The notes under the pieces are model-generated. The model saw nothing but the letters and a program-made list of their open reading frames with translations. It ran no database searches and was not told the origin of the DNA. Made by a program: the position numbers and the translations under genes. 64,000 nucleotides of DNA from Nitrosopumilus sp. GTDB taxonomy: Archaea; Thermoproteota; Nitrososphaeria; Nitrososphaerales; Nitrosopumilaceae. Within the stretch, counting starts at the first letter, position 1, and each line of letters starts with the position of its first letter. This document shows positions 1 through 64,000 of this stretch, one piece after another. Location of the stretch: positions 1,536,001 to 1,600,000 of the forward strand of contig OZ252243.1 in NCBI GenBank assembly GCA_965249555.1. The letters are read 5' to 3'.

Positions 1-234
1 AAAGAAAACAATGACATTGATCCCTCTTGGATAATTGATGATGTTGAATCCTTTTTCAACGAAATTTGTGATTCTGGCCTTGCAAGAAACATTGCACAGA
101 ATTTTACCACAATTTGGCTAAAGCTATTTGATCCTGTTGAAAAATTTCATTGCAATGCTTGTAATCAGGATATCTATCTTGGAGCATCTGAAAAACGAAT
201 TTGTTCTAATCCTTCTTGTAAATCTTCTGTTTAG
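1..234 (+). CDS. 3' end of a hypothetical protein with a C-terminal Cys4 zinc ribbon (partial, starts before the window)
   Basis: Frame 1 is open from base 1 to TAG at 232-234 and reads ...FHCNACNQDIYLGASEKRICSNPSCKSSV*; not in the ORF track. Confidence 0.6.
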   Translation, partial: KENNDIDPSWIIDDVESFFNEICDSGLARNIAQNFTTIWLKLFDPVEKFHCNACNQDIYLGASEKRICSNPSCKSSV

Positions 235-1453
235 ATCTGTATTTTATTGCAGCATCTTCAAGTGCTTGAATCATTGGCAACTTTTCTCCTGTAAGATAAA
301 GTACCAATGCACCACCTGCAGTACTAGTATGATTAATTTTATCTGCTAATCCTTGTTTTTTTAGTGCACTATTCAAGTGCCCACCGCTAACAATTGTTGT
401 TGCCATAGAGTTTGCAACTGAATTGAGTAATCCTTTTGTCCCAAAGCTGAAATTCTCTTTTTCAAAAAATCCTGCAGGTCCGCTAATAAACACAGTTCCT
501 GCACCTGAAATTAATTTTGAATAATACTCTACAGTCTTTGGACCCAAATCATAAATTTTATCACCTTTACCCGTCTCTCTTACATCCATCTCAACTCTTT
601 CTCCATCTTTGTCAATTGCAATATCTATCGGTGTGGCAAAAACATCAGGATATTCACCAATCAATGCATGAGCTTTTGCTACGACCTCGTCTTCTCTTTT
701 GATACCAAGAGAAGATTTGATCTTGCCTTGTGCACGCATAAACACATTAGCAATCAATCCTGTTAATAGAACATGGTCAGCACGACCATTTTGAATCAAT
801 AATTTGATTGCCTCGAGTCTATCTGGTATTTTTGAGCCTCCAAGAACAATCACATGTGGTGCTTTGGCAACAGTCATTATCTCATCTAAATTTCTAACTT
901 CTTTTTCAACAATTCTTCCTGCACATGCAGGCAAAACTTGTGAAAAACCAACAATTGATGGATGTGTTCTATGAGCACTTGGAAACGAATCCAATACACA
1001 AAGATCAAATAATTTGGATAAACGACTAACCATAATTGTTTTAGCAGAATTTTCTGGTGTAAATTCGTAATTTTCTTCAGCACATAATCGAAGATTATCT
1101 AAAAGTAGAATGTCTCCATCCTCTAGATTCTTGATGGCATTTTGTGCAGCTTCGCCAATTACATCTTCAACATATTTTATTTTTTTATTCATAAATTTTT
1201 CAAGAACTTTTGCATGTTTGTCCATTCCAGTATAGTCTTTATTTCCAACTCTACCTTGGTGTGATGCGATAACTACCTTGGCGTCTTTTAATGACTTTAA
1301 AGTTTCAGTGGCTTCTTCAATTCTTTTAGTACCTATAATTCCCATTGTTTCTGGATCGATTGGACAATTCATGTCAACTCTCAAAAAAACAGTCTTACCT
1401 TTCAGGTCAAAATCATCTAATGTGAGCACCTTCACGATTTTTCTATTATGCAC
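206..1453 (-). CDS. pgk: Phosphoglycerate kinase
   Basis: Motifs LRVDMNCP, SHQGR, LLDNLR and STAGGA; the true start may be GTG at 1435. Confidence 0.96.
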   Translation of the reverse strand: MHNRKIVKVLTLDDFDLKGKTVFLRVDMNCPIDPETMGIIGTKRIEEATETLKSLKDAKVVIASHQGRVGNKDYTGMDKHAKVLEKFMNKKIKYVEDVIGEAAQNAIKNLEDGDILLLDNLRLCAEENYEFTPENSAKTIMVSRLSKLFDLCVLDSFPSAHRTHPSIVGFSQVLPACAGRIVEKEVRNLDEIMTVAKAPHVIVLGGSKIPDRLEAIKLLIQNGRADHVLLTGLIANVFMRAQGKIKSSLGIKREDEVVAKAHALIGEYPDVFATPIDIAIDKDGERVEMDVRETGKGDKIYDLGPKTVEYYSKLISGAGTVFISGPAGFFEKENFSFGTKGLLNSVANSMATTIVSGGHLNSALKKQGLADKINHTSTAGGALVLYLTGEKLPMIQALEDAAIKYRSKQKIYKKD

Positions 1454-1576
1454 TTGGTTAAATTCTTTGAGCCGATCAGAATTATTTTATCAAATCTTAT
1501 TTCTAAACGGTGATTTACACTTTCAAAACTTATGTATTGATAAAAATTAAAAGCTACGTACTTGAGGTTTAATTAA

Positions 1577-2245
1577 TTGCAAAATTGGCTTTTTGATATC
1601 AGGTCGCGTTCCTTTGTATTGCTAACTGTTTTGTTTCTCATTCTCTCGGCTTTGGTATACTTTGAAGTAACTGAAAGTTTTGATCAAAGTATAGTTTTGG
1701 GTTTCTCTCAAAATGTTGGAAATCCAACATTAGACACCATCATGCAATATGTCACAGAAAGTGGTGAGGTTTTGTGGATGTTGGCATTTGGAATTGTACT
1801 GTTAGTTATTCCAAAAACCCGTAGAATTGGAATTACCCTAATGATTCTGATTGTGATTTCGACATTACTTACTGGCTACATTAAATGTGGAATTGATAGG
1901 GACAGACCTGATTTTGAGTATGAGGGTTCACCATTTCCTGTAGAAATTAGTCGTGATACATACGCGTTATTTTGTGAGGGTGGGGCTAATGCATCATATC
2001 CTTCTGGGCATGCAGCCAGATCCATGATATTTGGAATAATCTTGGGTTATGCTCTATCTGAACGATTCCCACGCGGTGCATATTTACTATTTCTATATCC
2101 TGTGATGATTTCAATTAGTAGGATCTATGTTTTACAACATTATCCTATGGATGTCATTGGAGGTGCCGTTATTGGAATAATGCTTGCTGGAGTGATGGCC
2201 AAGAGAACAAAACTTTACAAACTTTTTGATAAATCAAAAACCTAA
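1577..2245 (+). CDS. PAP2-family membrane phosphatase
   Basis: KxxxxRxRP, SYPSGH and SRIYVLQHYPMDV motifs, with hydrophobic helices. Confidence 0.92.
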   Translation: MQNWLFDIRSRSFVLLTVLFLILSALVYFEVTESFDQSIVLGFSQNVGNPTLDTIMQYVTESGEVLWMLAFGIVLLVIPKTRRIGITLMILIVISTLLTGYIKCGIDRDRPDFEYEGSPFPVEISRDTYALFCEGGANASYPSGHAARSMIFGIILGYALSERFPRGAYLLFLYPVMISISRIYVLQHYPMDVIGGAVIGIMLAGVMAKRTKLYKLFDKSKT

Positions 2246-2545
2246 TTCTGTCAAAGAAGTATTACTTATCAAAACTATTGCATAATGATCTTCATCGTGG
2301 TGATAAGTCCAATATTTAATATCTCGAATTTCATTTTTTTGTCCGAGTCCTTGTGTTACTCCTGTAGTCACTGTATATCCAATTCTTTTTGCAAGTTTTG
2401 ATTCTTTTGGCATTAAGACCTTGAATCCTTCTTTTCTGTTTTTAAATCCAAGTTTTATCATGTCCTCAACTGCTCTTAATGCGTCTTTTTCATCTTTTAG
2501 ATCATATGTCTTTGATATTGGTAAATCTTTTGGGTGAAAGTCCAT
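2234..2545 (-). CDS. Hypothetical protein (thaumarchaeal-type)
   Basis: 103-aa ORF with ATG start and host-like composition; stop overlaps the neighbouring gene. Confidence 0.75.
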   Translation of the reverse strand: MDFHPKDLPISKTYDLKDEKDALRAVEDMIKLGFKNRKEGFKVLMPKESKLAKRIGYTVTTGVTQGLGQKNEIRDIKYWTYHHDEDHYAIVLISNTSLTELGF

Positions 2546-2665
2546 GGTTTTAATAAAATCTCTTAACTAATATTTTTTAAAAAATGATTTATGAGATATT
2601 GGTAATTTCATTAGTTGTGTTGATTATAGTTAATTGTACCATACTTTTCAGGCGAGGATACAAAG

Positions 2666-2869
2666 ATGAGTTATAAACAATTAAAAAATCATACACTCAT
2701 CAATGCAGATTATCGGGATGTTCAAATACCAGATGCAGACTTGATAATATCAGATCCTCTATTCCAAACAACAGACCTTGGTTTTGATAATGCTGTGGAA
2801 GGTGATTCTTTTGACGAAGCAAAAAAAAATTCTCAAAAAAATCCAAAACTTGGAGATGGTGTTTGTTAA
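2666..2869 (+). pseudogene. N-terminal fragment of an N4/N6 DNA methyltransferase
   Basis: LINADYRDVQIPDADLIISDPLF resembles the GD...DLIxTDPPY start of beta-class MTases; the motif is degenerate and the ORF stops at 67 aa. Confidence 0.55.
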
Positions 2870-3156
2870 ATGAACCGGAACCAGAGAACAATAGAATGAT
2901 TAGAATAGTTCACAACAAAAAAGAGGGATACGATATTTTAATTGACAGAACAAGCAAATGGGGAAATCCATTTGTTATTAGAAGAGATGGCACACGCAAG
3001 CAGGTGATTGCAAAGTATGGTAGATGGATTCTAACACAACCACAATTAATCGCAGATCTGTCTGAACTAAAAAACAAGGTTTTAGGATGCTGGTGCCATC
3101 CCAAAGCATGTCATGGTGATATTCTCAAGGAACTGGTGGAGACAAGAAATGATTAG
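2863..3156 (+). CDS. DUF4326-like protein (virus-associated)
   Basis: YDILIDRTSKWGNPF ... LGCWCHPKACHGDIL signature; probable start at MIRIVHNKKE. Confidence 0.85.
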   Translation: MLNEPEPENNRMIRIVHNKKEGYDILIDRTSKWGNPFVIRRDGTRKQVIAKYGRWILTQPQLIADLSELKNKVLGCWCHPKACHGDILKELVETRND

Positions 3157-3370
3157 ATGCAATAAAATATGTGCAAAGTATCACTCTACCAGATTCTCTG
3201 ATGGCACAAACTATGGCAAAAACAAAAAAAGATGTAGTTTATGTAACATTTACATCACATGGAAGGGAACTTGTTGTCCTTGTTGTAGAACAAGACTGAG
3301 AACCAAGCCCAAAAATAATATGTTGAAACAAAAATATCATGACAGAATGAAGAGAGTGTTTGTTAAATGA
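3149..3370 (+). CDS. Small Cys-rich zinc-binding protein
   Basis: CNKIC...RCSLC...CCPCCRTRLRTKP; ATG at 3149 overlaps the upstream stop. Confidence 0.7.
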   Translation: MIRCNKICAKYHSTRFSDGTNYGKNKKRCSLCNIYITWKGTCCPCCRTRLRTKPKNNMLKQKYHDRMKRVFVK

Positions 3371-3391
3371 CCTGGAAACAAAAAATAGAGG

Positions 3392-3703
3392 ATGCAAAAA
3401 AGTCTGGTTACTTTACCAAGGAAGATCATACCTACGCTGCAAATTGGGACTTGTGCAATTTTCGAAAGACCAGAAGTGATGAAACTAAGTAAAGAGTTAG
3501 ATTCCAAATTGTTAACATCAGAAGCACACAGACTTGGTTGTGAGTTTGATAATGCAGTATGTAATAATCTTCCTCACATAACAGGATATATTCTAGAAAA
3601 TATTCAAGATTTGAAGACGGTGTTTAGAAGTAATAATCATCCAAGCATGGCCAGAAGAAATTCGAATAAAAATTCAAAAATTAAAGAAGGTGTTTTACAA
3701 TGA
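3392..3703 (+). CDS. Hypothetical protein in virus-like relic
   Basis: 103-aa ORF co-oriented with the packed small ORFs. Confidence 0.45.
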   Translation: MQKSLVTLPRKIIPTLQIGTCAIFERPEVMKLSKELDSKLLTSEAHRLGCEFDNAVCNNLPHITGYILENIQDLKTVFRSNNHPSMARRNSNKNSKIKEGVLQ

Positions 3704-3852
3704 GTGATGGATTAGGACCCTGGATTAACATCTTGAAAGTTACCATTGCTTCAAAAAATGTAAAACCACAAGACATGGTATTCACCATTGTAAATGGTGA
3801 CATAATTGAGGAAACAAAAATGACTGAATCATACGAGAAATGGGTTGACTAG
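3700..3852 (+). CDS. Small hypothetical protein (50 aa)
   Basis: ATGA overlap with the previous stop; MSDGLGPWINILKVTIASKNVKPQDMVFTIVNGDIIEETKMTESYEKWVD*. Confidence 0.4.
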   Translation: MSDGLGPWINILKVTIASKNVKPQDMVFTIVNGDIIEETKMTESYEKWVD

Positions 3853-3985
3853 GCAACAAAAAACATCCAGAGAGAGATGTTAGAGTGGTATCAAACCCCA
3901 AGAAAGGGCTGGAATACGGAAATCAGAGAAGGGTAACAGATAATGAAACTTTTTAAGGAATTACCAATCAGAGAAATCATAAACC

Positions 3986-4076
3986 CGTCAGGGGTGGGAT
4001 TTGAACCCACAAAACCGAGGTTATCGATCAAGAGATTTTCAATCTCACGCAATAGACCAAACTATGCGACCCTGAC
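3986..4076 (-). tRNA. Class II (long variable arm) tRNA with Ser-like body and GAA anticodon
   Basis: Acceptor GTCAGGG/CCCTGAC, discriminator G, D-loop GG, anticodon arm TGAGA-TTGAAAA-TCTCT, 20-nt variable arm, T-arm GTGGG-TTCAAAT-CCCAC. Confidence 0.85.
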
Positions 4077-4199
4077 GAGTTTAGTTGTTCTTTGATGATT
4101 AAAAAGATGATGTCAAATACAAATCAATTAGAACGTAACAAAATATTTTGACATTTCAACAAAACACACAAGAATGAGAGAACATAGATTGTTCCTACT

Positions 4200-4451
4200 G
4201 TGGATGAAATGATCAGTTTTCGTTCCAGAATATTTTTGTTTGTTGCCTCATTTTCCCCAATGTGGTTTATTTTGATTGGATCTTATCTGATTGATAATCA
4301 TGATGTAGTTACAGTGCTTGTATCATTTTTGATAACACTTGGAATAATTGGATGTATCGTATATTCCTGTAATGTATTTGATAGATACCGTCAAAGCACA
4401 AACATGGAACCAGTAAGACCAGAATATCTAAGAGATGTAACACACAAATGA
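4200..4451 (+). pseudogene. Truncated two-helix membrane protein, resembling the N-terminus of Kiwa KwaA-type proteins
   Basis: RIFLFVASFSPMWFIL pattern and two hydrophobic segments; ends abruptly. Resemblance is from memory only. Confidence 0.35.
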
Positions 4452-4544
4452 TTTAAGCGATCATGATTGGTTAATTTTCTTTACTTCCAAGTCAAATCCT
4501 AATCATATTAACAATTTAACCGACTCTCTTGGTTTGATTCAATC

Positions 4545-5423
4545 GTGGTATCATTAGAAAAATTAGTAGTTCAACTACGTCAAAATAAACAGGAAGCAAC
4601 AAAACTTAGGAAAAAAGCTGAAAAACAACTACATGAAATACGTTCTATTGAAAGACGTTCTTCTTCAGGTCTACATTCTATAGATAGAAAAATAGAATCT
4701 GAACGTGAAGATGTTTCTGATACCTCTGAAATTCTTACTCGCAAAAACTCTCAATTAGAAAGCATTGGAAGATTAGTTGCTGCAGCAGAGGAGCGATTAA
4801 CACGAGAAAAAGAAACAATTGAGCAAACTGAACAAGAGATTGAATTCTCAGAAAATCCTGAAGAAAAACAGAATGCAGAGTCTAGATTACGATCTTTAAA
4901 TGACCATGTTCAAGAACTAATTTCTGAGATTAAAAGCAGGCAAAAAACTGCAAAAAAGATTTTAGATGATTCTACTAAATATGCTGATATTAAATCAAAA
5001 ATTACATCAAAAATCCAAAAACAATCAAAATCAAAACCATCCTTACATGAAACCTTGGTAACTAGCCACAAAGCTGCTGAAAAGTTTGTAAAAGAATTAG
5101 AAAGACAAACCAAAGCCGAGGATCATGCTAAAAAAGCATTAGAAAAAGTATCTGTAAAATTCCAAGAATTCTTGGCAAAAAAACGTGCAGCAGCTAAAAA
5201 TGCACTAGCTAAAAGAGTAGCAGCTGCCAAGAAACGTGCAGTAGCCAAAAGAGTAGCAGCTGCCAAGAAACGTACTGCAACTAAAAAGAAAAAAGTAACT
5301 AAAAAGAAAGCAACAAAGAAACGTACTGCAACTAAAAAGAAAAAAGTAACTAAAAAGAAAGCAACAAAGAAACGTACTGCAACTAAAAAGAAAAAAGTAA
5401 CTAAAAAGAAAGCTAGACGTTAA
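4545..5423 (+). CDS. Coiled-coil protein with Lys/Ala-rich histone-H1-like C-terminal tail
   Basis: About 210 aa rich in E/K/Q heptads followed by KKRTATKKKKVTKKKAT repeats. Confidence 0.85.
   Translation: MVSLEKLVVQLRQNKQEATKLRKKAEKQLHEIRSIERRSSSGLHSIDRKIESEREDVSDTSEILTRKNSQLESIGRLVAAAEERLTREKETIEQTEQEIEFSENPEEKQNAESRLRSLNDHVQELISEIKSRQKTAKKILDDSTKYADIKSKITSKIQKQSKSKPSLHETLVTSHKAAEKFVKELERQTKAEDHAKKALEKVSVKFQEFLAKKRAAAKNALAKRVAAAKKRAVAKRVAAAKKRTATKKKKVTKKKATKKRTATKKKKVTKKKATKKRTATKKKKVTKKKARR
5265..5413 (+). repeat. 51-bp tandem repeat, about 2.9 copies
   Basis: AAGAAACGTACTGCAACTAAAAAGAAAAAAGTAACTAAAAAGAAAGCAACA at 5265, 5316 and (partial) 5367. Confidence 0.9.
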
Positions 5424-5470
5424 TTTTTGAAAAACAAAAAGAATTTAAAATTAAAGAAACTTTTGATTTA

Positions 5471-5782
5471 TTAAGGATTAATATCCATCTTGCCAAATTT
5501 GCCTTTGGTTAGAGATACGTCTCCTTTGAACTCATTGGTGTATCCATTTGTAATGACAATTTTGTCTCCAACATTTACTGCTTTAATATCGTCACCCCAC
5601 AATGTGAGTTTCATTTGGTCATCTTCGGTTTCACCATTAGCAATAACTGCATCACAGACATCAATTGTTCCGCCGCTTTTGAGATTTACAGTTCTTGGAT
5701 CTCCTTTACTTTTAACTTCAGCTTCAACATTAACACCACTTCGCATTTTTTTTGCTTCTGAAATTGGTATGAATTCTGACAT
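5471..5782 (-). CDS. ssb: Single-OB-fold ssDNA-binding protein
   Basis: KLTLWGDD...GYTNEFKGDVSLTKGKFG, typical of crenarchaeal/thaumarchaeal SSB. Confidence 0.9.
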   Translation of the reverse strand: MSEFIPISEAKKMRSGVNVEAEVKSKGDPRTVNLKSGGTIDVCDAVIANGETEDDQMKLTLWGDDIKAVNVGDKIVITNGYTNEFKGDVSLTKGKFGKMDINP

Positions 5783-5902
5783 GTATTTTTAGATCAAATT
5801 CACACAATTATAAGCTTTGTTAAAAAATCTAAAAAGAACAGATCAATTTTTGATATTTTCATAATAGTAATTGAAAAATATCGGTCATTATCAAATCTCA
5901 TT

Positions 5903-6003
5903 GCAGAGGTATCGAAGCCCGGTCAACCGAGAGGGACTCAAGATCCACAAAATAGGAAATCCCTTCTCTTAGGAGTTCGTGGGTTCGAATCCCACCCTCT
6001 GCA
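5903..6003 (+). tRNA. tRNA-Leu(CAA) with a 16-nt intron at 37/38 (5943-5958)
   Basis: GCAGAGG/CCTCTGC acceptor, A73, AGGGA-CT-CAA-G[intron]A-TCCCT, long variable arm, GGTTCGAATCC. Confidence 0.95.
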
Positions 6004-6061
6004 CTAAACTTTAATCAAAACTATGATATTTCTAAAATTTTAGTAATTCTGTGACTAGTGT

Positions 6062-6169
6062 CTATACTTTGGAAACAGAGTGACTTGAGATTTGTTTATG
6101 TATTTCAGCCACATTTTCGTCCTTAAATGATAGATTGCATCTAAAACACTTCCAAACTACCTCTGGCAT
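6062..6169 (-). CDS. Small C2H2-type zinc-finger protein (possibly C-terminally truncated)
   Basis: MPEVVWKCFRCNLSFKDENVAEIHKQISSH; ATG at 6169 has a TATA-like sequence upstream. Confidence 0.7.
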   Translation of the reverse strand: MPEVVWKCFRCNLSFKDENVAEIHKQISSHSVSKV

Positions 6170-6355
6170 GGTTATATATAGGCACAAATCACTTATAAGG
6201 ATATTGGATAATTGATCCATTTTGTTACAATACATGATCATTGTTTGGAAAAACATGTAATTTTTTTACTTTTTTAGATCATAATGAGTTTTTTCCATGA
6301 CTAGCTCTTCAATCCAAGGATTTAGAAACAAAAAAAGCAACATTATCTTAGAAAG

Positions 6356-6976
6356 ATGTTAGATATTTTTGAAATTTTTGGGCAATATTCGTATTTTGGA
6401 ATTTTTCTTGTTCTGATTGGTGTAAATGCTTCACCTCTTTTGATGCCACCTAGTTGGATCATCTTGACATCATTTTATCTTCTTGATCCTAGCTTGAATG
6501 TTATTCTTCTTGCTGTAGTAGGTGCAACTGGAGCAACTATTGGGAGATTTTTTCTAAAAAAAATTAGTGGTTATTTTAGACGATTTGTTGCAGAAGAGCA
6601 AAAATCTAATCTTGACATGATTGGAGATTATCTTAATCATAAAAGATATGGTTATGTTATCGCCTCTTTTCTATTTGGTGCTACTCCGCTTCCAAGTAAC
6701 ATGTTGTTTATCACCTATGGATTAATGCGTGCCAAGAGTGTTGGAATCTATATTGGATTTTGGTTTGGCAGAGTCCTTTCTTATATTGTTATGATATATT
6801 TTGGAAATGCAGTCTTGACACCCTTTCTGGAAATCTTCGAGGACCGTCTTACTGGAATTTTATTAATTGATGGTGTTGGAATTGGAGTGGTTGTTCTTTT
6901 TGCATCAATAAACTGGACCATTTTAATTACTCAGAGAAAGATAAAGTTTGTAAAACCAAAACTGTGGAGATTCTAA
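6356..6976 (+). CDS. DedA/VTT-like membrane protein
   Basis: Multiple TM helices; GATGATIGR and ATPLP motifs. Confidence 0.8.
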   Translation: MLDIFEIFGQYSYFGIFLVLIGVNASPLLMPPSWIILTSFYLLDPSLNVILLAVVGATGATIGRFFLKKISGYFRRFVAEEQKSNLDMIGDYLNHKRYGYVIASFLFGATPLPSNMLFITYGLMRAKSVGIYIGFWFGRVLSYIVMIYFGNAVLTPFLEIFEDRLTGILLIDGVGIGVVVLFASINWTILITQRKIKFVKPKLWRF

Positions 6977-7597
6977 ATGAAAGTTCTTGATTCTTTAAAG
7001 AAGGAAGTAAAAAAAATTATGAAAAATGATTCTGCACACGATTTTGAGCATACTATGCGAGTATACAAAAATGCTCAAAAAATCTGTAAAAAAGAAAAAG
7101 CAAATGAAAAACTAGTTCTAAGTGCTGCATTGTTACATGATATAGCCTCGTATCCTAAATCTGACAAACGCTCAAAAACATCCTCAATTAAAAGTGCAAA
7201 AAAATCAAAAAAGATACTCGAAAAACTTTATTTCACTAAAGAAGAAATTATAATAATTTCTGATGCAATAAGTGATCATAGTTTTTCACGAAACAAAATT
7301 CCTAAAACCATTGAAGGGCAAATACTTCAGGATGCTGATAGGCTAGATGCATTAGGGGCGATAGGGATTGCTAGAGTTTTTGCTACTGGAGGCTCACTAA
7401 AAAGACCATTTTACAACATTGATGATCCTTTCTGCAAAAGACGAGTTCCTGATGATCACACTTGGACTGTTGATCATTTCTTTGCAAAATTATTAAAACT
7501 AGAGTCATTAATGAACACAAAATCTGGAAAAGTAGAGGCAAAGAAGCGAACTAGAATACTAAAAGAATTTTTGAATCAATTAAAACAGGAACTTTAG
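6977..7597 (+). CDS. HD-domain phosphohydrolase
   Basis: AHDFEH, LLHD and QDADRLDALGAIGIAR motifs. Confidence 0.92.
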   Translation: MKVLDSLKKEVKKIMKNDSAHDFEHTMRVYKNAQKICKKEKANEKLVLSAALLHDIASYPKSDKRSKTSSIKSAKKSKKILEKLYFTKEEIIIISDAISDHSFSRNKIPKTIEGQILQDADRLDALGAIGIARVFATGGSLKRPFYNIDDPFCKRRVPDDHTWTVDHFFAKLLKLESLMNTKSGKVEAKKRTRILKEFLNQLKQEL

Positions 7598-7905
7598 CCA
7601 TAATCAACATATCTGTCATATCGCCTTTCAGTCTCTTCATTTTCTCCTGACATTATCTTCGTATATGCATCCTTTTTTCTAAATTCAATATACCTACAAA
7701 TTGTTTCAAATTCTTTATCATTTGGATAAGCATCAAAGACTGGCTCTACCATCTTAAAATATTCAAGAACTTTTTCTCGATATTCTTCTCTGGTAGGTTT
7801 TTTGATTCCTTTCATTCTGAACCAAATTACTGCCCACGCTGAGCCTACAACATGTGGTAATTGGTCAAACGCTCTTTGAATTTCATAACGTTCATCGTCC
7901 CTCAT
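7594..7905 (-). CDS. Hypothetical protein co-transcribed with hemB
   Basis: ATGA overlap with the hemB stop. Confidence 0.75.
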   Translation of the reverse strand: MRDDERYEIQRAFDQLPHVVGSAWAVIWFRMKGIKKPTREEYREKVLEYFKMVEPVFDAYPNDKEFETICRYIEFRKKDAYTKIMSGENEETERRYDRYVDYG

Positions 7906-8882
7906 GATTCTTGAAGAAACTTTGAAGCTGATTTTGCAAAATATGTTACTATCATGTCTGCACCTGCTCTTTTAATAGAATAAAGAATCTCCTCTGTGAT
8001 GTCTTTCTCATTTACATAACCTAACTGTGATGCAGCTTTGACCAATGCATATTCTCCAGAAACACTGTATGCTGCAACTGGAATGTTAAATTTTCTTCTA
8101 GTTTCTGCAATTAAATCCAAGTAGGATAATGCTGGCTTTATCATTACGATGTCTACTCCTTCATTGATGTCTGTTTCAACTTCAAGCATTGCTTCTCTAG
8201 CGTTTGTGTATGGAACTTGGTATGTCTTTCTGTCTCCAAACTTTGGTGCACATTCTGCAGCATCTCTAAATGGTGCATAAAAGTTTGAACGATGTTTAGC
8301 TGAATGCGACATTATTGAAACATCAGTGAATCCATTTTCATCAAGTGCCTTTCTAATTGCACCAACTTGACCATCCATCATTGCAGATGGTGATACTGTA
8401 TCTACTCCTGCTTTTGCTTGGCTGACTGCAATCTTTGCAAGTGTATCAAGACTAGTATCATTATCCACCTTGTCTCCTTGAATTATTCCACAATGACCAG
8501 TTGATGTAAATTGACATAGACAAACATCTGCCATTATCACAATTTTATCTCCAAAATTTTGTCTTATCTGAGTAATTGCTTTTTGGACAATCCCGTTATC
8601 ATCAAATGCAGAAGTTCCTGCTTCATCTTTTTTAGTTGGAATTCCAAAAAGCATGATTGCAGGAATTCCTAAATCACTAATTGTTCCTACCTCATCATTA
8701 ATGTCATCTAATGGGAGTCTTTCCATTTCTGACATTGATTCTATCTTGATTCTAGTCTTTAGATCTTCTTGAACAAATACTGGACAAATGAAATCCTTTG
8801 AAGAAAGTGTGGTTTGCTGCACTAATTCTCTCATTTTCTCTGATGTTCTCAGTCTGCGAAGACGTCTAGATGGAAATGACAT
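7902..8882 (-). CDS. hemB: Porphobilinogen synthase
   Basis: RRLRRLR, DVCLCQFTSTGHCG, PSAMMDG and MIKPA; start MSFPS at 8882. Confidence 0.97.
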   Translation of the reverse strand: MSFPSRRLRRLRTSEKMRELVQQTTLSSKDFICPVFVQEDLKTRIKIESMSEMERLPLDDINDEVGTISDLGIPAIMLFGIPTKKDEAGTSAFDDNGIVQKAITQIRQNFGDKIVIMADVCLCQFTSTGHCGIIQGDKVDNDTSLDTLAKIAVSQAKAGVDTVSPSAMMDGQVGAIRKALDENGFTDVSIMSHSAKHRSNFYAPFRDAAECAPKFGDRKTYQVPYTNAREAMLEVETDINEGVDIVMIKPALSYLDLIAETRRKFNIPVAAYSVSGEYALVKAASQLGYVNEKDITEEILYSIKRAGADMIVTYFAKSASKFLQES

Positions 8883-8913
8883 ATCAGAAATTCTCTTTGG
8901 GTAAGATATAATC

Positions 8914-10179
8914 CTAGTCTGCCTGATTCTGTTTTTTATAGTCAAATAGTTTGCTTGCCAACTCCACTACATCAGGATTGCCTTGCTCTGATGCTTTTCG
9001 TATATTGTTCATTGGAGTTGAAACAATGCTTTCAACAACTGCCTTTGTTAATTCCTCAATAATCTTGATCTTTTTCTCATCTTTTTCACCAAGCATTTGA
9101 AGTGCTTTTTGTAATTCTTTTTCTCTAAGATTCTCTATCTTTTTGAATACTTCTTTTACCAGTGGTTCTGCATCCAGTCTTTTCATTGAGGCTTCTAATA
9201 CAGTTACTTCCTCGTTAATTATATTTTCAATGGTTTTGACCTTGTTTAATCGCGCCTTCATGTTCTTTTCAACCATCTCTGCAATTTGGTCGAGATTCAT
9301 CAATTTTACTCCACCAATAGTTGCAACTTTCTCATCAACTGTTCTTGGATTTGATAAATCTAAAATCATCATTCCATTGTTTTTGTCTTTCATAGCGTCC
9401 ATAATTTTTTCATGTGTTACAAGAAAATATGGTGCAGTTGTTGCCACAAACAACACGTTATAATTTTCAAATCCTGAAAGAACTTCTTCAAATTTGATTG
9501 GGGTTCCGCCCATTGTCTCACAAAATGCCTGTGATCTTCCAATGGTTCTACTTGCAACATCAAATGCATATCCTCTTCTTTGTAATGATTTTGCAACTAG
9601 AGTGGACACTTCCCCCGTTCCAATTAATAAAATTCTCTTTGTCTTTAATTCATCAATGTTTTCTTCTGCAAGTTTTACTGCCATGGAGCCAACTGAAATT
9701 CCGCCACGACCAATTCCACTAGAATTTCTAATTCTAGTTCCAATTCTAATTGCTTTATCAAATAAGGTGTTGAGATGTTTTCCTGACGCTTTTATCTCTC
9801 TAGCAGAAGTAATGGAATTTTTTATCTGGCCTAGAATCTGCTCTTCTCCTAATACCATGGAATCTAATCCTGATGTTAATTTTAACAGATGATGTAGTGC
9901 CTCTTGGTTTTCAACAAACTCCATATTTTCATCAAATGTCTCTTCTTCTAGTCCAGTAAGTGATGCCCATGTTTTCTTGATTTTATCTAGATCATATGTT
10001 TTTGATTTACCAAATAATTCAATTCTGTTGCATGTTTGAATAATTACACATTCATCTAGTCCTGAATGCTTTTTGAATTGCTCATATGCATTTTCCATAT
10101 TTTTTATTGTGAACTTTTCAAGAATGTGGATTGGTGAATTACGAAAAGTTACACGTGCATTGATGATATTTTGATTCAT
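8914..10179 (-). CDS. hemA: Glutamyl-tRNA reductase
   Basis: QTCNRIE and SGLDSMVLGEEQILGQ motifs, plus NADPH-binding IGTGE. Confidence 0.97.
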   Translation of the reverse strand: MNQNIINARVTFRNSPIHILEKFTIKNMENAYEQFKKHSGLDECVIIQTCNRIELFGKSKTYDLDKIKKTWASLTGLEEETFDENMEFVENQEALHHLLKLTSGLDSMVLGEEQILGQIKNSITSAREIKASGKHLNTLFDKAIRIGTRIRNSSGIGRGGISVGSMAVKLAEENIDELKTKRILLIGTGEVSTLVAKSLQRRGYAFDVASRTIGRSQAFCETMGGTPIKFEEVLSGFENYNVLFVATTAPYFLVTHEKIMDAMKDKNNGMMILDLSNPRTVDEKVATIGGVKLMNLDQIAEMVEKNMKARLNKVKTIENIINEEVTVLEASMKRLDAEPLVKEVFKKIENLREKELQKALQMLGEKDEKKIKIIEELTKAVVESIVSTPMNNIRKASEQGNPDVVELASKLFDYKKQNQAD

Positions 10180-10829
10180 TTCCACTTCCTCAATATTGTG
10201 ATGGCTTGCCTTTCGGCTTTTTTCAACTGTCCGTCTTTTATTAACTGTTCAATCTCTTTGTCAGCCATGATGCTCTGAAGATATTTTTTTCTCCGAGTTT
10301 GAGTGTGTATACTTTGTTTTGCTAGTTTTCTTGCGATCTGTTGGATCTTAATTTGAGCAATGTCTTCTTTTGTGATGATCTTTTTGAATATTTTCTCTGA
10401 TTGAATTCTAATCTTTTTTGACATTGCTGGACTGCGACCCCCTGTAAAAATTGCAATTTGAATCATATTTTCAAAATCAATTATTGCAGGATTTGAAAAG
10501 TCGCTGTCTTCTGGATTATCAGAACTATATACAATAATGTTCTTTCTTTTTGCACTGTTGATGATTTTTTGATTTAGTTTTTTATCATTGGTGGTTGTGA
10601 TGATGATGTTTGGTTTGAATTTTGAAATAAATTTTGTATCTTGAATTTTTTGTTTTTTCAATTTAATCTTCTTTGTTTTTACCAATTTGTTAATTTGTGA
10701 GTTAATTGAATCACTAATTATTAGAATATCACAATCTTGTTTTAACAATGAATTGATTCTTTTTTCTGCCTCATTTCCGCCACCAATAATCACTACTGTT
10801 TTGCCGTGAAGATTTAGATCAACTATCAA
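10176..10829 (-). CDS. sirC: Precorrin-2 dehydrogenase / siroheme synthase N-terminal type
   Basis: IIGGG Rossmann motif, DFSNPA and TGGRSPAMS. Confidence 0.9.
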   Translation of the reverse strand: MIVDLNLHGKTVVIIGGGNEAEKRINSLLKQDCDILIISDSINSQINKLVKTKKIKLKKQKIQDTKFISKFKPNIIITTTNDKKLNQKIINSAKRKNIIVYSSDNPEDSDFSNPAIIDFENMIQIAIFTGGRSPAMSKKIRIQSEKIFKKIITKEDIAQIKIQQIARKLAKQSIHTQTRRKKYLQSIMADKEIEQLIKDGQLKKAERQAITILRKWK

Positions 10830-10923
10830 CGATCAAAAAGACTAGAGTTTCTATTTATGTATTAAAAATCAATGCGTAAAATGCCAGCTACATTTTTAAT
10901 TGAATGTACAAGTTATTGACATA

Positions 10924-11949
10924 TTGACTTCTATGGATGAATTAGATAAGGAACTTCTCAATGAAATTCAATGGACGTTTCCACTTGTAACCCGACCTTT
11001 TGATGCTATTGCTAAAAAATTTGATACTACTCCAGAAATTATCAAAGAGCATCTAAATAATCTGAAAGAAGTTGGCATTCTGAGACAACTAAGTGCAATT
11101 TTTGATACCAGAAAACTTGGTTACACAAGTTCTCTTGTTGCAATGGAGATTGAACATGATAAATTAGAACATGTTGCAAATCAAATTAATCGTCATCCCG
11201 GTGTTAGCCATAATTATGAGCGTGAACACCAGTTTAATCTTTGGTTTACTTTGGCTGTTCCGCCTGGTGCAGATTTGAAGACAGAAATTGACAAATTCAA
11301 TGTTCTCAAAGGAATCAAAAAGGTACGAATACTTCCTACACTACAACTATTCAAGATTGGTGTAAAGCTTGACATGGTAGATGAAAAGAAACACGAGATT
11401 GCACCAACTGAAGAAAAAAAAGAGATTAAAAATATAAAATTTGAACCAACTGAAGACGATAAAAACTTTATTCGTGAATTACAAAAAGACATGGAAATCA
11501 TTGATGAGCCATTTGTAAAGGCTGCAAAGAATCTAGGAATTACTGAAAATGAATTGTTTGAAAAAATGAAACACTATGAAGACAATGGGGTGATGAGAAG
11601 ATTTGCAGCAATCTTAAGACATAGACAAGTTGGATTTACTGCAAATGGAATGATAGTTTGGAAAGTTCCTGAAGATAAAATATCTGAAGTTGGAGAAAAG
11701 CTAGGAGCATTTCCTCAAGTTAGTCATTGCTATGAGCGACCTACATATCCTGATTGGCCATACAATGTATTTTCAATGATTCATTGTAAAACTCAAGATG
11801 AAGCACATGAGATGGCAAAGACAATACAAGACCAAATCCATGTTCCTGAATACGACATTCTCTTTAGTTCACGTGAATTCAAAAAAGTACGAGTTGAATA
11901 TTTCGTAGAAAAATCCTTTTCATTCGAAGAGACTATACCTGCTTCTTAG
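10924..11949 (+). CDS. Fused siroheme decarboxylase (AhbA/AhbB, NirDL-like)
   Basis: Two Lrp-like halves with PGVSHNYER and VSHCYERP...WPYNVFSMIH; located in the heme cluster; start uncertain (10900-10933). Confidence 0.9.
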   Translation: MTSMDELDKELLNEIQWTFPLVTRPFDAIAKKFDTTPEIIKEHLNNLKEVGILRQLSAIFDTRKLGYTSSLVAMEIEHDKLEHVANQINRHPGVSHNYEREHQFNLWFTLAVPPGADLKTEIDKFNVLKGIKKVRILPTLQLFKIGVKLDMVDEKKHEIAPTEEKKEIKNIKFEPTEDDKNFIRELQKDMEIIDEPFVKAAKNLGITENELFEKMKHYEDNGVMRRFAAILRHRQVGFTANGMIVWKVPEDKISEVGEKLGAFPQVSHCYERPTYPDWPYNVFSMIHCKTQDEAHEMAKTIQDQIHVPEYDILFSSREFKKVRVEYFVEKSFSFEETIPAS

Positions 11950-12284
11950 AATTCATTCTCATCGTGTCCAACAATATGTTCTGTACAAAAATACTGATCA
12001 TTCATGTTACAATAGTATAGAGAATTCCCACCGCATACTTTGCATGGGGGTTTTTCATCTTGCTTTGATAGTTTTGTATGATATATCTTACTTCTGCTAG
12101 TGATGGCTGAATCTTTGTAAATTCTTGTCAGATTTGTATAGTATTCTAGTTCTACTGGGTTTAGTGGCTGTTTATTTTTGATTTTTTTAATAATTTTTTC
12201 CCATTTGTCGTACTTGCCAATTTTGGCAAGCTTCATTCTCTCTATAACTTCAAGTGTTTTTTGTGAATCAATTGGAATGTCCAT
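11946..12284 (-). CDS. Hypothetical protein with C-terminal Cys/His finger
   Basis: CKVC...YYCNMNDQYFCTEH. Confidence 0.75.
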   Translation of the reverse strand: MDIPIDSQKTLEVIERMKLAKIGKYDKWEKIIKKIKNKQPLNPVELEYYTNLTRIYKDSAITSRSKIYHTKLSKQDEKPPCKVCGGNSLYYCNMNDQYFCTEHIVGHDENEF

Positions 12285-12291
12285 CTGGTGT

Positions 12292-13290
12292 TTAATTTGC
12301 TTGAGGTGTTGCCTTTAATTCATACGAAGGCCATGTATTGTACAACTCTTCAATCTCTTTCATATCTGAGTTTGAAATGTATCCCCCTTTAGTCATTTCA
12401 ACATAATTGATTATTTCTTCTTCACTTACCATTGTAGGAAATACTGATGCAAATCCTTTCTTTGTCATGATGAATTTCATCGCCAATTCTGTAATGGTTA
12501 ATTCATTTCTTTCTGCAATTGATCTTATCTGCTCAACTTTTTCTAATGATGCCTTAATCCATTCTCCTTTTCTTACTGATCTGTGATCCTTTTCATCAAT
12601 TTTGGTATCTGCATTTACTTTTCCTGTTAGTATTCCTGATGCTTCTGGAACTCTAACTAGAATTCCAACATTTTTTTCTTCAGCTTTTCTCATCAATTCA
12701 TTTCCAGGAGTTTGCTCTAAGATATTGTAAACTGTTTGAACTGCACTGAGATTTGGTCTATCCATTGCCTCTAAACCTTCTTGTGTCCAACCAATTGCAG
12801 GGCCTAGTGCTACTTGGTATGTTTTGATGGATTCATCTGCAACAAAACTATCAAGCACATTAAAAATTGAATCATCTCTTATGTGAGTTAGTTTTGGATT
12901 ATGCAAACCATACATGTCAAGACGGTCTGTTTGTAATCTCTCTAAACTATTTCTTAATGCCTTTCTTGTAAAGTCTTCATCAAATTTCTGCGGAAGCTCT
13001 GTGTGTCCAATTTGCTCTACACCTTCAAAATCATAACCATATTTTGTAGAAATAACAATCTCATCTCTCATGTCTTTGAAAACTTCACCAATTAGTCTCT
13101 CACTTTTTCCTTTACCATACATATCTCCTGTCTCAAAAAGATTAATTCCTAAATCATATGCTTTTTTGAGCATTCTTTTTGCTTCATCTTCTTCAATTTT
13201 CTTACCCCACCAATCAAGCGCAATGGCCCATGCACCAAATCCTAATTCTGATACTTTGATGTCTGTTTTTCCTAGTTTATTGTAATTCAA
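12292..13290 (-). CDS. Aldo/keto reductase
   Basis: LGKTDIKVSELGFG, DMYGKGKSE, STK and SLERLQTD motifs. Confidence 0.93.
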   Translation of the reverse strand: MNYNKLGKTDIKVSELGFGAWAIALDWWGKKIEEDEAKRMLKKAYDLGINLFETGDMYGKGKSERLIGEVFKDMRDEIVISTKYGYDFEGVEQIGHTELPQKFDEDFTRKALRNSLERLQTDRLDMYGLHNPKLTHIRDDSIFNVLDSFVADESIKTYQVALGPAIGWTQEGLEAMDRPNLSAVQTVYNILEQTPGNELMRKAEEKNVGILVRVPEASGILTGKVNADTKIDEKDHRSVRKGEWIKASLEKVEQIRSIAERNELTITELAMKFIMTKKGFASVFPTMVSEEEIINYVEMTKGGYISNSDMKEIEELYNTWPSYELKATPQAN

Positions 13291-13407
13291 TTCTCTGTCT
13301 CCATTTGAAATTTCATCATTTATGTTTATCCGAGATTTTCATCATTGATTGTTGAGTATTATACGGAAAATATTTTGATTGTAGTTTGAATAATTTTTGT
13401 GAAAAAT

Positions 13408-14082
13408 TTAGCCCATACTTGTAATTAGCGGGATGATATCCTTTTTGACACATACAATCATCGGAATGTCATTTTTTACATATGTAGATACTTGAGTTTC
13501 TCTCAAATCCATGATAAGGTCTTGGAAATCTCTGATATCATCTACTTCAAATGCTAACATGAAATCCTCATCATGAATTCCAAAGGAGTATGTTGTGTTT
13601 AGTATTATTTGTGGATATTTTTTACTCACTCCTATATGCTCATCCATTATCTCTTGGCGTTTTTCTTTTGGTAATAGATACCACTCTCTTGTTTTAGTAA
13701 ATGGATATACTATTACGTGTTTTTTCGGTTCGGTTCCTGATAGAAAACCAAGCGCTTTTTGTTCTTGTACATATAGTGATGGTCGTGTACATGACAAATA
13801 TGTCCTAGATGGTATGATGTATTTTCCAAATACTGTTTTGTATAATTTTTCAATTACTATTTGAATTTCATCAACTGTTTTTGCAGCAAACCAAAACATA
13901 AAGTCGGCATCATCTCTTAATCCTAGATTTGAATAAGACCTAAACATTATTCCTGAATTTTTAATTATATTTTCAACCTCTTTTGCAGATTCTTCTTTTG
14001 CCAAGTCTGCCATCCATCTCCATTTGGGATCAACTTTGAAAAATGAGAAATTAAAATAATATTGATCATTGTCTTCTGACAT
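13408..14082 (-). CDS. Chlorite dismutase family protein (probable coproheme decarboxylase, ChdC/HemQ-like)
   Basis: VYPFTKTREWYLL, EHI and TTYSFGIHDEDF motifs. Confidence 0.88.
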   Translation of the reverse strand: MSEDNDQYYFNFSFFKVDPKWRWMADLAKEESAKEVENIIKNSGIMFRSYSNLGLRDDADFMFWFAAKTVDEIQIVIEKLYKTVFGKYIIPSRTYLSCTRPSLYVQEQKALGFLSGTEPKKHVIVYPFTKTREWYLLPKEKRQEIMDEHIGVSKKYPQIILNTTYSFGIHDEDFMLAFEVDDIRDFQDLIMDLRETQVSTYVKNDIPMIVCVKKDIIPLITSMG

Positions 14083-14128
14083 GTTTTCTCCAATTTTGAA
14101 ACCCTATTTAAACAAAAAACTAAATTCT

Positions 14129-14341
14129 CTATTGTAGAATCTCAATAATTTTCTGTTTAGATTTGTGGCCTGATTTTATATGTACAAGTGCAGTTGATAC
14201 TCCAAAATATTTTGCCAATTTTTTGATGATTTCTTTATTAGCTTCTCCTTTGATTGGTTTTGATTTTATTCCAATGTTAATTTGATTGTCTTTGATTTCG
14301 AGAAATTCTTTAGAAAATTCCACTTTAACTTTGTAAATCAA
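14129..14341 (-). CDS. DUF167/YggU family protein
   Basis: PIKGEANKEIIKKLAKYF...SGHKSKQK. Confidence 0.88.
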   Translation of the reverse strand: MIYKVKVEFSKEFLEIKDNQINIGIKSKPIKGEANKEIIKKLAKYFGVSTALVHIKSGHKSKQKIIEILQ

Positions 14342-14375
14342 TAGTTTTTTGAAAAAATGTTTTATTTAAATTTGA

Positions 14376-15146
14376 TTAGGCTGTTTGTTTTATGACCCAC
14401 TCATAACCCTCTGCTTCTAGTTTGTCTGCAAGGGTTGCATCACCTGTTTTCATGACTTGTCCTTCTGCAAATACATGTACATAGTCTAGTTTGTCTAAGA
14501 ATTTTAGAATTCTAGCATAGTGTGTAATTATGATTGTTGTTGCCTCTTTTCCAGAAACTTGACTGATTGCTTTTGCTACTGCTTGAACTGCATCAATATC
14601 TAAACCTGAATCTGGTTCATCTAAAATTGCAATCTTTGGTTTTAGTACTGCCATTTGCAAAACTTCTGCACGTTTCTTTTCCCCTCCAGAAAATCCTTCA
14701 TTAAGATATCTTGATAGAAATTCTTCTTTCAATCCTACTTTAGCTAAATTCTCTTTTAGATATTTTTGAAACTCTCTTACTGTAATGAAGACTTCTCTGT
14801 CGTCTCCTTCAAGTGCTTTACTTAACGAGTTGTAAGCTGTTCTAAGAAAGTGAGAAAATCCTACACCTGAAACTTCTGTTGGATATTGAAATCCTAAGAA
14901 TAATCCTTTCTTTGCTCTCTCATCTGCCTTTAAATCTAAAATGCTCTCACCATCAATCAAAATATCTCCTTTTGTAACTTGATATTTTGGATGTCCTAGT
15001 AATGTGTAAGCTAGTGTACTTTTTCCTGAACCGTTTGGTCCCATGATGGCATGTACTTCTCCAGGACCTGTCTTTAGATTGACTCCCTTGAGAATTTCTT
15101 TGCCTTCTCTTGTTACATGAAGGTCTCTAATTTCTAATACTGCCAT
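14376..15146 (-). CDS. sufC: Fe-S assembly ATPase SufC
   Basis: GPNGSGKST, FQYP, NEGFSGGEKKR and DEPDSGLD. Confidence 0.96.
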   Translation of the reverse strand: MAVLEIRDLHVTREGKEILKGVNLKTGPGEVHAIMGPNGSGKSTLAYTLLGHPKYQVTKGDILIDGESILDLKADERAKKGLFLGFQYPTEVSGVGFSHFLRTAYNSLSKALEGDDREVFITVREFQKYLKENLAKVGLKEEFLSRYLNEGFSGGEKKRAEVLQMAVLKPKIAILDEPDSGLDIDAVQAVAKAISQVSGKEATTIIITHYARILKFLDKLDYVHVFAEGQVMKTGDATLADKLEAEGYEWVIKQTA

Positions 15147-15229
15147 GTTGCGCTGTATTTCACTTCAATATATAATGCCGACGAAATTTAGCTAATCCTA
15201 ACAGTAATTCTTGATAATAAAATGAAAAA

Positions 15230-15239
15230 GGGGGGGGGG
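15230..15239 (+). repeat. G10 homopolymer between tfb and sufC
   Basis: Ten consecutive G; reads C10-T5 just after the tfb stop on the minus strand. Confidence 0.85.
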
Positions 15240-15246
15240 TGTAATG

Positions 15247-16197
15247 TTAGGCCAGAGTTGGTCTCAAAGTGATTTTGAGTTTGTAACATGTTAGAATCTC
15301 TTTACATCTATTTCTGATAGTGACCTCTGTGACGCCTGCAACACTTGAAACGTCTCTTTGAAGTACGTTTTGTCCCAGTAGGACTGATGCGACATACAGA
15401 TATGCTGCTGCAATTCCATTTGGTGCCTTTCCATCTGAAATGCTACTATCTTTGGTTTTTTCTGCAATTTCCAAGGCTAGTCTTTCAACTCTAACCTCAG
15501 TTTGTGTCATGTTTGCTATCTTTGAGATGTATTTGTCCATGGTTACAACTGGGGCAGTTAATTGTCCCATTTCCATTACCATGGTTCTATAGTATCTTGC
15601 TGCAAGTTTTGTTTTTGATTTAACATCTTTTGCTGGACAAATTCCTCGACAAATTTCTTCTAGTGATCTTACTACTGCACATTGTTTGCATGCCATGTAA
15701 ATTGTAGCAGCTGTAATACTAACTACTGTTCTTCCCTTCACATCAACATGTCCATCCAAGTTTCTGTATATCATAGAAGCAGTTTCCAACACATTCTTTG
15801 AAAGACTAAGACCATCACATGTCTCGCCCATTTTTGCTAAAACATTTGCAAGTCTTCTTTCTTTTGGTGAGGAAACTCGTATTCTCTGTTGCCATTTTCT
15901 GAGATTGTGCATTTGATTTGCAACTTCGTGGTTGATTGTTTTTCCACTAAAGTCCTTTGCACTAATTGAAATCTCAGTTGTTATTCCCAAGTCATGTTGA
16001 GAATAAGTTGTTTGTCCGGTTGCTCTTGCTAATCTCATTTTGTCTTCAAGATTCGAACTAATTGTTTCTGGACCACTATCTGCAATCTGATCAGCGACTA
16101 CAACGCCACAACCAGAGCAGATTATTTCACCATTCTGCATGTCATCAACTAATGTTGATTTACATTCAGGACAGTTTTGGGTTTCTAGTATGTTCAT
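15247..16197 (-). CDS. tfb: Transcription initiation factor IIB
   Basis: N-terminal zinc ribbon CPEC...CSGCG, two cyclin repeats, GVTEVTIRNR. Confidence 0.96.
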   Translation of the reverse strand: MNILETQNCPECKSTLVDDMQNGEIICSGCGVVVADQIADSGPETISSNLEDKMRLARATGQTTYSQHDLGITTEISISAKDFSGKTINHEVANQMHNLRKWQQRIRVSSPKERRLANVLAKMGETCDGLSLSKNVLETASMIYRNLDGHVDVKGRTVVSITAATIYMACKQCAVVRSLEEICRGICPAKDVKSKTKLAARYYRTMVMEMGQLTAPVVTMDKYISKIANMTQTEVRVERLALEIAEKTKDSSISDGKAPNGIAAAYLYVASVLLGQNVLQRDVSSVAGVTEVTIRNRCKEILTCYKLKITLRPTLA

Positions 16198-16463
16198 TTT
16201 TTTCTTCTCCTAAATTTTTTTGGTGTACTTACAGGAGATTGTTCAGATGCGAAAACACTTTTGCCAATGTATTTTTTGATATTATTTGTTAACGGAGTTG
16301 CTGATGCAAATGGTCTACTTACTGGACCAATCAGTTCCATTACTTTTGCAACTCTAGTTCCTTTTCTGTCACAGAGTATTTGTCCTTCAACTAGTTTGTC
16401 TGATAGCTGAATGATTACCCTGCCACTACCGGCTAGGTGCATTATTTCGCCTACCTCCTGCAA
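16194..16463 (-). CDS. gar1: H/ACA RNP protein Gar1
   Basis: ELIGPVSRPFA motif; conserved gar1-tfb context. Confidence 0.85.
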   Translation of the reverse strand: MQEVGEIMHLAGSGRVIIQLSDKLVEGQILCDRKGTRVAKVMELIGPVSRPFASATPLTNNIKKYIGKSVFASEQSPVSTPKKFRRRKK

Positions 16464-16536
16464 TTAAAGATTATAACATGATATTCTTATCATATACTTC
16501 TGTCAACTTTACTTTAGCTAAGAGCTAGATTTGATT

Positions 16537-16836
16537 TTATTTTGACTGTTTTGACCTTTTTAAAATTAGTTTTTCAGAAATTTTGTCAAGTATTATTGTC
16601 TTTGAGGATCCTTTTGGTAAAACAACATATCCTGACCTAACAAATGGTCTTTTTGGAAATCGTACCTTGTCATTTGATTCTGTAATTTCAAATCCTGCAG
16701 CTTTTGTTGCATCAATTAATTCTTTTAATGAAGGATCAAAAACACATTTCTTTAATCCTGCTCTTCTCCCTTTTGATTTTTTTAAATTCTTGTTGAAATA
16801 ATCCAGCCAGATTACGACATGTTCGTAATCTTTCAT
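16537..16836 (-). CDS. srp19: Signal recognition particle 19-kDa protein
   Basis: VIWLDYFNKNLKKSKGRR; rps8e-srp19-gar1 context. Confidence 0.88.
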   Translation of the reverse strand: MKDYEHVVIWLDYFNKNLKKSKGRRAGLKKCVFDPSLKELIDATKAAGFEITESNDKVRFPKRPFVRSGYVVLPKGSSKTIILDKISEKLILKRSKQSK

Positions 16837-16837
16837 C

Positions 16838-17221
16838 TTATTCTTTTAGTAAGACTGCGTTAGCTATTCCGTTTTGTCCTGGTCTAGAAACTATTCTACA
16901 TTTACCTTCTTGTATTTCTAGTATGGCGCCTTTTGTAATAATACCGCGTCTTTTATAATCATTGTTTGTAGCATTATCTAAAACTTTGAGGATTTTTGTT
17001 TTCTTGACTTTGGCATCTCCTGAAGATAAGTTAACAAAATCAATTGATTTCAAAGCTGTCTTTCTATTCTTTCCACGTACGTGTCTTGTTATTGTCACTT
17101 GAGCTCCATTAACTGGTTCATTCGGATATCTGTCAGTTTCATACTTTCGTCTAATTCTAAGTGGATGTCTTCTTCCTCCAGTTATTTTACTAGTTGCTAA
17201 ATTCTCGACGCACTTTCTCAC
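16838..17221 (-). CDS. rps8e: 30S ribosomal protein S8e
   Basis: KITGGRR and RRGIITKGA...SRPGQNG. Confidence 0.95.
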   Translation of the reverse strand: MRKCVENLATSKITGGRRHPLRIRRKYETDRYPNEPVNGAQVTITRHVRGKNRKTALKSIDFVNLSSGDAKVKKTKILKVLDNATNNDYKRRGIITKGAILEIQEGKCRIVSRPGQNGIANAVLLKE

Positions 17222-17287
17222 AAAACCTTGTCTGAATTACTCTAATTTATACAAAACGCAAAAAATTAGCCTTGGATTCAAATCTGT

Positions 17288-17866
17288 TTAGTTTAGTTCT
17301 GTAACAATTTGAGGAGTTGGATTTGTTTGTGTCATATTTGCTGTTTTTCTAATTTTGGAGAAAAGTCTTTGTTTTAGATCTTCTGCATCTCCTTGAATTC
17401 CAAAATATTTTTGGAACTTTTCTGATGTTGTGTAAATTTTCAATCTCCCGACATTTTGATGACTGATGTAATCTAATTGTCGTAGTTCTTTTAGATGTGC
17501 ATAAACTCCTGTTCCTCTCACTTCAACTAATTGTCTTGATGAAACCGGTTGCTGAAATGCAATATATGATAATGTCTTTAGTGCCGCATTTGGAAGAACA
17601 GGTTTTGAAGCATATTTTTTTACCGTAGCACTGTATTCTGGTTTTAATTGAAATACATATGATTCATCTGGAAGTATGACCACTTCAAGTGCTTTGAATG
17701 CTGACTTTGTCTTTTTCATAATATTGTTGAGTAATTCTAGTGTCTTTTTTCTTGATTCTGTGCCTGAGGCTCTGATCAAGTCTTCTACCCTGAGAGGTCT
17801 GCCTGCTGAGTAAAGCGCTGCTTCAATTCTTGCTGTTGCCTCATCCATGTTCACAATTTTAGTCAA
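17288..17866 (-). CDS. scpB: SMC-Scp complex subunit ScpB
   Basis: IEAALYSAGRPL, TLSYIAFQQP, VRG and YTTSEKFQKYFG. Confidence 0.92.
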   Translation of the reverse strand: MTKIVNMDEATARIEAALYSAGRPLRVEDLIRASGTESRKKTLELLNNIMKKTKSAFKALEVVILPDESYVFQLKPEYSATVKKYASKPVLPNAALKTLSYIAFQQPVSSRQLVEVRGTGVYAHLKELRQLDYISHQNVGRLKIYTTSEKFQKYFGIQGDAEDLKQRLFSKIRKTANMTQTNPTPQIVTELN

Positions 17867-17919
17867 TTATCTATCACTCCTCTGAAATCTAGTTAAAGAA
17901 ATCTTTTCTCCATAATTGA

Positions 17920-18597
17920 TCAGTTTGTTAATTCCTCTTTTATTACAGTAATTTTGATATCATCTTCGATTTGTTCAAGATCTACCTTTTGGTCTCTGGC
18001 TAAAAATAATATTGCAAAGAAACACCTAATTGAATCTGTTTGATCAAGATCTGCAATAATATCTTGAAGCAATCCAAATCCAGTTAATGAAATTTTTTTC
18101 ATAACCAAATCTTCGTATTTCCCAATGATACTTTCAAGTGAAATAAAATATTCTTGAAAGTCGGGAGCTTCAATTGGTTCAATCTCTAATCGTGTATTTC
18201 TTCTTGATTGAGGATTTGCAATTGTACCTATTAGATTTTGAAGCAATCCCAATAAATCATCTAATGAAACTGGATATGTTGATTCATGCCTAAATGGGAT
18301 GTCAATTAATTCAATATCTACATCTGTTCTTTGGTACATTGGTTTTTTCTCCATTGCCGCTCTTTGTAATGCAAAAATGCTCTCAACTTTCATTCTATAA
18401 ATTAATGATGATGATAGTGCTGCCATTCCTGCAACTTTGAAATCCTTTTTACCTGATTTTTCTAGGATTTTTATTAATAAATTTAAAATTTGAATCAGAT
18501 CAATATCCCAAACGTCTTTTTTGGAAACAGATGAGGGGCTAAATAGGATATTTACTGGATCTTGAGAAATACTATTTGGAGTTTCTGACTCGCCCAT
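17920..18597 (-). CDS. scpA: Kleisin ScpA
   Basis: DVWDIDL and FFAILFLA...LEQ; adjacent to scpB; probable start ATG 18597. Confidence 0.85.
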   Translation of the reverse strand: MGESETPNSISQDPVNILFSPSSVSKKDVWDIDLIQILNLLIKILEKSGKKDFKVAGMAALSSSLIYRMKVESIFALQRAAMEKKPMYQRTDVDIELIDIPFRHESTYPVSLDDLLGLLQNLIGTIANPQSRRNTRLEIEPIEAPDFQEYFISLESIIGKYEDLVMKKISLTGFGLLQDIIADLDQTDSIRCFFAILFLARDQKVDLEQIEDDIKITVIKEELTN

Positions 18598-18691
18598 ATG
18601 ATAACTTTTATCATATTCAATAATATCTAAGGGCTCTATTTTTCTCTCACTTCCAGTCAACTCTTATATTGTTATGACAAAAAATTAGCCT

Positions 18692-19768
18692 ATGAAATCT
18701 GCTAGAATCACAGGCCCAAATGAGCCTCTTGTTGTATCAGAATTTGAGACCCCTGCCCCTCAAGGAAATCAGGTTCTAGTTAAAGTAAAATCTGTAGGTG
18801 TTTGTCATAGTGATTTACACTTGTGGGAAGGTGGATATGATCTTGGGGATGGACAATTTATGAAAGTTACAGATAGAGGTGTAAAATACCCTGTAACTCC
18901 TGGGCATGAAATTGCTGGCACTGTTGAAGAAATTGGTGATAGTGTTTCTGGAATATCAAAAGGAGATAAAGTCCTAGTCTTTCCTTGGATAGGTTGTGGA
19001 GAATGTCCTGCATGTAAAGTGGGAAATGAAAATCTATGTGATACTCCTAAATCAATGGGTGTTTTTCAAGATGGTGGATATTCTGATTATGCTTTAGTTC
19101 CTAATTTCAAATATCTGGCAAAACTTGATGGTGTTGATCTAGACTCTGCAACTTCGCTTGCTTGTTCTGGACTTACCGCATACAATGCTGTCAAAAAAGC
19201 AAATGCTAATTCCCCAGAATTTCTGTTGATAATTGGAGCTGGTGGTTTAGGGTTGATGGCAATTCAAATCGCAAAAGCAGTAACTAAAGCTAAAATCATT
19301 TGTATTGATAATGATGACAAAAAATTTGAAACTGCCAAAAAGATGGGTGCAGATTTTGTTGTAAATACTAATGTAGTTGGATCTGTGTCTTCTGGAACCG
19401 GAAGTTCCACCGAAAAAATTATTTCTATTTGTAATGGTAAAGGACCTGACAGTATTATCGACTTTGTAAATGCTCCTCAAACTGTGAAAACAGCATTGGC
19501 AGTTTTACGAAAAAGAGGAAATCTTATACTTGTTGGACTTTTTGGAGGCTCTCTTGAATTATCCCTTGTGACCATCCCTCTCAAATCCATTACTATTCAG
19601 GGTGCTTATACTGGTAACTATGATGACATGGTTGAATTAATAGAGTTGGCAAAAAAAGGTGTAATAAAACCAGTCATATCAAAAAGATATGCCCTCGATG
19701 AGGCAAACACTGCCTTGGAAGATCTCAAAGCACGAAAAATTATCGGTCGTGCTGTGATAAATCCATAG
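18692..19768 (+). CDS. Zn-dependent alcohol dehydrogenase
   Basis: GVCHSD, GHE, CGECPACKVGNENLC and GAGGLG. Confidence 0.95.
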   Translation: MKSARITGPNEPLVVSEFETPAPQGNQVLVKVKSVGVCHSDLHLWEGGYDLGDGQFMKVTDRGVKYPVTPGHEIAGTVEEIGDSVSGISKGDKVLVFPWIGCGECPACKVGNENLCDTPKSMGVFQDGGYSDYALVPNFKYLAKLDGVDLDSATSLACSGLTAYNAVKKANANSPEFLLIIGAGGLGLMAIQIAKAVTKAKIICIDNDDKKFETAKKMGADFVVNTNVVGSVSSGTGSSTEKIISICNGKGPDSIIDFVNAPQTVKTALAVLRKRGNLILVGLFGGSLELSLVTIPLKSITIQGAYTGNYDDMVELIELAKKGVIKPVISKRYALDEANTALEDLKARKIIGRAVINP

Positions 19769-19838
19769 TTTGATTTATCATTACAAAATCTTATAAAATA
19801 AAAACATCAAATATTGATTTCAAACGTAAATTGTGAAA

Positions 19839-19894
19839 TTGCAGTTACCCATCTTAAAAACAAGCAATTCATTACTGCTAGGTTATTCTGAAAT
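19839..19894 (+). pseudogene. 5' fragment of the response regulator that continues at 22922
   Basis: TTG start, MQLPIL...SLLLGYSEI, which joins in frame to SEIYLFENGK at 22922 through the repeat ATTCTGAAAT. Confidence 0.7.
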
Positions 19895-20656
19895 AGAATG
19901 ATTCCATTCTTTCATCAAATCGTACTATAGTATTTGCAGCATCTATCATTGCGTTACGTAACCATGCAGAACCCCTCTTTGTTATTCCGCCTCCCCTGTG
20001 CACATCTGCGCTGTCCCTGTGCGATGGTGCAAGTCCTGCATATGAGACCAGTTTTTCTGCTGTTGCAAATCTGCTGTTGCAAATCTGCTGTTGCAAATCT
20101 GCTGATGTCAACTATCTCTGAAATTATTGTCAATGCCGTGACATAGTTTATTCCAGGAATGGTCACTAGTCTTGTTTTCCCATCCTCATTGCTGCCATCT
20201 TTGTCTCAATTGTGCTGATCTGTTTTTGCGGCATATCTATGGTGTCAAGATATGCATCCATTGCCATTCTGTCAACCTCACTCAGATTAATTTCATGCAA
20301 CCATCGTACTCCTTTCTGCGAGAATGTCTTTGTGGGTGTAATCATATTTTGCAAGTATTGCATAAATCATGTTTTTGTGTCTTGAGACACTTTGCACGCG
20401 ATTCAGTCTGGTTCTTACCAGACTGTATAGTCTATATGGTATTTTTCTGGTACAAATGATTCATACACCATGTCTGCTCTTAGCAAGTCTGCCAATACGT
20501 CTGAATCAAGTTTGTCGTTTTTTAGCTTTGCCTGTGCAATTATCTTACTTCTTTCTGGATTCCCGTTTTATTGTTGCAACACATTTTATTTTGTGAACAT
20601 CAATTCCTATACTGATAACTATATGTGAATACAAAAAGAAGTAATTCAGATAGCAT
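19885..20656 (-). pseudogene. IS110-family transposase (type 1), N-terminal and middle part with element left end; frameshifted and deleted
   Basis: IGIDVHK, KNDKLDSDVLA, TIPGI and YAGLAPS...GITKRGS motifs in several frames; left end AT-GCTATC-TGAATT at 20656-20643. Confidence 0.9.
20057..20104 (+). repeat. 14-bp unit triplicated, frameshifting the transposase
   Basis: (CTGCTGTTGCAAAT)x3 followed by CTGCTG. Confidence 0.95.
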
Positions 20657-20810
20657 AGGAAATGAACCCAAGTCCAGGAGTCGTAATCCATCATCCCCAT
20701 GGAAAATTTGCATCTCAGTATTGTGTAACAGGCACGAATTTCAATTCATAGAAGATCCGTATTTCTGTATCCCCTATAAATTTACAGAACCTTATTTGAG
20801 AATCAAAAAA

Positions 20811-22214
20811 CTATTTCCAAATTGTAACAATAGTTGATTTTTCCACGTTATTTCCCTTGCTATCAAATCCTTTGGCAGATATTTTGTAAAGACCTTCAGA
20901 GGCGGCATCGCCGTCATTTTTTATTTGATTCCATGAAAATTCTACCTTCTCTCCAGGTTCCAGATGGGACTCTGCCTGCATACTCATAGGCCTATATATG
21001 ACTATTCCAGACAGGTCAGTGATCATAAGACCATGCGATGAACTAGAAAAAGTCAGCAGAGTGGTTCCAGAATTTGCAATTTGAATTTTTATCTTCTCAT
21101 TTTGCTTAAAAACAGATTTTTCAGTAACTATAGAAATTGAAGAGCCCTCGACAAAAATTTGAGCGGGGACATCACCATCACTTGGAATTGACGGGGTGAC
21201 CTTATGATGAGGCATTATATGGGAATTCGCATAATCTACATAAGGGACAAATTGTTCATCTGGTTCCAAATCTTCAAGCTCTCTAGCTTGGGCCCTACTT
21301 GGCTCAAATTCAGACAAAGTAACAATGCCGTCATCAATGGATGTGTATACCCTAGCAGCATTATCAGCGTATGGTTGTAGTGTAGTCGCATGTACTGTAA
21401 AAGATCCAGAATCATATTTGAGATAATCAAGATTTTCTCTATCATGTATATCTGAGGCAAGATATATGACAGGTTCGTTGATAGTCATTTGGAAAGTTGT
21501 TGGGTTGCCATCAAAAGTCAATCCAGTCAAGTTGTGAGAATAGACCTCAAATGGCGGATAATAATGCTCAAGGATTGTCTTTCCATAGTAAGACAGATCA
21601 GTACCAGAAAGATCGTAATTTGCATGAGATTTAATAGAGTATATCTCCCAATCAGCAATATAACAGAATGTATCCCATAATTCTCGGGCATTGTCAAACT
21701 CTGTTCTATATGTTTCATTATAATCATCTAGTTGTTGCTGTGTCAGTTCAAATGAGGATGTTACAGTAACATCAAAAGTCTGACCAATTTGAACCCTGTC
21801 AGGTACCTGTAATGATATGGAACTTGGCAAGACGCATATCGGTATGGGATTTCCAGCGCCATATAGTTCTCCAACACCAGCTGTGGAATTATCAAATGTG
21901 TCTAGTGAGTTTGATTGTATAGTTATTGTTTTAGATTCCATACCATTTGATTTTAAATCAGACGCATTACTGACTGTCTCAACTTTGACAAATCCCATGT
22001 CTGATAATTTTTCAACAGAACCTTCATTTACACAAGCTGGAGTGTTTCGTGGCGATTCCATCAATACTTTATCATCACTGCATTGGATTTCATCTATTGG
22101 TATTCCCGAACTGTATTGTTTGAATGGTGATAAGATTTTTGTCTCTGCAAGTGCAGGCATTATGCCTATTACGACTGTTATGACTAACAGTCCAAGCAGG
22201 GTCATTTTAATCAT
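20811..22214 (-). CDS. Secreted multidomain protein (signal peptide, SPxKQ...EIQC module, unknown middle, C-terminal Ig/BsuPI-like domain)
   Basis: Probable start ATG 22214 (MIKMTLLGLLVITVVIGIMPALA) with TTAATA about 27 nt upstream; the track start 22289 lies inside the IS end. Confidence 0.8.
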   Translation of the reverse strand: MIKMTLLGLLVITVVIGIMPALAETKILSPFKQYSSGIPIDEIQCSDDKVLMESPRNTPACVNEGSVEKLSDMGFVKVETVSNASDLKSNGMESKTITIQSNSLDTFDNSTAGVGELYGAGNPIPICVLPSSISLQVPDRVQIGQTFDVTVTSSFELTQQQLDDYNETYRTEFDNARELWDTFCYIADWEIYSIKSHANYDLSGTDLSYYGKTILEHYYPPFEVYSHNLTGLTFDGNPTTFQMTINEPVIYLASDIHDRENLDYLKYDSGSFTVHATTLQPYADNAARVYTSIDDGIVTLSEFEPSRAQARELEDLEPDEQFVPYVDYANSHIMPHHKVTPSIPSDGDVPAQIFVEGSSISIVTEKSVFKQNEKIKIQIANSGTTLLTFSSSSHGLMITDLSGIVIYRPMSMQAESHLEPGEKVEFSWNQIKNDGDAASEGLYKISAKGFDSKGNNVEKSTIVTIWK

Positions 22215-22283
22215 CAATCCGTTTGGCAAATCATTTCTATTAAGTAGTATCCAGCTTGGTTGATGGAAATGTTTCAAAGTTTG

Positions 22284-22931
22284 ATCCATGTGAATTGTTT
22301 TTATACATTTCCTACTTTTTTGCGTCCCGAGGCATAGCCTTCGCTAGGACATATTCGCAGTTATCAACCGAGGCTTGTCCCTCAACATATAAAACGCGAC
22401 TTGCAGTCCTAACTGTAATTCTGTACAAATTCTCTTCTCTCTTTTAGCATCCAGTAAATCACTCGCAGGATATTTGATGATGCAGCAACTATATCTTTTG
22501 ATGAGCCTCTCTTCTTTTTAATGCGATTGTAAAATTTTGTAATGTCACTGTTCTTGGCATGTATTGTATGAGAATGAACGCATTGGATAAGGATCCATCG
22601 TACCGTCATGCTTCCCCTTTTGGTTATACGGTCATGGTGTAACCGTGTCTGCAGAATTTCTAACTGATGGCACGACTCCGACATATGCGCATAACCTGTG
22701 AGAGTCATTGAATCTCCCATACGAAATCGTCTCCAACCCTACTGAGGATACTTACTAGCATGCTTTGCTGAATCAGGACATCTCAGATATGCCTTGCATC
22801 TTATACTTTCGCTGTGTCAGTTCATGATTTTGTGTATAATACACTTTCAGAGTTAGCATGTGCCCGGATTGTTGCAAGCATCCTGTCTTGCAGCTGCCAC
22901 CTTTGTTTTCTCCTCTTTGCAATTCTGAAAT
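22284..22931 (-). mobile_element. IS110/IS1111 remnant copy A (type-1 C-terminus, type-2 C-terminus, ncRNA region, right end)
   Basis: FRIAKRR..VAAARQ fragment, then GRFND...RITKRGS...KERREFVQNYS*, then a tail ending AATTCACATGG-AT. Confidence 0.88.
22310..22411 (-). ncRNA. Bridge/seek-RNA-like region, copy A (donor loop deleted)
   Basis: Colinear with copies B and C except for a deletion between TCCT and AGCGAAGG; ends approximate. Confidence 0.55.
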
Positions 22932-23238
22932 CTATCTTTTTGAGAATGGAAAGGACGCTGTAAAAGGATGTAAGAAACTATTTTCTAAAAACAAAGAACC
23001 TGTGGTTCTTCTTGATATGGGACTGCCTGATCTTGAAGGTGATGTTGTTGCAACAAAATTACTCGAGGATAAATTGAATTTACAGATTGCAGTTATCACT
23101 GCTGATGAAAAAACAACCACACGTGTTAACAAAACAATCAGTACTGGCGTATCCGCATTTATTCAAAAACCATTTACACTTGATAAAGTCAAAAAAGCAC
23201 TAGATATTGCAGAATCTGAATATTCTTTATTACAATAA
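22922..23238 (+). pseudogene. CheY-like response regulator receiver, 3' part, interrupted by the insertion
   Basis: VVLLDMGLPD, VITA and FIQKPF receiver motifs; N-terminus missing here. Confidence 0.85.
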
Positions 23239-23728
23239 AAGCAAAGACATGTTTAGTATATTGGCATCTTTGATGTCAATCTCATTGATTCTATAATCAA
23301 TTATCTCTTCTGAAAACTTTTCTACAATTTTCTGTGATGTGTTTGCTTTTTCAGAATCGACTTGAATGATTACTAACATGTTCCATTCTCCTTCCATGTT
23401 TGCTACTAGAAGATAATTATCCAATTTTGTAATGAACTCTCTGATAGAATCTTTTACTGCTTCAAGGGACTGATGGTTTTAGTTTCATCAATATTGCTTG
23501 ATACTTGTTAATTCCAGATACATCTGTCAGAACCGCTTTATACCCTTTAATGATTCCACTTTTCTCAAGTCGTTCCATTCTTCTTCTGATTGTTCTATCT
23601 GAAACATCATGACCTGATTTTGTTAGTTCTGATGCAATTTCTTTTGATGGTGTTCTAGCATTGTTGTTGAGAATCTCAATAATCTTTTGATCAACTTTGT
23701 CTAGATTTGACCATGCATCTTCACTCAT
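23230..23728 (-). pseudogene. Lrp/AsnC regulator split by a frameshift near 23462
   Basis: HTH part LDKVDQKII...RRRMERLEKSGIIKGY, then the RAM part AVKDSIREFITKLDNY...EGEWNML in another frame. Confidence 0.8.
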
Positions 23729-23797
23729 ACTACACAAAAGTTCTAATGCTTTTTGTATTTTTGGTTGAATTTTGCCCACATACCATTTAGGGTTGGC

Positions 23798-24361
23798 CTA
23801 ATCTTCTAAAATCCAACCTGATTCTAAAATTTGCTGATCTTCTTGTTCTCCCACTCCTGTTGCAAATCTCCAAATAAATGATGCATTCGTATTCATTTTT
23901 TCTTTAATCTTTAGAAGTGACTCTATTTCGGAATTTAGATTTTGATCTGCTGTTCCATGTTCTTTACAAAACTTGCATTTGGTATCTAATGTAATTGGTT
24001 CATTTTCAATTAACGGATAAGTCATACATGCAAGTGGTCTGTCTTTGTAAATTTTGCATGGAAATCCACCATGTGGTGATTTTTTTCCACTATTTGTATC
24101 TAAGAAAGGACATGTGTTTCCATTTTTTTCAATTCCCATCAATTGATATGCCAAAATTTTTGTTGGAGCTGAATTTTTGTCCTCAGAAATCCCAATTCTT
24201 GGAAAAATTTTGATCTCTAATTCATTTAATTTTGCTAATTTTTCTATTCGTTCTTTTTCTTCAGGAAGAATTAGCACTCCTATCTTTCCAAATTTCTTAC
24301 TTGGATAATATTCCCTTTCAATACAACATTGAGAACAATCTTCTATGCACCTAAATTCCAC
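23798..24361 (-). CDS. YkgJ-family cysteine-cluster protein
   Basis: CxxxCSQCC, CPFL and CKIYKDRPLACMTYP. Confidence 0.9.
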   Translation of the reverse strand: MEFRCIEDCSQCCIEREYYPSKKFGKIGVLILPEEKERIEKLAKLNELEIKIFPRIGISEDKNSAPTKILAYQLMGIEKNGNTCPFLDTNSGKKSPHGGFPCKIYKDRPLACMTYPLIENEPITLDTKCKFCKEHGTADQNLNSEIESLLKIKEKMNTNASFIWRFATGVGEQEDQQILESGWILED

Positions 24362-24470
24362 AGATTAGTTTTCATTGTAATAGATAAAATTCCTTGTGTA
24401 TTGTGATGTACTGGAATTTGACATAATCAAAAACCCTATCAGTTATATGTTTACAATGCCAATTATCCTC

Positions 24471-24782
24471 ATGGGTAAGCGCCAAGTAAAAAATGAAAGT
24501 GCTCTTAAAGAGATCCGTCTCCCTGAAGAAGGCGAACTTTTTGGCAGGGTATTGAAAATGCTTGGAGGTGAAAATGTCATGATAAAATGTGCCGATAATG
24601 TTACCCGACGTGGTAGAATTAGAGGTAAACTAAAGAGAAGAGTTTGGATTAGAGATAATGATATTGTGATTATTGCACCTTGGGATTTTAAAGAAAATGA
24701 ACGTGGTGATATCATTTGGAGATTCACTCTACCTCAAGTGACATGGTTAAAGGAACAAAATCACATTCCTAAAGATTTCTAG
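24471..24782 (+). CDS. eif1a: Translation initiation factor aIF-1A
   Basis: GRIRGKLKRRVWIRDNDIV; start MGKRQ at 24471. Confidence 0.95.
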   Translation: MGKRQVKNESALKEIRLPEEGELFGRVLKMLGGENVMIKCADNVTRRGRIRGKLKRRVWIRDNDIVIIAPWDFKENERGDIIWRFTLPQVTWLKEQNHIPKDF

Positions 24783-24853
24783 CCTATCTCGTTTTTGACT
24801 TGGTCTGTTTTTAATAACTTACTTAATATAGTGATTAATTATTTGGAAATCAA

Positions 24854-25045
24854 ATGGAACAAGGCACCGTAAAGTGGTTTAACCGTACTAAGGGCTTTGG
24901 TTTTATCGAAAGAGAAGATGGAGACGATCTGTTTGTTCATAAATCAGACGTTGACGGATTCATCAACGAAGGCGATAAAGTCGAGTTTGAAGTAGGCGAA
25001 GGTCAAAAAGGACCTGCAGCACAAAAAGTCAAAAAATCAGAATAG
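24854..25045 (+). CDS. Cold-shock domain protein
   Basis: GTVKWFN, KGFGFI and DLFVH. Confidence 0.96.
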
Positions 25046-25153
25046 GCATAGAATTTTTTAATTTAAGATTTCTTTTGTTTTCTTAAATCAGTCTATCTTT
25101 TTATTATTTTTCACAACCTTAAATTTACTAGAATACACATTTAATTTCATATT

Positions 25154-25762
25154 ATGACTCAAAGAAAAAATATACCCGAATGGGATTCATTCTATAAAGA
25201 AAATAAAGTAGAAGAAATGCCATGGTATGAAAAGAATCTTGATTCTGATTTAGAATATCAAATAAATTCCATGAATCTCACTAAAGGAAAATTTTTAGAT
25301 CTTGGTACTGGTCCTGGGACTCAGGCAATTCAATTAGCTAAATTAGGTTTTGAATCCACAGGAGCTGACATATCAAAAAATGCAATAGACAAAGCCAAAC
25401 AACTTTCAAGTGATGTAAATTTTGTTGTAGATGATATACTAAACTCTGCATTTCCAGATGATTCATTTGACTATATTTTAGACAGGGGCTGTTTTCATGT
25501 ATTTGACCCAGAATTAAGAGAAAAATATCTAAATCAAATTAAGAGAATCTTGAAAGATAATGGGACATTGTTTCTAAAAGTCATGAGTATTGAAGGGAAA
25601 GGCTTACCTGATGATGAGGGACCGCAGAGATTTTCACAGCAAAAAGTTCTAGATACATTTGAAAAAGATTTTGAAGTAGTAGAAATCAAACCAACTGTAT
25701 ATTATGGAACACTTGACCCATTGCCTAAAGCACTATTTGCAGTCATTAAACAAAAGATCTAA
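25154..25762 (+). CDS. Class I SAM-dependent methyltransferase
   Basis: LDLGTGPG and FDYILDRGCFH. Confidence 0.92.
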   Translation: MTQRKNIPEWDSFYKENKVEEMPWYEKNLDSDLEYQINSMNLTKGKFLDLGTGPGTQAIQLAKLGFESTGADISKNAIDKAKQLSSDVNFVVDDILNSAFPDDSFDYILDRGCFHVFDPELREKYLNQIKRILKDNGTLFLKVMSIEGKGLPDDEGPQRFSQQKVLDTFEKDFEVVEIKPTVYYGTLDPLPKALFAVIKQKI

Positions 25763-25810
25763 TCATAGTAAGATTATTCATTCAAATCTTGGCAATGCAA
25801 ATCCCAATGA

Positions 25811-25957
25811 TTAATCTTCTTCGTCATCTTCAGGTTCCTGCATTCCATCATCTATTACTTTTAATGCAAATGCATCTGGAACAAAATCAAATGATACATC
25901 TGACGTTATTCCAATTGAAAGAACAACAGGAATAATGAAAATATTGTTAAATCCCAT
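25811..25957 (-). pseudogene. Signal-peptide-bearing remnant of a secreted protein
   Basis: MGFNNIFIIPVVLSIGITSDVSFDFVPDAFALKVIDDGMQEPEDDEED*. Confidence 0.4.
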
Positions 25958-26081
25958 GTTGATATGATTTGGTAATTAAATTAGAAGGTTAGATATGTAA
26001 TCTTTTTTTTACGGATTTTTCTAATCTAGATACGCTCATATACAAAATTATGAACTTCAAAAAAGCTATATTGAGGTTGGG

Positions 26082-26186
26082 ATGGTTAAAAGAATTCAAT
26101 GTCCATATTGTGAAAAATATATCGCAGGAGAAGGATTTTTGCAAAGACACATCAAAACTGTCCACAAACTAAAATTAACTACATAG
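26082..26186 (+). CDS. 34-aa C2H2 zinc-finger microprotein
   Basis: MVKRIQCPYCEKYIAGEGFLQRHIKTVHKLKLTT*. Confidence 0.65.
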   Translation: MVKRIQCPYCEKYIAGEGFLQRHIKTVHKLKLTT

Positions 26187-26210
26187 TTACAATAAGCGAT
26201 GAATTTTGAA

Positions 26211-26354
26211 TTATTTTATACCTTTACGTATTGCCTGATTTATCACTCTGGAGAAACTTACAGATTTTGGTGAATCCCTTATCTGTCTTGATTGTCTCTC
26301 ACGTAATTTCTTAAAGAGATCATCATCAAGTACTATGGTGATACGTTTCCCCAT
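26211..26354 (-). CDS. 47-aa ribbon-helix-helix-like DNA-binding protein
   Basis: MGKRITIVLDDDLFKKLRERQSRQIRDSPKSVSFSRVINQAIRKGIK*. Confidence 0.75.
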   Translation of the reverse strand: MGKRITIVLDDDLFKKLRERQSRQIRDSPKSVSFSRVINQAIRKGIK

Positions 26355-26516
26355 GATGTAATCCATCACTTCATACATTTTAAGTTGTTCGTTTTTTTAT
26401 TGTAACTGATTATCCTTCATAATTATATGTAAAATTATTTTGCGTGATCAATACATAATTTTCTATAATTCAAACTTACAAATTTTAAATCAATATTTAA
26501 TTCCCAGAAAATTTTG

Positions 26517-26643
26517 TGGTCCCGTGGGGCGGAATTGAACCACCGACAACCCGGTTTCTGTATGCCTGATATGCTGCTATTTGGTCAGCCATCTAAAGCC
26601 AACAACTACAGCCGGAAGCTCTACCAGGCTGAGCTACCACGGG
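26517..26643 (-). tRNA. tRNA-Tyr(GTA) with a 50-nt intron at 37/38 (26556-26605) and encoded CCA
   Basis: C1-G72 acceptor CCCGTGG/CCACGGG-A-CCA; TCCGG-CT-GTA-G[intron]A-CCGGG. Confidence 0.95.
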
Positions 26644-26754
26644 ACAAGGAAAACGAAGATCTATACTATTAAAAAACTATCGTAGGTGGGTTTGTCAATT
26701 TGATCGTTATAACGTACTATACGCATAAATACTCTTGACAGATTTTTAAGCTTA

Positions 26755-27366
26755 ATGTCAAAGCTAACATTATCTTATTCTGGTTATGTTGTTGCTCCCT
26801 ATTTGCATACTCATAGATCTATTGAACTTAAAGAAACTTGGATTAATTCAAAAAATATTGAAAAATTATTTTTTGTTACCGGCACATTTTCTAGTGAAAG
26901 CAAACCATACTTTTCTGATTCTACTAATCATTATCTTCTAGCTAAATTCAAAGATAGTGAACTGACATCACAAGATCTTGCTATGTATAACCAAGAAAAG
27001 ACTTCTTTTGTATTTAATATCAAAGATGATCTCTTCAAAAGAGAAGTTAAAGGCGAAACTAATTTTGTTTCAGTATACTATCTAGAGTATGGAGAAGATA
27101 ATGAAGACCTCCAAGTAATTGCAAACCTCTTGATAAAAAGAGACAAAATTGAGAAAGCTGGACTGGGAAACATGAATACCCGTTGCTTAAATCCTTCAAA
27201 GTTTACATTTCCATACTCTGAAAATATTGTAGTCATTGAAGTTGCAAGTGAAAAGAGTCATCAAAGTCTACAGAAATACTGCGAACAAACACGACGTGAT
27301 GTTAACAGAAAAGGATTAACATTGACTAACTTGATGAGTCTCTCCCTTCTTGATCAACTAAAATAG
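26755..27366 (+). CDS. Hypothetical protein
   Basis: 203-aa ORF with host-like composition upstream of aIF-5A. Confidence 0.8.
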   Translation: MSKLTLSYSGYVVAPYLHTHRSIELKETWINSKNIEKLFFVTGTFSSESKPYFSDSTNHYLLAKFKDSELTSQDLAMYNQEKTSFVFNIKDDLFKREVKGETNFVSVYYLEYGEDNEDLQVIANLLIKRDKIEKAGLGNMNTRCLNPSKFTFPYSENIVVIEVASEKSHQSLQKYCEQTRRDVNRKGLTLTNLMSLSLLDQLK

Positions 27367-27399
27367 AAAAGTTAAATATTCGAGCAAAAACTGTTTTGC

Positions 27400-27816
27400 A
27401 TGAGCAAGCCATCTGATCTCGGTTCTTTGAAAATAGGTTCTTACATTCTATTACCACATTCTGATCAACCAAGTGGCGAACCATGCAGAATTGTTGAATA
27501 TGATACATCAAAACCAGGAAAACACGGTTCAGCAAAAGCACGAATTGTTGGACAGGGAATTTTTGATGGTCAAAAAAGACCTCATGTAGGACCAGTTAGC
27601 ATGCAAATTCACATCCCGTTAATTAACAAAAAAGTTGGCCAAATCATTTCAATTAATGGTGACGTCATACAAGTAATGGATTCTGAAACATTTGAGACAA
27701 TTGATGTATCTATGATTGACGATGAAGTTAAAGGCAAATTAGAAAATGGGCAAAATGTAGAATATTGGGTTGTAATGGATAAAACTAAAATAATGAGGAT
27801 TAAAAGTATTACTTGA
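27400..27816 (+). CDS. eif5a: Translation factor aIF-5A
   Basis: Hypusine loop SKPGKHGSAK. Confidence 0.96.
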   Translation: MSKPSDLGSLKIGSYILLPHSDQPSGEPCRIVEYDTSKPGKHGSAKARIVGQGIFDGQKRPHVGPVSMQIHIPLINKKVGQIISINGDVIQVMDSETFETIDVSMIDDEVKGKLENGQNVEYWVVMDKTKIMRIKSIT

Positions 27817-28028
27817 TAATAACGCATTTTATCATACAGTCAACTCATCCTAAAACTGATCATTTTGTAAATATTTGATGATAATATGGATCTAACAACA
27901 CAAACATGTCTTCATGATTCATAAAGAAATGTCAGATGCTCAATGATACATATACTAGAACAATTTCAAAGTCAATTCATGGGGTGCAGGGAAATCTGTG
28001 TACAATATAAGGCAAAAAAACCGTATGT

Positions 28029-28395
28029 ATCCATGTGAATTGTTTTTATACATTTCCCACTTTTTTGCATCCCAAGGCATAGCCTTCGCTATGGAATGCT
28101 TTCAAACAAAAGATGACGGACATGTATCCATACGAGGTCTGTTCCTCAATGCTATCTTCATCCCTTTGTCAGGATTATTCGCAGTTATTACCCGAGGCTT
28201 GTCCCTCAACATCTAACACGCGACTTGCAGTCCTAACTGTAATTCTGTACAAATTCTCTCCTCTCTTTTAGCATCCAGTAAATCACTCGCAGGATCTTTG
28301 ATGATGTGGCAACTGCGGCCTTTGATGAACCTCTCTTCTTTTTAATGCGATTGTAAAATTTTGTAATGTCACTGTTCTTGGCATGTATTGTATGA
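28029..28395 (-). mobile_element. IS110/IS1111 remnant copy B (type-2 C-terminus, ncRNA region, right end)
   Basis: KNSDITKFYNRIKKKRGSSKAAVA...QNYS* followed by the shared tail ending AATTCACATGG-AT. Confidence 0.88.
28050..28235 (-). ncRNA. Bridge/seek-RNA-like region, copy B
   Basis: Two internal-loop domains, each capped by a GAGG-N6-CCTC hairpin; ends approximate. Confidence 0.65.
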
Positions 28396-28776
28396 TTCCA
28401 TTCAACTGTTGTATGCAATTAAGATATTTTCAGGTTTGTGTTATTAATGATTTTGACATATTATACATATGGAACCACTATCAGTAATCATGAAACAGCG
28501 TGATGATACTTTTTGCTGGAACAATGTTTGCTTTAATTGTTCTACACTGTACATCAGGGAGATGAAGATACAACAGGGATTGTAATTTGTTTGATCTGTT
28601 AAAGTATGTGTTAGGGGCAGAATACCCAATCACCTAATTCAAAATGCCTCAAAGTAAAGATTCTGAACAGACACAAATTGTATAGTTTTGGTGATCTGTA
28701 TGCAGAAAAGTTCATGCATAAAACTCATAGACTCATACCTCCATATCACAATACAATGACTGAACTCTTTTCAAAG

Positions 28777-28784
28777 CTTTTATA
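28777..28784 (+). promoter_or_regulatory. TATA box of giant gene 1
   Basis: GCTTTTATAA about 25 nt upstream of ATG 28809; same motif and spacing as at giant gene 2. Confidence 0.6.
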
Positions 28785-28808
28785 AATTATAAATAATTCT
28801 GTTGCAAT

Positions 28809-28871
28809 ATGAACAAAGTATTATTCTCTGCGTTAATGGGTGGAGTGGGCTTGGCCTCATTTGTCATATAA
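28809..28871 (+). other. 20-codon leader ORF (MNKVLFSALMGGVGLASFVI*), out of frame with giant gene 1
   Basis: Read directly; conserved upstream of giant gene 2. Confidence 0.75.
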
Positions 28872-28878
28872 CTCACCC

Positions 28879-31800
28879 TTGCAGGCAATTATCAGGTACC
28901 CATTTCTCTGCCTCGTATTTGCGGCACTATTTGCCATATCACTGGTCCTTGGGAGTGCCGAGGCCACCCAAGTCACCATCACACCGCTAACTTATGTAGA
29001 TGGTCAGACGGCAATTGAGCCAGGCTCTTTTAACATTATAGTGGATGACAGCCTTCGTCTAACTACGACCTTTGTTCCGCGGCAAGCCGGTGATTGGAGG
29101 ATTACGTCTGATGGTTTTGATCCTCTTGATGGCAGTGTTACTCAATCTGAGGTAAATAATAATGCACGTTTAGGGGATTTTAACAGACAACTGAGTATTG
29201 GTTTTGAGGACGATATCGTTCTTTTCTTCAAACCCAGTGGGGCTAGTGAATTTGCAAAAGTTGCAAGTGGAAACGTGGGGATTGTTCCTGATCTACCTGT
29301 ACTCAGGGTGGTAGGTGTCACTCCGACGTCTATAACGCTTGAATGGGATGATGTGGATGGTGCCCGTGGATACCATTTATTCATAAATGCAGTCGCACAT
29401 ATTACCACTGATCCATCAATCACTTTTGATGAATTAGATCCTGGAACAGAGTACTCTATTGCTGCCATAACAACAACAATTGGTAGTAACGCTATTAGTG
29501 CCAGATCTGCTCCGTTGGATGTAACCACATTGGCTGTAACTCCCTTGTCTGCAACAATAACTTATGCAGATGACCAGACGGCACTTGCCGAAAACATTTT
29601 TGCCGTTATACTGCCTTCCCCGGGAAATGCGGTAAATGTGTGGATTTCACCGCTAGAGAAGGGCACACTTAGATTTGAATCTAGTAATATTGGGAAGAAT
29701 GTCCCGGTTGCTTCAGGTGTGGATCAGACTGTTGCAAGGCCGCTGCCTCATGGTGATGATAATATTGTCATTTCATCAAGCGGTACAGAAGTTGCAAGGA
29801 TATCTATAACGACTGAGCTGGATCCTGATGAACCAGTTTATGCAGAAGAGCAGACGGCAATCCGGGAAGGCTCTTTACGTTATGAGCCGGTTGTAGATGG
29901 TAGCAGCATAAGTGTGAACTTTGTGCCAACAGACGCCGGCAACTTTGTATTTAGATATGGTGACTCTACTTCCACCTCTATTATTAATAAGTTGGGTGCA
30001 GAAGTAACAGTCGGCCTCCCCGTAGGTCATGATTATGATGATGACGTTATCATTGAATTCGGCGGCGTAGAAGCTGTAAGGATGCATGTAACGACCCCGT
30101 CTGAAGACGGTGTATCAATCCAAGCAGGCTCGTTTGTGGTTGTTGATACGATAAATGCAGACGCATTACGCGTAGAATTTGTACCGTTAAAGGAAGGCAC
30201 ATTTACGGTTACGGCAGGTGATACAAGTGAGACAGTTGACGTCTCAGCTGGGGATGTATCGGAATCAACACCAAAAGGGACTGAAATAACAGTCGGGTAT
30301 GAATTTGATGATAATGTCATCCTTTCATTTGGAGGCAAGGATGCTGCAAGGATACATGTGACGACCGGACCCACACCACTCGTACCTTCAGCGCCATCGC
30401 TTAGAATTACAGGTACCACTCATGACACTGTAACGCTCTCATGGGATGCAGTACATCGTGCCGACACCTACACCCTGACCCGAACCCTTGGAAGCAACCC
30501 TGCTGTAACGGTGCTATCTGGAATCGCTGACCTGACTTTTACTGATAAGAACCTGGCTGCCGAAACCGATTACACGTATTCCCTTACGGCGATAAATTCT
30601 GTCGGGCCAAGCGAACCTTCCGAGGATACTGTAACCACTGATGCTGCCCCAACTCCACCCGATACCCCGACACTTGTAGCGGGAGTAACCACCCATAATA
30701 CCGTCAGCCTCTCATGGGACGAACCGACCGGGGCCGACAGCTACATACTGACCAGGACTGCCGGCACGGTGATAATTGAGATACCGGTAACTGGGGGAAC
30801 GCACACTGACGATGCTTTGAAATCTGGAGTACAATACACCTATTCCATAAGGGCAGTGTCTGCAATTGGAGCCAGTCCAGATTCTAATGATGTCATCGTA
30901 ACCACGATTCCAGTACCCATAACACCTACCACGCCAACTTACACGGACGGCCAGACTGCAATCGATGAATCCTTTGGCATTATCCTGCTTGGCGATGGCA
31001 CGGCAGGGGTATTCTTTGATGCCACCGATGACGGAAAATATCATGTCGGGTGGGGAGCAGAGACTAGTACCCCTATTACTTACGAGGATGGCTACAGTGC
31101 ATATGTCGTGATTCCTATTGGCGACTATGCCGGCGTTGTCATCTTGTTCTTTGACGATAACGAGGTTGCAAGGCAAGTGGTACCTGCCGTGATAAGCCCG
31201 ATCAAAGACGGTACCCTGTCAGTCACTGATGATGCAGACGGGATCATAACCGTATCACTTACGCCGGCATTTGCCGGCACGTTTTCTGTCAGCACCAATT
31301 CCCTAGAGTCTGAAAAAATTCCCGGCGTACCTGATACCCAGATAGATATTACCCTGGATGTCGGACATGGCTTTGCCGAGGATGTCCTTGTCTCATTCAA
31401 TAATATTATAGTTGCAGGGATATTTGTAACGACCGTCCCTGATGCCCCGGCGCTTGTTCTGGGGCCCGTCACCAGCACCAGCATCACCCTCTCATGGAAT
31501 TCGGTGGATAATGCCGATAGATACACCCTGACCAGAACCGCTGATGGCACTGATGTAATAATAGTATCAGGCAACGTATTGACTTTCACTGATGAGGGTC
31601 TTGCTGCCGGAACCAATTACGTGTATGCCATTACGGCGACAACTCCTGAGGGCAGAACAGGCGCTATATCTGCAGAGCTTGCAGTTGATATTGGCTCTGC
31701 TGCAGAATCCTTTGGCGTCATAGTGGACGGTGATGGTGCATCCGTATCCTTTACACCGCTAGTACCTGGCGATTTCACGATTGGATACGGCGATGATTCA

Positions 31801-34800
31801 GCCAATGATGTTACCATCTCTGTCGCGACTGGCAAGTTGTCTGCAAAACTAACCACGATAAAGGTCGGCTATAATTTTAACGGCCCGGTCACCCTCTCCC
31901 TTGATAATGATATTATTGGCAGGATATTGATAGTCACCGAGCCTCCTCCTACCACGCTTGATGCAACGGCAGTCACCGATACGAGCATCACCCTTGCATG
32001 GCCTCCACAGCCCGAGGTCCAGGAATACAGGCTGTACAGGAACGGCGCCCTCGTAGTTGCTACTGGCGAGCTGTCTTACACTGACACCGGACTGGATTCT
32101 AACACAGCTTACACTTATCACATCGAGTCACACAATGACGTCTCCACAACAAGTGACCGGTCTGCAGATTTGGATGTAACTACGCTTATAGAGCCACCCA
32201 GACTTGTGGCAGGGGAGATCACCACTACAAGCGTAGAGCTTACATGGGATGCAGTAGCCGGCGCCAATGATTATGTCCTGTACCGAGATGGAGTAAATAT
32301 AGCATTAGTTACTGGCACAACGCACAAGGTCACTGGACTGGCTGCCGGAACGGAATATTCCTTTACTGCCGAGTCGCGTCATCTTAATTTTTTGACAAGC
32401 CCGCTATCCTCACCGCTATCCGTAAGGACAGTCCCTGACACTCCGGCACTCCGTGTTACGGGTACTACTTTTGACACTATAACATTATCATGGAGCCCGG
32501 TAAATGGTGCCGCAAGCTATACTCTGACCCGGGTTGTCGAAGGTGATGATGTGACGGTGTTCTCAGGCGACGCACTGACTGCCACTGATGAGAACCTGAG
32601 CCCTGCAACATCCTACAATTATATAATTACGGCTACAACTTCTGGCGGGACAAGCGCTCCCTCTGCCGAGTTTGCTGCAAGTACTGCATCGGCAGTTCCT
32701 ATAATCACAACATCATCTCAAATTGTCAATACGCCATCAATCACGATTGCCGGTACAGCTGAATCTGGGAAAACAGTGGAACTATTCCAGGGAGAAACAT
32801 CAGCTGGTACGACAACTGCCGATGGAACAGGCGCCTTCTCATTTGAAGTTACGCTGGCTGATGGTGCCAACTCTTTCACTGCAACGGCATCTGATGGAAC
32901 CGATACGTCTGTACCATCATCACCTATAGTCATTACACTTGATACTGAAAAACCGTTAATCACGGTATTAGGTTCTGATGAAACAATAGAGCTGACTGCA
33001 GCCGACACTTACGCCGAACCTGGCGCCACCGTAGAAGATAATGACCCTGCTTACTCTGAGGACGTGACAGTTGCAGGCAATACCCCTGACACCAGCGTTA
33101 TAAGAGTATACACCGTAACGTATAATGCACCAGCTGATGCGGCAGGCAACGAGCCGGACCAACAGTCAATTACAATTACCGTATCTGACACCACCCCTCC
33201 GACCTTTGACGTTGATGGTCACACAACTAACTATGCAACTACAGTGCCGTTTGCAGGAACATACACCCAAGGTATAATTGCCAACGAATCTGACATTTCA
33301 GGAATTGCATCTGGCACAGTTGGCGGCAAATCAGTAAACGTTCATGTCTCAGCAGAGTATGCCGTAACTTACACTGTAACTGACAACAATGGACAGGCCG
33401 CAACAATCACTGAAACCGTTACGGTGGGGGATGATGAAGAAAAGCCAGTAATTACACCATTAGGATCCAGTGAGACAATCATAGTATCTGAAACCGACAC
33501 TTACACGGAACCTGACGCCACTGTAAAAGATAATGACCCTGCTTACTCTGAGGACGTGACAGTTGCAGGTGATACTCCTGACACCAGTGTTGTAGGGGAA
33601 TATACCGTATTGTATACTGCGCCAGCCGATGCGGCAGGCAACATACCCGATGAAAAATCAATTGTAATTTCCATAGTCGATCCCCCAACTTCCCCGCCTG
33701 CCACCATTCGAACACTCAGCGTTTCATCTACTACCCATGACAGCATCACCCTCTCATGGGATGCAGTGGCCACTGCCGCAAGTTACACCGTGACCCGAAT
33801 CGTTGATGGCGGTCCTGATGTAGAGGTGGCATCTGAAATCACTGAACTGACTGCCACTGATGAGAACCTAGCTGCCGATACAACGTACAAGTATACCATC
33901 AAGGCGATAAATTCTGCCGGGGCAAGTACCTCTCTGGAGTTCTCTCTAAATACTGCTGCGATACCAGCCGCACCTGCGGCACCCGTACTTTCTGTAACCT
34001 CTACCACTGATACAACCGTATCATTCTCATGGGGTGCAGTGGAGGGTGCCGACAGCTACACCCTGACCCGGGTCGTTGCAGACGGTTCTGACGTGCCGGT
34101 GCCGACAACCCCTGAACTTACTGCCACTGATGAGAACCTGGCCCCCGAAACATCTTACAATTATATAATTACGGCGACAAATGCCGGCGGGACAACCCCT
34201 TCTGCCACGTTTGAGGCAACCACGTCTGCTCCACCTGCGCCTGCCACTCCCGTATTCAGCACTGTTGTATCTGCCACTCATAACAGCATAAATCTCTCAT
34301 GGAGTGCAGTGGCCGGTGCCGACAGCTACACGCTGACCAGGGTCGCTGAGAGCGGCAACAATGTCAGGGTGTTCTCAGGTGACGCACTGACTTTTACCAA
34401 TGCCGGACTGGATCCTGATACAGCTTACAATTATATCATTATGGCAACAAACTCTGCAGGTACAAGTGAACCATCTGACCAGTTTACTGCAACTACATCT
34501 ACTGCGCCTCCAACCCTTGTTATACATGATACCCCCACACTTGTTGCCGGAATAATCACCTATAATACCGTCAACCTCTCATGGGACGAACCGGCCGGGG
34601 CCGACAGCTACATCCTGACCAGGACTGCCGGCACAGACACGACAGAGATACCGGTCATCGGGGGAACGCACGCAGATGATACCTTGGAACCTACAACACA
34701 ATACACCTATTCCGTAAAGGCAGTGTCTGCATCTGGAGACAGTGCCGATTCTAATGATGTCATCGCAACCACGATTCCGGTACCCATACTGCCTACCACG

Positions 34801-37800
34801 CCAACTTATGCAGTCGACCAGTCTGCAATCGTTGGAACCTCTTTTGAGATTATCAGAATTGATGATGATACCATAACAGTATCCTTTGATGCCATCAATG
34901 ACGGGGAATATTATGTCCAGTGGGGAGAATCAGAGACTAGCCCCACTACCATAACAGGTGGCAACAGTGCATCTGTCCAAATTCCTATTGACGACTATGC
35001 CGGCGTTGTCATCTTGTTCTTTGAGGATAACGAGGTTGCAAGGCAGCAGGTACCTGCCGTAACAAGCCCGATCAAAGACGGTACCCTGTCAGTCACTGAT
35101 GATGCAGACGGAATCATAACCGTATCACTTACACCGGCATTTGCCGGCACATTTTCTGTCGGCACCCATTCCCTGGATTCTGAAAAAATTCCCGGCGTAC
35201 CGGATACCACGATAGTGATTACCCTGGATGTCGGCCATGGCTTTGCCGAGGATGTCTTGGTTTCATTCAATAATATTATAGTTGCAAAGGTATTCGTAAC
35301 GACTGTCCCTGAGACCCCGGCGCTTGTCCTGGGAGCCGTCACCGGTACCAGCATTGCTCTTTCATGGGGTTCGGTGGATAATGCCGATAGCTACACCCTG
35401 ACCAGAACCGCTGATGGCACTGATGTAATAATAGTATCAGGCAACGTATTGACTTTCACTGATGAGGGTCTTGCTGCCGGAACCAATTACGTGTATGCCA
35501 TTACGGCGACAACGCCTGAGGGCAGAACAAGTGCCACTTCTGCAGATCTTGCAGTGACTATCGGCTCTGCTGCGCAATCCTTTGACGTCATAGCAGACGG
35601 TGATGATGCATCCATATCCTTTACACCGCTAGTACCTGGCGATTTCACGATTGGATACGGCGATGATTCATCTAATGATATTACTGTCACCATTGCATCT
35701 GATGAGGTGGACGAGCCATCAACCACTCCAGTAACAGTCGGCTATAATTTTAACGGCCCGGTCACTCTCTCCCTTGATAATGATATTATTGGCAGGGTAT
35801 TGCTAGTCACCGAGCCTCCTCCTACCGCGCTTGATGCAACGGCAGTCACCGATACGAGCATCATCCTTGCATGGCCTTCGCAGCCCGAGGTCCAGGAATA
35901 CAGGCTGTACAGGAACGGCGCCCTCGTAGTTGCTACCGGCGAGCTGTCCTACACTGACACCGGACTGGCTGCTGAAACGGTTTACATTTATCACATCGAG
36001 TCACACAATGACATCTCCACGACAAGTGACCAGTCTGCCAATCTGATCGCATCCACGGGTTCGGCTGCAGCACCTGGCACGCCAGCTGAGATACCTGCAA
36101 TAGAATCAGGCTCTTTTGGTGTTACGGCCGGCGTTGATGATGCGACTGCATCATTTGTACCATTAAGGTCCGGCGATTTCATAATCGGATATGGCACTGA
36201 TCAGAGCGTTACTGTCACCATTGCAGGTGACGCATTAGGCAAGGCATCAACCACCACGGTACCGGTCGGGGATGGTTATGATGGCCCGGTCACCCTGACA
36301 TTTGACGGTGAGCAAGTCGGCACGGTACCTGTAAGGGCCGGAATCACAAATGATACAGAAAAACCGGTAATCACACCAACAGGATCTACTCAAACAATAG
36401 AGCTGACTGCAGCCGACACTTACACCGAACCTGGCGCCACCGTAAAAGATAATGACCCTGCCTACTCTGAGAAAGTGACAGTTGCAGGCGATACCCCTGA
36501 CACCAGCGTTATAGGGGAATACACCGTATTGTATAATGCGCCAGCTGATGCGGCAGGCAACGAACCGGACCAACAGTCAATTGCAATTACCGTATCTGAT
36601 ACCACTCCGCCAGCCTTTGACGTTGATGGTCACACAACTGACTATGCAACTACAGTGCCGTTTGCAGGAACATACACCCAAGGTATAATTGCCAACGAAT
36701 CTGACATTTCAGGAATTGCATCCAGTGTTGTAGGTGGTAACTCGGTAGATGTTAATGTCCCAGGACAATACGCCGTAACTTATACTGTAACTGACGGCAA
36801 TGAACAAGTCGCAACAATCACTGAGACTGTCACGGTAGAACCTGATGCAGAAAAGCCAGTTATCACACCTATGGGATCTACCCGGACAATAGAACTGACT
36901 GCAACCAACACTTACGCGGAACTTGGTGCCACCGTAACTGACAATGACCGAGATTACTCTGGAACAGTAACAGTTACAGGTGATAAGCCTAACACCGGTG
37001 CTGTAGGAGTATACATCGTAACATACACTGCGCCAGCCGATGCGGCAGGCAACGAACCGGATCCACAATCAATTGTAATTTCTGTGGTTGATACCCCGGT
37101 ACCAACTGGAATAACTTACACGGAAGGCCAGACGGCAATCGAGGAAGGCTCTCTTGGTTATACGCTAAATGATCCGGGAAATACGATATCCGTGGACTTT
37201 AAGCCACTAAAGGCAGGCACGTACAAGTTTCAATATGGCGTCTCCTTTTCTAATGTCCAAGTTTCGGAAGCTGAGATAGGTGAAAATAAACGCCTTCTAA
37301 TCCACGGCATAGGTTATAATTATAATGCCGATATTGTCATTTCACTTGGCAGTACCGAGGTTGCAAGTGTATCTGTAGCGACCGGGCCTGCACCTCCCGT
37401 ACTTTCTGTAGGGGCAGTCACTGACACAAGTATAGCATTTTCATGGGGTGCAGTGACTGGTGCTACACACTATAATGTGTATAGGGATGGCATTGTACAA
37501 GGAAGAGATATCGGAGTGACATCATTCGCGGATACTGGTCTGACTCCTGGAACAGAGTACGCATATCATGTCATAGCATTCAATGGTCTTGCGGCAAGTG
37601 CCAGTTCTAATGTTGAGTCTGTAACTACAACTGGAACTGCACCTGTTACAATACCTGACACTCCCACACTTAGTATTGTAGCTACTACTCATAACAGCAT
37701 AGAGCTCTCATGGACTGCAGTGGAGAATGCCGACAGTTACACTTTAACCAGAATTGTTGATGGCGATGATAATGTACCAGTGCCAACAACTGATGCATTG

Positions 37801-40800
37801 TCTGCCACTGATACTGGCTTGTCTGCTGCAACTGATTACAAGTATGTCATTACGGCAACAAATTCTGATGGGACAAGTGATCCTTCTGCAGAGTTTGATG
37901 CAAGGACTGGTGATTCTCCAACATACACCATCGACCATACTCTTCATATTGACGGAGATAAAGTAGTTATAACCTTCACATCGTCACACACCGATGATTT
38001 TACAATTGAATTTGATGGTGGTCGTACCATTGGCTTTAGAATTGATGATGCAGCCGTCCCATACATTCACACAGAAACAGTCGGGTATGATTATGATGGC
38101 AATGTTAGTATTTTCCTTGGCCTTGACGAAGTTGCAAAGTTACCTGTAACTACTGGGTCTGAACCAACTGTAACAGCTGTAAGAAATGCTGATAATTCCG
38201 TTACAGTATCCTGGAGTAATATAGAAACTAGTATCACCAATGAATATGTTCTTACTATTAGTGACGGTAGTAGTGATTCTGATACTTTCACTCCATCTGG
38301 AGCATCAAATCAACATACTATCAGTACTACTCGTACCATCGATCTAAACGATGCTAATGAAGTTTGTGTAAAGGGTGTTGGTGTAGATAATAAAATATGT
38401 GAACCTGTACCTGAAGCATTTGATATAACAGCACCAGTAATCACAGTAACAGGATCTGATACAACAATAGAGTTAACTGCAACTGACACCTACACTATAC
38501 CTGGCGCTACTGTAGCTGATAATGACCCAAATTACTCTGAAACAGTAGCAGTTACAGGTGATACACCTGACACCAGTAGTATAGGAGTCTACACCGTATT
38601 GTATGATGCGCCAAATGATGCGGCAGGTAACAAACCAGAACAAGAATCAATTACAATTACCGTAGTTGATACCACACCGCCAACCTTTGATGTCAATGGC
38701 AACACAGATGACTATTCCACTGCAGTACCATTTGGCGAAACATACACACCAGGTGCAATTGCCAATGCATTTGATATCTCAGGAATTGTATCTAGTGACG
38801 TTGGCGGTGACACAGTAAATGTCAACACTTCTAGAGACTATGTTGTAACTTATACTGTAACTGACAGCAATGGACGAACCACAACAATCACTGAAACTGT
38901 AACAGTAGGACCTGATGTTACAGCACCAGCAGTTCCTGAAATCACCACCTCACCTGCAACTGTCAATACACCATCATTCACGATTGATGGTACGGCTGAG
39001 GCCGGGACAACTGTAGCACTATTCAATGGAGGAACATCAGTTGATACCGTAATTGCTGATTCAGGTAGTTTCTCATTTACAGTTACACTGACTGAGGGTG
39101 AGAACTCATTCACTGTAACAGCGTCTGATGGACCAAACACATCTGACGCATCACCAGCTATAGTCATTACACTTGATACTATACCACCGGAAGCTCCTAT
39201 AATCACCACACCACCTGCAACTGTCAATACACCATCATTCACGATTGAAGGTACGGCTGAGGCCGGGACAACTGTAGCACTATTCAATGGAGTGACACCA
39301 GCTGGTACGACAACTGCCGATGGTTCAGGGAATTTCTCATTTACAGTTACACTGACTGATGGTGAGAACGCATTCACTGCAACAGCATCTGATGGACCAA
39401 ACACATCTGACGCATCACCAGCTATAGTCATTACACTTGATACCATACCACCGGAAGCTCCTGAAATTACCACCTCACCTGCAACTGTCAATACACCATC
39501 ATTCACGATTGAAGGTACGGCTGAAGCCGGGACAACTGTAGAACTGCTCAAGGGAGGAACATCAACTGGTGATACAGTAGCTGCTGATGGTGACGGGAAT
39601 TTCTCATTTACAGTTACACTGACTGATGGTGAGAACTCATTCACTGCAACGGCGTCTGATGGACCAAACACATCTGCTGCATCACCAGCTATAGTCATTA
39701 CACTTGATACCATACCACCGGAAGCTCCTGAAATTACCACCTCACCTGCAACTGTCAATACATCATCATTCACGATTGAAGGTACGGCTGAAGCCGGGAC
39801 AACTGTAGCACTGCTTAAGGGAGCAACATCAACTGGTGATACAGTAACTGCTGATTCGGGATCTTTCTCATTTACAGTTACACTGACTGATGGTGAGAAC
39901 TCATTCACTGCAACGGCGTCTGATGGACCAAACACATCTGCATCATCATCACCTGTACTCATTACGCTTGATACCACAGCACCAGCAGTTCCTGCAATTA
40001 CCACACCACCTGCAACTGTCAATACACCATCAATCACGATTGATGGTACGGCTGAAGCTGGGTCAACTGTGGAACTGTTCCGTGGAGTAACAACAGTTGA
40101 TACAGTAACTGCTGATTCGGGATCTTTCTCATTTACAGTTACACTGACTGATGGTGAGAACTCATTCACTGCAACGGCGTCTGATGGACCAAACACATCT
40201 GACGCATCATCACCTGTACTCATTACACTTGATACCATAGCACCAGCAGTTCCTGAAATTACCACCTCACCTGCAACTGTCAATACATCATCATTCACGA
40301 TTGATGGTACGGCTGAAGCTGGGTCAACTGTGGAACTGTTCCGTGGAGTAACATCTGTTGATACAGTAACTGCTGATTCGGGATCTTTCTCATTTACAGT
40401 TACACTGACTGATGGTGAGAACTCATTCACTGCAACGGCGTCTGATGGACCAAACACATCTGACGCATCATCACCTGTACTCATTACACTTGATACCATA
40501 CCACCGGAAGCTCCTGAAATTACCACCTCACCTGCAACTGTCAATACACCATCATTCACGATTGATGGTACGGCTGAGGCCGGGACAACTGTAGCACTGC
40601 TCAAGGGAGCAACATCAACTGGTGATACAGTAGCTGCTGATTCGGGATCTTTCTCATTTACAGTTACACTGACTGATGGTGAGAACTCATTCACTGCAAC
40701 GGCGTCTGATGGACCAAACACATCTGACGCATCATCACCTGTACTCATTACACTTGATACCATAGCACCAGCAGTTCCTGAAATTACCACCTCACCTGCA

Positions 40801-43800
40801 ACTGTCAATACATCATCATTCACGATTGAAGGTACGGCTGAAGCCGGGACAACTGTAGCACTGCTTAAGGGAGCAACATCAACTGGTGATACAGTAACTG
40901 CTGATTCAGGATCTTTCTCATTTACAGTTACACTGACTAAGGGTGCCAACTCATTCACTGTAACAGCGTCTGATGGACCAAACACATCTGCATCATCATC
41001 ACCTGTACTCATTACGCTTGATACCACAGCACCAGCAGTTCCTGCAATTACCACACCACCTGCAACTGTCAATACACCATCAATCACGATTGATGGTACG
41101 GCTGAAGCTGGGTCAACTGTGGAACTGTTCCGTGGAGTAACAACAGTTGATACAGTAACTGCTGATTCGGGATCTTTCTCATTTACAGTTACACTGACTG
41201 ATGGTGAGAACTCATTCACTGCAACGGCGTCTGATGGACCAAACACATCTGCTGCATCACCAGCTATAGTCATTACACTTGATACCATACCACCGGAAGC
41301 TCCTGAAATTACCACCTCACCTGCAACTGTCAATACACCATCATTCACGATTGAAGGTACGGCTGAGGCCGGGACAACTGTAGCACTGCTCAAGGGAGCA
41401 ACATCAACTGGTGATACAGTAACTGCTGATTCGGGATCTTTCTCATTTACAGTTACACTGACTAAGGGTGCCAACTCATTCACTGTAACAGCGTCTGATG
41501 GACCAAACACATCTGCATCATCATCACCTGTACTCATTACGCTTGATACCACAGCACCAGCAGTTCCTGCAATTACCACACCACCTGCAACTGTCAATAC
41601 ACCATCAATCACGATTGATGGTACGGCTGAAGCTGGGTCAACTGTGGAACTGTTCCGTGGAGTAACATCTGTTGATACAGTAACTGCTGATTCGGGATCT
41701 TTCTCATTTACAGTTACACTGACTGATGGTGAGAACTCATTCACTGCAACGGCGTCTGATGGACCAAACACATCTGCTGCATCACCAGCTATAGTCATTA
41801 CACTTGATACCATACCACCGGAAGCTCCTGAAATTACCACCTCACCTGCAACTGTCAATACACCATCAATCACGATTGATGGTACGGCTGAAGCTGGGTC
41901 AACTGTGGAACTGTTCCGTGGAGTAACATCTGTTGATACAGTAACTGCTGATTCGGGATCTTTCTCATTTACAGTTACACTGACTGATGGTGAGAACTCA
42001 TTCACTGCAACGGCGTCTGATGGACCAAACACATCTGACGCATCATCACCTGTACTCATTACACTTGATACCATAGCACCAGCAGTTCCTGAAATTACCA
42101 CCTCACCTGCAACTGTCAATACATCATCATTCACGATTGAAGGTACGGCTGAAGCCGGGACAACTGTAGCACTGCTTAAGGGAGCAACATCAACTGGTGA
42201 TACAGTAACTGCTGATTCAGGATCTTTCTCATTTACAGTTACACTGACTAAGGGTGCCAACTCATTCACTGTAACAGCGTCTGATGGACCAAACACATCT
42301 GCATCATCATCACCTGTACTCATTACGCTTGATACCACAGCACCAGCAGTTCCTGCAATTACCACACCACCTGCAACTGTCAATACACCATCATTCACGA
42401 TTGATGGTACGGCTGAAGCTGGGTCAACTGTGGAACTGTTCCGTGGAGTAACAACAGTTGATACAGTAACTGCTGATTCGGGATCTTTCTCATTTACAGT
42501 TACACTGACTGATGGTGAGAACTCATTCACTGCAACGGCGTCTGATGGACCAAACACATCTGCTGCATCACCAGCTATAGTCATTACACTTGATACCATA
42601 CCACCGGAAGCTCCTGAAATTACCACCTCACCTGCAACTGTCAATACACCATCATTCACGATTGAAGGTACGGCTGAGGCCGGGACAACTGTAGCACTGC
42701 TCAAGGGAGCAACATCAACTGGTGATACAGTAACTGCTGATTCGGGATCTTTCTCATTTACAGTTACACTGACTAAGGGTGCCAACTCATTCACTGTAAC
42801 AGCGTCTGATGGACCAAACACATCTGCATCATCATCACCTGTACTCATTACGCTTGATACCACAGCACCAGCAGTTCCTGCAATTACCACACCACCTGCA
42901 ACTGTCAATACACCATCAATCACGATTGATGGTACGGCTGAAGCTGGGTCAACTGTGGAACTGTTCCGTGGAGTAACATCTGTTGATACAGTAACTGCTG
43001 ATTCGGGATCTTTCTCATTTACAGTTACACTGACTGATGGTGAGAACTCATTCACTGCAACGGCGTCTGATGGACCAAACACATCTGCTGCATCACCAGC
43101 TATAGTCATTACACTTGATACCATACCACCGGAAGCTCCTGAAATTACCACCTCACCTGCAACTGTCAATACACCATCATTCACGATTGAAGGTACGGCT
43201 GAAGCCGGGACAACTGTAGCACTGCTTAAGGGAGCAACATCAACTGGTGATACAGTAGCTGCTGATGGTGACGGGAATTTCTCATTTACAGTTACACTGA
43301 CTAAGGGTGCCAACTCATTCACTGTAACAGCGTCTGATGGACCAAACACATCTGCATCATCATCACCTGTACTCATTACGCTTGATACCACAGCACCAGC
43401 AGTTCCTGCAATTACCACACCACCTGCAACTGTCAATACACCATCAATCACGATTGATGGTACGGCTGAGGCCGGGACAACTGTGGAACTGCTCAAGGGA
43501 GGAACATCAACTGGTGATACAGTAGCTGCTGATGGTGACGGGAATTTCTCATTTACAGTTACACTGACTGATGGTGAGAACTCATTCACTGCAACGGCGT
43601 CTGATGGACCAAACACATCTGCTGCATCACCAGCTATAGTCATTACACTTGATACCATACCACCGGAAGCTCCTGAAATTACCACCTCACCTGCAACTGT
43701 CAATACATCATCATTCACGATTGAAGGTACGGCTGAAGCCGGGACAACTGTAGCACTGCTTAAGGGAGCAACATCAACTGGTGATACAGTAACTGCTGAT

Positions 43801-46800
43801 TCGGGATCTTTCTCATTTACAGTTACACTGACTGATGGTGAGAACTCATTCACTGCAACGGCGTCTGATGGACCAAACACATCTGCTGCATCATCACCTG
43901 TACTCATTACACTTGATACCATAGCACCAGCAGCTCCTGAAATTACCACCTCACCTGCAACTGTCAATACACCATCATTCACGATTGAAGGTACGGCTGA
44001 AGCCGGGACAACTGTAGAACTGCTCAAGGGAGGAACATCAACTGGTGATACAGTAACTGCTGATTCGGGATCTTTCTCATTTACAGTTACACTGACTAAG
44101 GGTGCCAACTCATTCACTGTAACAGCGTCTGATGGACCAAACACATCTGCATCATCATCACCTGTACTCATTACGCTTGATACCACAGCACCAGCAGTTC
44201 CTGAAATTACCACCTCACCTGCAACTGTCAATACACCATCAATCACGATTGATGGTACGGCTGAAGCTGGGTCAACTGTGGAACTGTTCCGTGGAGTAAC
44301 ATCTGTTGATACAGTAACTGCTGATTCGGGATCTTTCTCATTTACAGTTACACTGACTGATGGTGAGAACTCATTCACTGCAACGGCGTCTGATGGACCA
44401 AACACATCTGACGCATCATCACCTGTACTCATTACACTTGATACCATAGCACCAGCAGTTCCTGAAATTACCACCTCACCTGCAACTGTCAATACATCAT
44501 CATTCACGATTGAAGGTACGGCTGAAGCCGGGACAACTGTAGCACTGCTTAAGGGAGCAACATCAACTGGTGATACAGTAACTGCTGATTCAGGATCTTT
44601 CTCATTTACAGTTACACTGACTAAGGGTGCCAACTCATTCACTGTAACAGCGTCTGATGGACCAAACACATCTGCATCATCATCACCTGTACTCATTACG
44701 CTTGATACCACAGCACCAGCAGTTCCTGCAATTACCACACCACCTGCAACTGTCAATACACCATCAATCACGATTGATGGTACGGCTGAAGCTGGGTCAA
44801 CTGTGGAACTGTTCCGTGGAGTAACAACAGTTGATACAGTAACTGCTGATTCGGGATCTTTCTCATTTACAGTTACACTGACTGATGGTGAGAACTCATT
44901 CACTGCAACGGCGTCTGATGGACCAAACACATCTGCTGCATCACCAGCTATAGTCATTACACTTGATACCATACCACCGGAAGCTCCTGAAATTACCACC
45001 TCACCTGCAACTGTCAATACACCATCATTCACGATTGAAGGTACGGCTGAGGCCGGGACAACTGTAGCACTGCTCAAGGGAGCAACATCAACTGGTGATA
45101 CAGTAGCTGCTGATGGTGACGGGAATTTCTCATTTACAGTTACACTGACTGATGGTGAGAACTCGTTTACTGCAACGGCGTCTGATGGACCAAACACATC
45201 TGACGCATCACCAGCTATAGTCATTACACTTGATATCATAGCACCAGTAATCACAGTTGATAAAGATTCATTCTCCGTTGAACTTGGAGAAACATACACA
45301 GCATTCACCTATTCTGCAAATGATAACACTGACGGGGATATCACAGATAATGTAGTTGTTGGAGATACAGTTGATACCAGTGTAGATAATACTTACAATG
45401 TAACCTTTGATGTGGATGATGCGGCTGGAAACCATGCAGTAACAGTAACCAGGACAGTCACAGTTACACCTGATGCCACGGTGCCAACCATCACAGTCAA
45501 TGAGGATTCGCTCTCCGTCGAGCTTGGAGGAACGTACGAGCTATTCACCTTTACTGCAAATGATAATACTGACGGGATTATCACCGGTGAGGTAGCTGTT
45601 GCTGGATATCCAGCTGATACCGATACGATTGGAACCTATGATGTTACCTTTGATGTGGATGATGCGGCCGGAAACCATGCAGTAACAGTAACTAGAACAG
45701 TTACAGTTACAGCTGATACCACAGCACCATCTATCACAGTCAATGAGGAATCATTCTCCGTTGAACTTGGAGAAACATACACGCCATTCACCTTTACTGC
45801 AACTGATAATATTGATGGGGATATCTCAAGTAAGGTAACTGTTGGTGGGGATACAGTTGATACCGGTACGATTGGAACATATGATGTTACCTTTGATGTA
45901 GTTGATGCAGCTGGAAACCCTGCAGTTACAGTAACTAGAACAGTTACAGTTACAGATCCCGAAGCACCAACTCTACCTGATACAGAAAAACCAGTTATCA
46001 CACCAGCAGGATCTAGTGAAACAATTGAGTTAATTGCAACCAACACTTACACAGAACAAGGCGCTACTGTAGAAGATAATGACCTAGCCTACTCTGAAAC
46101 AGTAACAGTCTCTGGTGATACACCTGACACCAGTAGTATAGGAGAATACACCGTATTGTATGATGCACCAGATGATGCGGCAAATAACACACCAGACCAA
46201 AAATCAATTACAATTACCGTAGTTGATACCACAGCACCAACCTTTGATGTTGATGGTAACACAGGTGACTATTCCACTACAGTACCATTTGGCGAAACAT
46301 ACACCCCAGGTGTAATTGCCAATGCATTTGATATCTCAGGAACTGCACCTGGTATAGTTGGCGGTGAAACAGTCAATGTCGACACTTCTAGAGAATATGT
46401 TGTAACTTATACCGTAACTGACAACAATGGACAAGTCGCAACAATCACTGAAACTGTAACAGTAGAATCTGATATCACAGCACCAGCAGTTCCTGCAATT
46501 ACCACACCATCTGCAACTGTTGGCTCAACACCAATCACAATTGTTGGTACAGCTGAAATTGGGTCAACTGTGGAACTGTTCCGTGGAGGAACATCAGTTG
46601 ATACGACAACTGCCGATGGTTCAGGGAATTTCTCATTTACAGAAGTTGCACTAGATGAAGGTGAGAACTCTTTTACTGCAACGGCATCTGATGGAGTCAA
46701 CACATCTGCTGCATCACCATCTATAGTCATTACACTTGATACAACACCAGCTGGTGGCATCGCTAGTGTAACTCCTGGAACTGAAACACCAAAGAAAAAA

Positions 46801-47811
46801 GGTGGAGATTCTAATGAATGGAAAACAAAGCCAACCTTTGGCAAACATTGGAATAATCAAGCAGTACAGCTAGTTGATGACGGCTTTGTCTTTAATGGCA
46901 TGCCATTAACCATTACAAACAACTGGCACACTGACTTTAATATGACTAGCAGCATTATTGGTGAGGACAATACAGTCCACATCAAAGGCTATGCAACAAA
47001 TGACCTAAAGTCGGTATCCCTATCCCTTGGAGTTCCAGAAGTTGGCCTGAAAACTAATGCAGAGTCCCACATTATAGTGAATGTAAATAGCAACTATACC
47101 AGTCCTGCAGGCTATGACATTGCAGATATAGTCCATGAGCAAAGAGAGGGACTGGTAAATCAGAACATGACTGGTGCAACAATTAGTAAAGTCAAATGTA
47201 CCATATCAGATACTACAGAGAGGTGCTTTGATGTTACCATATCATTTGTAATAATGGCACCATTATCCCATGAAGTAATGGCAATTAATGCAGTTGACAA
47301 ACAACGTTATTCTACTACCACATATATCAACGAAGGTGTAGAGTTTACAGGAGAAGCATTACTTGCAGCAGCAACTCATGAGTTAAAACAAAAGCATGGC
47401 AACCAGAATCCGTTTGAGACCATATCACTGACACAGCAAGACAGACGTTACCAGGTCTGGGAGGACCAATATGGATACATATGGTCACAAAATGACTATG
47501 GCACCTGGTTGCAGATTACAAGACCTGATATACAACAAAGAGATGATTCGCCAACAAGCGTAATGACTAGAATTCATTCAAACTTTGCAAATCTGGTAAT
47601 TGATGAGCAGGATAGGGCAACTCTGATCTTTGATAGTAAGGCAATTCAGGGAACCTTGGATGAATCATTCTCATATGATATGCCATTAAGACTGGACAGG
47701 GTATCAGATCCCGCATTGCTGGAATCACTATCCATACAAGAGATGCTGGCCCAGGAGATGCTGTGTGACTGTATTATATATGATGACTCTGATTTTAGCT
47801 GGAACGACTAG
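28879..47811 (+). CDS. Giant secreted/surface protein 1 (about 6,310 aa; FN3, Ig-like Big- and DUF5011-type repeats, distinct C-terminal domain)
   Basis: Uninterrupted ORF; signal peptide ending SAEA; FN3 motifs (TLSW...Y...L.A.T.Y.Y); start uncertain (TTG 28879, GTG 28840, or fusion to ATG 28809). Confidence 0.93.
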   Translation: MQAIIRYPFLCLVFAALFAISLVLGSAEATQVTITPLTYVDGQTAIEPGSFNIIVDDSLRLTTTFVPRQAGDWRITSDGFDPLDGSVTQSEVNNNARLGDFNRQLSIGFEDDIVLFFKPSGASEFAKVASGNVGIVPDLPVLRVVGVTPTSITLEWDDVDGARGYHLFINAVAHITTDPSITFDELDPGTEYSIAAITTTIGSNAISARSAPLDVTTLAVTPLSATITYADDQTALAENIFAVILPSPGNAVNVWISPLEKGTLRFESSNIGKNVPVASGVDQTVARPLPHGDDNIVISSSGTEVARISITTELDPDEPVYAEEQTAIREGSLRYEPVVDGSSISVNFVPTDAGNFVFRYGDSTSTSIINKLGAEVTVGLPVGHDYDDDVIIEFGGVEAVRMHVTTPSEDGVSIQAGSFVVVDTINADALRVEFVPLKEGTFTVTAGDTSETVDVSAGDVSESTPKGTEITVGYEFDDNVILSFGGKDAARIHVTTGPTPLVPSAPSLRITGTTHDTVTLSWDAVHRADTYTLTRTLGSNPAVTVLSGIADLTFTDKNLAAETDYTYSLTAINSVGPSEPSEDTVTTDAAPTPPDTPTLVAGVTTHNTVSLSWDEPTGADSYILTRTAGTVIIEIPVTGGTHTDDALKSGVQYTYSIRAVSAIGASPDSNDVIVTTIPVPITPTTPTYTDGQTAIDESFGIILLGDGTAGVFFDATDDGKYHVGWGAETSTPITYEDGYSAYVVIPIGDYAGVVILFFDDNEVARQVVPAVISPIKDGTLSVTDDADGIITVSLTPAFAGTFSVSTNSLESEKIPGVPDTQIDITLDVGHGFAEDVLVSFNNIIVAGIFVTTVPDAPALVLGPVTSTSITLSWNSVDNADRYTLTRTADGTDVIIVSGNVLTFTDEGLAAGTNYVYAITATTPEGRTGAISAELAVDIGSAAESFGVIVDGDGASVSFTPLVPGDFTIGYGDDSANDVTISVATGKLSAKLTTIKVGYNFNGPVTLSLDNDIIGRILIVTEPPPTTLDATAVTDTSITLAWPPQPEVQEYRLYRNGALVVATGELSYTDTGLDSNTAYTYHIESHNDVSTTSDRSADLDVTTLIEPPRLVAGEITTTSVELTWDAVAGANDYVLYRDGVNIALVTGTTHKVTGLAAGTEYSFTAESRHLNFLTSPLSSPLSVRTVPDTPALRVTGTTFDTITLSWSPVNGAASYTLTRVVEGDDVTVFSGDALTATDENLSPATSYNYIITATTSGGTSAPSAEFAASTASAVPIITTSSQIVNTPSITIAGTAESGKTVELFQGETSAGTTTADGTGAFSFEVTLADGANSFTATASDGTDTSVPSSPIVITLDTEKPLITVLGSDETIELTAADTYAEPGATVEDNDPAYSEDVTVAGNTPDTSVIRVYTVTYNAPADAAGNEPDQQSITITVSDTTPPTFDVDGHTTNYATTVPFAGTYTQGIIANESDISGIASGTVGGKSVNVHVSAEYAVTYTVTDNNGQAATITETVTVGDDEEKPVITPLGSSETIIVSETDTYTEPDATVKDNDPAYSEDVTVAGDTPDTSVVGEYTVLYTAPADAAGNIPDEKSIVISIVDPPTSPPATIRTLSVSSTTHDSITLSWDAVATAASYTVTRIVDGGPDVEVASEITELTATDENLAADTTYKYTIKAINSAGASTSLEFSLNTAAIPAAPAAPVLSVTSTTDTTVSFSWGAVEGADSYTLTRVVADGSDVPVPTTPELTATDENLAPETSYNYIITATNAGGTTPSATFEATTSAPPAPATPVFSTVVSATHNSINLSWSAVAGADSYTLTRVAESGNNVRVFSGDALTFTNAGLDPDTAYNYIIMATNSAGTSEPSDQFTATTSTAPPTLVIHDTPTLVAGIITYNTVNLSWDEPAGADSYILTRTAGTDTTEIPVIGGTHADDTLEPTTQYTYSVKAVSASGDSADSNDVIATTIPVPILPTTPTYAVDQSAIVGTSFEIIRIDDDTITVSFDAINDGEYYVQWGESETSPTTITGGNSASVQIPIDDYAGVVILFFEDNEVARQQVPAVTSPIKDGTLSVTDDADGIITVSLTPAFAGTFSVGTHSLDSEKIPGVPDTTIVITLDVGHGFAEDVLVSFNNIIVAKVFVTTVPETPALVLGAVTGTSIALSWGSVDNADSYTLTRTADGTDVIIVSGNVLTFTDEGLAAGTNYVYAITATTPEGRTSATSADLAVTIGSAAQSFDVIADGDDASISFTPLVPGDFTIGYGDDSSNDITVTIASDEVDEPSTTPVTVGYNFNGPVTLSLDNDIIGRVLLVTEPPPTALDATAVTDTSIILAWPSQPEVQEYRLYRNGALVVATGELSYTDTGLAAETVYIYHIESHNDISTTSDQSANLIASTGSAAAPGTPAEIPAIESGSFGVTAGVDDATASFVPLRSGDFIIGYGTDQSVTVTIAGDALGKASTTTVPVGDGYDGPVTLTFDGEQVGTVPVRAGITNDTEKPVITPTGSTQTIELTAADTYTEPGATVKDNDPAYSEKVTVAGDTPDTSVIGEYTVLYNAPADAAGNEPDQQSIAITVSDTTPPAFDVDGHTTDYATTVPFAGTYTQGIIANESDISGIASSVVGGNSVDVNVPGQYAVTYTVTDGNEQVATITETVTVEPDAEKPVITPMGSTRTIELTATNTYAELGATVTDNDRDYSGTVTVTGDKPNTGAVGVYIVTYTAPADAAGNEPDPQSIVISVVDTPVPTGITYTEGQTAIEEGSLGYTLNDPGNTISVDFKPLKAGTYKFQYGVSFSNVQVSEAEIGENKRLLIHGIGYNYNADIVISLGSTEVASVSVATGPAPPVLSVGAVTDTSIAFSWGAVTGATHYNVYRDGIVQGRDIGVTSFADTGLTPGTEYAYHVIAFNGLAASASSNVESVTTTGTAPVTIPDTPTLSIVATTHNSIELSWTAVENADSYTLTRIVDGDDNVPVPTTDALSATDTGLSAATDYKYVITATNSDGTSDPSAEFDARTGDSPTYTIDHTLHIDGDKVVITFTSSHTDDFTIEFDGGRTIGFRIDDAAVPYIHTETVGYDYDGNVSIFLGLDEVAKLPVTTGSEPTVTAVRNADNSVTVSWSNIETSITNEYVLTISDGSSDSDTFTPSGASNQHTISTTRTIDLNDANEVCVKGVGVDNKICEPVPEAFDITAPVITVTGSDTTIELTATDTYTIPGATVADNDPNYSETVAVTGDTPDTSSIGVYTVLYDAPNDAAGNKPEQESITITVVDTTPPTFDVNGNTDDYSTAVPFGETYTPGAIANAFDISGIVSSDVGGDTVNVNTSRDYVVTYTVTDSNGRTTTITETVTVGPDVTAPAVPEITTSPATVNTPSFTIDGTAEAGTTVALFNGGTSVDTVIADSGSFSFTVTLTEGENSFTVTASDGPNTSDASPAIVITLDTIPPEAPIITTPPATVNTPSFTIEGTAEAGTTVALFNGVTPAGTTTADGSGNFSFTVTLTDGENAFTATASDGPNTSDASPAIVITLDTIPPEAPEITTSPATVNTPSFTIEGTAEAGTTVELLKGGTSTGDTVAADGDGNFSFTVTLTDGENSFTATASDGPNTSAASPAIVITLDTIPPEAPEITTSPATVNTSSFTIEGTAEAGTTVALLKGATSTGDTVTADSGSFSFTVTLTDGENSFTATASDGPNTSASSSPVLITLDTTAPAVPAITTPPATVNTPSITIDGTAEAGSTVELFRGVTTVDTVTADSGSFSFTVTLTDGENSFTATASDGPNTSDASSPVLITLDTIAPAVPEITTSPATVNTSSFTIDGTAEAGSTVELFRGVTSVDTVTADSGSFSFTVTLTDGENSFTATASDGPNTSDASSPVLITLDTIPPEAPEITTSPATVNTPSFTIDGTAEAGTTVALLKGATSTGDTVAADSGSFSFTVTLTDGENSFTATASDGPNTSDASSPVLITLDTIAPAVPEITTSPATVNTSSFTIEGTAEAGTTVALLKGATSTGDTVTADSGSFSFTVTLTKGANSFTVTASDGPNTSASSSPVLITLDTTAPAVPAITTPPATVNTPSITIDGTAEAGSTVELFRGVTTVDTVTADSGSFSFTVTLTDGENSFTATASDGPNTSAASPAIVITLDTIPPEAPEITTSPATVNTPSFTIEGTAEAGTTVALLKGATSTGDTVTADSGSFSFTVTLTKGANSFTVTASDGPNTSASSSPVLITLDTTAPAVPAITTPPATVNTPSITIDGTAEAGSTVELFRGVTSVDTVTADSGSFSFTVTLTDGENSFTATASDGPNTSAASPAIVITLDTIPPEAPEITTSPATVNTPSITIDGTAEAGSTVELFRGVTSVDTVTADSGSFSFTVTLTDGENSFTATASDGPNTSDASSPVLITLDTIAPAVPEITTSPATVNTSSFTIEGTAEAGTTVALLKGATSTGDTVTADSGSFSFTVTLTKGANSFTVTASDGPNTSASSSPVLITLDTTAPAVPAITTPPATVNTPSFTIDGTAEAGSTVELFRGVTTVDTVTADSGSFSFTVTLTDGENSFTATASDGPNTSAASPAIVITLDTIPPEAPEITTSPATVNTPSFTIEGTAEAGTTVALLKGATSTGDTVTADSGSFSFTVTLTKGANSFTVTASDGPNTSASSSPVLITLDTTAPAVPAITTPPATVNTPSITIDGTAEAGSTVELFRGVTSVDTVTADSGSFSFTVTLTDGENSFTATASDGPNTSAASPAIVITLDTIPPEAPEITTSPATVNTPSFTIEGTAEAGTTVALLKGATSTGDTVAADGDGNFSFTVTLTKGANSFTVTASDGPNTSASSSPVLITLDTTAPAVPAITTPPATVNTPSITIDGTAEAGTTVELLKGGTSTGDTVAADGDGNFSFTVTLTDGENSFTATASDGPNTSAASPAIVITLDTIPPEAPEITTSPATVNTSSFTIEGTAEAGTTVALLKGATSTGDTVTADSGSFSFTVTLTDGENSFTATASDGPNTSAASSPVLITLDTIAPAAPEITTSPATVNTPSFTIEGTAEAGTTVELLKGGTSTGDTVTADSGSFSFTVTLTKGANSFTVTASDGPNTSASSSPVLITLDTTAPAVPEITTSPATVNTPSITIDGTAEAGSTVELFRGVTSVDTVTADSGSFSFTVTLTDGENSFTATASDGPNTSDASSPVLITLDTIAPAVPEITTSPATVNTSSFTIEGTAEAGTTVALLKGATSTGDTVTADSGSFSFTVTLTKGANSFTVTASDGPNTSASSSPVLITLDTTAPAVPAITTPPATVNTPSITIDGTAEAGSTVELFRGVTTVDTVTADSGSFSFTVTLTDGENSFTATASDGPNTSAASPAIVITLDTIPPEAPEITTSPATVNTPSFTIEGTAEAGTTVALLKGATSTGDTVAADGDGNFSFTVTLTDGENSFTATASDGPNTSDASPAIVITLDIIAPVITVDKDSFSVELGETYTAFTYSANDNTDGDITDNVVVGDTVDTSVDNTYNVTFDVDDAAGNHAVTVTRTVTVTPDATVPTITVNEDSLSVELGGTYELFTFTANDNTDGIITGEVAVAGYPADTDTIGTYDVTFDVDDAAGNHAVTVTRTVTVTADTTAPSITVNEESFSVELGETYTPFTFTATDNIDGDISSKVTVGGDTVDTGTIGTYDVTFDVVDAAGNPAVTVTRTVTVTDPEAPTLPDTEKPVITPAGSSETIELIATNTYTEQGATVEDNDLAYSETVTVSGDTPDTSSIGEYTVLYDAPDDAANNTPDQKSITITVVDTTAPTFDVDGNTGDYSTTVPFGETYTPGVIANAFDISGTAPGIVGGETVNVDTSREYVVTYTVTDNNGQVATITETVTVESDITAPAVPAITTPSATVGSTPITIVGTAEIGSTVELFRGGTSVDTTTADGSGNFSFTEVALDEGENSFTATASDGVNTSAASPSIVITLDTTPAGGIASVTPGTETPKKKGGDSNEWKTKPTFGKHWNNQAVQLVDDGFVFNGMPLTITNNWHTDFNMTSSIIGEDNTVHIKGYATNDLKSVSLSLGVPEVGLKTNAESHIIVNVNSNYTSPAGYDIADIVHEQREGLVNQNMTGATISKVKCTISDTTERCFDVTISFVIMAPLSHEVMAINAVDKQRYSTTTYINEGVEFTGEALLAAATHELKQKHGNQNPFETISLTQQDRRYQVWEDQYGYIWSQNDYGTWLQITRPDIQQRDDSPTSVMTRIHSNFANLVIDEQDRATLIFDSKAIQGTLDESFSYDMPLRLDRVSDPALLESLSIQEMLAQEMLCDCIIYDDSDFSWND
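30660..36037 (+). repeat. Internal ~1.5-kb duplication in giant gene 1 (about 30660-32165 vs 34528-36037)
   Basis: DTPTLVAG...SPIKDGTLSVTDDADG...QPEVQEYRLYRNG occurs twice, with long identical DNA runs. Confidence 0.88.
38920..45240 (+). repeat. Tandem array of 24 Ig-like units of 261-267 bp
   Basis: GATGGACCAAACACATCT recurs 24 times from about 39127 to 45184 at 261, 264 or 267 bp spacing. Confidence 0.93.
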
Positions 47812-48041
47812 GTTCCGTCACATATTTGAGAATTATATGTAATTAGGTTATTGGGTATCTACTGCCCCTAGATTATCATGGAATATTTTACAAAAACAAT
47901 GGATGGATTTTGTATCATTTGCAAAAACAATCCCTGATGAATTATTAATACAATTCCTGGAATCAAAATATGCCAAGAATCCTTCCCGTACTTTTTGCAA
48001 AAATAAAACTCTCTGTACCAAAGGCAGAGACAAAATGAGAT

Positions 48042-48631
48042 GGCATATCTGAGATGTCCTGATTCAGCAAAACACACTAGGAGGTGTCCTCAGTAGGGTT
48101 GGAGACGATTTCGTATGGGAGATTCAATGACTCTCACAAGTTATGCGCATATGCAGGAGTCGTGCCATCAGTTAGAAACTCTGCAGACACGGTTACACCA
48201 TGGTCGTATAACCAAAAGGGGAAGCATGACACTACGATGGGTTCTTACCCAATGTGTCCATGCCCATGCACTACATGTCAAGAACAGTGACATTACAAAA
48301 TTTTACAATCGCATTAAAAAGAAGAGAGGTTCATCAAAAGATATAGTTGCTGCATCATCAAAGATCCTGCGAGTGATTTACTGGATGCTAAAAGAGAGGA
48401 GAGAATTTGTACAGAATTACAGTTAGGACTGCAAGTCGCGTAATGATTTTTGAGGAACAAGCCTCGTCAACTAACTGCGGATAGATCCTAACGAAGGGAT
48501 GAAGATAGCATTGAGGTTAAAGCCTCGTATGGATACATGTCCGTCATCTTTTGATTGAAAACCTTCTCTAGCGAAAGATATGCCTTGGGATGCCAAAAAG
48601 TGGGAAATGTATAAAAACAATTCACATGGAT
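48042..48631 (+). mobile_element. IS110/IS1111 remnant copy C
   Basis: Homologous to copy A from GGCATATCTGAGATG; frameshifted YAGVVPSVRNSA / GRITKRGS fragment; right end AATTCACATGG-AT at 48631. Confidence 0.9.
48424..48600 (+). ncRNA. Bridge/seek-RNA-like region, copy C
   Basis: Same two-domain scaffold as copy B; AGATAGCAT at 48503-48511 and ATGGAT at 48529-48534. Confidence 0.65.
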
Positions 48632-48644
48632 ACCCCTTTAATGC

Positions 48645-48652
48645 TTTTATAA
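48645..48652 (+). promoter_or_regulatory. TATA box of giant gene 2
   Basis: GCTTTTATAA about 24 nt upstream of ATG 48676 and 13 nt from the IS right end. Confidence 0.6.
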
Positions 48653-48675
48653 CCAGAAATCATCTCTAATGTTAT

Positions 48676-48738
48676 ATGAGCAAGGTTTTATTCTCTGCGT
48701 TAATGGGGGGGAGTGGCTTGGCCTCATTTGTCATATAA
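48676..48738 (+). other. 20-codon leader ORF (MSKVLFSALMGGSGLASFVI*) containing a G7 tract
   Basis: Read directly; G run at 48705-48711. Confidence 0.75.
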
Positions 48739-48745
48739 CCCACCC

Positions 48746-51700
48746 TTGCAGGCAGTTAACATGCATTCATTTCTCTGCCTCGCATTTGCGTCGCTGCTTG
48801 CCGTATCCCTAGTCCTTGGAAGTGCCGAGGCCTTCCCAGTCATCATCACACCGTCAACTTATGTAGATGGTCAGACGGCAATTAAGCCAGGCTCTTTTAA
48901 CATTACAGTGGATGACAGCCTTCGTCTAACTGCGACCTTTGTTCCGCGGCAAGCCGGTGATTGGAGGATTACGTCTGATGTTCTTGATCATATTGTTCCT
49001 ATTGTTCCTATTGATGGCAGTGTTGCTCAATCTCAGGTGGATAGTGGTAACCCTTTAGAGGTTAACAGACAACTGAGTGTTGGTTTTTCTGGCCATATCG
49101 TTCTTTCCTTCAAACCCAGTGGGGCTAGTGAATTTGCAAAAGTTGCAAGTGGACTCGTGCTGATTCATCCTAATCCACCTGTACTCAGGGTGGCAGGTGT
49201 CACTCCAACGTCTATAACACTTGAATGGGATGATGTGGATGGTGCTATTTCATACACGGTCTGGATAGATGGAAATGATTCAGAACGTACCACTGATGCA
49301 TCAATCACTTTTGATGAATTAGATCCTGGAACAGAGTACCGTTTTATTTCCCGATCATCAGCTGGTTTACTTACTAGTGTTATCTCTGCTCCGTTGGATG
49401 TAACCACGTTGGCTGTAACTCCCTTGTCTGCAACAATAACTTATGCAGATGACCAGACGGCACTTGCCGAAAACATTTTCGCCGTTATACTGCCTTTCCC
49501 GGGAAATGAGGTAAATGTGTGGATTTCACCGCTAGAGACTGGCACACTTAGATTTGAATCTGGTAATAGTGGGAAGAATGTCCCGGTTGTTTCAGGTGAG
49601 GATCAGACTGTTACAAGGCCGCTGCTTCATGGTGATGATAATATTGTCATTTCATCAGACGGTACAGAAGTTGCAAGGATATCTATAACGACTGAGCTGG
49701 ATCCTGACGAACCAGTTTATGCAGAAGGGCAGGCGGCAATCCGGGAAGGCTCTTTACGTTATGAGCTGGCTGGAAATGGTAGCATAAATGTGCACTTTGT
49801 GCCAACAGAAGCCGGCAACTTTGTATTTAGACATGGCGGCTCTGCTGCCAGCATTTTTGTTACTAACTTGGGTGCAAAAGTAACAATCATCTTCCCCGTA
49901 GGTCATGATTATGATGATGATGTTATTGTTGAATTAGACGACGTAAAAGCTGCAAGGATGAATGTAGTGACCCCGCCTGAAGACGGCGTACCAATCCAAG
50001 CAGGCTCGTTTGTGATTACTGATACGATAAATGCAGACGCATTACGCGTGGAATTTGTACCGTTAAAGGAAGGCACATTTACGGTTACGGCAGGTGATAC
50101 AAGTGAGACAGTTGACGTCTCAGCTGGGGATGTATCGGAATCAACACCAAAAGGGACTGAAATAACAGTCGGGTATGAATTTGATGATAATGTCATCCTT
50201 TCATTTGGAGGCAAGGATGCTGCAAGGATACATGTGACGACCGGACCCACACCACTCGTACCTTCAGCGCCATCGCTTAGAATTACAGGTACCACTCATG
50301 ACACTGTAACGCTCTCATGGGATGCAGTACATCGTGCCGACACCTACACCCTGACCCGAACCCTTGGAAGCAACCCTGCTGTAACGGTGCTATCTGGAAT
50401 CGCTGACCTGACTTTTACTGATAAGAACCTGGCTGCCGAAACCGATTACACGTATTCCCTTACGGCGATAAATTCTGTCGGGCCAAGCGAACCTTCCGAG
50501 GATACTGTAACCACTGATGCTGCCCCAACTCCACCCGATACCCCGACACTTGTCGCGGGAGTAACCACCCATAATACCGTCAGCCTCTCATGGAACGAAC
50601 CGACAGATGCCGACAGATACATACTGACCAGGACTGCCGGCACGGTGATAACTGAGATACCGGTCACCGGGGGAACGCACACTGACGATGCCTTGAAATC
50701 TGGAGTACAATACACCTATTCAATAAGGGCAGTGTCTGCAATTGGAGCCAGTGCCGATTCTAATGATGTCACTGTAGATACAATCAAGGTACCTGTACTA
50801 TCTACCACGCCAACTTACATAGACGGCCAGTCTGCAATCGATGAAACTTTTGAGATTACCATAGTTGATGATAATACCATAGCAGTATCCTTTGATGCCA
50901 AAGTTGACGGGGAATATTATGTGGTATGGGGAGACTCACAGACCAGCCCTGCTAGTATAGTCGGCGGTAACAGTGCAAATGTCGAAATTATTATTGACAA
51001 CTATGACGGCGCGATCATCCTTTTCTTTGACATTGATGGGGATGTGGATGATGAAGATCAAGAGATTGGAAGTCAAGAGGTTGCAAGGCAAGTGGTACCT
51101 GCCGTGATAAGCCCGATCAAAGACGGTACCCTGTCAGTCACTGATGATGCAGACGGGATCATAACCGTATCACTTACGCCGGCATTTGCCGGCACGTTTT
51201 CTGTCAGCACCAATTCCCTAGAGTCTGAAAAAATTCCCGGCGTACCTGATACCCAGATAGATATTACCCTGGATGTCGGACATGGCTTTGCCGAGGATGT
51301 CCTTGTCTCATTCAATAATATTATAGTTGCAGGGATATTTGTAACGACCGTCCCTGATGCCCCGGCACTTGTTCTGGGGCCCGTCACCAGCACCAGCATC
51401 ACCCTCTCATGGAATTCGGTGGATAATGCCGACAGCTACACCCTGACCCGAATCGTTGCAGACGGTGATGATGTGACAGTGTTCTCAGGTGATGCACTGA
51501 CTGCCACTGATGACAACCTGAGTCCTGATGCAGAGTACAGGTATGCCATTACGGCGACAACTCCTGAGGGCAGAACAGGCGCTATATCTGCAGAGCTTGC
51601 AGTTGATATTGGCTCTGCTGTAGAATCCTTTGGCGTCATAGTGGACGGTGATGGTGCATCCGTATCCTTTACACCGCTAGTACCTGGTGATTTCACGGTT

Positions 51701-54700
51701 GGATACGGCGATGATCCAGACAATGATGTTCCAATCTCTGTCGCGCCTGGCAAGTTGTCTGCAAAACTAACCGCGATAAAGGTCGGCTATAATTTTAACG
51801 GCCCGGTCACCCTCTCCCTTGATAATGATATTATTGGCAGGATATTGATAGTCACCGAGCCTCCTCCTACCACGCTTGATGCAACGGCAGTCACCGATAC
51901 GAGCATCACCCTTGCATGGCCTTCACAGCCCGAGGTCCAGGAATACAGGCTGTACAGGAACGGCGCCCTCGTAGTTGCTACTGGCGAGCTGTCCTACACT
52001 GACACCGGACTGGATTCTAACACAGCTTACACTTATCACATCGAGTCACACAATGACGTCTCCACAACAAGTGACCGGTCTGCAGATTTGGATGTAACTA
52101 CGCTTATAGAGCCACCCAGACTTGTGGCAGGGGAGATCACCACTACAAGCGTAGAGCTTACATGGGATGCAGTAGACGGTGCTCATGACTATTTCCTGTA
52201 CCGAGATGGAGTAGATATAGCATCAGTTACTGGCACAACGCACAAGGTCACTGAACTGGCTGCCGGAACGGAATATTCCTTTACTGCCGAGTCACGTAGC
52301 ATTGATTCTGTGACAAGCCCGCTATCATCACCGCTATCCGTAAGGACCGTCCCTGACACTCCGGCACTCCGTGTTACGGGTACTACTTTTGACACTATAA
52401 CATTATCATGGGGCCCGGTAAATGGTGCCGCAAGCTATACTCTGACCCGGGTTGTCGAAGGTGATGATGTGACGGTGTTCTCAGGCGACGCACTGACTGC
52501 CACTGATGAGAACCTGAGCCCTGCAACATCCTACAATTATATAATTACGGCTACAACTTCTGGCGGGACAAGCGCTCCCTCTGCCGAGTTTGCCGCAAGT
52601 ACTGCATCGGCAGTTCCTATAATCACAACATCATCTCAAATTGTCAATACGCCATCAATCACGATTGCCGGTACAGCTGAATCTGGGAAAACAGTGGAAC
52701 TATTCCAGGGAGAAACATCAGCTGGTACGACAACTGCCGATGGAACAGGCGCCTTCTCATTTGAAGTTACGCTGGCTGATGGTGCCAACTCTTTCACTGC
52801 AACGGCATCTGATGGAACCGATACGTCTGCACCATCATCACCTGTAGTCATTACACTTGATACTGAAAAACCGTTAATCACGGTATTAGGTTCTGATGAA
52901 ACAATAGAGCTGACTGCAGCCGACACTTACGCCGAACCTGGCGCCACCGTAGAAGATAATGACCCTGCTTACTCTGAGGACGTGACAGTTGCAGGCAATA
53001 CCCCTGACACCAGCGTTATAAGAGTATACACCGTAACGTATAATGCACCAGCTGATGCGGCAGGCAACGAGCCGGACCAACAGTCAATTGTAATTACCGT
53101 ATCTGACACCACCCCTCCGACCTTTGACGTTGATACTAACACGGATGACTATTCCACACTGGTGCCGTTTGCAGGAACATACACCCAAGGTATAATTACC
53201 AATGCATTTGATATCTCAGGAATTGCATCTGGCACAGTTGGCGGCGAATCAGTAAACGTTCATGTCTCAGCAGAGTATGCCGTAACTTACACTGTAACTG
53301 ACAACAATGGACAGGCCGCAACAATCACTGAAACCGTTACGGTAGAGGATGATGAAGAAAAGCCAGTAATTACACCATTAGGATCTAGTGAGACAATCAT
53401 AGTATCTGAAACCGACACTTACACGGAACCTGGCGCCACTGTAAAAGATAATGACCCAACTTACGCTGGAACCGTAACAGTTGCAGGTGATACTCCTGAC
53501 ACCAGTGTTGTAGGGGAATACACCGTAACATATACTGCACCACCTGATGCGGCAGGCAACATACCCGATGAAAAATCAATTGTAATTTCCATAGTCGATC
53601 CCCCAACTTCCCCGCCTGCCACCATTCGAACACTCAGCGTTTCATCTACTACCCATGACAGCATCACCCTCTCGTGGGATGCAGTGGCCACTGCCGCAAG
53701 TTACACCGTGACCCGAATCGTTAATGGCGGTGCCAATGATGTTGAAGTGTTCTCAGGTGACGCATTGACTGCCACTGATGAGGGCCTGGCCCCCGAAACA
53801 ACGTACAGGTATACCATCACGGCAACAAATTCTGCCGGGTCAAGTACCTCTCTGGAGTTCTCTCTAAATACTGCTGCGATACCAGCCGCACCTGCGGCAC
53901 CCGTACTTTCTGTAACCTCTGCCACTGATACAACCGTATCATTCTCATGGGGTGCAGTGGAGGGTGCCGACAGCTACACCCTGACCCGGGTCGTTGCAGA
54001 CGGTTCTGACGTGCCGGTGCCGACAACCCCTGAACTTACTGCCACTGATGAGAACCTGGCCCCCGAAACATCTTACAATTATATAATTACGGCGACAAAT
54101 GCCGGCGGGACAACCCCTTCTGCCACGTTTGAGGCAACCACGTCTGCTCCACCTGCGCCTGCCACTCCCGTATTCAGCACTGTTGTATCTGCCACTCATA
54201 ACAGCATAAATCTCTCATGGAGTGCAGTGGCCGGTGCCGACAGCTACACGCTGACCAGGGTCGCTGAGAGCGGCAACAATGTCAGGGTGTTCTCAGGTGA
54301 CGCACTGACTTTTACCAATGCCGGACTGGATCCTGATACAGCTTACAATTATATCATTATGGCAACAAACTCTGCAGGTACAAGTGAACCATCTGACCCG
54401 TTTACTGCAACTACATCTACTGCGCCTCCAACCCTTGTTATACATGATACCCCCACACTTGTTACCGGAATAATCACCTATAATACCGTCAGCCTCTCAT
54501 GGGGTGAATCGACTGGCGCCGACAGCTATATCCTGACCAGGACTGCCGGCACAGACACAGTAGAGATACCAGTCACTGGGGGTACCACTGTATCATACAC
54601 CGATGATGACGTGAAACCCTCCACAACTTACACCTATTCCATAAAGGCAGTGTCTGCATCTGGAGACAGTGCCGATTCTAATGATGTCATCGCAACCACG

Positions 54701-57700
54701 ATTCCGGTACCCATACTGTCTACCACGCCAACTTATGCCGTCGACCAGTCTGCAATCGTTGGAACCTCTTTTGAGATTATCAGAATTGATGATGATACCA
54801 TAACAGTATCCTTTGATGCCATCAATGACGGGGAATATTATGCCCAGTGGGGAGAATCAGAGACTAGCCCCACTACCATAACAGGTGGCAACAGTGCATC
54901 TGTCCAAATTCCTATTGGCGACTATGCCGGCGTTGTCATCTTGTTCTTTGAGGATAACGAGGTTGCAAGGCAGCAGGTACCTGCCGTAACAAGCCCGATC
55001 AAAGACGGTACTCTGTCAGTCACTGATGATGCAGACGGAATCATAACCGTATCACTTACACCGGCATTTGCCGGCGCATTTTCTGTCGGCACCCATTCCC
55101 TGGATTCTGAAAAAATTCTCGGCGTACCGGATACCACGATAGTGATTACCCTGTATGTTGGCCATGGCTTTGCCGAGAATGTCTTTGTCTCATTCAATAA
55201 CATTATAGTTGCAAGGGTATTCGTAACGACTGTCCCTGAGACCCCGGCGCTTGTCCTTGGAGCCGTCACCGATACCAGCATTGCTCTTTCATGGGGTTCG
55301 GTGGATAATGCCGATAGATACACCCTGACCAGAACCGCTGATGGCACTGATGTAATAATAGTATCAGGCAACGTATTGACTTTCACTGATGAGGGTCTTG
55401 CTGCCGGAACCAATTACGTGTATGCCATTACGGCGACAACGCCTGAGGGCAGAACAAGTGCCACTTCTGCAGATCTTGCAGTGACTATCGGCTCTGCTGC
55501 GCAATCCTTTGACGTCATAGCAGACGGTGATGATGCATCCATATCCTTTACACCGCTAGTACCTGGCGATTTCACGATTGGATACGGCGATGATTCATCT
55601 AATGATATTGATGTCCCCATTGCAGCCGAGGATGTAGGTGAACCATCGACTAGCACGGTGCAAGTCGGCTATAATTTTAACGGCCCGGTCACCCTCTCCC
55701 TTGATAATGATATTATTGGCAGGATATTGATAGTCACCGAGCCTCCTCCTACCACACTTGATGCAACGGCAGTCACCGATACGAGCATCACTCTTGCATG
55801 GTCTTCACAGCTTGATGTCCATGAATATCAGCTGTACAGGAACGGCGCCCTCGTAGTTGCTACTGGCGAGCTGTCCTACACTGACACCGGACTGGCTGCT
55901 GCAACGGTTTACACTTATCACATCGAGTCGCATAATGATGTCTCCACAACAAGTGACCGATCTGCAGATTTGGATGTAACTACGCTTATAGAGCCACCCA
56001 GACTTGTGGCAGGGGAGATCACCACTACAAGCGTAGAGCTTACATGGGATGCAGTAGACGGTGCCCATGACTATTTCCTGTACCGAGATGGAGTAGATAT
56101 AGCATCAGTTACTGGCACAACGCACAAGGTCACTGAACTGGCTGCCGGAACGGAATATTCCTTTACTGCCGAGTCACGTAGCATTGATTCTGTGACAAGC
56201 CCGCTATCATCACCGCTATCCGTAAGGACCGTCCCTGACACTCCGGCACTCCGTGTTACGGGTACTACTTTTGACACTATAACATTATCATGGAGCCCGG
56301 TAAATGGTGCCGCAAGCTATACTCTGACCCGGGTTGTCGAAGGTGATGATGTGACGGTGTTCTCAGGCGACGCACTGACTGCCACTGATGAGAACCTGAG
56401 CCCTGCAACATCCTACAATTATATAATTACGGCTACAACTTCTGGCGGGACAAGCGCTCCCTCTGCCGAGTTTGCCGCAAGTACTGCATCGGCAGTTCCT
56501 ATAATCACCACATCATCTCAAATTGTCAATACGCCATCAATCACGATTGCCGGTACAACTGAATCTGGGAAAACAGTGGAACTATTCCAGGGAGAAACAT
56601 CAGCTGGTACGACAACTGCCGATGGAACAGGCAATTTTTCATTTGAAGTTACGCTGGCTGATGGTGCCAACTCTTTCACTGCAACGGCATCTGATGGAAC
56701 CGATACGTCTGCACCATCATCACCTGTAGTCATTACACTTGATACCATACCACCAATCATCACAGTTGATCCTCTTACCGTTACACTACCAGCCGGTTCA
56801 TCACAACCTGACTTGCTTGCCGGAGTCTCAACTGATGACAATTCCCCAGTCACTACAACTGGAACCGTTAATGTCAACACGCCAGGCGATTACACTATCA
56901 CTTATGATTCCACTGACGGTACAAATGCGGCTGTATCTGCAACCAGGACATACGCGGTAACTGCAATGCTTGAACCGTTTGTAACGGTTGTAAGAAATGA
57001 TGATAATTCCATCACGGTAACCTGGCGTGATATAGAAACTGACGATGGCACATATTTTGCTGTCGTTGAAAATACAAACAGTGATGAACTGGTCATGGTT
57101 GGTACGGGTCTGACCGGCAATTCCCACACTTTTTCTGATGCTAATCGTCTTGCATCACTAAATGAGGGCGATAGAATCGGGATATCTGGCAGTACTGATG
57201 GCAGCATCAATCTTGACACCCTGACATTTGTTGACACGGAAAAACCAGTAATCACGGTATTAGGATCTAGTGACACAATAGATGTATCTGAAATCAACAC
57301 TTACACTGTACCTGATGCCACTGTAACTGACAATGACCCTGCCTACTTTGAAGAAGTAGCAGTTTCTGGCGATACGCCTGACACCAGTGTTATAGGAGTA
57401 TACACCGTAACATATACTGCGCCAGCCGATGCGGCAGGCAACAAACCGGACCCACAATCAGTTGTAATTTCTGTGGTTGATCCCTCGATATCAATCGGAA
57501 TAACTTACACGGAAGGCCAGACGGCAATCGAGGAAGGCTCTTTTAGTGTTTTAGTAGATAGTGTTTTTACTGACAAAGTATTTGTACGATTTGAGCCCAA
57601 AAATAAAGGCACATACACTGCTATATTGGACGGAGTAACCAGAACTGTCCTTGTTACAGAATTCACTATAGATAACCGAGCAGACATCCCATTTGATTAT

Positions 57701-60700
57701 GAGGATTCCTATATTGGTAATATCGTCCTATCATTTGACGATAAGGAAGTTGCAAGGCAGACTGTAATGACTGGACCTGCACCTGATACTATAGCACCAC
57801 CAGTTCCTATAATTACCACATCATCTGAAACTGTCGGCTTATTCCCAATCATAATTGAAGGCGGTTCGACCGAATCCGGGGCAACCGTAGAACTATTCAA
57901 TGGAGGAACATCAGTTGGTACGACAACTGCCGATGGTTCAGGGAATTTCTCATTTACAGTAGTTGTACTGACTGAGGGTGCCAACTCTTTTACTGCAACG
58001 GCGTCTGATGGACCAAACACATCTGAAGCATCACCAGCTGTAGTCATTACACTTGATACCGAAAAGCCAGTAATCACGGTATTAGGATCCAGTGAGACAA
58101 TCAAGGTATCAGAAACCAACACTTACACAGAACGGGGCGCCACTGTGGATGATAATGACCCAGCTTACTCTGGAATAATAACAGTTACAGGCAATATCCC
58201 TGACACCCGCGTTGTAGGGAAATACACCGTAACATATACTGCGCCAGCTGATGCAGCAGGTAATGCACCGGACCAACAATCAATCATAATTACCGTAAAT
58301 GACTCTGGAGAAGATACGACACCCCCGGTAATCGCAGTAGATCCTCCTACCGTCACGCTGCCAGCTGGTTTGCCGCAACCTGACTTGACTGCCGGAGTCT
58401 CAACTGATGACAATTCCCCAGTTGTTACATCTGGAACCGTTAATACCATCAGGCCAGGCAATTACACTGTCACTTATGATTCTACAGATGCATCAGGCAA
58501 TGACGCAGTATCTGCAATCAGGACATACACGGTATCTGCTCCGGAGTACGCCCTCACCAGTGCTCCTCATGCTGACGGGGACAAGGTAATTCTAACCTTC
58601 ACATCCTCAAAGTCCGGTGATTTCACACTTGAACGCGCCGGCAGCAGTCCGGTTGACTTTGCAATTGAGGAAGGACGCACAGCGGAAACTATCACGGAAG
58701 CAGTCGGGTATGATTATGCTGGAGATATTATAATCTCAATTAGATACGGTGCCGAGGTTGCAAGGGTATCTGTAACGACAGGACCTGCGCTAATTGTGAC
58801 TGCGGTAAGAAGTCCGGACAATGCCGTCACCCTGACCTGGAGTAACATACTTGGGGCAGATTATGCCATTTATGTGGTTGAAGGCGGCGTGAATGTCAAA
58901 TTTACCGACTCTGCCAGCCCGTATCATATTACCATTCCTGAGGAACTTGCCCGGGTGGATGACAGTGAGGGCAATCAGATTGGCGTGGCCGGCATCACTG
59001 ATGGTGTATCTGGCGAGATAACATTTACAACAGTACCGCCCAAGACTCCCGCACTTGATTTCACGTCCACTGGTACAGGCATAACGCTCTCATGGGATGC
59101 AGTGAACGGTGCCGACAGCTACACCGTGACCCGGGTCACTGAGAGCGGCAATGCTGATGTGCCAATAACCGGACTGACTGCCACTGATGAGAGCTTGACT
59201 GCTGGAACAGAGTACAGGTATACCATTACGTCAACGTCCGGGGAACTGACAAGTCATCCTTCTGCCCAGTTTGCCGCAACCACTCTTGCTGCGCCTCAAA
59301 CAGTGCCAACTTACGCCCCTGACCAGACGGCAATCAAGGCAGGCTCTTTCAAGGTTGAGATCAGTCCCACTGCTACATTAGTAACATTTCTTCCCCTCAT
59401 GCCAGGCGATTACACTGTCACGTTGACTGACTTGCCGCCCAAAACTAGAACCTTTACGTCAGGTGATACGGGTGAAATACTATCTTATGTATTTAATCTT
59501 GAGAATCATCTTACTGGCGATATTGCCTTGTCATTTGACGGTGTCAATGTCGTAACGCATACCGTAACGATTGGCCCGCCCACACTTGGGACAGGAGACA
59601 TCACTGATACGAGCATTCGGATTGAATGGGATTCGGTGAATGATAACGCGGATTATGCCCTGTTCAGAATTGCTGACGACAATTTTGGTATAGAACTGGA
59701 AACAACCGCTAAATTGACTGCCACTGATAAGAACCTGGCTGCCGATACAGGGTACACCTATGCCGTTAGGGCAGCAGTTGGGGCAACAAGTGTTCTTTCT
59801 GACAGGTTTGATGCAAGGACTGCCGTAATACCTGATGACACACCGCCAGTAATCACTGCAAATCCCCGTACCGTCACGCTGCCTGCCGGTTCGCCGCAGC
59901 CTGACCTGCTTGCCGGAGTCACGACTGATGACGGTTCCCCAGTCACTGCATCCGGAGCTGTCAATACCGACACGCCCCGCAATTACGTTATCATTTATGA
60001 TTCTGCAGATGCATCAGGCAATGCAGCAGACCCCGTAACTAGAATATACGCGGTAACTATAGTACTCGAACCGTTTGTAACAGTCGTAAGAAATGATGAT
60101 AATTCCATCACGGTAATTTGGCGTGATATAGAAACTAGCGATGGTACATATTCTGTCGTTTTTAAAAATCCAAACAGTAGTCTGGCGTTCCTGATTAGGA
60201 CTGGTCTGACCGGCAATTCCCATACTTTTTCTGATGCTGCCAGTATTGCATCACTAAATAAGGCCGATAGGATCGGAGTATCTGATGGTGCTGGTGGCAG
60301 CATCAATTTTGACACCCTGACATATACTGATGCAGAAAAACCGGTAATCACGGTATTGGGATCTACTCAAACAATAGATCTGACTGCAACTGACACTTAT
60401 GCCGAACCTGGCGCCACTGTGGATGATAATGACCCGGATTACTCTGAGGAAGTGACAGTTACAGGCGATACCCCTGACACCAGCGTTATAGGGGAATATA
60501 CCGTATTGTATAATGCGCCAGCTGATGTGGCAGGCAACATACCGGATGAAAAATCAATCGTAATTACCATATCTGATATCACCCCGCCAACCTTTGACGT
60601 TGACGGCAACACGGATGACTATTCCACTAGAATACCGTTTGGCGGAACATACGCCCCGGGTAAAATTGCCAATAAATCTGACATCTCAGGAATTGCATCT

Positions 60701-63700
60701 GGCACAGTTGGCGGCAAATCAGTAAACGTTCATGTCTCAGCAGAGTATGCCGTAACTTACACTGTAACTGACAACAATGGACAGGCTGCAACAATCACTG
60801 AAACCGTTACGGTAGGCAATGATGAAGAAAAGCCAGTAATCACGGTATTAGGATCCAGTGAGACAATCGCAGTATCTGAAACCAACACTTACACGGAACC
60901 TGGCGCCACCGTAACTGACAATGACCCGGCTTACTCTGGAATAGTAACGGTTACGGGCAATGCACCTGACACCCGTGTTATAGGGGAATATACCGTATTG
61001 TATAATGCGCCAGCTGATGCGGCAGGCAACATACCGGAACAAAAATCAATCATAATTACTGTAAATGACTCTGGAGAAGATACGACACCCCCAGTAATCG
61101 CAGTAGATCCTCCTACCGTTATACTGCAAGCTGGCTCAGCACAACCTGTTCTCTTAGAAGGAGTCACAACTAATGATAATTTTCCAGTTACTACATCTGG
61201 AAATGTTGATATCGACACACCAGACGATTACATTATCACTTATGATTCTACAGATGCATCAGGCAATGACGCAGTATCTGCAATCAGGACATACACGGTA
61301 TCTGCCCCTGTGGAAACCATCACCGGTGTACCTACTTACGCAGCTGGCCAGACGGCAATCGAGGCAGGCTCTTTCAAGGTTGAAATCCGTCCCACTTTTA
61401 CATTGGTAACCTTTAATCCCCTCGTGTCAGGCGATTACACTGTCACGTTGGCCGACTTGCCGCCCCAAACCAAATCTTTTTCGTCAGATGATGCGGGCAA
61501 AATACTAGATTACGTATTTAATCTTGAGAGTCATTTTGCTGGCGATATCGCCTTGTCATTTGACGGTGCCAATGTCGTAACGCATACCGTAACGACTGGC
61601 CCGCCTGCACTTAGAGTGGGAACAGTCACTGATACGAGCATTCGGATTGAATGGGATTCGGTGGATGATGACGCGGATTATACCATGCTAAGGATTACTG
61701 ACGACAATCTTGGTATAAGACTGGCAACAACCGCTAAATTGACTGCCACTGATGAGCACCTGACTGCCGATACAGAGTACACCTATGCCGTTAGAGCGAC
61801 AGTTGGGGCAACAAGTGTTCTTTCTGACAGGTTTGATGCGAGGACTGATGTACCACCTGATATAGAAAAACCGGTAATCACGGTATTAGGATCCAGTGAG
61901 ATAATTAAGGTATCTGAAACCAACACTTACGTTGAACTTGGCGCCACCGTAACTGACAATGACCCAGCTTACACTGGAATAGTAACAGTCTCCGGTGATC
62001 CTAACACTAGTGTTGCAGGAGAATACACCGTAACATATACTGCACCATCTGATGCGGCAGGTAACATACCAGAACAAAAATCAATTGTAATTACAGTTAG
62101 AGATACCATAGCACCAGCAGTTCCTGCAATTAATCCATTACCTGCAACTGTCAATACACCATCATTCACGATTGAAGGTACGGCTGAGGCCGGGACAACT
62201 ATAACACTATTCAATGGAGCAACACCAGCTGGTACAGTAATTGCCGATGGTTCAGGTAGTTTCTCATTTGCAGGAGTTGAACTGTCTGAAGGTGCCAACT
62301 CATTCACTGCAACAGCATCTGATGGAGTCAACACGTCTGGTCCATCACCAGCTATAGTCATTACGCTTGATACTGAAACACCACCAGTTCCTGCAATTAC
62401 CACGCCATCTGAAACTGTTTCCTCATCATCATTCACGATTGAAGGTACGGCTGAGGCCGGGACAACTGTAGAACTATTCAATGAAGGATCAACAGTTGAT
62501 ACAATAACTGCTGATGGTGACGGGAATTTCTCATTTGCAGGAGTTGCACTAAATCCAGGTGCCAACACATTCACTGTAACAGCGTCTGATGGACCAAACA
62601 CATCTGACGCATCATCACCTGTAGTCATTACGCTTGATACTGAAACACCAGCAGTTCCTATAATCACCACCTCACCTGCAACTGTCAATACACCATCATT
62701 CACGATTGAAGGTACGGCTGAGGCTGGGACAACTGTAGAACTATTCAAGGGAGTGACACCAGCTGGTACGACAACTGCCGATTCAGGTAGTTTCTCATTT
62801 ACAGTTACACTGACTAAGGGTGAGAACTCATTTACTGTAACAGCGTCTGACGGACCAAACACATCTGACGCATCATCACCTGTAGTCATTACGCTTGATA
62901 CTGAAAAACCGGTAATCACGGTATTAGGATCTACCCAAAGAATTGAGTTAACTGCAACCAACACTTACACAGAACCTGGAGCTACTGTAAAAGATAATGA
63001 CCCAGCTTATTCTGAAGAAGTAACAGTCTCTGGTACGCCTGACACTAGTGTTGCAGGGAAATACACCGTAACATATACTGCACCGGCTGATGCAGCAGGT
63101 AACACACCAGATGAAAAATCAATTGTAATTACTGTATCTGACACAACACCGCCAACCTTTGATGTTGATGGTAACACAGTTGACTATGCAACTGCAGTAC
63201 CATTTGGCGGACCATACACCCCAGGTGTAATTACCAATCAATCTGATATCTCGGGAACTGCACCTGGTATAGTTGGCGGTGACTCGATAAATGTCAACAC
63301 TTCTGGAGAATATGTTGTAACTTACACTGTAACTGACAACAATGGATTATTTACTACCATCACTGAAACTGTAACAGTAGAATCTGATGTTACAGCACCA
63401 GCAGTTCCTGCAATTACCACATCACCTGCAACTGTTGGCGCATCACCAATCACAATTGATGGCGGTTCAACTGAAGCCGGAGCAACTATAGAACTATTCA
63501 ATGGAGCAACATCAGCTGGTACAGTAATTGCCGATGGTTCAGGGAATTTCTCATTTCCAAGAACTGTACTGTCTGAAGGTGCCAACTCATTCACTGCAAC
63601 AGCGTCTGATGGACCAAACACATCTGACGCATCATCACCTGTAGTCATTACACTTGATACCATACCGCCGGAAGCTCCTGCAATCACCACCTCACCTGCA

Positions 63701-64000
63701 ACTGTCGATACACCATCAATCACGATTGAAGGTACGGCTGAGGCCGGGACAATTGTAGAACTATTCAAGGGGGGAACATCAACTGGTGATACAGTAACTG
63801 CTGATTCGGGTGCTTTCTCATTTACAGTTACACTGACTGAGGGTGCCAACTCATTTACTGCAACAGCAACTGATGGACCAAACACATCTGACGCATCACC
63901 AGCTATAGTCATTACACTTGATACCATAGCACCAGTAATCACAGTTGATAAAGATTCATTCTCCGTTGAACTTGGAGAAACATACACAGCATTCACCTAT
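48746..64000 (+). CDS. Giant secreted/surface protein 2, paralog of gene 1 (more than 5,085 aa, runs off the window)
   Basis: TTG 48746 or ATG 48761 (MHSFLCLAFASLLAVSLVLGSAEA). The same frame still reads ...SVELGETYTAFTY at 64000, and the ORF track lists no terminated ORF in this frame. Confidence 0.9.
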   Translation, partial: MQAVNMHSFLCLAFASLLAVSLVLGSAEAFPVIITPSTYVDGQTAIKPGSFNITVDDSLRLTATFVPRQAGDWRITSDVLDHIVPIVPIDGSVAQSQVDSGNPLEVNRQLSVGFSGHIVLSFKPSGASEFAKVASGLVLIHPNPPVLRVAGVTPTSITLEWDDVDGAISYTVWIDGNDSERTTDASITFDELDPGTEYRFISRSSAGLLTSVISAPLDVTTLAVTPLSATITYADDQTALAENIFAVILPFPGNEVNVWISPLETGTLRFESGNSGKNVPVVSGEDQTVTRPLLHGDDNIVISSDGTEVARISITTELDPDEPVYAEGQAAIREGSLRYELAGNGSINVHFVPTEAGNFVFRHGGSAASIFVTNLGAKVTIIFPVGHDYDDDVIVELDDVKAARMNVVTPPEDGVPIQAGSFVITDTINADALRVEFVPLKEGTFTVTAGDTSETVDVSAGDVSESTPKGTEITVGYEFDDNVILSFGGKDAARIHVTTGPTPLVPSAPSLRITGTTHDTVTLSWDAVHRADTYTLTRTLGSNPAVTVLSGIADLTFTDKNLAAETDYTYSLTAINSVGPSEPSEDTVTTDAAPTPPDTPTLVAGVTTHNTVSLSWNEPTDADRYILTRTAGTVITEIPVTGGTHTDDALKSGVQYTYSIRAVSAIGASADSNDVTVDTIKVPVLSTTPTYIDGQSAIDETFEITIVDDNTIAVSFDAKVDGEYYVVWGDSQTSPASIVGGNSANVEIIIDNYDGAIILFFDIDGDVDDEDQEIGSQEVARQVVPAVISPIKDGTLSVTDDADGIITVSLTPAFAGTFSVSTNSLESEKIPGVPDTQIDITLDVGHGFAEDVLVSFNNIIVAGIFVTTVPDAPALVLGPVTSTSITLSWNSVDNADSYTLTRIVADGDDVTVFSGDALTATDDNLSPDAEYRYAITATTPEGRTGAISAELAVDIGSAVESFGVIVDGDGASVSFTPLVPGDFTVGYGDDPDNDVPISVAPGKLSAKLTAIKVGYNFNGPVTLSLDNDIIGRILIVTEPPPTTLDATAVTDTSITLAWPSQPEVQEYRLYRNGALVVATGELSYTDTGLDSNTAYTYHIESHNDVSTTSDRSADLDVTTLIEPPRLVAGEITTTSVELTWDAVDGAHDYFLYRDGVDIASVTGTTHKVTELAAGTEYSFTAESRSIDSVTSPLSSPLSVRTVPDTPALRVTGTTFDTITLSWGPVNGAASYTLTRVVEGDDVTVFSGDALTATDENLSPATSYNYIITATTSGGTSAPSAEFAASTASAVPIITTSSQIVNTPSITIAGTAESGKTVELFQGETSAGTTTADGTGAFSFEVTLADGANSFTATASDGTDTSAPSSPVVITLDTEKPLITVLGSDETIELTAADTYAEPGATVEDNDPAYSEDVTVAGNTPDTSVIRVYTVTYNAPADAAGNEPDQQSIVITVSDTTPPTFDVDTNTDDYSTLVPFAGTYTQGIITNAFDISGIASGTVGGESVNVHVSAEYAVTYTVTDNNGQAATITETVTVEDDEEKPVITPLGSSETIIVSETDTYTEPGATVKDNDPTYAGTVTVAGDTPDTSVVGEYTVTYTAPPDAAGNIPDEKSIVISIVDPPTSPPATIRTLSVSSTTHDSITLSWDAVATAASYTVTRIVNGGANDVEVFSGDALTATDEGLAPETTYRYTITATNSAGSSTSLEFSLNTAAIPAAPAAPVLSVTSATDTTVSFSWGAVEGADSYTLTRVVADGSDVPVPTTPELTATDENLAPETSYNYIITATNAGGTTPSATFEATTSAPPAPATPVFSTVVSATHNSINLSWSAVAGADSYTLTRVAESGNNVRVFSGDALTFTNAGLDPDTAYNYIIMATNSAGTSEPSDPFTATTSTAPPTLVIHDTPTLVTGIITYNTVSLSWGESTGADSYILTRTAGTDTVEIPVTGGTTVSYTDDDVKPSTTYTYSIKAVSASGDSADSNDVIATTIPVPILSTTPTYAVDQSAIVGTSFEIIRIDDDTITVSFDAINDGEYYAQWGESETSPTTITGGNSASVQIPIGDYAGVVILFFEDNEVARQQVPAVTSPIKDGTLSVTDDADGIITVSLTPAFAGAFSVGTHSLDSEKILGVPDTTIVITLYVGHGFAENVFVSFNNIIVARVFVTTVPETPALVLGAVTDTSIALSWGSVDNADRYTLTRTADGTDVIIVSGNVLTFTDEGLAAGTNYVYAITATTPEGRTSATSADLAVTIGSAAQSFDVIADGDDASISFTPLVPGDFTIGYGDDSSNDIDVPIAAEDVGEPSTSTVQVGYNFNGPVTLSLDNDIIGRILIVTEPPPTTLDATAVTDTSITLAWSSQLDVHEYQLYRNGALVVATGELSYTDTGLAAATVYTYHIESHNDVSTTSDRSADLDVTTLIEPPRLVAGEITTTSVELTWDAVDGAHDYFLYRDGVDIASVTGTTHKVTELAAGTEYSFTAESRSIDSVTSPLSSPLSVRTVPDTPALRVTGTTFDTITLSWSPVNGAASYTLTRVVEGDDVTVFSGDALTATDENLSPATSYNYIITATTSGGTSAPSAEFAASTASAVPIITTSSQIVNTPSITIAGTTESGKTVELFQGETSAGTTTADGTGNFSFEVTLADGANSFTATASDGTDTSAPSSPVVITLDTIPPIITVDPLTVTLPAGSSQPDLLAGVSTDDNSPVTTTGTVNVNTPGDYTITYDSTDGTNAAVSATRTYAVTAMLEPFVTVVRNDDNSITVTWRDIETDDGTYFAVVENTNSDELVMVGTGLTGNSHTFSDANRLASLNEGDRIGISGSTDGSINLDTLTFVDTEKPVITVLGSSDTIDVSEINTYTVPDATVTDNDPAYFEEVAVSGDTPDTSVIGVYTVTYTAPADAAGNKPDPQSVVISVVDPSISIGITYTEGQTAIEEGSFSVLVDSVFTDKVFVRFEPKNKGTYTAILDGVTRTVLVTEFTIDNRADIPFDYEDSYIGNIVLSFDDKEVARQTVMTGPAPDTIAPPVPIITTSSETVGLFPIIIEGGSTESGATVELFNGGTSVGTTTADGSGNFSFTVVVLTEGANSFTATASDGPNTSEASPAVVITLDTEKPVITVLGSSETIKVSETNTYTERGATVDDNDPAYSGIITVTGNIPDTRVVGKYTVTYTAPADAAGNAPDQQSIIITVNDSGEDTTPPVIAVDPPTVTLPAGLPQPDLTAGVSTDDNSPVVTSGTVNTIRPGNYTVTYDSTDASGNDAVSAIRTYTVSAPEYALTSAPHADGDKVILTFTSSKSGDFTLERAGSSPVDFAIEEGRTAETITEAVGYDYAGDIIISIRYGAEVARVSVTTGPALIVTAVRSPDNAVTLTWSNILGADYAIYVVEGGVNVKFTDSASPYHITIPEELARVDDSEGNQIGVAGITDGVSGEITFTTVPPKTPALDFTSTGTGITLSWDAVNGADSYTVTRVTESGNADVPITGLTATDESLTAGTEYRYTITSTSGELTSHPSAQFAATTLAAPQTVPTYAPDQTAIKAGSFKVEISPTATLVTFLPLMPGDYTVTLTDLPPKTRTFTSGDTGEILSYVFNLENHLTGDIALSFDGVNVVTHTVTIGPPTLGTGDITDTSIRIEWDSVNDNADYALFRIADDNFGIELETTAKLTATDKNLAADTGYTYAVRAAVGATSVLSDRFDARTAVIPDDTPPVITANPRTVTLPAGSPQPDLLAGVTTDDGSPVTASGAVNTDTPRNYVIIYDSADASGNAADPVTRIYAVTIVLEPFVTVVRNDDNSITVIWRDIETSDGTYSVVFKNPNSSLAFLIRTGLTGNSHTFSDAASIASLNKADRIGVSDGAGGSINFDTLTYTDAEKPVITVLGSTQTIDLTATDTYAEPGATVDDNDPDYSEEVTVTGDTPDTSVIGEYTVLYNAPADVAGNIPDEKSIVITISDITPPTFDVDGNTDDYSTRIPFGGTYAPGKIANKSDISGIASGTVGGKSVNVHVSAEYAVTYTVTDNNGQAATITETVTVGNDEEKPVITVLGSSETIAVSETNTYTEPGATVTDNDPAYSGIVTVTGNAPDTRVIGEYTVLYNAPADAAGNIPEQKSIIITVNDSGEDTTPPVIAVDPPTVILQAGSAQPVLLEGVTTNDNFPVTTSGNVDIDTPDDYIITYDSTDASGNDAVSAIRTYTVSAPVETITGVPTYAAGQTAIEAGSFKVEIRPTFTLVTFNPLVSGDYTVTLADLPPQTKSFSSDDAGKILDYVFNLESHFAGDIALSFDGANVVTHTVTTGPPALRVGTVTDTSIRIEWDSVDDDADYTMLRITDDNLGIRLATTAKLTATDEHLTADTEYTYAVRATVGATSVLSDRFDARTDVPPDIEKPVITVLGSSEIIKVSETNTYVELGATVTDNDPAYTGIVTVSGDPNTSVAGEYTVTYTAPSDAAGNIPEQKSIVITVRDTIAPAVPAINPLPATVNTPSFTIEGTAEAGTTITLFNGATPAGTVIADGSGSFSFAGVELSEGANSFTATASDGVNTSGPSPAIVITLDTETPPVPAITTPSETVSSSSFTIEGTAEAGTTVELFNEGSTVDTITADGDGNFSFAGVALNPGANTFTVTASDGPNTSDASSPVVITLDTETPAVPIITTSPATVNTPSFTIEGTAEAGTTVELFKGVTPAGTTTADSGSFSFTVTLTKGENSFTVTASDGPNTSDASSPVVITLDTEKPVITVLGSTQRIELTATNTYTEPGATVKDNDPAYSEEVTVSGTPDTSVAGKYTVTYTAPADAAGNTPDEKSIVITVSDTTPPTFDVDGNTVDYATAVPFGGPYTPGVITNQSDISGTAPGIVGGDSINVNTSGEYVVTYTVTDNNGLFTTITETVTVESDVTAPAVPAITTSPATVGASPITIDGGSTEAGATIELFNGATSAGTVIADGSGNFSFPRTVLSEGANSFTATASDGPNTSDASSPVVITLDTIPPEAPAITTSPATVDTPSITIEGTAEAGTIVELFKGGTSTGDTVTADSGAFSFTVTLTEGANSFTATATDGPNTSDASPAIVITLDTIAPVITVDKDSFSVELGETYTAFTY
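51783..56745 (+). repeat. Internal ~1.08-kb duplication in giant gene 2 (about 51783-52864 vs 55664-56745)
   Basis: Near-identical DNA; the track shows identical shadow ORFs at 52189 and 56071. Confidence 0.88.

Follow-up and report, generated by a model that had tools for sequence, protein, structure and literature searches.

The window, a stretch of 64,000 nucleotides of the Nitrosopumilus sp. contig OZ252243.1, carries a response-regulator gene next to an alcohol dehydrogenase gene (adh). This regulator gene is now a pseudogene, broken by a mosaic of 3,027 bp which, judged by its sequence, is made of pieces of two different IS110-family elements, here called ISx and ISy, and one secreted-protein gene. 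The secreted-protein gene is the only intact ORF of the mosaic, and the regulator gene is dead. The features are as follows (positions in the window):

18692-19768, plus strand: zinc-type alcohol dehydrogenase gene adh (ORF; Pfam ADH_N and ADH_zinc_N)
19811-19879, plus strand: 5' remnant of the response-regulator pseudogene (DNA alignment with L002-L009, ortholog proteins and domain layout)
19879-19894, plus strand: native regulator stretch of 16 nt, codons L-G-Y-S-E-I (matches L002 and L006)
19885-20546, minus strand: ISx body, consensus 447-1073, transposase middle and Transposase_20 domain (blastn, copy alignment, Pfam PF02371)
20548-20616, minus strand: ISx 195-263, transposase start, ISIGIDVHK... 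(copy alignment)
20617-20706, plus strand: left-end fragment of ISy, positions 1-90, running counter to the ISy 3' part
20707-20810, no strand assigned: cargo 3' flank, with junction J3 (20706/20707) to the truncated ISy left end (blastn, contigs)
20811-22289, minus strand: cargo, an intact ORF for a secreted or membrane-anchored protein (ORF; NCBIfam WING-49)
22286-22715, minus strand: ISy 3' part, ISy 819-1195 and 1265-1327 (blastn; weak Pfam PF02371)
22716-22931, minus strand: ISx tail, 1064-1283, last ~35 codons and 3' non-coding region (blastn, copy alignment)
22924-23238, plus strand: 3' part of the response-regulator pseudogene, SEIYLFENGK...SLLQ* (Pfam PF00072)

The adh gene is the conserved upstream neighbour of the regulator. 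Synteny is kept at all eight orthologous loci examined (L002-L009), each with an open regulator frame, a check that the first-pass annotation had proposed, and the 3' end of adh and the intergenic spacer can be aligned at the DNA level to all eight. The regulator orthologs are open frames of 251-266 aa, with a TPR-like N-domain (~125 aa) ahead of the receiver domain (residues 129-244). By this measure the window gene lacks about 380 bp, and comparison with the orthologs places this deletion directly left of the left copy of a 10-mer described below. The start region of the 5' remnant has also lost 6 bp. The 3' part is 82-86% identical to the eight orthologs and keeps only receiver profile positions 26-110, where the orthologs have 1-110; a complete receiver domain with acidic pocket and phospho-acceptor region is not found in the window gene. 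It had been claimed that joining the outer flanks restores a receiver gene (MQLPIL..., MQLPILKTSNSLLLGYSEI...), but the orthologs are ~250 aa long and the ~380 bp would still be wanting. Moreover, that reading is in the wrong frame: the flank 19839-19884 does align with the ortholog N-termini, as proposed, but in another frame, the true N-terminus NCEIAVTHLKNKQFITA being encoded at 19829-19879. Both outer flanks are single-copy in their own genome (blastn).

The insert is bounded by the 10-mer ATTCTGAAAT, whose occurrence at 19885-19894 and 22922-22931 is confirmed. The left copy closes the native 16-nt stretch TAGGTTATTCTGAAAT, which matches L002 (TTAGGTTATTCTGAAGT) and L006 (...TATTCTGAAAT) and which, with ATTCTGAAATCTATC..., corresponds to the ortholog codons KLGYSEI(Y/H)VFENG. 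The 10-mer is natively present in the L006 ortholog, and TTAGGTTATTCTGAA(A/G)T stands at the corresponding position in regulator orthologs; a local empty site at the 10-mer is supported by these alignments. ATTCTGAAAT has 56 copies genome-wide, so finding it natively in the regulator gene is unremarkable. The 10-mer being native to both ISx and the regulator gene, a target-site duplication is excluded.

Read on the minus strand, the insert runs from the ISx tail (1064-1283) through the ISy 3' part (819-1327), the secreted-protein gene and the inverted 90-bp ISy left end to the ISx body (195-1073). ISx, 1,283 bp long, is thus circularly permuted relative to 16 continuous copies elsewhere in the genome: at these 16 other loci, window segments 22707/22715-22931 and 19885-20546 abut with a 10-nt overlap (blastn, own genome), leaving a single 10-mer, so that joining the inner ends does restore a continuous IS. 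The halves that meet at the 10-mer belong to one family, each ~5% from the consensus; a mixture of subfamilies, which had been named as a possible objection, holds only for the C-terminal ORF beside the supposed 'ncRNA region', which is ISy. The ISx body is frameshifted, has an expanded 14-bp tandem repeat, lacks ISx 264-446 (183 bp, deleted at 20546/20548) and ends in a motif, M1 (TTTCAGAAT, minus strand). The tail starts with the right 10-mer copy, and its right-end terminus (CCCATACG... at 22716) is intact; ISy 818/819 is the insertion point, behind a core CT (22714-22715), and this junction is also found at 5 other loci (6 in total). ISx 1-194, comprising its own left end and the bridge-RNA-like region, is absent from the insert. 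As for ISy, ~69 bp of its 3' non-coding region are deleted, a transposase C-terminal remnant lies at 22409-22720, its right-end terminus stands beside the cargo promoter region, and the terminus of its left-end fragment adjoins the ISx start-codon region (CTGAT followed by AACTATATG). The single IS110 with cargo between its right and left ends, as first described, is therefore two elements, and the 'AT-left end' beside the cargo is really the inverted ISy fragment: ISy flanks the cargo on both sides, with its right end on one and with a truncated, inverted left end (ISy 1-90) on the other.

The cargo ORF measures 492 aa from its first ATG, the likely start being MIKM at 22214 (467 aa). The protein is itself a mosaic of a signal peptide, a WING-49 domain (NCBIfam, 9e-14), a unique middle and a conserved C-terminal Ig-like domain of 116 aa (FlgD_ig, weak). 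Its relatives are related at the domain level only, and the gene is lineage-specific. Neither a second copy nor a donor locus was found by blastn in its own genome or by a search for relatives, a check that the first-pass annotation had suggested. A 70-bp repeat in the cargo 3' flank (20727-20796) has 3 other partial copies in the genome.

Both elements have IS110 domains. ISy retains PF01548 (6.9e-25) and PF02371 (7.2e-21) intact, scores 224.6 bits (cut-off 140) with the NCBIfam model 'IS110 family RNA-guided transposase', and has 373-aa open frames in three copies, the window holding fragments only. ISx has an N-terminal DEDD_Tnp_IS110 domain (PF01548 on the N-terminal ORF, 1.3e-17) and a C-terminal Transposase_20 domain (PF02371 on window 19878-20111, 1.1e-16). 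All its copies are frameshifted or stopped (frames of at most 180 aa, or 338 aa with a TAG), and an intact ISx is no longer present in this genome. Its insertions are sequence-specific and lack target-site duplications; a core AG directly precedes the left end in 23/23 listed copies, and in the copies displayed AG also stands after the right end, one having AA instead. RNAalifold, applied to 13 distinct left ends, predicts two stem/internal-loop modules in the 5' region. Variable alignment columns fall mostly in the loop sides of module 1, and loop 2 contains AUGGGAG, that is, right-end terminus plus core. There are 11 guide-pair variants, and in 7/23 copies the left guide and the flank of that copy itself agree at 6/7 positions. 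Rfam returned no match for an ISx bridge RNA, and no right-donor guide was identified in the 5' region. Domains, core, predicted fold and guide variants together point to ISx as a putative bridge-RNA-type IS110 element.

The breakpoint of the window insert is not unique to it. At least five independent rearrangements of the genome broke at the ISx 8-mer TTTCAGAA, which lies in M1. ISx is continuous across the M1 region in 16 of 23 copies; the other 7 junctions, all broken in this same 8-mer, are the window pair, the pair 87100/90191, 1190277, 2221800 and 2219453, and a further hybrid, M2 to the left and M1 to the right, lies at 2075672. The partner of 1190277 and 2221800 is intact at 1760316-1760386 and natively has TTTCAGAA. 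A mirror event also exists: a gene cassette of foreign DNA, 3.08 kb long, sits in an ISx at the M1 8-mer, giving the order ISx 81-1072, 3,083 bp of unique DNA, ISx 1065-1283, and 8 bp are duplicated. A search of 60 genus genomes with this cassette gave only matches of at most 92 bp. M1 acts as a hot spot for recombination here, and chance microhomology is unlikely.

The partner sites of M1 have exactly TTTCAG+AA in common, and nothing is conserved rightward. Written as ATTTCAG-AA, M1 is identical at 6/7 positions to real insertion flanks (ATTTCAC-AG at 2018222 and 2134079) and at 5/7 to the guide GTTTCAC. The regulator site, ATTTCAG-AA-TAACCTA, agrees with the guide pair GTTTCAC/TAACCTT at 11/14 positions, a match noticed post hoc and a score that 3,362 of 4,460,846 genome positions reach. 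No present variant matches M1 fully (2/7 mismatches, core AA instead of AG), and no guide match was found in the right halves of the partner sites, the regulator gene excepted. M1 shows no conservation in ISx relatives of other species, as expected for a fortuitous pseudo-site. Three of the five events (2219453, 2075672 and the regulator deletion of 380 bp) have a second breakpoint, at a distance of 6-19 bp from the motif.

The explanation we favour, with about an even chance of being right, is that the mosaic entered by conservative recombination at M1 acting as an ISx pseudo-site. ISx would beforehand have inserted canonically into ISy. A conservative reciprocal exchange between ATTTCAGAAT of the regulator gene and the identical sequence in the ISx transposase gene would then have left ISx circularly permuted. 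This requires a donor whose ends were joined at M1; the simplest form is a circle excised where two direct ISx copies flanked ISy and the cargo, or a partial circle. Of the first-pass proposal that a circle integrated in permuted form, the permutation stands, and a circular or tandem donor recombined at the 10-mer is the simplest topology, but a circle of one IS plus cargo is not what the insert contains. The enzyme was probably a now-extinct, bridge-type ISx recombinase, whose bridge RNA would have led it to take M1 and its partners for near-cognate 'left-target + core' half-sites. What the sequence shows directly is the anatomy, the permutation, the 10-mer native to regulator gene and ISx alike, and the recurrent breakpoint; that there was a circle, which enzyme acted and in what order things happened are inferences. 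Against this account, all ISx copies are broken, neither a circle junction, an empty site nor the donor locus was seen (there are no such joints in the contigs of 4 runs, and contigs drop rare forms), and the second breakpoints beside 3/5 events suit multi-switch replicative repair at least equally well.

Such repair, by fork stalling and microhomology-mediated break-induced replication, is rather unlikely but is the strongest alternative. Replication would have switched from the regulator 10-mer to M1 of an ISx copy, through ISy and the cargo to M1 of a second ISx, and back to the same 10-mer, the palindromic region around M1 stalling forks and so making the hot spot. Palindromes (AGAATG..CATTCT..AGAAT) are indeed present, as is an inverted repeat of 10 bp formed by M1 and M2, which lie 72 bp apart; short templated remnants accompany the second breakpoints beside three junctions (6-7 nt in the regulator before the 380-bp deletion, 17 nt each at 2219453 and 2075672), and the partner locus at 1760316-1760386 remains intact, as predicted for copy-type events. 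However, identical 8 nt in every event and clean, reciprocal-looking duplications on either side in two are tighter than typical microhomology, the genome contains no donor in which the cargo stands between two ISx copies, and the 11/14 guide match of the regulator site is left unexplained.

The explanation originally proposed, a circular IS-plus-cargo molecule, like an IS26 translocatable unit, integrated by a single illegitimate crossover where 10 bp happened to match, is quite unlikely. Its topology suits the permutation of the IS and a 10-mer that both partners possess natively, and this 10-mer is common. It founders on the reuse of the same ISx 8-mer in at least five independent events, while no other internal ISx position recurs, IS-insertion sites aside; nor is the insert a single IS with cargo between its own ends, and the DDE transposase and complete IS copy of IS26 units have no counterpart here. 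About equally unlikely is a history in situ, in which the near-cognate target in the regulator gene received, by canonical insertion, a composite ISx-ISy/cargo-ISx (an 'expanded IS110 locus'), later trimmed by two partial excisions, one between the left junction and M1 of the first copy, the other between M1 of the second copy and the right junction. With 11/14 matches the regulator site does look like a complete ISx target, elsewhere in the genome there are ISx fragments consisting of tail or body alone, and IS110 loci are reported to undergo partial excisions with recurrent internal endpoints (Hu et al. 2026). But one locus would have had to undergo two independent precise deletions, the cores would differ (AA in the regulator, AG in the donor), and the mirror event is unaccounted for. 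Repeats mis-joined in assembly are hardly credible: the genome holds dozens of ISx and ISy copies, and the assembly was probably built from the very runs in which the stretch is found, which are therefore not independent support, but contigs from three runs of two samples (X1-X3) cross both regulator/ISx junctions (19600-19914; 22876/22883-23400), J3 (20663-22057 covered) and the cargo/ISy end at the depth of the unique flanks (X1: 6,500 / 6,325 / 6,119), and assemblers work with words far longer than a 10-nt overlap.

Several known systems are comparable. Canonical IS110/IS621 elements reportedly recombine under the guidance of a bridge RNA. They encode a recombinase with DEDD and Transposase_20 domains, have a 5' non-coding RNA with two internal loops and a core dinucleotide at both ends, and insert site-specifically without target duplication. 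ISx resembles them in its domains, its predicted 5' two-loop RNA, its core and its site-specific insertion at ISy 818/819, but the regulator junctions are not IS ends, and the right-end/left-end donor junction is not used. An IS26 translocatable unit is a circle of one complete IS copy and adjacent DNA, capable of conservative integration; its DDE transposase acts on another IS26 copy or generates 8-bp duplications. The proposed circular unit of IS and neighbouring DNA is similar, but family and chemistry differ, and the IS here is incomplete and split internally. For SSV1-type integrases, attP lies inside the integrase gene, which integration splits into two flanking pieces. The resemblance of a site within a recombinase gene is topological only: there is no tyrosine integrase, and M1, unconserved in ISx relatives, is therefore not an evolved att site. 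The Piv/IS492 DEDD recombinases, related to IS110, can carry out conservative inversion or excision at short sites.

A further parallel is with expanded IS110 loci. Two 2026 preprints report IS110 cargo capture, partial circles and recurrent internal endpoints in bacterial data, with half-matches at donor ends (LD/RD) and circle junctions, the reactions described there being donor-donor and half-match (Hu et al., 10.64898/2026.08.14.744561; Xie et al., 10.64898/2026.08.31.748434). The likeness extends to cargo acquisition by IS110-family elements, non-random recurrent internal endpoints lacking full guide matches, one-sided (half) matches, reintegration of partial fragments elsewhere, inversions and tandem structures. 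Here, in contrast, the host is an archaeon, the recurrent site lies within the transposase ORF and resembles a left-target half-site, exchange with identical chromosomal or foreign 8-10-mers yields a permuted IS, and circles were not observed in the contigs. The window case is an archaeal variant of IS110 behaviour already described in these sources.

One step further, we suggest tentatively, and as a doubtful proposition, that a bridge-RNA-guided IS110 recombinase of an archaeon also recombined at a near-cognate 'left-target + core' half-site within the gene that encodes it. Exchange with matching 8-10-mers of other DNA, a natural target-target-type recombination, would have brought foreign gene cassettes into the IS and planted IS-plus-gene circles in chromosomal genes. 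We know of no demonstration of target-target-like recombination by IS110 enzymes. A general route for surface-protein genes in archaea, as the first-pass annotation had it, is too broad a claim, resting on the window event and one mirror event. If only template switching at a palindrome was at work, the locus is a tidy but ordinary case of IS-associated genome decay. If second-site use by the recombinase is true, it would be a gene-shuffling route apart from canonical end-to-end transposition. An enzyme-driven hot spot would provide five natural examples, with partner sites, of an IS110-type recombinase acting off its canonical ends, would bear on the off-target and half-match behaviour of bridge recombinases as genome-editing tools, and would show how ordinary genes are picked up and relocated in an archaeon heavily colonised by insertion sequences.

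The genome is a single contig of 2.23 Mb, of which the window covers bases 1536001-1600000, and the window is AT-rich with numerous insertion sequences. The insert is situated between a gene for alcohol dehydrogenase (18692-19768; Pfam ADH_N and ADH_zinc_N) and one for an AsnC-type regulator. The latter (AsnC/Lrp-type; 23230-23779, minus strand) is apparently split in two, a 105-aa ORF that has the HTH domain and another ORF of 64 aa, and may be another frameshifted gene. The 10-mer ATTCTGAAAT is found at both 19885-19894 and 22922-22931, as the first-pass annotation reported. When 19701-23300 was compared with the whole genome by blastn, the sequence outside both copies proved to be single-copy, and that immediately inside them belongs to the repeat family of ISx (1,283 bp), one of the two IS110-family elements, with ISy (1,327 bp), of which parts lie in the insert. 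The match to 22707/22715-22931 runs straight into the match to 19885-20546, with a 10-nt overlap, at 16 other loci. The inner ends do join into a continuous IS, as had been proposed: the two parts are contiguous around one 10-mer in 16 of the 23 ISx copies. Since this is how normal copies are arranged, the ISx copy in the window is circularly permuted. A target-site duplication left by a staggered-cut transposase can be dismissed, because the 10-mer belongs to the IS itself and lies inside continuous ISx in 16 copies.

The C-terminal 104 residues of the interrupted regulator, used as a query, were matched in 16 of 41 genomes. Among the matches are eight orthologs (82-86% identity), all preceded by the same adh gene and all with open frames of 251-266 aa; the one at locus L002 has a TPR-like N-domain followed by a receiver domain at residues 129-244. 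The ortholog N-terminus, NCEIAVTHLKNKQFITA, is encoded by 19829-19879 of the window; 'MQLPILKTSNSLLL', as it had been read before, is in a different frame. Positions 19879-19894 (TAGGTTATTCTGAAAT) correspond to the ortholog codons KLGYSEI, about 126 codons past the N-terminal remnant, and the insertion therefore has a genuine empty site. Its native counterpart at the 10-mer reads TTAGGTTATTCTGAAGT in L002 and is the exact 10-mer in the ortholog L006. Removal of the insert, which had been expected to restore the regulator, does not do so, since a separate deletion, ending 6-7 nt from the 10-mer, has removed about 380 bp of the gene, and a further 6 bp are missing from the start region. The 380-bp deletion starts directly after 7 nt (TAACCTA, minus strand) that agree with a right-target guide of ISx (19877-19885 compared with L002), and its other end, in the closest ortholog, adjoins CCCATAAC, which resembles the ISx right-end terminus CCCATAC at 6/7 positions. 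These guide-like and terminus-like sequences may reflect chance or a second recombinase event.

A consensus was built for ISx and ISy and mapped on the genome, which resolves the insert as follows, in minus-strand order:

22931-22716, minus strand: ISx 1064-1283, right end intact
22715-22286, minus strand: ISy 819-1195 and 1265-1327, ending in the ISy right terminus
22289-20811, minus strand: promoter region of about 70 bp and the 467/492-aa cargo ORF
directly after the ORF: cargo 3' flank, 104 bp
20706-20617, inverted orientation: ISy 1-90
20616-19885, minus strand: ISx 195-263 and 447-1073, with an internal deletion of 183 bp

ISx 1-194 is missing from the insert. What had been described as 'right end-AT' and 'AT-left end' of one IS are both ISy ends, and the orientation of the latter fragment is the reverse of what a circle junction requires. 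A single IS with the cargo between its ends is ruled out, the cargo being bounded by ISy ends and ISx 1-194 being absent. The junction of ISx with ISy 819 is a canonical ISx insertion, also found at five other loci. SNP distances of the two ISx halves from the other copies are star-like (body 4.8-6.5%, tail 2.8-7.5%) and fit a same-copy as well as a two-copy origin. The sole junction of ISy 3-821 with ISx 1-1283, at 1237882-1239980, fits one donor-scar prediction and has no sequence overlapping the window pieces.

A module made of an ISx tail and ISy 819-1327 occurs at six places (window 22286-22931 and 48042-48629; genome 56614-57565, 1838995-1839577, 2075040-2075681 and 2219453-2220174), with six different downstream flanks and a variable 5' boundary (ISx 869/879, 1064, 1065, 1145, 1206 and 1206). 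There is just one matching left half (ISy 3-821 plus ISx), at 1237882-1239980, and it looks as if the module had been mobilised repeatedly via the ISy right end. The window holds a further ISy fragment (ISy 962-1327; 28031-28395, minus strand), and a 14-bp unit resembling TGCTGTTGCAAATC (20050-20105) is present three times in the window ISx body, as against two in a single other copy and one in all remaining copies.

The cargo, a secreted-protein gene, has an intact ORF with a signal-peptide-like N-terminus. NCBIfam assigns residues 30-76 to a WING-49 domain (9e-14), and a weak FlgD Ig-like match lies near the C-terminus. Its last 116 residues match a protein of about 150 aa in 22 of 24 genus genomes (56-69% identity, 45% for one match), and paralogous secreted proteins match its first ~100 residues. 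A search of 40 genomes gave no relative over the full length, and there is no second copy in its own genome. The cargo is a lineage-specific mosaic and may be associated with the IS pieces only incidentally, ISy having inserted about 70 bp upstream of it.

Three sequencing runs of one study contain 76-88% of the sampled words and may be the assembly's own source. Their contigs span the left junction (19600-19914), the right junction (22876/22883-23400), the 20706/20707 junction together with the cargo (20663-22057), and the boundary between cargo and ISy (22109-22309/22310). Junction depth equals that of the unique flanks (6,500, 6,325 and 6,119 in run X1). Neither an empty site nor a window-specific circle joint was seen in the contigs, which drop rare forms; a single low-depth joint of 22931 to 19895 with an extra A (depth 5.28, run X2) would equally be yielded by other ISx copies. 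No RNA runs containing the stretch are listed.

The core of the 10-mer is an 8-mer, TTTCAGAA (ISx 1065-1072; hereafter M1), which occurs 443 times in the genome, 23 times with an ISx flank on at least one side. ISx is continuous across 16 of these 23; it lies on the left only at two (87100 and window 19885-19894) and on the right only at five (90191, 1190277, 2219453, 2221800 and window 22922-22931). The sites 87100 and 90191 represent one event, the mirror of that in the window: ISx 81-1072, 3,083 unique bp and ISx 1065-1283, with TTTCAGAA duplicated (8 bp; locus L025, genome 86106-90421). This cassette has genes for a secreted protein of 263 aa, a membrane protein of 157 aa and a Dam-like DNA methyltransferase (PF05869, 5e-06, below cut-off), and in 60 genus genomes it has no match beyond 92 bp at most. 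The sites 1190277 and 2221800 have 40-63 nt of left flank in common, of which a native copy, reading …CTATTCTTTCAGAAAAACTCG, survives at 1760316-1760386. The left flank at 2219453 is different, and a search for a native copy of its 17 nt beside M1 found none. The junction at 2075672 combines the left flank of M2 (the inverted copy of M1, near ISx 1146) with the right flank of M1, the product that an M1/M2 inversion would give. These junctions make up five or more independent events, all at a single 8-mer, and the 10 bp of microhomology proposed before are unlikely to be a matter of chance. The partner sites have exactly TTTCAG+AA in common and differ on both sides of it (A, C, T, C on the left; TAACC, AAACT, AATTG on the right). 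The first-pass annotation was largely right on the junctions and right on the topology but wrong on the interior of the insert and on the identity of the element.

Both elements encode DEDD_Tnp_IS110 and Transposase_20 domains. ISy scores 224.6 bits with the NCBIfam model 'IS110 family RNA-guided transposase' and retains intact 373-aa frames in three copies; in ISx the domains are in pieces, and no intact copy exists in the genome. All 35 matches of a genome search with PF01548 fall at ISx or ISy coordinates. AG directly precedes the ISx left end in all 23 listed copies and also follows the right end. RNAalifold, given 13 distinct ISx left ends, predicts a 5' RNA of two stem/internal-loop modules, with most variable columns located in the first loop, on both of its sides. 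These two segments correspond to 'left target + AG' and, in reverse complement, to 'AG + right target', in 11 variant pairs, and the left guide equals the copy's own flank at 6/7 positions in 7 of the 23 copies. In the second predicted loop, AUGGGAG corresponds to the right-end terminus plus core. ISx is probably a bridge-RNA-type element, a grading short of proof because no right-donor guide was found in its RNA and Rfam gave no match on ISx or ISy. Among relatives, with six candidates scored per genome, ISx is present in 8 of 61 genomes, the present one being among the eight, and identity is 80% at most. Its first 136 bp run into a different repeat in seven copies (92149, 373195, 547111, 1498340, 1867481, 1913914 and 2109975), five of which have the same left flank, so that the composite has been amplified; the adjoining repeat holds an ORF (92282-92755) that we take to resemble the N-terminus of an IS5-type transposase. 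A 78-bp right-end fragment (1206-1283) recurs seven times.

We favour, with middling confidence, a reading in which a recurrent pseudo-site within ISx underwent conservative exchange, the probable enzyme being the guided recombinase of ISx itself and the probable intermediate a circle. Written as heptamer and core, M1 is ATTTCAG-AA; genuine ISx insertions at 2018222 and 2134079 are flanked by ATTTCAC-AG, and one guide variant reads GTTTCAC-AG. The copy at 1498951 has the guide pair GTTTCAC/TAACCTT, with which the regulator site, ATTTCAG-AA-TAACCTA, agrees at 11 of 14 flank positions, a match noticed post hoc; at least 11/14 with any of the 11 pairs is reached at just 3,362 of 4,460,846 genome positions (both strands). 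The remaining partner sites match a guide on the left side only (5/7). Counting against a guided recombinase, M1 is fully matched by no current guide, its core is AA rather than AG, and no ISx enzyme survives. M1 does not qualify as a canonical ISx target with AG as its core (left and right guides 3/7 each), and by eye it bears no likeness to the donor right-end or left-end sequence. Nor is it a conserved functional site of the IS: four aligned related elements of three other species (genomes G052, G055 and G058) lack it and have a different codon there, for which reason it looks like a fortuitous, not an evolved, pseudo-site. ISy as the enzyme is rejected, its flanks (…AT/AACTATATG and CACATGG/ATACATAC) being unlike TTTCAGAA. 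Replicative template switching would suit the second breakpoints, which lie 6-19 nt from the motif in three of the five events, and the position of M1 in a palindromic stretch, where it forms a 10-bp inverted repeat with M2. An in-situ history, in which a canonical ISx-cargo-ISx insertion underwent two partial excisions through M1, is also possible but leaves the mirror event unexplained.

Guided exchange at M1 would have parallels in bacterial IS110 elements. The 2026 preprint by Hu et al. (10.64898/2026.08.14.744561) describes cargo-bearing expanded loci, reintegration of partial fragments, and partial circles with recurrent internal endpoints at which conventional guide matches are absent; that of Xie et al. 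(10.64898/2026.08.31.748434) describes half-match recombination. Cargo capture and partial circles are thus already reported for IS110, and the one-sided match, the identical core and the recurrent internal endpoints are alike; modular circles of ISPpu9 (10.1101/2025.01.17.633520) and a second pathway (10.1101/2025.10.25.684509) are described in two further preprints. Exchange between a site inside the transposase ORF and identical chromosomal sites, as proposed here, is not described in the portions available of these IS110 preprints. Finally, the guide variation among the 23 ISx left ends, where guides are often identical to the flanks of their own copy, suggests natural reprogramming of bridge RNAs within one archaeal genome.

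Follow-up and report, generated by a model that had tools for sequence, protein, structure and literature searches.

RNA-guided recombinases of the IS110 and IS1111 groups are being actively developed for genome writing and, to our knowledge, those that have been characterised are all bacterial. In IS621 and ISCro4, the guide RNA is encoded in the left end of the element, its separate target and donor loops each read both DNA strands, and target and donor share a fixed CT core. According to the sections of PMC11187229 consulted here, members of the IS1111 group encode transposases of 330–350 aa with a C-terminal motif GL-P----S(t)G, in which S/T-G is occasionally T-A; their sub-terminal inverted repeats measure 7–17 bp and carry short extensions, and their seekRNAs carry the top-strand guide on the 5' side of the bottom-strand one.

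We analysed a 64,000-nt stretch of a Nitrosopumilus sp. genome, referred to as the window, which very probably contains decayed copies of a 1335-bp IS1111-type IS110 element encoding a two-loop bridge (seek) RNA in its right end. As the host carries archaeal AmoA, the sequence evidence supports an IS1111-like, putatively RNA-guided element from an ammonia-oxidising archaeon. While RNA-guided IS110/IS1111 recombinases are known, an archaeal element that appears to join them is new, and this conclusion is computationally well supported.

Compared with the IS1111 group (ISEc11, ISPa11 and ISKpn4, as far as the consulted sections of PMC11187229 and PMC11208160 describe them), the element shares the DEDD and PF02371 domains at a length of 331 aa, a longer non-coding region downstream of the gene, sub-terminal repeats with short extensions, a top-strand guide placed 5' of the bottom-strand guide, and a separate target for each lineage, often the end of another repeat. 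It differs in its ammonia-oxidising archaeal host, in its motif G-V-V-P-x4-S-A (against S/T-G, occasionally T-A, in those sections of PMC11187229), in an outward archaeal TATA-like box in the right end, and in a second occurrence of the donor-loop 5' strand inside the left end. With IS621 and ISCro4 it has in common a predicted two-loop RNA whose separate target and donor loops each read both DNA strands, a target-loop 3' strand that extends into the first bases of the element much as a handshake guide does, and alignable catalytic columns. In contrast to these systems, its RNA lies at the right end with the guide order reversed, its right-target guide reaches up to 10 nt, target and donor share only a T, its donor loop has no co-varying handshake, and its similarity to the solved proteins is only E ~1e-11.

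The closest named relatives of the transposase are those of haloarchaeal IS110 elements, with 33–37% identity over the full length (ISHvo9, 32.9%). ISHvo9 likewise has a downstream non-coding region and, as judged by eye, the sub-terminal repeats GGTGAATT / AATTCACC. The covariance model built in this study, run with filters off, found no match in three haloarchaeal IS110 loci, and we therefore expect the haloarchaeal RNAs to differ beyond what the model recognises. Searches of the literature for IS110 in Thaumarchaeota and for bridge RNA in Nitrosopumil* returned no description of the family; the supplements of PMC11208160 and PMC11187229 may list archaeal relatives.

Results

The transposase matches PF01548 (5e-25), the N-terminal DEDD RuvC-like domain, and PF02371 (6.5e-21) at the C-terminus, the domain pair that defines the IS110 family, and it scores 225 bits against NF033542, 'IS110 family RNA-guided transposase', for which the cut-off is 140. 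The transposases of IS621 and ISCro4 match at E ~1e-11, and the D, E, D, D and Ser columns line up: GIDLHK, VMESSS, KTDKIDAK and NSA lie opposite GIDTAK, CIEATG, KTDTVDAR and ESG of IS621. We take the aligned D, E, D, D and conserved Ser residues to be catalytic, as in the IS110 family. Within the C-terminal motif, which reads G-V-V-P-S-V-R-N-S-A, the Ser is kept and Ala replaces Gly. Features of the IS1111 group are present as well: sub-terminal inverted repeats with short extensions, and a non-coding region that is longer downstream of the transposase gene (207 nt) than upstream (128 nt).

The genome offers 21 left and 29 right junctions, from which the element ends were defined. The 1335 bp are made up of a 128-nt left end, the gene for a 331-aa recombinase and a 207-nt right end, and the true termini read T|AAC...CACATGG-AT. 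The left sub-terminal repeat, ATGTGAAT, stands 6 nt from the left end and is the reverse complement of the right repeat, ATTCACAT, which stands 4 nt from the right end. At the right, the junction is GG-AT in 29 of 29 cases. The left end is preceded by an NT dinucleotide (CT 16, GT 15, AT 13, TT 9; n = 53); target and donor have only the T in common, and the full core dinucleotide is not shared. The right end also contains an outward-facing TATA-like box, TATAAAAA, at a distance from the end that is fixed among relatives.

The 207-nt region is present in the 2.23-Mb genome in about 20 full and about 10 partial copies, and right ends of the element number about 30 in these 2.2 Mb. Nine copies are full-length, three of them with an open transposase frame of 331 aa. 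Copies sit within the ends of other repeats and beside genes. One such repeat end, GTGCGTGAAGGTTGAT|ACATAC, occurs 42 times, of which 40 are unbroken and one is split by the element exactly at the marked point; the filled site reads GGTTGAT|AAC.

Within the window lie three broken copies, all dead, and one stray left end of this 1.3-kb insertion sequence. The stray left end comprises the first 90 nt of the element (20617–20706, + strand), is homologous to reference positions 675–766, takes its boundary from the 21 left junctions and is preceded by AT at 20615–20616. It contains ATGTGAAT at 20623–20630 (+), the reverse complement of ATTCACAT at the right ends, and an internal box, AGATAGCAT (+32..+40), at 20648–20656 (+), in the same sense as the donor-loop 5' strand. 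The piece is an orphan on the + strand and not the far end of copy A, which lies on the other.

Alignment to the reference places copy A at 22284–22715 (− strand), where it covers reference position 1495 to the right end, with its GGAT ending at 22284. A 76-nt internal deletion has removed domain 2 of its RNA, leaving a remnant with domain 1 and part of the third hairpin (22317–22408, −; covariance model, 68.4 bits). Copy B, truncated and also delimited by alignment, occupies 28029–28394 (−), from reference 1639 to the right end at 28029. Its predicted bridge-RNA gene spans 28062–28232 (−; 192.4 bits), with the 5' and 3' strands of the target loop at 28219–28228 and 28184–28192 and those of the donor loop at 28149–28157 and 28117–28132 (all −). 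Copy C, aligned to the reference from 1495 to the right end, lies on the + strand at 48120–48631, preceded by the end of another repeat. Its predicted RNA gene (48427–48598, +; 183.9 bits) has a target loop with 5' strand, cap and 3' strand at 48441–48450, 48451–48466 and 48467–48475, and a donor loop with the same parts at 48503–48511, 48512–48527 and 48528–48543 (all +). The right end of copy C, read from the sequence and the right junctions, extends over 48610–48631 (+) and includes TATAAAAA (48610–48617), ATTCACAT (48620–48627) and GG-AT (48628–48631). The right terminus ...CACATGGAT thereby ends at 48631 (+), 28029 (−) and 22284 (−) in the three copies.

The three transposase tails that the first-pass annotation had pointed out were recovered: tails A (22412–22720, −) and C (48115–48423, +) have weak PF02371 matches (E 0.0046 and 0.001, respectively) and tail B (28236–28418, −) is too short for Pfam. 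All three align to a single reference element at 91–94% nucleotide identity, which contradicts the earlier division into two diverged transposase types; tails A and C, considered as a second type, proved to belong to this one element, which in both is cut at reference 1495 where another repeat ends. The conserved region described after each tail corresponds to the three model matches (48427–48598, +; 28062–28232, −; 22317–22408, −), and the confinement of domain 2 to B and C agrees with the 76-nt deletion in A. At gathering thresholds, an Rfam search of the window returned three tRNAs only and no bridge-RNA family.

The predicted RNA gene is located in the right end on the transposase strand and starts directly after the stop codon. 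The RNA is predicted to form two domains, each composed of a stem, an internal loop and a capped hairpin, followed by a third hairpin; the GAGG-N6-CCTC caps with variable loops, seen already in the first pass, are present. Collecting the copies, building a covariance model and testing for covariation, as had been suggested then, gave a positive result. Of 151 genomes from the genus, 29 contain matches to the model. Among 39 sequences, 83.3% of cells are paired, compared with 75.7% in shuffles, and 25 of 38 pairs show changes on both sides. Covariation reached 0.244 against 0.136 in shuffles, and none of 500 shuffles attained any of these measures, counts which overstate the support because the alignments used for covariation had been fitted to the model and the sequences are related to one another. 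In a control with slid partners, 35–50% of cells were paired. The predicted stems are supported by compensatory changes, and the strand of the RNA is fixed by the many G-U pairs.

The strongest evidence concerns domain 1, the predicted target-binding loop, which the first-pass annotation did not recognise. The strands of this loop are hypervariable and match the flanks of each copy: the 5' strand is the reverse complement of the 7–10 nt right of the insertion point, and the 3' strand equals the 5–7 nt left of it, followed by T and the element's three initial nucleotides, AAC, tracking the N of the left-junction NT dinucleotide. In this genome, 10 different domain-1 5' strands occur and the domain-2 loops are invariant in 19–20 of 20 copies; own right flanks match at 127 of 200 positions, a value reached by 9 of 20,000 permutations. 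Across genomes, we assembled 97 distinct insertions with 49 distinct guides and scored each right flank as the best of five registers, since one fixed register did not fit all classes, with controls scored identically. Right flanks matched their own guide at 6/7 or better in 57 of the 97 insertions (2.8% with other guides) and at 7/7 in 31 (0.15%), and left flanks matched at least 4/5 in 29 of 53 (1.5%). Approximately 40% of insertions mismatch their own guide, copies B and C of the window among them (4/7 each), and of the nine full-length copies here only two have a good left-flank match by eye (7/7 and 6/7). The genus holds roughly 50 natural re-targetings of one scaffold, including one lineage that aims at the left end of a sister element.

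Domain 2 is the predicted donor-binding loop. Its 3' strand equals the last 6–7 nt of the right end (ATGGAT), a correspondence with the right terminus that was noted in the first pass and that extends well beyond the window: in 35 of 38 loci the right end bears the hexamer, with loop and end changing together (ATGGAT 25/26, ATAGAT 8/8, AAGGTA 1/1) and cross-class controls at 0–1. Two further roles for the donor-loop strands were tried and rejected. The ACAT that follows ATGGAT, and that forms a small conserved hairpin, was considered as a handshake guide for the flank ACATAC, and the strand is kept where the flanks of relatives differ; pairing of the 5' strand with GCYAT of the third hairpin was considered as well, and this motif does not change with guide class.

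How the donor-loop 5' strand reads the left end is less straightforward. We favour the left terminus, where the strand would read the 5 nt adjoining the left repeat and, in two classes, also take the AT with one base skipped. Complementarity to the terminus is weak, at 5/5 in 9 of 21 and 4/5 in 11, compared with 15% and 40%, respectively, for other classes, and is much weaker than the same-sense identity of this strand to a box inside the left end. That box duplicates the strand at +32..+43: the last 7 nt of the strand recur in the same sense at 7/7 in the left end of their own element in 20 of 29 distinct members, as against 2.3% when the guides come from another class. Box and strand co-vary through five classes (ATAGCAT, ATGGTAC, ACGGTAC, ATGATAC and ATGGTAT), including at positions for which the terminus offers no partner. 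It is often followed by a hairpin of its own, and together with the left terminus it makes up an inverted repeat. The same-sense identity, the covariation, this inverted repeat and the weaker terminus match speak for an alternative in which the partner of the donor-loop 5' strand is not the terminus but the box, on its bottom strand. The box resembles a second right-end half-site (AATTCA-GATAGCAT vs AATTCA-CATGGAT), and the left end would then be recognised as a folded-back or looped structure, which comes close to the earlier reader's idea. Against this, strand exchange is placed at T|AAC, 32 nt from the box, and a same-sense donor 5' strand would break the symmetry of the two loops, because the target-loop 5' strand is antisense to the top strand. 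Moreover, the two donor guides in the solved complexes of IS621 lie immediately next to the core. On balance we regard pairing with the box as unlikely, and it is similarly doubtful that the box is a functional third guide-related site.

Recognition of the terminus also has to be set against the original form of the model, in which the left terminus was 20643–20656, the circle junction read AATTCA-CATGG-AT-GCTATC-TGAATT and target and donor shared a palindromic AT core. The matches behind that proposal are real, both that of ATGGAT and that of AGATAGCAT, which occurs in domain 2 (C 48503–48511; B 28149–28157, minus) and equals 20648–20656 at 9 of 9 positions. However, all 21 left junctions continue to T|AAC, 32 nt further out, which puts the element start at 20617 and hence the AGATAGCAT box at +32..+40 and not at the left terminus, and the sequence at the filled site is GGTTGAT|AAC. 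Sub-terminal inverted repeats exist as proposed, but they are ATGTGAAT/ATTCACAT (20623–20630, 48620–48627) and not AATTCA/TGAATT. The proposed junction requires an inverted left end, with the right end joined to a reverse-complemented internal left-end site, and no copy supports it. Finally, the right side is always GG-AT and the left NT, with a dinucleotide other than AT in 40 of 53 cases, leaving no AT core common to target and donor. As written, the model is therefore highly improbable.

It is just as hard to credit that the right end acts as a DNA-level binding platform or structured 3' UTR with flank preference set by protein–DNA contacts, a view that gains from the right end being known here from sequence alone and loses because 49 domain-1 sequences track 49 flank types under an unchanged protein family, because the stems remain paired, on one strand only, through G-U pairs and double changes, and because homologous systems were shown to be RNA-guided (in the consulted sections of PMC11187229 and PMC11208160). 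The broader first-pass view of an IS1111-like, RNA-guided element, with a predicted guide RNA downstream of the transposase gene and separate target and donor loops, is supported by these analyses.

Discussion

We propose that the recombinase–RNA complex would use these loop strands to pair with opposite DNA strands in the target, and in the same way at the junction of the excised circle, where the joined ends would read ...CACATGG-AT|AAC.... Strand exchange would take place at the T, by analogy to experiments on IS621, ISEc11 and their relatives. Pointing outwards from a position about 20 nt within the right end, the archaeal BRE/TATA-like box may drive the transposase and the RNA only after the ends have been joined.

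The family offers a compact 331-aa recombinase from ammonia-oxidising archaea, together with an RNA model that is usable, as its recovery of the RNA across the genus (29/151 genomes) attests. It also provides a natural reprogramming series of 49 distinct target guides with their insertion sites, from which one can read off the loop positions that tolerate change as well as the guide lengths, up to 10 nt on the right side. The differences from IS621 can be tested directly: the sharing of T only, the outward TATA-like box in the right end, and the left-end duplicate of the donor-strand box. If the donor loop does read the left-end box, or if the box is a built-in competitor by which the left terminus stays masked before the ends join, then donor recognition or the choice between excision and insertion in this archaeal lineage would differ from IS621. 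The plasticity of the host genome owes much to the element.

The element and its ends

The host genome, a single contig of 2.23 Mb encoding archaeal AmoA and containing the window at C1:1536001-1600000, has the 207-nt region complete in about 20 copies and partial in about 10 more. With a 2.3-kb query around one copy, homology stopped sharply on both sides. At 21 left junctions the flank ends in T and the element begins A(A/G)CTATATGTGAATAC (dinucleotide before the element: AT in 17, TT in 3, CT in 1), and at 29 right junctions the element ends in ...AATTCACATGGAT. These homology limits and junctions therefore set the element's length at 1335 bp; its sub-terminal inverted repeats are ATGTGAAT and ATTCACAT. 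An empty site is provided by the end of another repeat, ...GTGCGTGAAGGTTGAT followed by ACATAC, which occurs 42 times in the genome; 40 occurrences are uninterrupted, and in one the element splits the site exactly between the two parts.

Nine copies are full-length, and a 331-aa frame is open in three. Its product carries PF01548 and PF02371 domains, scores above the threshold of the NCBIfam model 'IS110 family RNA-guided transposase', and aligns with the transposases of IS621 and ISCro4, with the acidic and serine columns in register. Family left ends share a conserved motif, AAACAGATTA(G/C)(G/C), which at loci L001 and L045, for example, is about 100 nt in from the left end. Nearly every lineage, a GC-rich one among them, has it roughly 20-40 nt before the transposase start.

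A repeat termed Y, ending ...TTGATTTGTGCGTGAAGGTTGATACATAC, has 42 copies in the source genome (e.g., C1:709332, 779380 and 1091014), none of them in the window; the main guide class preferentially targets the final 13 nt of Y. In a left-end variant AGC replaces AAC; its seven copies (C1:2071119, 2210591, 94803, 1239984, 2194383, 1854327 and 1247674) are each preceded by an identical 28 nt of inverted Y end (GTATGTATCAACC...AAATCA-AT), with outer flanks unique to each copy. They look like one rearranged unit that has since spread.

A predicted covarying RNA downstream of the transposase gene

We aligned 21 copies of the predicted RNA, 17 from the source genome and 4 from relatives (transposase identity 84, 55, 51 and 40%), and derived from them a covariance model with 172 positions and 38 pairs. 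Of 151 genomes of the genus, 29 gave matches to it, and several of these had 11 to 18 or more copies. Across 39 matches from 35 sources, paired cells reached 83.3% (shuffled, 75.7%), both-side changes occurred in 25 of 38 pairs (shuffled, 16.5 ± 1.6) and the covariation score was 0.244 (shuffled, 0.136), in an alignment fitted to the model and among sequences that are kin. The first-pass annotation had proposed collecting copies, building such a model and testing guide-end covariation; the outcome was positive, as none of 500 shuffles attained any of these measures and the guides track flanks and ends. Pairing fell to 35-50% when partners were slid. The four stems framing both loops pair at 86-96%, the long stem of the third hairpin at only 57%. 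Because G-U pairs are frequent, the RNA is placed on the transposase strand.

Domain 2 as the donor loop

At 35 of 38 loci the 3′ strand of domain 2 holds the right end's six terminal bases, a match already noted in the window for ATGGAT, and the two change together (ATGGAT 25/26, ATAGAT 8/8, AAGGTA 1/1, ATGGCA 1/2); hexamers of other classes occur there at 0-1 loci. The 5′ strand, AGATAGCAT, has a centre complementary to the 5 nt beside the left repeat (GCTAT, ACCAT, ACCGT, TTTGT), a modest signal (5/5 in 9 of 21; other classes, 15%). The same strand occurs in the same sense at +31..+43 of the element's left end, at 7/7 in 20 of 29 members (2.3% for other classes), and this box and the strand change in step through five classes. 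The earlier match of AGATAGCAT is thus conserved and co-changing, but it lies at an internal site. Since all 21 left junctions put the element start at T followed by A(A/G), neither the left end nor the circle junction previously drawn through that match holds. The box and the left terminus form an inverted repeat, and the box resembles a second right-end half-site.

Domain 1 as the target loop

In the source genome, domain 1 has 10 distinct 5′ strands and 8 distinct 3′ strands; domain-2 strands are identical in 19-20 of 20 copies. Reverse-complemented, the 5′ strand agrees with the right flank of its own copy at 127 of 200 positions, with single copies up to 10/10, a score equalled by only 9 of 20,000 permutations of the pairing (111 of 20,000 when restricted to +5..+10 of 13 copies sharing ACAT). 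A further 80 copies from seven multi-copy genomes brought the set to 97 distinct insertions with 49 distinct guides. The own right flank was matched at ≥6/7 in 57 of these and at 7/7 in 31, compared with 2.8% and 0.15% for guides differing by >2 nt (n = 8700). Against this, about 40% of insertions fail to match their own guide, window copies B and C among them.

The 3′ strand corresponds to the left flank, then T and AAC. At least four of five informative left-flank positions were matched in 29 of 53 distinct cases (1.5% for other guides), although most left flanks in the source genome fail to match. In one relative whose left end differs (TTTGT...), the 3′ strand differs to match; independent support for a handshake into the element comes from this case alone.

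A second family lineage has inserted in the left end of the first, between AACTAT and ATGTGAATAA, at L049, L075, L076, L081 and L082 in one genome (G154) and L124, L125 and L132 in another (G153). Its guides are AAACTAT-AAC and ATGTGAAAA, and the insertions form composites in tandem whose outer flanks differ.

Junction core and predicted promoter

T directly precedes AAC in all 53 cases. Because the base before that T varies, tracked by the target-loop 3′ strand, and the right junction is invariably GG-AT, donor and target have T in common and not the palindromic AT core originally suggested. Under a strict pattern, 35 of 48 distinct right ends have a purine-preceded TATA-like box starting 20-22 nt from the end (22% of shuffled sequences show the pattern), and one more has it at 25 nt; by eye it is seen in nearly all. 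We infer that this predicted promoter would read through the joined ends and on into the transposase gene.

Decayed copies in the window

The three transposase tails reported in the window are genuine: A (22412-22720, minus strand) and C (48115-48423, plus) give weak PF02371 matches, and B (28236-28418, minus) is too short for Pfam. All three, with the sequence after each, align at 91-94% nucleotide identity to a single reference element elsewhere in the genome, and so do not represent two diverged transposase types. Copy A lacks 76 nt, domain 2 among them, and copy B is truncated at reference position 1639. Copies A and C both stop at position 1495, where six copies in all, these two included, adjoin the end of a third repeat, Z (...GATTTCGTATGGGAG); this accounts for their shared cut. 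The Z end lies at 22716-22793 (minus) beside A and 48042-48119 (plus) beside C, and at about 30 more places in the genome. By homology and the left junctions, 20617-20706 (plus) is an orphan left-end fragment of the element; the reading that it is the other end of copy A was rejected.

Copy A's right end immediately precedes a 492-aa ORF (20811-22305, minus), and the ATG listed first for this ORF coincides with the CAT of CACATGG within the element; an outward TATA-like box at 22298-22305 could drive it. Between copies B and C lies a 6323-aa ORF (28840-47811, plus), whose 3′ end and downstream sequence are repeated at about 10 other genome places. Three tRNA matches, at 26520-26643 (minus), 3986-4076 (minus) and 5903-6003 (plus), span 91-124 nt against a 71-position model, consistent with intron-containing archaeal tRNAs.

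Relation to known systems

Durrant et al. (PMC11208160) locate IS1111 bridge RNAs at the right end and predict them for 93% of catalogued members. According to Siddiquee et al. (PMC11187229), seekRNAs come from the downstream region, the top-strand match lies 5′ of the bottom-strand match, and the elements have transposases of 330-350 aa and sub-terminal repeats; our element fits in RNA region, guide order, transposase size and repeats. Archaeal IS110 recombinases have been described, 662 of them in one study (10.1101/2024.06.21.599552), and a 2026 preprint mined the intergenic space of bacteria and archaea for bridge RNAs (10.64898/2026.10.21.760802). The closest named transposase relatives are haloarchaeal (ISHvo9, 32.9%). 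In three haloarchaeal loci, the downstream regions gave no match with the covariance model built here, even with filters off. Our literature searches returned no description of the present family from ammonia-oxidising archaea. The core idea of an RNA-guided IS1111-type element is retained from the first-pass annotation, in contrast to its left end, circle junction, core and transposase types. Sequence comparisons give good support to the prediction that this element is a new archaeal member of the known RNA-guided IS110/IS1111 kind.

Follow-up and report, generated by a model that had tools for sequence, protein, structure and literature searches.

A family of 12 genes for secreted surface proteins with fn3 and Ig-like repeats appears to be gated, in this Nitrosopumilus genome, by a slipped-strand G run that lies behind a leaderless start codon; we assign this reading a probability of roughly 60%. 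Two giant members of the family, gene 1 and gene 2, are found in the window (the entire stretch of 64,000 nt that was analysed), and the coordinates confirm the claim of the initial annotation that each is one base out of frame behind an ORF of 20 codons. From sequence, we infer the transcription start, the actual slippage and the on/off phenotype of the gated family.

In gene 1 (+ strand), the TTTATA hexamer of the TATA box (TTTTATAAA, 28778..28786; matrix score 9.2) starts at -30 of the ATG at 28809, which opens a leader ORF of 20 codons followed by TAA (28809..28871, stop at 28869-28871). Alignment with the paralogs identifies this leader ORF as the remnant of the family's original signal peptide, with the original reading frame kept. 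It contains a degenerate G tract (GGGTGGAGTGGG, 28838..28849) at the place where paralogs carry G10-G12. The longest run in this tract is G3, short of a homopolymer of about 7 or more G/C, and the tract is therefore not itself a hypermutable switch. The giant ORF of 6,324 codons (28837..47811) is offset by +1 from the leader ATG and opens at the G-rich stretch, as had been proposed for both genes. It encodes fn3, Big_13 and Bact_surface_Ig-like domains and a conserved 336-aa C-terminal domain at 46801-47808, and a 264-nt repeat array begins in the same region at 39837. An in-frame TTG (28879..28881), a candidate internal start, lies 7 nt past the leader stop and is followed by an intact second hydrophobic core with the A-E-A cleavage motif of a signal peptide (28894..28959).

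In gene 2 (+ strand), the TATA box (48645..48652; matrix score 10.1) likewise places the start of its TTTATA hexamer at -30 of the leader ATG, at 48676, and the leader ORF again comprises 20 codons and a TAA (48676..48738). The tract is a G7 (48705..48711), which is borderline with respect to the hypermutable length of about 7 or more G/C; with one G fewer, the leader ATG and the giant ORF would share a frame. That ORF opens at 48704 in the +1 frame, has 7,128 codons in the genome and extends past the end of the window (48704..64000). In-frame TTG and ATG codons are present at 48746-48748 and 48761..48763, respectively. The ATG is positioned directly 5' of the hydrophobic core, with TCATATAA at -29, which makes it a weak candidate for a leaderless start independent of the tract.

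According to the preferred mechanism, the transcript 5' end would be set by the TATA box at -30, at or beside the leader ATG, and the ribosome would initiate at this 5'-terminal codon. The number of G residues would then decide whether translation reads through into the hydrophobic core and the protein body. Replication slippage that gains or loses one G would turn each gene on or off, randomly and heritably, as in contingency loci. Genes 1 and 2 would represent an extended form of this design, in which the first signal-peptide core has decayed to the 20-codon leader and the second core stands in the +1 frame. Compared with the in-frame arrangement, either gene would have a single surplus G, and the two would have it in different positions. 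Gene 2, with its G7, would be switched off, with reversal plausible. Gene 1 would be locked off, because its tract is interrupted by T and A, or may have been inactivated recently, and could return only through a rare indel or recombination with a paralogous 5' end. The surplus G of gene 1 is atypical of slippage, as no run there exceeds G3, and the equal frame offset of the two genes also fits a maintained uORF.

The promoter assignment was examined with a matrix built from 54 sites of this genome with crude start calls, which suffices to place the TATA boxes of the family among the strong ones but lacks the power to settle the status of the internal box in gene 2. Genome-wide, TATA hexamers peak at -32 to -27 (79 of 824 ORFs of at least 250 aa), and genes 1 and 2 fall inside this peak, in agreement with the earlier proposal that both boxes are placed for leaderless ATG codons (28809 and 48676). 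Their scores (9.2 and 10.1) were reached by none of the coding controls and by at most 1% of real upstream regions.

A tract-independent scheme is unlikely, but it accounts for several features of the 5' ends. It takes the leader to be a uORF, or to be bypassed, and has the giant proteins made from internal starts: by re-initiation at TTG 28879 in gene 1, and at TTG 48746, or at ATG 48761 via the internal TATA-like box, in gene 2. The leader has the same length of 20 codons in both genes despite their differing G arrangements, the TTG is common to all three extended-type genes, plausible signal peptides can be read from the TTG or the ATG, and the giant ORFs are intact; gene 2 also offers TCATATAA at -29 of ATG 48761. 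However, TTG 28879 has no TATA box at the right distance (matrix score -14.3) and, on inspection by eye, no Shine-Dalgarno-like motif, and this TTG derives from the CTTGCA in the ancestral signal peptide, which accounts for its presence. For the internal box of gene 2, the matrix score is 1.9, a value attained by 8.6% of coding controls, and the codon that corresponds to ATG 48761 is AGG in gene 1. The related option of the initial annotation, a regulatory uORF with re-initiation, would fit the 7-nt distance between leader stop and TTG in genes 1 and 2 but does not generalise: in the third extended-type gene, a paralog with a G12 tract, the leader stop lies 25 nt upstream of the TTG, and in the analogous giant genes of another species of the genus (G017) the interval from the tract to the hydrophobic core lacks a start codon.

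The 12 paralogous genes were recognised by a common 5' end or C-terminal domain. The initial annotation had pointed to the 5' ends of further paralogs, and six of these proved to carry intact tracts at the same codon in a mixture of frames. In six of the 12, a G10-G12 run is located about 28 nt after the leaderless ATG, within the signal-peptide code. As assembled, three paralogs with G11 (1,577, 1,621 and 1,903 aa) are in frame, and three with G12, G10 and G12 (1,624, 1,948 and 11,434 codons, respectively) are out of frame, these states coming from a single assembly whose homopolymer accuracy cannot be judged. Four paralogs (gene 1, gene 2 and two in-frame genes) have interrupted tracts. The remaining two have the same signal peptide without any tract, and the tract is therefore an insertion. 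The reading frame was determined for every family member: genes 1 and 2 are at +1, and a change of the tract by one unit shifts the frame. Within the genome, tracts of G10, G11 and G12 are set between flanks that are 86-97% identical, and in one comparison 154 of 159 flank bases are the same around a G11 and a G10. The third extended-type gene (11,434 codons) has retained its G12, and in one of its three frames the leader is fused via the frame used in genes 1 and 2. A G11 uORF is present in one family gene, and the uORF of one paralog terminates in an ATGA overlap. Outside this genome, the leader DNA is not conserved, with weak matches in 4 of 40 relatives. A protein-collection search with the first 300 residues of the gene 1 long frame returned no match of 165-525 aa, and against longer proteins the same query gave one weak partial match. 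A role of the tracts in G-quadruplex formation was set aside by reasoning, as a single G10-G12 run is too short to supply four G3 tracts.

The frames of the paralogs also bear on recoding, in which the frame would be restored in some messages by ribosomes that shift by +1 or by slippage of transcription along the G run. G runs can slip, the fusion could arise in gene 2 from a +1 shift of a glycine tRNA on GGG-G, and off alleles might be leaky in paralogs with long G10-G13 tracts. Nevertheless, the base to be skipped sits elsewhere in gene 1 than in gene 2, gene 1 has no re-pairing codon at the shift site, and the two genes have no slippery motif or stimulator in common. The paralogs would require shifts of -1, +1 or 0, so that no single rule serves. 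Recoding is very improbable, and the +1 recoding that had been put forward for genes 1 and 2 finds no support, given the differing shift sites and the lack of a shared slippery motif.

Some long-read assemblies are prone to errors in homopolymers such as G7, and the true DNA could be in frame at one or both sites. Several considerations make such an error highly improbable: a mistake within a run as short as G3 is unlikely, the two genes would have to carry separate errors of equal sign, and out-of-frame paralogs are the norm here and in related genomes. Variation was assessed in Logan contigs of three runs (two samples of one study), which are probably the assembly's own source. In these contigs, indel rows over 15000-34900 occur only at 20488, 22403 and 28631. 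The G-tract polymorphism that the initial annotation had proposed to look for at 28838-28849 did not appear, although rare variants are lost in contigs and bridging of the tract is unconfirmed; as evidence against an assembly error this is weak. The same limits apply to the G10 run at 15230-15239, where these contigs likewise had no indel. Searches of metagenome contigs with exact patterns allowing a variable tract gave no matches for either the extended or the short 5' end.

Both giant ORFs were held open by past selection. Gene 1 and gene 2 differ by 507 substitutions over 2,384 aligned codons of the N-terminal third. These substitutions include no stop, compared with 13.4 expected under neutrality (P about 1e-6), in line with the earlier argument that the long intact ORFs speak against long silence. 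The dN/dS ratio is 0.24 in the C-terminal domain and 0.77 in the N-terminal 2,384 codons; although meant as a life-or-death test of the genes, it is confounded by gene conversion among paralogs, and the value of 0.77 is as compatible with relaxed constraint as with diversifying selection. A reading of gene 1, and possibly gene 2, as pseudogenes of recent origin that will not switch back is very unlikely. The broken tract of gene 1 with its longest run of G3, the ratio of 0.77 and an internal TAG in one further family member (beyond genes 1 and 2) would suit such dead copies. They are opposed by the lack of any stop in 6,324 and 7,128 codons, although neutral divergence would have been expected to produce about 13 in just the N-terminal third, and by the ratio of 0.24 in the C-terminal domain, though gene conversion with live paralogs could yield the latter.

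The C-terminal domain matched no family in Pfam or NCBIfam. It is present in 646 cluster representatives and is C-terminal in the best 150 of these. Its AlphaFold model (pLDDT 81.5) consists of beta-sandwich domains and two C-terminal helices, for which a Foldseek comparison with the PDB gave only generic Ig-like matches (TM at most 0.25).

The distribution of homopolymers across the 2.23-Mb genome is consistent with slipped-strand phase variation of the family. G/C runs of at least 9 number 10, compared with 0.49 expected from composition, whereas A/T runs of at least 9 are depleted (61 seen, 131 expected). Seven of the 10 long G/C runs sit at the homologous place in 5' ends of the paralog family. 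The tracts considered here, the G7 of gene 2 included, are at genome positions 46418, 499852, 708997, 1551230, 1584705, 1798981, 1833927, 1950627, 2133085 and 2178472. Pure GGG runs at 34% G+C point to selection on the DNA and not on glycine. An eighth run, a G13, is located in the 5' end of a Type III mod (methylase) gene; Type III mod genes are a classic phase-variable class. No match to MutS_V or NucS_C was found in the genome, which is 99.97% complete, and slippage would probably escape mismatch repair because neither a MutS nor a NucS gene was detected. Campylobacter is likewise not known to possess MutS/MutL repair.

Poly-G tracts were found at the 5' ends of unrelated secreted-protein families in five other species of the genus (G017, G052, G091, G120 and G131). 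In G017, 8 of the 20 tracts examined separate a leaderless N-terminal segment from a duplicated hydrophobic core in giant genes, five of them in frame and three out of frame. Tracts lie within a signal peptide in 8 of 20 cases in G052 and, by manual reading, in 11 of 18 in G091, and those of G120 and G131 directly follow the TATA box of signal-peptide genes. In G002, a GC-rich species of the genus, none of the 19 tracts is in a signal peptide. Of the three options raised in the initial annotation, phase variation by G slippage is the best supported: the G10-G12 tracts of the paralogs with their mixed frames and the same design in other species favour it, while the interrupted tract of gene 1 and the absence of polymorphism in the contigs weaken it for genes 1 and 2.

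Among the closest known systems is pilC of Neisseria gonorrhoeae, where, according to the account in PMC5354566 (citing Jonsson et al. 1991), frameshifts in a homo-G tract in the signal-peptide code switch a surface/adhesion protein independently of RecA. The archaeal family has its G run inside the signal-peptide code as well. However, pilC belongs to a bacterium with a leadered, Shine-Dalgarno-type message and one or two genes of ordinary size, whereas the present family belongs to an archaeon, starts at a leaderless ATG 30 nt after the TATA box and includes 12 paralogs of up to 11,434 codons. Unlike in pilC, moreover, the archaeal tract is flanked by a duplicated or decayed hydrophobic core, and its switching is deduced from the DNA. 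The phasomes of Campylobacter and Neisseria, as outlined in PMC6321876 and PMC5953494, comprise many poly-G/C contingency loci per genome; they resemble the archaeal arrangement in the low G+C content of the genome, the long G/C runs in 5' ends of surface-related and restriction-modification methylase genes and the mixture of on and off states. Those organisms are host-associated pathogens under immune pressure, in contrast to this free-living or environmental nitrifier, on which the likely pressures are viruses, grazers or surface attachment. In the non-pathogen Bifidobacterium breve UCC2003, slippage at an intragenic G tract in sortase-dependent pilus genes was demonstrated by error-excluding deep sequencing (PMC9187656) and decides the production of a surface structure, as is proposed for the present family; switching was measured there and is predicted here, and the two systems differ in domain of life, gene family and tract position.

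A broader proposition, for which the chances are about even, is a genus-wide phasome in which dozens of poly-G tracts, placed in signal-peptide code directly behind a leaderless start or in the interval between TATA box and start, switch giant surface proteins and a Type III methylase stochastically in the absence of MutS/NucS repair. Core duplication would be an archaeal design feature of this phasome, and genes 1 and 2 would represent locked states.

Poly-G switching is well known in bacterial pathogens and hardly documented in archaea. Our search of the openly accessible literature found nothing on repeat phase variation in Thaumarchaeota or ammonia-oxidising archaea. Ammonia-oxidising archaea carry out a large share of global nitrification, and to our knowledge almost nothing is known of their cell-surface variation. 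If the tracts switch, a clonal culture would be a mosaic of cells with different sets of giant surface proteins; its cells may also differ in methylation state by way of the Type III mod gene, which would amount to an archaeal phasevarion. Such heterogeneity would have consequences for virus resistance, attachment and aggregation and for how reproducible culture experiments are, and switching would account for the frameshifted or truncated status that annotation pipelines give to such genes. Simple-repeat phase variation would thereby be extended from bacterial pathogens to free-living archaea with leaderless messages. Should the genus-wide phasome hold, it would be a clear example of an archaeal population strategy based on simple-repeat phase variation, in a globally important nitrifier, most likely as bet-hedging against viruses that use these proteins as receptors.

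The genome, of which the window covers positions 1,536,001–1,600,000, is closed (2.23 Mb, G+C 34.4%, 99.97% complete) and encodes archaeal AmoA and TFIIB, so the host is an ammonia-oxidising archaeon. The 5' ends of the two giant surface-protein genes match the sequence features described in the initial annotation. In gene 1, a TATA box (28778–28786) is followed by an ATG at 28809 that opens a 20-codon leader ORF closed by the TAA at 28869–71; the G-rich stretch GGGTGGAGTGGG occupies 28838–49, and the giant frame, +1 relative to the leader, is open from 28837 over 6,324 codons. Gene 2 has a TATA box at 48645–48652, an ATG at 48676, a leader of 20 codons, a G7 run at 48705–11 and a +1 frame of 7,128 codons open from 48704. 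The TTTATA hexamer starts at −30 from the leader ATG in both genes, TATA hexamers across the genome peak between −32 and −27 relative to the first ATG in long ORFs (79 of 824), and both boxes rank in the top 1% by a promoter matrix derived from this genome. Given these three observations, the natural reading is that both messages would be leaderless, with the 5' end at the leader ATG. Initiation downstream of the leader is possible: a TTG (28879 in gene 1, 48746 in gene 2) would yield a good signal peptide, but no TATA box stands at a suitable distance from it and a ribosome-binding motif is lacking. In gene 2 alone, an ATG at 48761 has a weak TATA-like box at −29, but 8.6% of coding controls match or exceed the score of this box.

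Both proteins consist of fn3, Big_13 and surface Ig-like domains in arrays and end in a conserved 336-residue domain, for which domain searches returned no family name. In gene 1, positions 38922–45247 hold 24 tandem copies of a 264-nt unit (88 aa, Ig-like, 88% identity), a second possible source of length variation; the array also gives rise to a spurious 2,152-aa antisense ORF (38850–45308, minus strand).

A genome search with the 5' end found the same promoter and leader at eight more genes, so that the comparison of further paralogs called for in the initial annotation could be made, and both in-frame and out-of-frame tracts were found. The C-terminal domain is present in 11 genes and one 64-residue fragment (672741–672932, just downstream of a gene of 11,434 codons), and a twelfth gene shares the 5' end only. 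In a single alignment, the 5' ends of the family form a series by tract type. Two genes have a plain signal peptide and no G tract. Six carry a long tract, G10–G12, as an insertion that separates the n-region from the hydrophobic core; the three with G11 are in frame (1,577, 1,621 and 1,903 aa), and the G10 gene (1,948 codons) and the two G12 genes (1,624 and 11,434 codons) are out of frame. The tract is interrupted in two genes that are nonetheless in frame (5,960 and 6,343 aa) and in genes 1 and 2, which are not. Three genes (gene 1, gene 2 and the one of 11,434 codons) have an extended form with two copies of the hydrophobic core. The first is decayed, and its original frame closes at a TAA common to all three, giving the 20-codon leader; the second, intact and with an A-E-A cleavage motif, follows in another frame. 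In the 11,434-codon gene, which has G12, one of the three possible tract lengths joins the leader to the body through the frame required for genes 1 and 2.

Two other family members have particular arrangements. Upstream of the 6,343-aa gene (genome positions 46290–46470, minus strand, L025) lies a duplicate of the promoter and leader; its TTG start and G11 run give a 31-codon uORF, the stop of which overlaps the main ATG (ATGA). Because only one of the three tract lengths reaches this overlap, the uORF may gate the gene by translational coupling. A member without a G tract (1338179–1339144, a 730-codon frame) has an internal TAG within the C-terminal domain.

Relative to their in-frame relatives, genes 1 and 2 each have one G too many in the alignment. 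In gene 2 it falls in the first run (G7 versus G6 in an in-frame paralog), and in gene 1 in the second (GTGGG versus GTGG in gene 2). Recoding that restores the frame is unlikely, because its site would have to differ between the genes. Two histories would require equal numbers of events: an ancestor in frame with two independent insertions since, or an ancestor out of frame with compensating changes since. The alignment of the two genes over 2,384 codons has 507 substitutions and no stop codons, versus 13.4 stops expected (P about 1e-6); dN/dS is 0.24 in the C-terminal domain and 0.77 in the N-terminal part, the latter value fitting diversifying and relaxed selection alike. The earlier argument that such long intact ORFs speak against long-term silence is thus borne out. 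Accordingly, gene 2 may be read as a switch standing at off, and gene 1 as one whose tract would have decayed during the off state. A recent or intermittent off state is what phase variation predicts.

Contigs of three runs, which drop rare variants, showed no indel at the gene 1 tract or at a G10 run elsewhere in the window (15230–15239), and metagenome pattern scans and protein searches found no other strains. An assembly error, by which the shifted frame of gene 1 would be an artifact, is unlikely. Upstream of the gene 1 promoter (28436–28642), the contigs of all three runs have alternative letters and a 2-base deletion, which most likely stem from two paralogs with near-identical upstream sequence (genome positions 527,000 and 46,500) rather than from real polymorphism.

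Genome-wide, G/C runs of at least 9 number 10, against 0.49 expected from composition, whereas A/T runs of this length are depleted (61 versus 131 expected). Seven of the 10 lie in 5' ends of the family. Another, a G13 run, lies 87 nt past the start codon (ATG) of mod in a Type III R-M system (N6_N4_Mtase; 1950540–1952400, L135:241–2101); res (ResIII with an endonuclease domain) follows it. The assembled mod gene is one base out of frame, and G12 would place it in frame; it is a candidate archaeal 'phasevarion'. The G10 run at 15230–15239 (poly-C when the minus strand is read) is separated by 8 nt from the preceding stop of the TFB gene; an ABC ATPase gene (14376–15146, minus strand) has its TATA box about 55 nt downstream of the run. 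The homologous place in the related genome G017 (L086) carries a G11 run. The last is a G9 run outside all these locations. Paralogs with G11 and G10 have flanks identical at 154 of 159 positions, which indicates that the tract evolves faster than the flanking sequence. Searches for MutS domain V and for NucS, in which the controls responded, gave no match in the 99.97% complete genome.

G9 runs occur in 41 of 60 other genomes of the genus sampled, and the C-terminal domain in 32 of 120; tract contexts were inspected in six genomes. In G017, whose C-terminal domain is about 31% identical, 8 of 20 tracts examined (25 in the genome) lie in 5' ends of the giant genes, five in frame and three out. 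The order there is a leaderless ATG, a serine-rich segment, a hydrophobic core, G11–G14 and a second, near-identical core with a cleavage site; the stretch from tract to core contains no start codon. The two core copies flanking the tract are intact in G017 (L080, L088, L096–L099), and in genes 1 and 2 the first of them has decayed (28809–28960 in gene 1); this core duplication arose in two unrelated leader sequences. In G052, 8 of 20 tracts examined (25 in total) lie at the signal-peptide end, with G11 and G12 mixed, and seven tracts of A6–8 followed by G8–12 occur in copies of an IS-like gene (L124, L126, L127, L129–L132) that differ in tract length and frame. In G091, 11 of 18 tracts are in or adjoin signal peptides, as judged by reading the contexts, and one pair with nearly identical flanks has G8 versus G13. 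In the closest genome, G120 (56% identical), 4 of 15 tracts immediately follow a TATA box and precede the ATG of signal-peptide ORFs (L100, L102, L103, L114), and so do 7 of 20 examined (40 in total) in G131 (L156, L157, L159, L163, L164, L170, L172). These G11–G15 runs start 0–6 nt past the TATA box, and changes in their length would alter the TATA-to-start spacing, a promoter-type switch for archaeal transcription. None of 19 tracts in the GC-rich G002 occupies such a place.

As far as the excerpted sources go, the closest parallel is gonococcal pilC, whose signal-peptide region contains a G tract (PMC5354566); across the genome, the pattern is like that of Campylobacter and Neisseria phasomes, and a Bifidobacterium pilus G-tract study offers the best experimental model for a test (PMC9187656). 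In the text available, a homopolymer survey of 18 archaeal genomes treats poly(A)/(T) and reports poly(C)/(G) tracts to lie no nearer the 5' end (PMC2831843); according to a preprint, archaeal contingency loci have been described (PMC12633550); and a 2026 review of prokaryotic methyltransferases names no archaeal phase-variable system (PMC13076061). The literature search returned nothing on phase variation by repeats in ammonia-oxidising archaea. The class of mechanism is already known; novelty lies in the host lineage, in the scale and in a layout that is leaderless and has a duplicated core. Poly-G at 5' ends has been acquired by unrelated families of secreted proteins in several species, and this recurrence is the signature of selection for mutability.

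Follow-up and report, generated by a model that had tools for sequence, protein, structure and literature searches.

Genes A and B, giant neighbours in the 64,000-nucleotide stretch of DNA that was analysed (the window), are probably tandem members of a lineage-specific family of giant secreted proteins in an ammonia-oxidising archaeon. The mosaic that they form is best explained, with rather better than even confidence, by homologous exchange along the stalk of the proteins combined with selection on their N-terminal tip, the poly-G leaders of the family adding a contingency-like repertoire. Positive selection is shown statistically, at moderate strength, in the N-terminal ~400 mature codons only, and gene conversion between A and B and among repeats is well supported as the probable process elsewhere, as judged from sequence comparison.

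Two giant paralogs and their family

28840-47811, + strand: gene A, giant secreted protein of 6323 aa (ORF, translation, Pfam, family C-terminus)
47812-48122, + strand: 3′ flank of a type common to the family (84-97% identity with those of at least five other genes)
48120-48633, unstranded: dispersed repeat of ~514 bp, some copies of which start back at 48042
48713-64000, + strand, extending beyond the window: gene B, paralog of A (ORF, translation)

In the product of A, a signal peptide is accompanied by X, FN3 and Ig-like domains, by a tandem array of 24 copies and by the C-terminal domain that is conserved in the family. The whole frame of B encodes 7128 aa and ends at genome position C1:1606090. 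Both long frames (6323 and 7128 codons) are uninterrupted, and collinearity between the genes spans ~2400 codons. Pfam matches in A and B are to fn3 and Bact_surface_Ig-like, with 13 fn3 stretches in the N-terminal 2400 aa of each (PF00041; E 3e-67 and 3e-71).

The genome contains 11 full-length genes of this family and one truncated copy, with products of 1600-11400 aa. Their common plan is a Sec-type signal peptide, followed by a long stalk made up of X beta-sandwich, FN3 and Ig-like domains and then by a ~350-aa C-terminal domain, a putative cell-proximal anchor. The C-terminal domain is under purifying selection (omega 0.2-0.4); among the copies of the genome it is 91-97% identical, and no other species searched exceeds 55%. 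Of 150 other genomes in the genus, 42 have this domain, and in none were the N-terminal 520 aa found. The sequence-only reading had placed these genes in an archaeon, and indeed the genome carries an amoA of archaeal type and an aIF5A gene adjoins the locus. The ~514-bp repeat, which contains a small ORF with a weak match to IS110-type transposases, exists in more than 20 genome copies at 88-93% identity, one of them inverted and upstream of A (28027-28394).

It is most improbable that a chimeric or collapsed repeat assembly made the mosaic. The genes are long and repeat-rich, and the public contigs that were checked come from three runs of one study, possibly the assembly's own data. Yet these contigs reproduce the unique pieces of B with 0 differences, the identical tract shows double depth in them and 15 of their 16 ‘other letters’ are alleles of A, so that A and B both exist as assembled; moreover, the genome assembly is a single contig and 99.97% complete.

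Exchange along the stalk

A and B differ at 540 of 7239 ungapped aligned bases, and dense patches of differences alternate with identical tracts of 503, 477, 291 and 290 nt. Eight identical runs reach at least 181 nt, against a longest run of 180 nt in 2000 random placements of the differences. Specifically, a stretch earlier described as about 540 bp of essential identity turned out to be a perfect 503-nt tract.

50051-50552, + strand: perfect 503-nt identity with A 30175-30676 (alignment; double depth in public-run contigs)
50747-51082, + strand: divergent patch, columns 686-793 (dS 0.4-0.6; donor comparison)
51425-51547, + strand: divergent patch, columns 912-948 (donor comparison)
52169-52354, + strand: patches with AVDGAHDYF and SRSIDSVT (donor comparison)

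Silent sites are also unevenly affected. Four-fold sites differ at 72 of 1293 positions, the longest identical four-fold run (149 sites) is equalled in 42 of 5000 shuffles, and the binned variance/mean is 1.95; in columns 452-619 at most one synonymous difference is seen versus 9.6 expected at the N-terminal pS (P=7e-4). As for donors, a better match elsewhere in the genome exists for at least one version in 10 of the 12 downstream patches versus 0 of the 5 N-terminal ones (Fisher p=0.003), with best donor matches of the former reaching 100% identity. Gene conversion, as the sequence-only reading had proposed, is thus upheld by tracts beyond chance length, uneven dS and these donors, and A and B bear the marks of concerted evolution (over-long identical tracts, uneven synonymous divergence, identifiable donors).

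Individual patches illustrate this. In 50747-51082 the A and B versions are each 77-79% identical to the second repeat unit at 34740-35037 and 70% to each other. At 51425-51547 the A version shares 100% identity with B 55307-55426 and 99% with A 35380-35499; for the B version, another family gene shows 86%. Within 52169-52354 the B versions match B's own downstream repeat (56051-56236) at 98-100%, and no closer copy of the A versions was found in the genome. The swapped stretches pointed out before are present as described (ARGYHLFINAV-AHI / AISYTVWIDGNDSER; SRHLNFLT / SRSIDSVT), but SRSIDSVT, which had been taken as a diversified difference, matches B's own repeat at 56168-56236 in full (100% identity), so that it was copied from a template or is shared, and did not arise in B by new diversification. 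More generally, a dN/dS above 1 had been expected in the patches, and the downstream ones show 0.2-0.8 at a dS of 0.3-0.6; since closer donors also exist, these patches are imported, not diversified. Non-reciprocal homologous exchange between both genes, their internal repeats and other family members probably keeps rewriting the stalk, and yields both the identical tracts and the patches with better-matching copies elsewhere in the genome.

Replacement excess in the N-terminal tip

48833-50050, + strand: N-terminal mature region of B, with X1, FN3-1, X2, X3 and the start of X4 (codon analyses; A counterpart 28966-30174)
48992-49009, + strand: 9-bp unit ATTGTTCCT in two tandem copies, adding IVPIVP, absent from A
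49160-49435, + strand: first FN3 domain of B, FN3-1 (AlphaFold2 model, pLDDT 95.0, seven strands)
49706-49990, + strand: X3, a copy of the ~85-aa seven-strand beta-sandwich X domain (predicted model pLDDT 94.6)

Over 48830-52330 the Nei-Gojobori omega is 1.04. The divergent patches of this region had been called almost purely non-synonymous, which is true of the first ~450 codons (single-difference codons S13:N70) and not of the rest (S80:N97; Fisher p=2e-6). Diversifying selection, claimed for the patches at large, is likewise confined to the N-terminal ~400 mature codons (columns 42-451; GY94 omega 2.45, LRT p=2e-4) and is not seen downstream. Between B 48833-50050 and A 28966-30174 amino-acid changes are in excess at a dS of ~0.07. 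For columns 42-451 the Nei-Gojobori omega is 2.10 (bootstrap CI 1.41-3.42), or 1.93 (CI 1.20-3.51) without codons near gaps, and the remaining columns give 0.62-0.76. The 13 synonymous single-difference codons compare with 23.3 expected (p=0.006), a test that is weaker without codons near gaps (S12:N52, p=0.06). These block boundaries were chosen after inspecting the sliding window, and each omega estimate comes from two sequences, paralogs of one genome; the omega signal is moderate.

The observations from which the earlier claim started are accurate, namely the 9-bp duplication and five codons that all carry replacements, with no silent change: T>I (ACC/ATC), L>S (CTA/TCA), E>K (GAG/AAG), I>T (ATA/ACA) and T>A (ACG/GCG). 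Alone, that stretch of ~45 mature codons does not reach significance (4 single-difference codons, S0:N4, p=0.26). Nor does the signal lie where it had been emphasised: FN3-1 has an omega of 1.6 (p=0.2, not significant), and the X domains contribute most of the signal (X1, omega 8.0, p=0.005; X3, omega 3.8, p=0.006), with an omega of 3.58 (p=9e-5) when FN3-1 is excluded. In FN3-1, 26 of the 31 changed residues fall in the C-C′ and F-FG-G stretches. With hydrophobic-core columns as a proxy for burial, changed sites are not depleted there (6/31 versus 10/61, p=0.78), and a second comparison with the same proxy agrees (p=0.31); changed sites do fall at more variable family columns (p=0.03-0.05), again by proxy. 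The exposed binding faces proposed in the sequence-only reading are at most a possible location of the changes. The X domain, of which an iterated profile finds 84 copies, has no Pfam family. With the predicted model of X3, the best Foldseek TM-scores were 0.5-0.58, to FN3 and CBM31, and no E-value was 0.001 or lower; X may be a new FN3-like domain.

With a third paralog as outgroup, 14 N-terminal changes are assigned to B and 13 to A, with 18 unresolved. In other pairs of the family, the first FN3 of G9/G10 has an omega of 4.9 (p=0.009), and columns 0-100 of G3/G8 show S2:N18, a slightly different block of the latter pair giving an omega of 1.03; the single-difference test combined over three pairs has p=2e-4.

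An unlikely alternative is that conversion merely homogenises, and that the N-terminal excess stems from relaxed constraint and bias (compositional non-equilibrium, multi-nucleotide changes, the post hoc block). The fading of the single-difference signal near gaps (p=0.06) would fit it, as would the 2-3 changes in 30 of 113 differing N-terminal codons, a GC content of 0.52 at codon positions 1-2 versus a GC3 of 0.34 in a genome of ~33% GC (which by our own estimate could inflate dN by ~20%) and possibly poor expression of A and B, whose giant frames do not continue that of the family ATG. Relaxed constraint, however, cannot lift omega above 1, a value which both confidence intervals exclude; in addition, single-difference codons alone give p=0.006, two further paralog pairs show the same pattern and both giant frames are unbroken. 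Much less probable still is an origin of the N-terminal patches, too, as imports from diverged alleles or genes absent from the genome, through recombination with other strains. The differences in FN3-1 are block-like, many of its differing codons (19 of 36) carry multi-nucleotide changes and its dS is higher (0.14-0.23), and a dispersed mobile repeat flanks A and B, but outside FN3-1 mostly scattered single-base replacements are found at a dS of 0.03-0.09, where diverged donors would have brought silent changes too, and no donor for the N-terminal patches was found in the genome, the genus, two contig collections or a protein collection. Under selection on the tip (X1, FN3-1, X2, X3), this presumably distal part would recently have gained about twice the neutral number of amino-acid changes, and because that excess lies on both lineages, selection may push or hold the tips of A and B apart against homogenisation.

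Poly-G leaders and a possible contingency-like repertoire

28809-28845, + strand: family-type leader of A (ATG 28809; interrupted G run, GGGTGGAGTGGG)
48676-48712, + strand: family-type leader of B (promoter-proximal ATG 48676; G7 at 48705-48711)

A likeness to antigenic variation, suggested earlier from the mosaic, gains unplanned support from the leaders of the family. The genome has 10 G/C runs of at least 9 where 0.5 are expected, and 7 of the 10 lie in family leaders just past the start codon. These seven leaders, one of which is a gene-less remnant, carry G runs of 10-12 in signal-peptide codons; five leaders are otherwise identical, three with G11 in frame and the others with G10 and G12 out of frame. 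Long simple repeats near the start of surface-gene coding sequences, as known from contingency loci, are thus much more frequent here than chance would give. In A the ATG frame ends after 20 codons and the giant frame starts with GTG at 28840; in B the frame of the ATG is likewise closed by a stop after 20 codons, and loss of a single G would fuse it to the giant frame. Counting against a switch at these starts are the interruption of the G run in A and a GTG directly after the run, a possible start, in A, B and the family gene G5. Each of the 12 copies (11 full-length and the truncated one) has its own hydrophobic signal sequence, and a TTTATAA element ~30 nt upstream of the start is common to 8 of the 12. 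The family would then be a contingency-locus-like repertoire, with run-length on/off switching, stalks shuffled by conversion and tips diversified.

None of 150 other genomes in the genus showed the leader with its G run, and none of 15 family 5′ ends across three relatives has a G/C run of at least 7; because the pattern is missing there, the switch reading rests on one assembly, and homopolymer length errors are common. The G7 of B, the only run whose length was compared, was seen again in contigs of three public runs, which may be the assembly's own data. At contig level these public runs show neither run-length variation nor single-base variants, rare variants being invisible in contigs. 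Absence of such variants, absence of poly-G leaders from relatives and the symmetry of changes on the A and B lineages would suit a one-off specialisation, in which the tips adapted once after duplication to two fixed ligands (substrata, partner cells) and their divergence was kept against conversion, in the absence of phase variation and of any continuing arms race. This is rather improbable, given that the pattern recurs in several independent family pairs, that N-terminal turnover within the genus is complete (0 of 150 genomes) and that G runs of 10-12 are placed exactly in leaders.

Among known systems, the preferred reading of stalk exchange, tip selection and poly-G leaders recalls the opa genes of Neisseria, a multigene family of surface proteins in which a slippage-prone repeat in signal-peptide codons sets the frame of each copy, inter-locus recombination makes the copies mosaic and the exposed parts are hypervariable. 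The family described here shares the multigene organisation, a repeat in signal-peptide codons that may set the frame and the mosaic copies. Opa proteins, though, are small barrels of the outer membrane, and their genes, in a human pathogen, hold CTCTT pentamer repeats; the present genes, which belong to a chemolithoautotrophic archaeon, have poly-G runs instead and products of 1600-11400 aa, and there is no sequence or fold relationship; moreover, G-run lengths differ here between paralogs, and not within the culture at contig level.

Diversity-generating retroelements produce near-purely amino-acid-changing patches in a ligand-binding protein, much like the N-terminal patches of A and B. This mechanism was rejected: a six-frame search of the genome gave no RVT_1 match for a reverse transcriptase (control genomes matched), no template repeat of this type is present, and transitions of all four kinds dominate, with no adenine-specific spectrum. 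Silent-cassette systems (pilE/pilS, vlsE) likewise build mosaic surface proteins by non-reciprocal copying between related sequences, but from promoterless cassettes into one expression site; here the 11 full-length genes and one truncated copy have their own leaders, a promoter-like element and common 3′ flanks, and there is no single expression site, so this type was set aside as well.

Comparable too are Giant1-5 of Apilactobacillus kunkeei, consecutive genes for extracellular proteins of 3000-8000 aa that take up 6% of a 1.5-Mb genome, with a putative N-terminal binding domain and a strongly mosaic divergence ascribed to short intragenic recombination (PMC12863079). Adjacent giant extracellular-protein genes with mosaic divergence are common to both. 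There, dS is 4-8x dN (purifying), the proteins are bacterial and built of beta-solenoid and alpha-helical repeats, and the part available makes no mention of a homopolymer switch (PMC12863079), whereas here N-terminal dN is above dS, the domains are FN3, X and Ig-like, the host is archaeal and the leaders are poly-G. In Thermococcales, a module with a large Ig-like-domain protein, itself an archaeal likeness, occupies a hypervariable locus and was proposed to act in conflicts or self/non-self recognition (PMC8416519). As described in the part of that source available, the comparison being one of descriptions, the module has variable downstream genes and was compared between species (PMC8416519), unlike the paralogs of one genome considered here, with their conversion, omega above 1 and poly-G leaders.

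With slippage-prone G runs at its starts, beside conversion-shuffled stalks and diverging tips, the family closely resembles the genes by which bacterial pathogens vary their surface, and viruses, grazers, partners or surfaces are candidate selective agents. It can be suggested, tentatively and with less confidence than the mosaic itself warrants, that the family is a multi-locus contingency system, the first such system described for an archaeon that is free-living and chemolithoautotrophic, with 11 full-length giant genes switched by slippage of the poly-G runs in their signal-peptide codons, stalks shuffled by conversion and distal tips racing against viruses or grazers. If true, it would be an archaeal analogue of bacterial antigenic variation, beyond any host-pathogen setting.

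The giant paralogs and the reality of their mosaic

A single contig of 2.23 Mb makes up the genome, which carries archaeal amoA, and an aIF5A gene lies immediately upstream of the first of two tandem genes for giant surface proteins (here A and B), so that the host can be recognized as an ammonia-oxidising archaeon. The two genes, and two domains that recur in their family, are located as follows (positions in the window).

Giant genes and recurrent domains
28840-47811, + strand: gene A, giant frame of 6323 aa
from 48713, past the window end, + strand: gene B, whole frame in the genome of 7128 aa
28981-29283, 29551-30384, 48848-50260 and at least 70 further places: domain X, consensus AI..GSF....D...V.F.PL..G.F.I..G
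46759-47808, with ten more genome copies: C-terminal family domain, about 350 aa

The giant genes have a GC content of 0.41-0.51 over a background of about 0.33. Most of this rise falls on codon positions 1-2 (0.52-0.53, compared with 0.41 in other long genes), and GC3 is also higher (0.34-0.35 compared with 0.23). In the N-terminal 2400 residues of each protein, Pfam recognizes 13 FN3 stretches together with Bact_surface_Ig-like domains, and the order at the N-terminus of B is signal peptide, X1, FN3-1 (the first FN3 domain), X2, X3, X4, FN3, FN3, and onward. X1-X4 are copies of domain X, which is about 85 aa long, belongs to no Pfam family and was found 84 times in 13 long frames, spread over the family, using an iterated profile made here. 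AlphaFold2 models it as a seven-strand beta-sandwich (pLDDT 94.6), for which a Foldseek search of the PDB returned just generic FN3 and CBM31 sandwiches (E of at least 0.016).

Other repeats are also present in and around these genes. Gene A contains a tandem array (38922-45247) in which a 264-bp unit, encoding Ig-like (Big_13-like) domains, occurs 24 times with 88% matches. On the antisense strand of this array a frame of 2152 aa (38850-45308) runs without a stop, most likely as a by-product of the tandem repeat. Another repeat, dispersed and about 514 bp long (48120-48633, some copies extending back to 48042), exists in more than 20 genome copies at 88-93% identity; copies flank both A and B, including an inverted one at 28027-28394, and a 103-aa ORF in the repeat (48115-48426) has a weak IS110-type transposase match that lies below the cut-off (E=1e-3).

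Collinearity of A and B extends over about 2400 codons, beyond which their architectures differ; nucleotides 9-2316 of A match nucleotides 3-2319 of B at 88%, and nucleotides 2323-7199 of A match 2365-7253 of B at 95%. In a codon alignment of 2447 columns, the details on which a sequence-only reading had based its description of a mosaic are all present: five replacements (T>I, L>S, E>K, I>T, T>A) without a silent change, a 9-bp unit (ATTGTTCCT) that is doubled in B at 48992-49009, swapped FN3 stretches, and a long identical tract, here 503 nt without a single mismatch (A 30175-30676, B 50051-50552). There are eight identical runs of at least 181 nt, with a maximum of 180 in 2000 random placements of 540 differences. 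The differences at four-fold sites are also clumped (variance/mean 1.95), and their longest identical run was matched in 42 of 5000 shuffles.

An assembly artefact as the source of the mosaic was rejected using contigs from three public runs of one study (possibly the assembly's own data). These contigs reproduce the unique pieces of B with 0 differences, their depth is doubled in the identical tract, and 15 of the 16 variant letters on B are alleles of paralog A. No indels were found among the variants listed on B, where rare variants and heterogeneity of G runs are invisible in contigs. The mosaic is therefore confirmed.

Exchange among repeats and probable selection at the tip

A sliding window separates the dense stretches of difference between A and B (patches) into two classes, N-terminal and downstream (past about column 620). 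Downstream patches have dS of 0.3-0.6 and dN/dS of 0.2-0.8, and in 10 of the 12 (nine clear, one marginal) at least one version is nearer to another site in the genome, a donor, than to its partner, whereas none of the five N-terminal patches, where dS is about 0.07, has a better donor (Fisher p=0.003). For instance, A's version of columns 912-948 matches B 55307-55426 at 100% identity, the stretch with SRSIDSVT, cited in the sequence-only reading as a swapped FN3 piece, is an exact (100%) match of a repeat within B itself at 56168-56236, and over columns 686-793 the two versions are 77-79% identical to a second repeat unit compared with 70% to each other. These differences are templated by exchange among repeats rather than produced by diversification. 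Of the two causes that had been proposed for the mosaic, gene conversion is thus well supported by these donors, while diversification does not extend to the downstream patches with their low dN/dS. Directly after the N-terminal region, columns 452-619 contain at most one synonymous difference where 9.6 are expected at the N-terminal pS (P=7e-4); this identical tract is younger than the region before it.

Selection was examined pairwise in the mature part of the N-terminal region (X1, FN3-1, X2 and X3; columns 42-451, 399 codons). The Goldman-Yang omega is 2.45 (likelihood ratio test against omega=1, p=2e-4 with F3x4 and 8e-6 with equal codon frequencies), compared with 0.76 in the remaining columns, and the Nei-Gojobori estimate for the N-terminal region is 2.10 (bootstrap CI 1.41-3.42). 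Codons with a single base difference, which are immune to multi-nucleotide artefacts, number 13 silent and 70 replacement in this region, where 23.3 silent ones are expected (p=0.006), and 80 silent and 97 replacement in the rest of the alignment (Fisher p=2e-6 for the contrast). Dropping codons within five of a gap lowers omega to 1.93 (CI 1.20-3.51) and moves the single-difference test to p=0.06; the signal at the tip is moderate, not overwhelming. Polarized by the third paralog, 14 changes belong to the B lineage and 13 to that of A, with 18 unresolved.

Omega by block of the N-terminal region
X1: omega 8.0, p 0.005
FN3-1: omega 1.6, p 0.2
X2: omega 3.4, p 0.17
X3: omega 3.8, p 0.006
N-terminus without FN3-1: omega 3.58, p 9e-5

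Diversifying selection, proposed earlier for exposed binding faces, thus finds partial support: the signal belongs to the region as a whole, mainly to X1 and X3, and is not significant in FN3-1, the showcase of that proposal. Since 19 of the 36 differing codons of FN3-1 carry two or three changes, and its dS is 0.14-0.23, this domain rather resembles an island that is older or was imported. When sites were mapped from secondary structure and family conservation, 26 of its 31 changed residues fell in the C-C' and F-FG-G stretches; changed residues are not depleted from hydrophobic-core columns (6/31 compared with 10/61, p=0.78), so that an exposed binding face is conjectural. Selection at the tip, in domains other than those originally thought, is moderately supported.

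A similar contrast is found in other closely related pairs of family genes in the same genome (labelled G3 and G8-G11), with varying strength. In the pair G9/G10, X1 is identical, and the first FN3 after it has 0 silent and 15 replacement single-difference codons (omega 4.9, p=0.009); the first 100 columns of G3/G8 have 2 silent and 18 replacement (p=0.05), although a slightly different block of G3/G8 gives omega 1.03, which counts against replication. In a block of G10/G11 chosen post hoc the counts are 0 and 15. The single-difference test combined over three pairs gives p=2e-4, and omega in the C-terminal family domain is 0.2-0.4. Eight FN3 columns are changed in all three pairs where 2.5 are expected (P=0.001), a number that is inflated by indel misalignment in G9/G10 and to which low constraint alone could contribute. 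More generally, dense non-synonymous patches in repeat-rich paralogs are mostly imports from other repeats, and selection is argued for solely by patches that combine low dS with no donor.

Family turnover and poly-G leaders

The family comprises 11 full-length genes of 1579 to 11434 aa that share the C-terminal domain, plus a truncated copy. Frames of at least 1500 aa make up about 8.3% of the genome, and most of their DNA belongs to this private giant surface-protein family. The longest member is an open frame at genome C1 674714-709018 (- strand), and a related genome (G146:C1, near 1482676-1538800) has an open frame of 18731 aa that ends in the same C-terminal domain. A short member of 725-730 aa (C1 1336955-1339144), whose C-terminal domain is interrupted by an in-frame TAG, is a probable decaying copy.

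The C-terminal domain (the last ~350 aa) has no Pfam match, no usable Atlas match and no PDB-sequence match below E=0.39; it carries no hydrophobic tail, and a role as anchor is a guess. Its copies are 91-97% identical within the genome, compared with at most 55% in any other species searched, which repeats the pattern of exchange at genome scale. The domain is found in 42 of 150 other genomes of the genus, where it frequently has many copies and sits on giant frames. The N-terminal 520 aa were found in none of 150 other genus genomes (E<=1e-6), without an ortholog or outgroup in 40 relatives, without a match in metagenome or genome contig collections (two scans each), and are absent from a 5.8-billion-protein collection within the proteins of 841-2400 aa that were searched. 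The best match from the protein collection, with 59% identity across 59% of the query, is apparently the third paralog of this same genome. The family is therefore old in the genus, with passenger parts that turn over quickly.

Comparison of upstream regions led to an unplanned finding. The family has a common leader, consisting of TTTATAA about 30 nt before the start codon, ten codons, a G run and the hydrophobic core of the signal peptide; TTTATAA presumably marks the promoter of a leaderless transcript, by analogy with archaeal promoters in general. This leader is identical in five genes, with 11 Gs in G3, G8 and G9 (in frame), 10 in G10 and 12 in G11 (both out of frame), and in the 11434-aa gene a run of 12 reads into TGA. 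In B, the ATG frame from 48676 ends after 20 codons with seven Gs (48705-48711), and removal of one G would fuse it to the giant frame; in A the run is interrupted and likewise out of frame. In A, B and a further family gene, G5, a GTG directly follows the run and might serve as start codon. The leader of the short family member at C1 1336955-1339144 is without a G run.

Poly-G runs of 10-12 in family leaders (genome C1)
499852-62
708997-709008
1798981-91
1833927-37
2133085-94
2178472-83
46418-28: gene-less remnant leader upstream of a 6348-aa gene

The whole genome has 10 G/C runs of at least nine (0.5 expected), seven of which lie in family leaders. The leader with poly-G was seen in 0 of 150 other genus genomes, and among 15 family 5' ends from three relatives none has a G/C run of at least seven. 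Errors in the length of homopolymers are common in assemblies, and run contigs confirm the length of the seven-G run of B only. With these strong caveats, the pattern, which rests on one assembly, is plausibly a signature of slippage-driven contingency loci.

One of the three long G/C runs outside the family lies in the window (15230-15239, ten Gs, or C10 on the neighbours' coding strand), in the gap between two genes named from their translations, a putative TFB-like gene (15247-16197, - strand) and a putative ABC ATPase (14376-15146, - strand), about 85 nt upstream of the start of the latter.

Known systems and significance

Two known routes to variable proteins were excluded, namely a diversity-generating retroelement (DGR), as no reverse transcriptase was found in the genome, and a silent-cassette system, because all family copies exist as full-length genes equipped with signals of their own. 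In its logic, the Neisseria opa family comes closest: a repeat lies in the signal-peptide codons, copies are mosaic and the exposed parts are variable; it has no relationship to the giant family in sequence, size or host. The Giant1-5 cluster of Apilactobacillus kunkeei is nearest in gene type; its mosaic divergence is ascribed to recombination over short tracts, but dS there is four to eight times dN (PMC12863079). According to a 2025 review of phase variation, large numbers of phase-variable loci seem confined to the genomes of pathogens and commensals, and archaea are mentioned solely as future ground (PMC11868660). Among open-access papers, a search on phase variation in archaea and on surface proteins, giant or variable, of Nitrosopumilus or ammonia oxidisers turned up neither the family nor, for ammonia oxidisers, a switch of this type.

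In the sea and in soils alike, ammonia-oxidising archaea rank with the most abundant microbes, and to our knowledge their encounters with viruses, grazers or surfaces are very poorly understood. The family combines three classic signs of variable surface proteins, (i) copying between members, (ii) more amino-acid change than expected at the tip and (iii) slippage-prone runs at the start. If the reading of these runs as a switch is true, the organism would be a culturable test case for phase variation outside the setting of pathogens and commensals.
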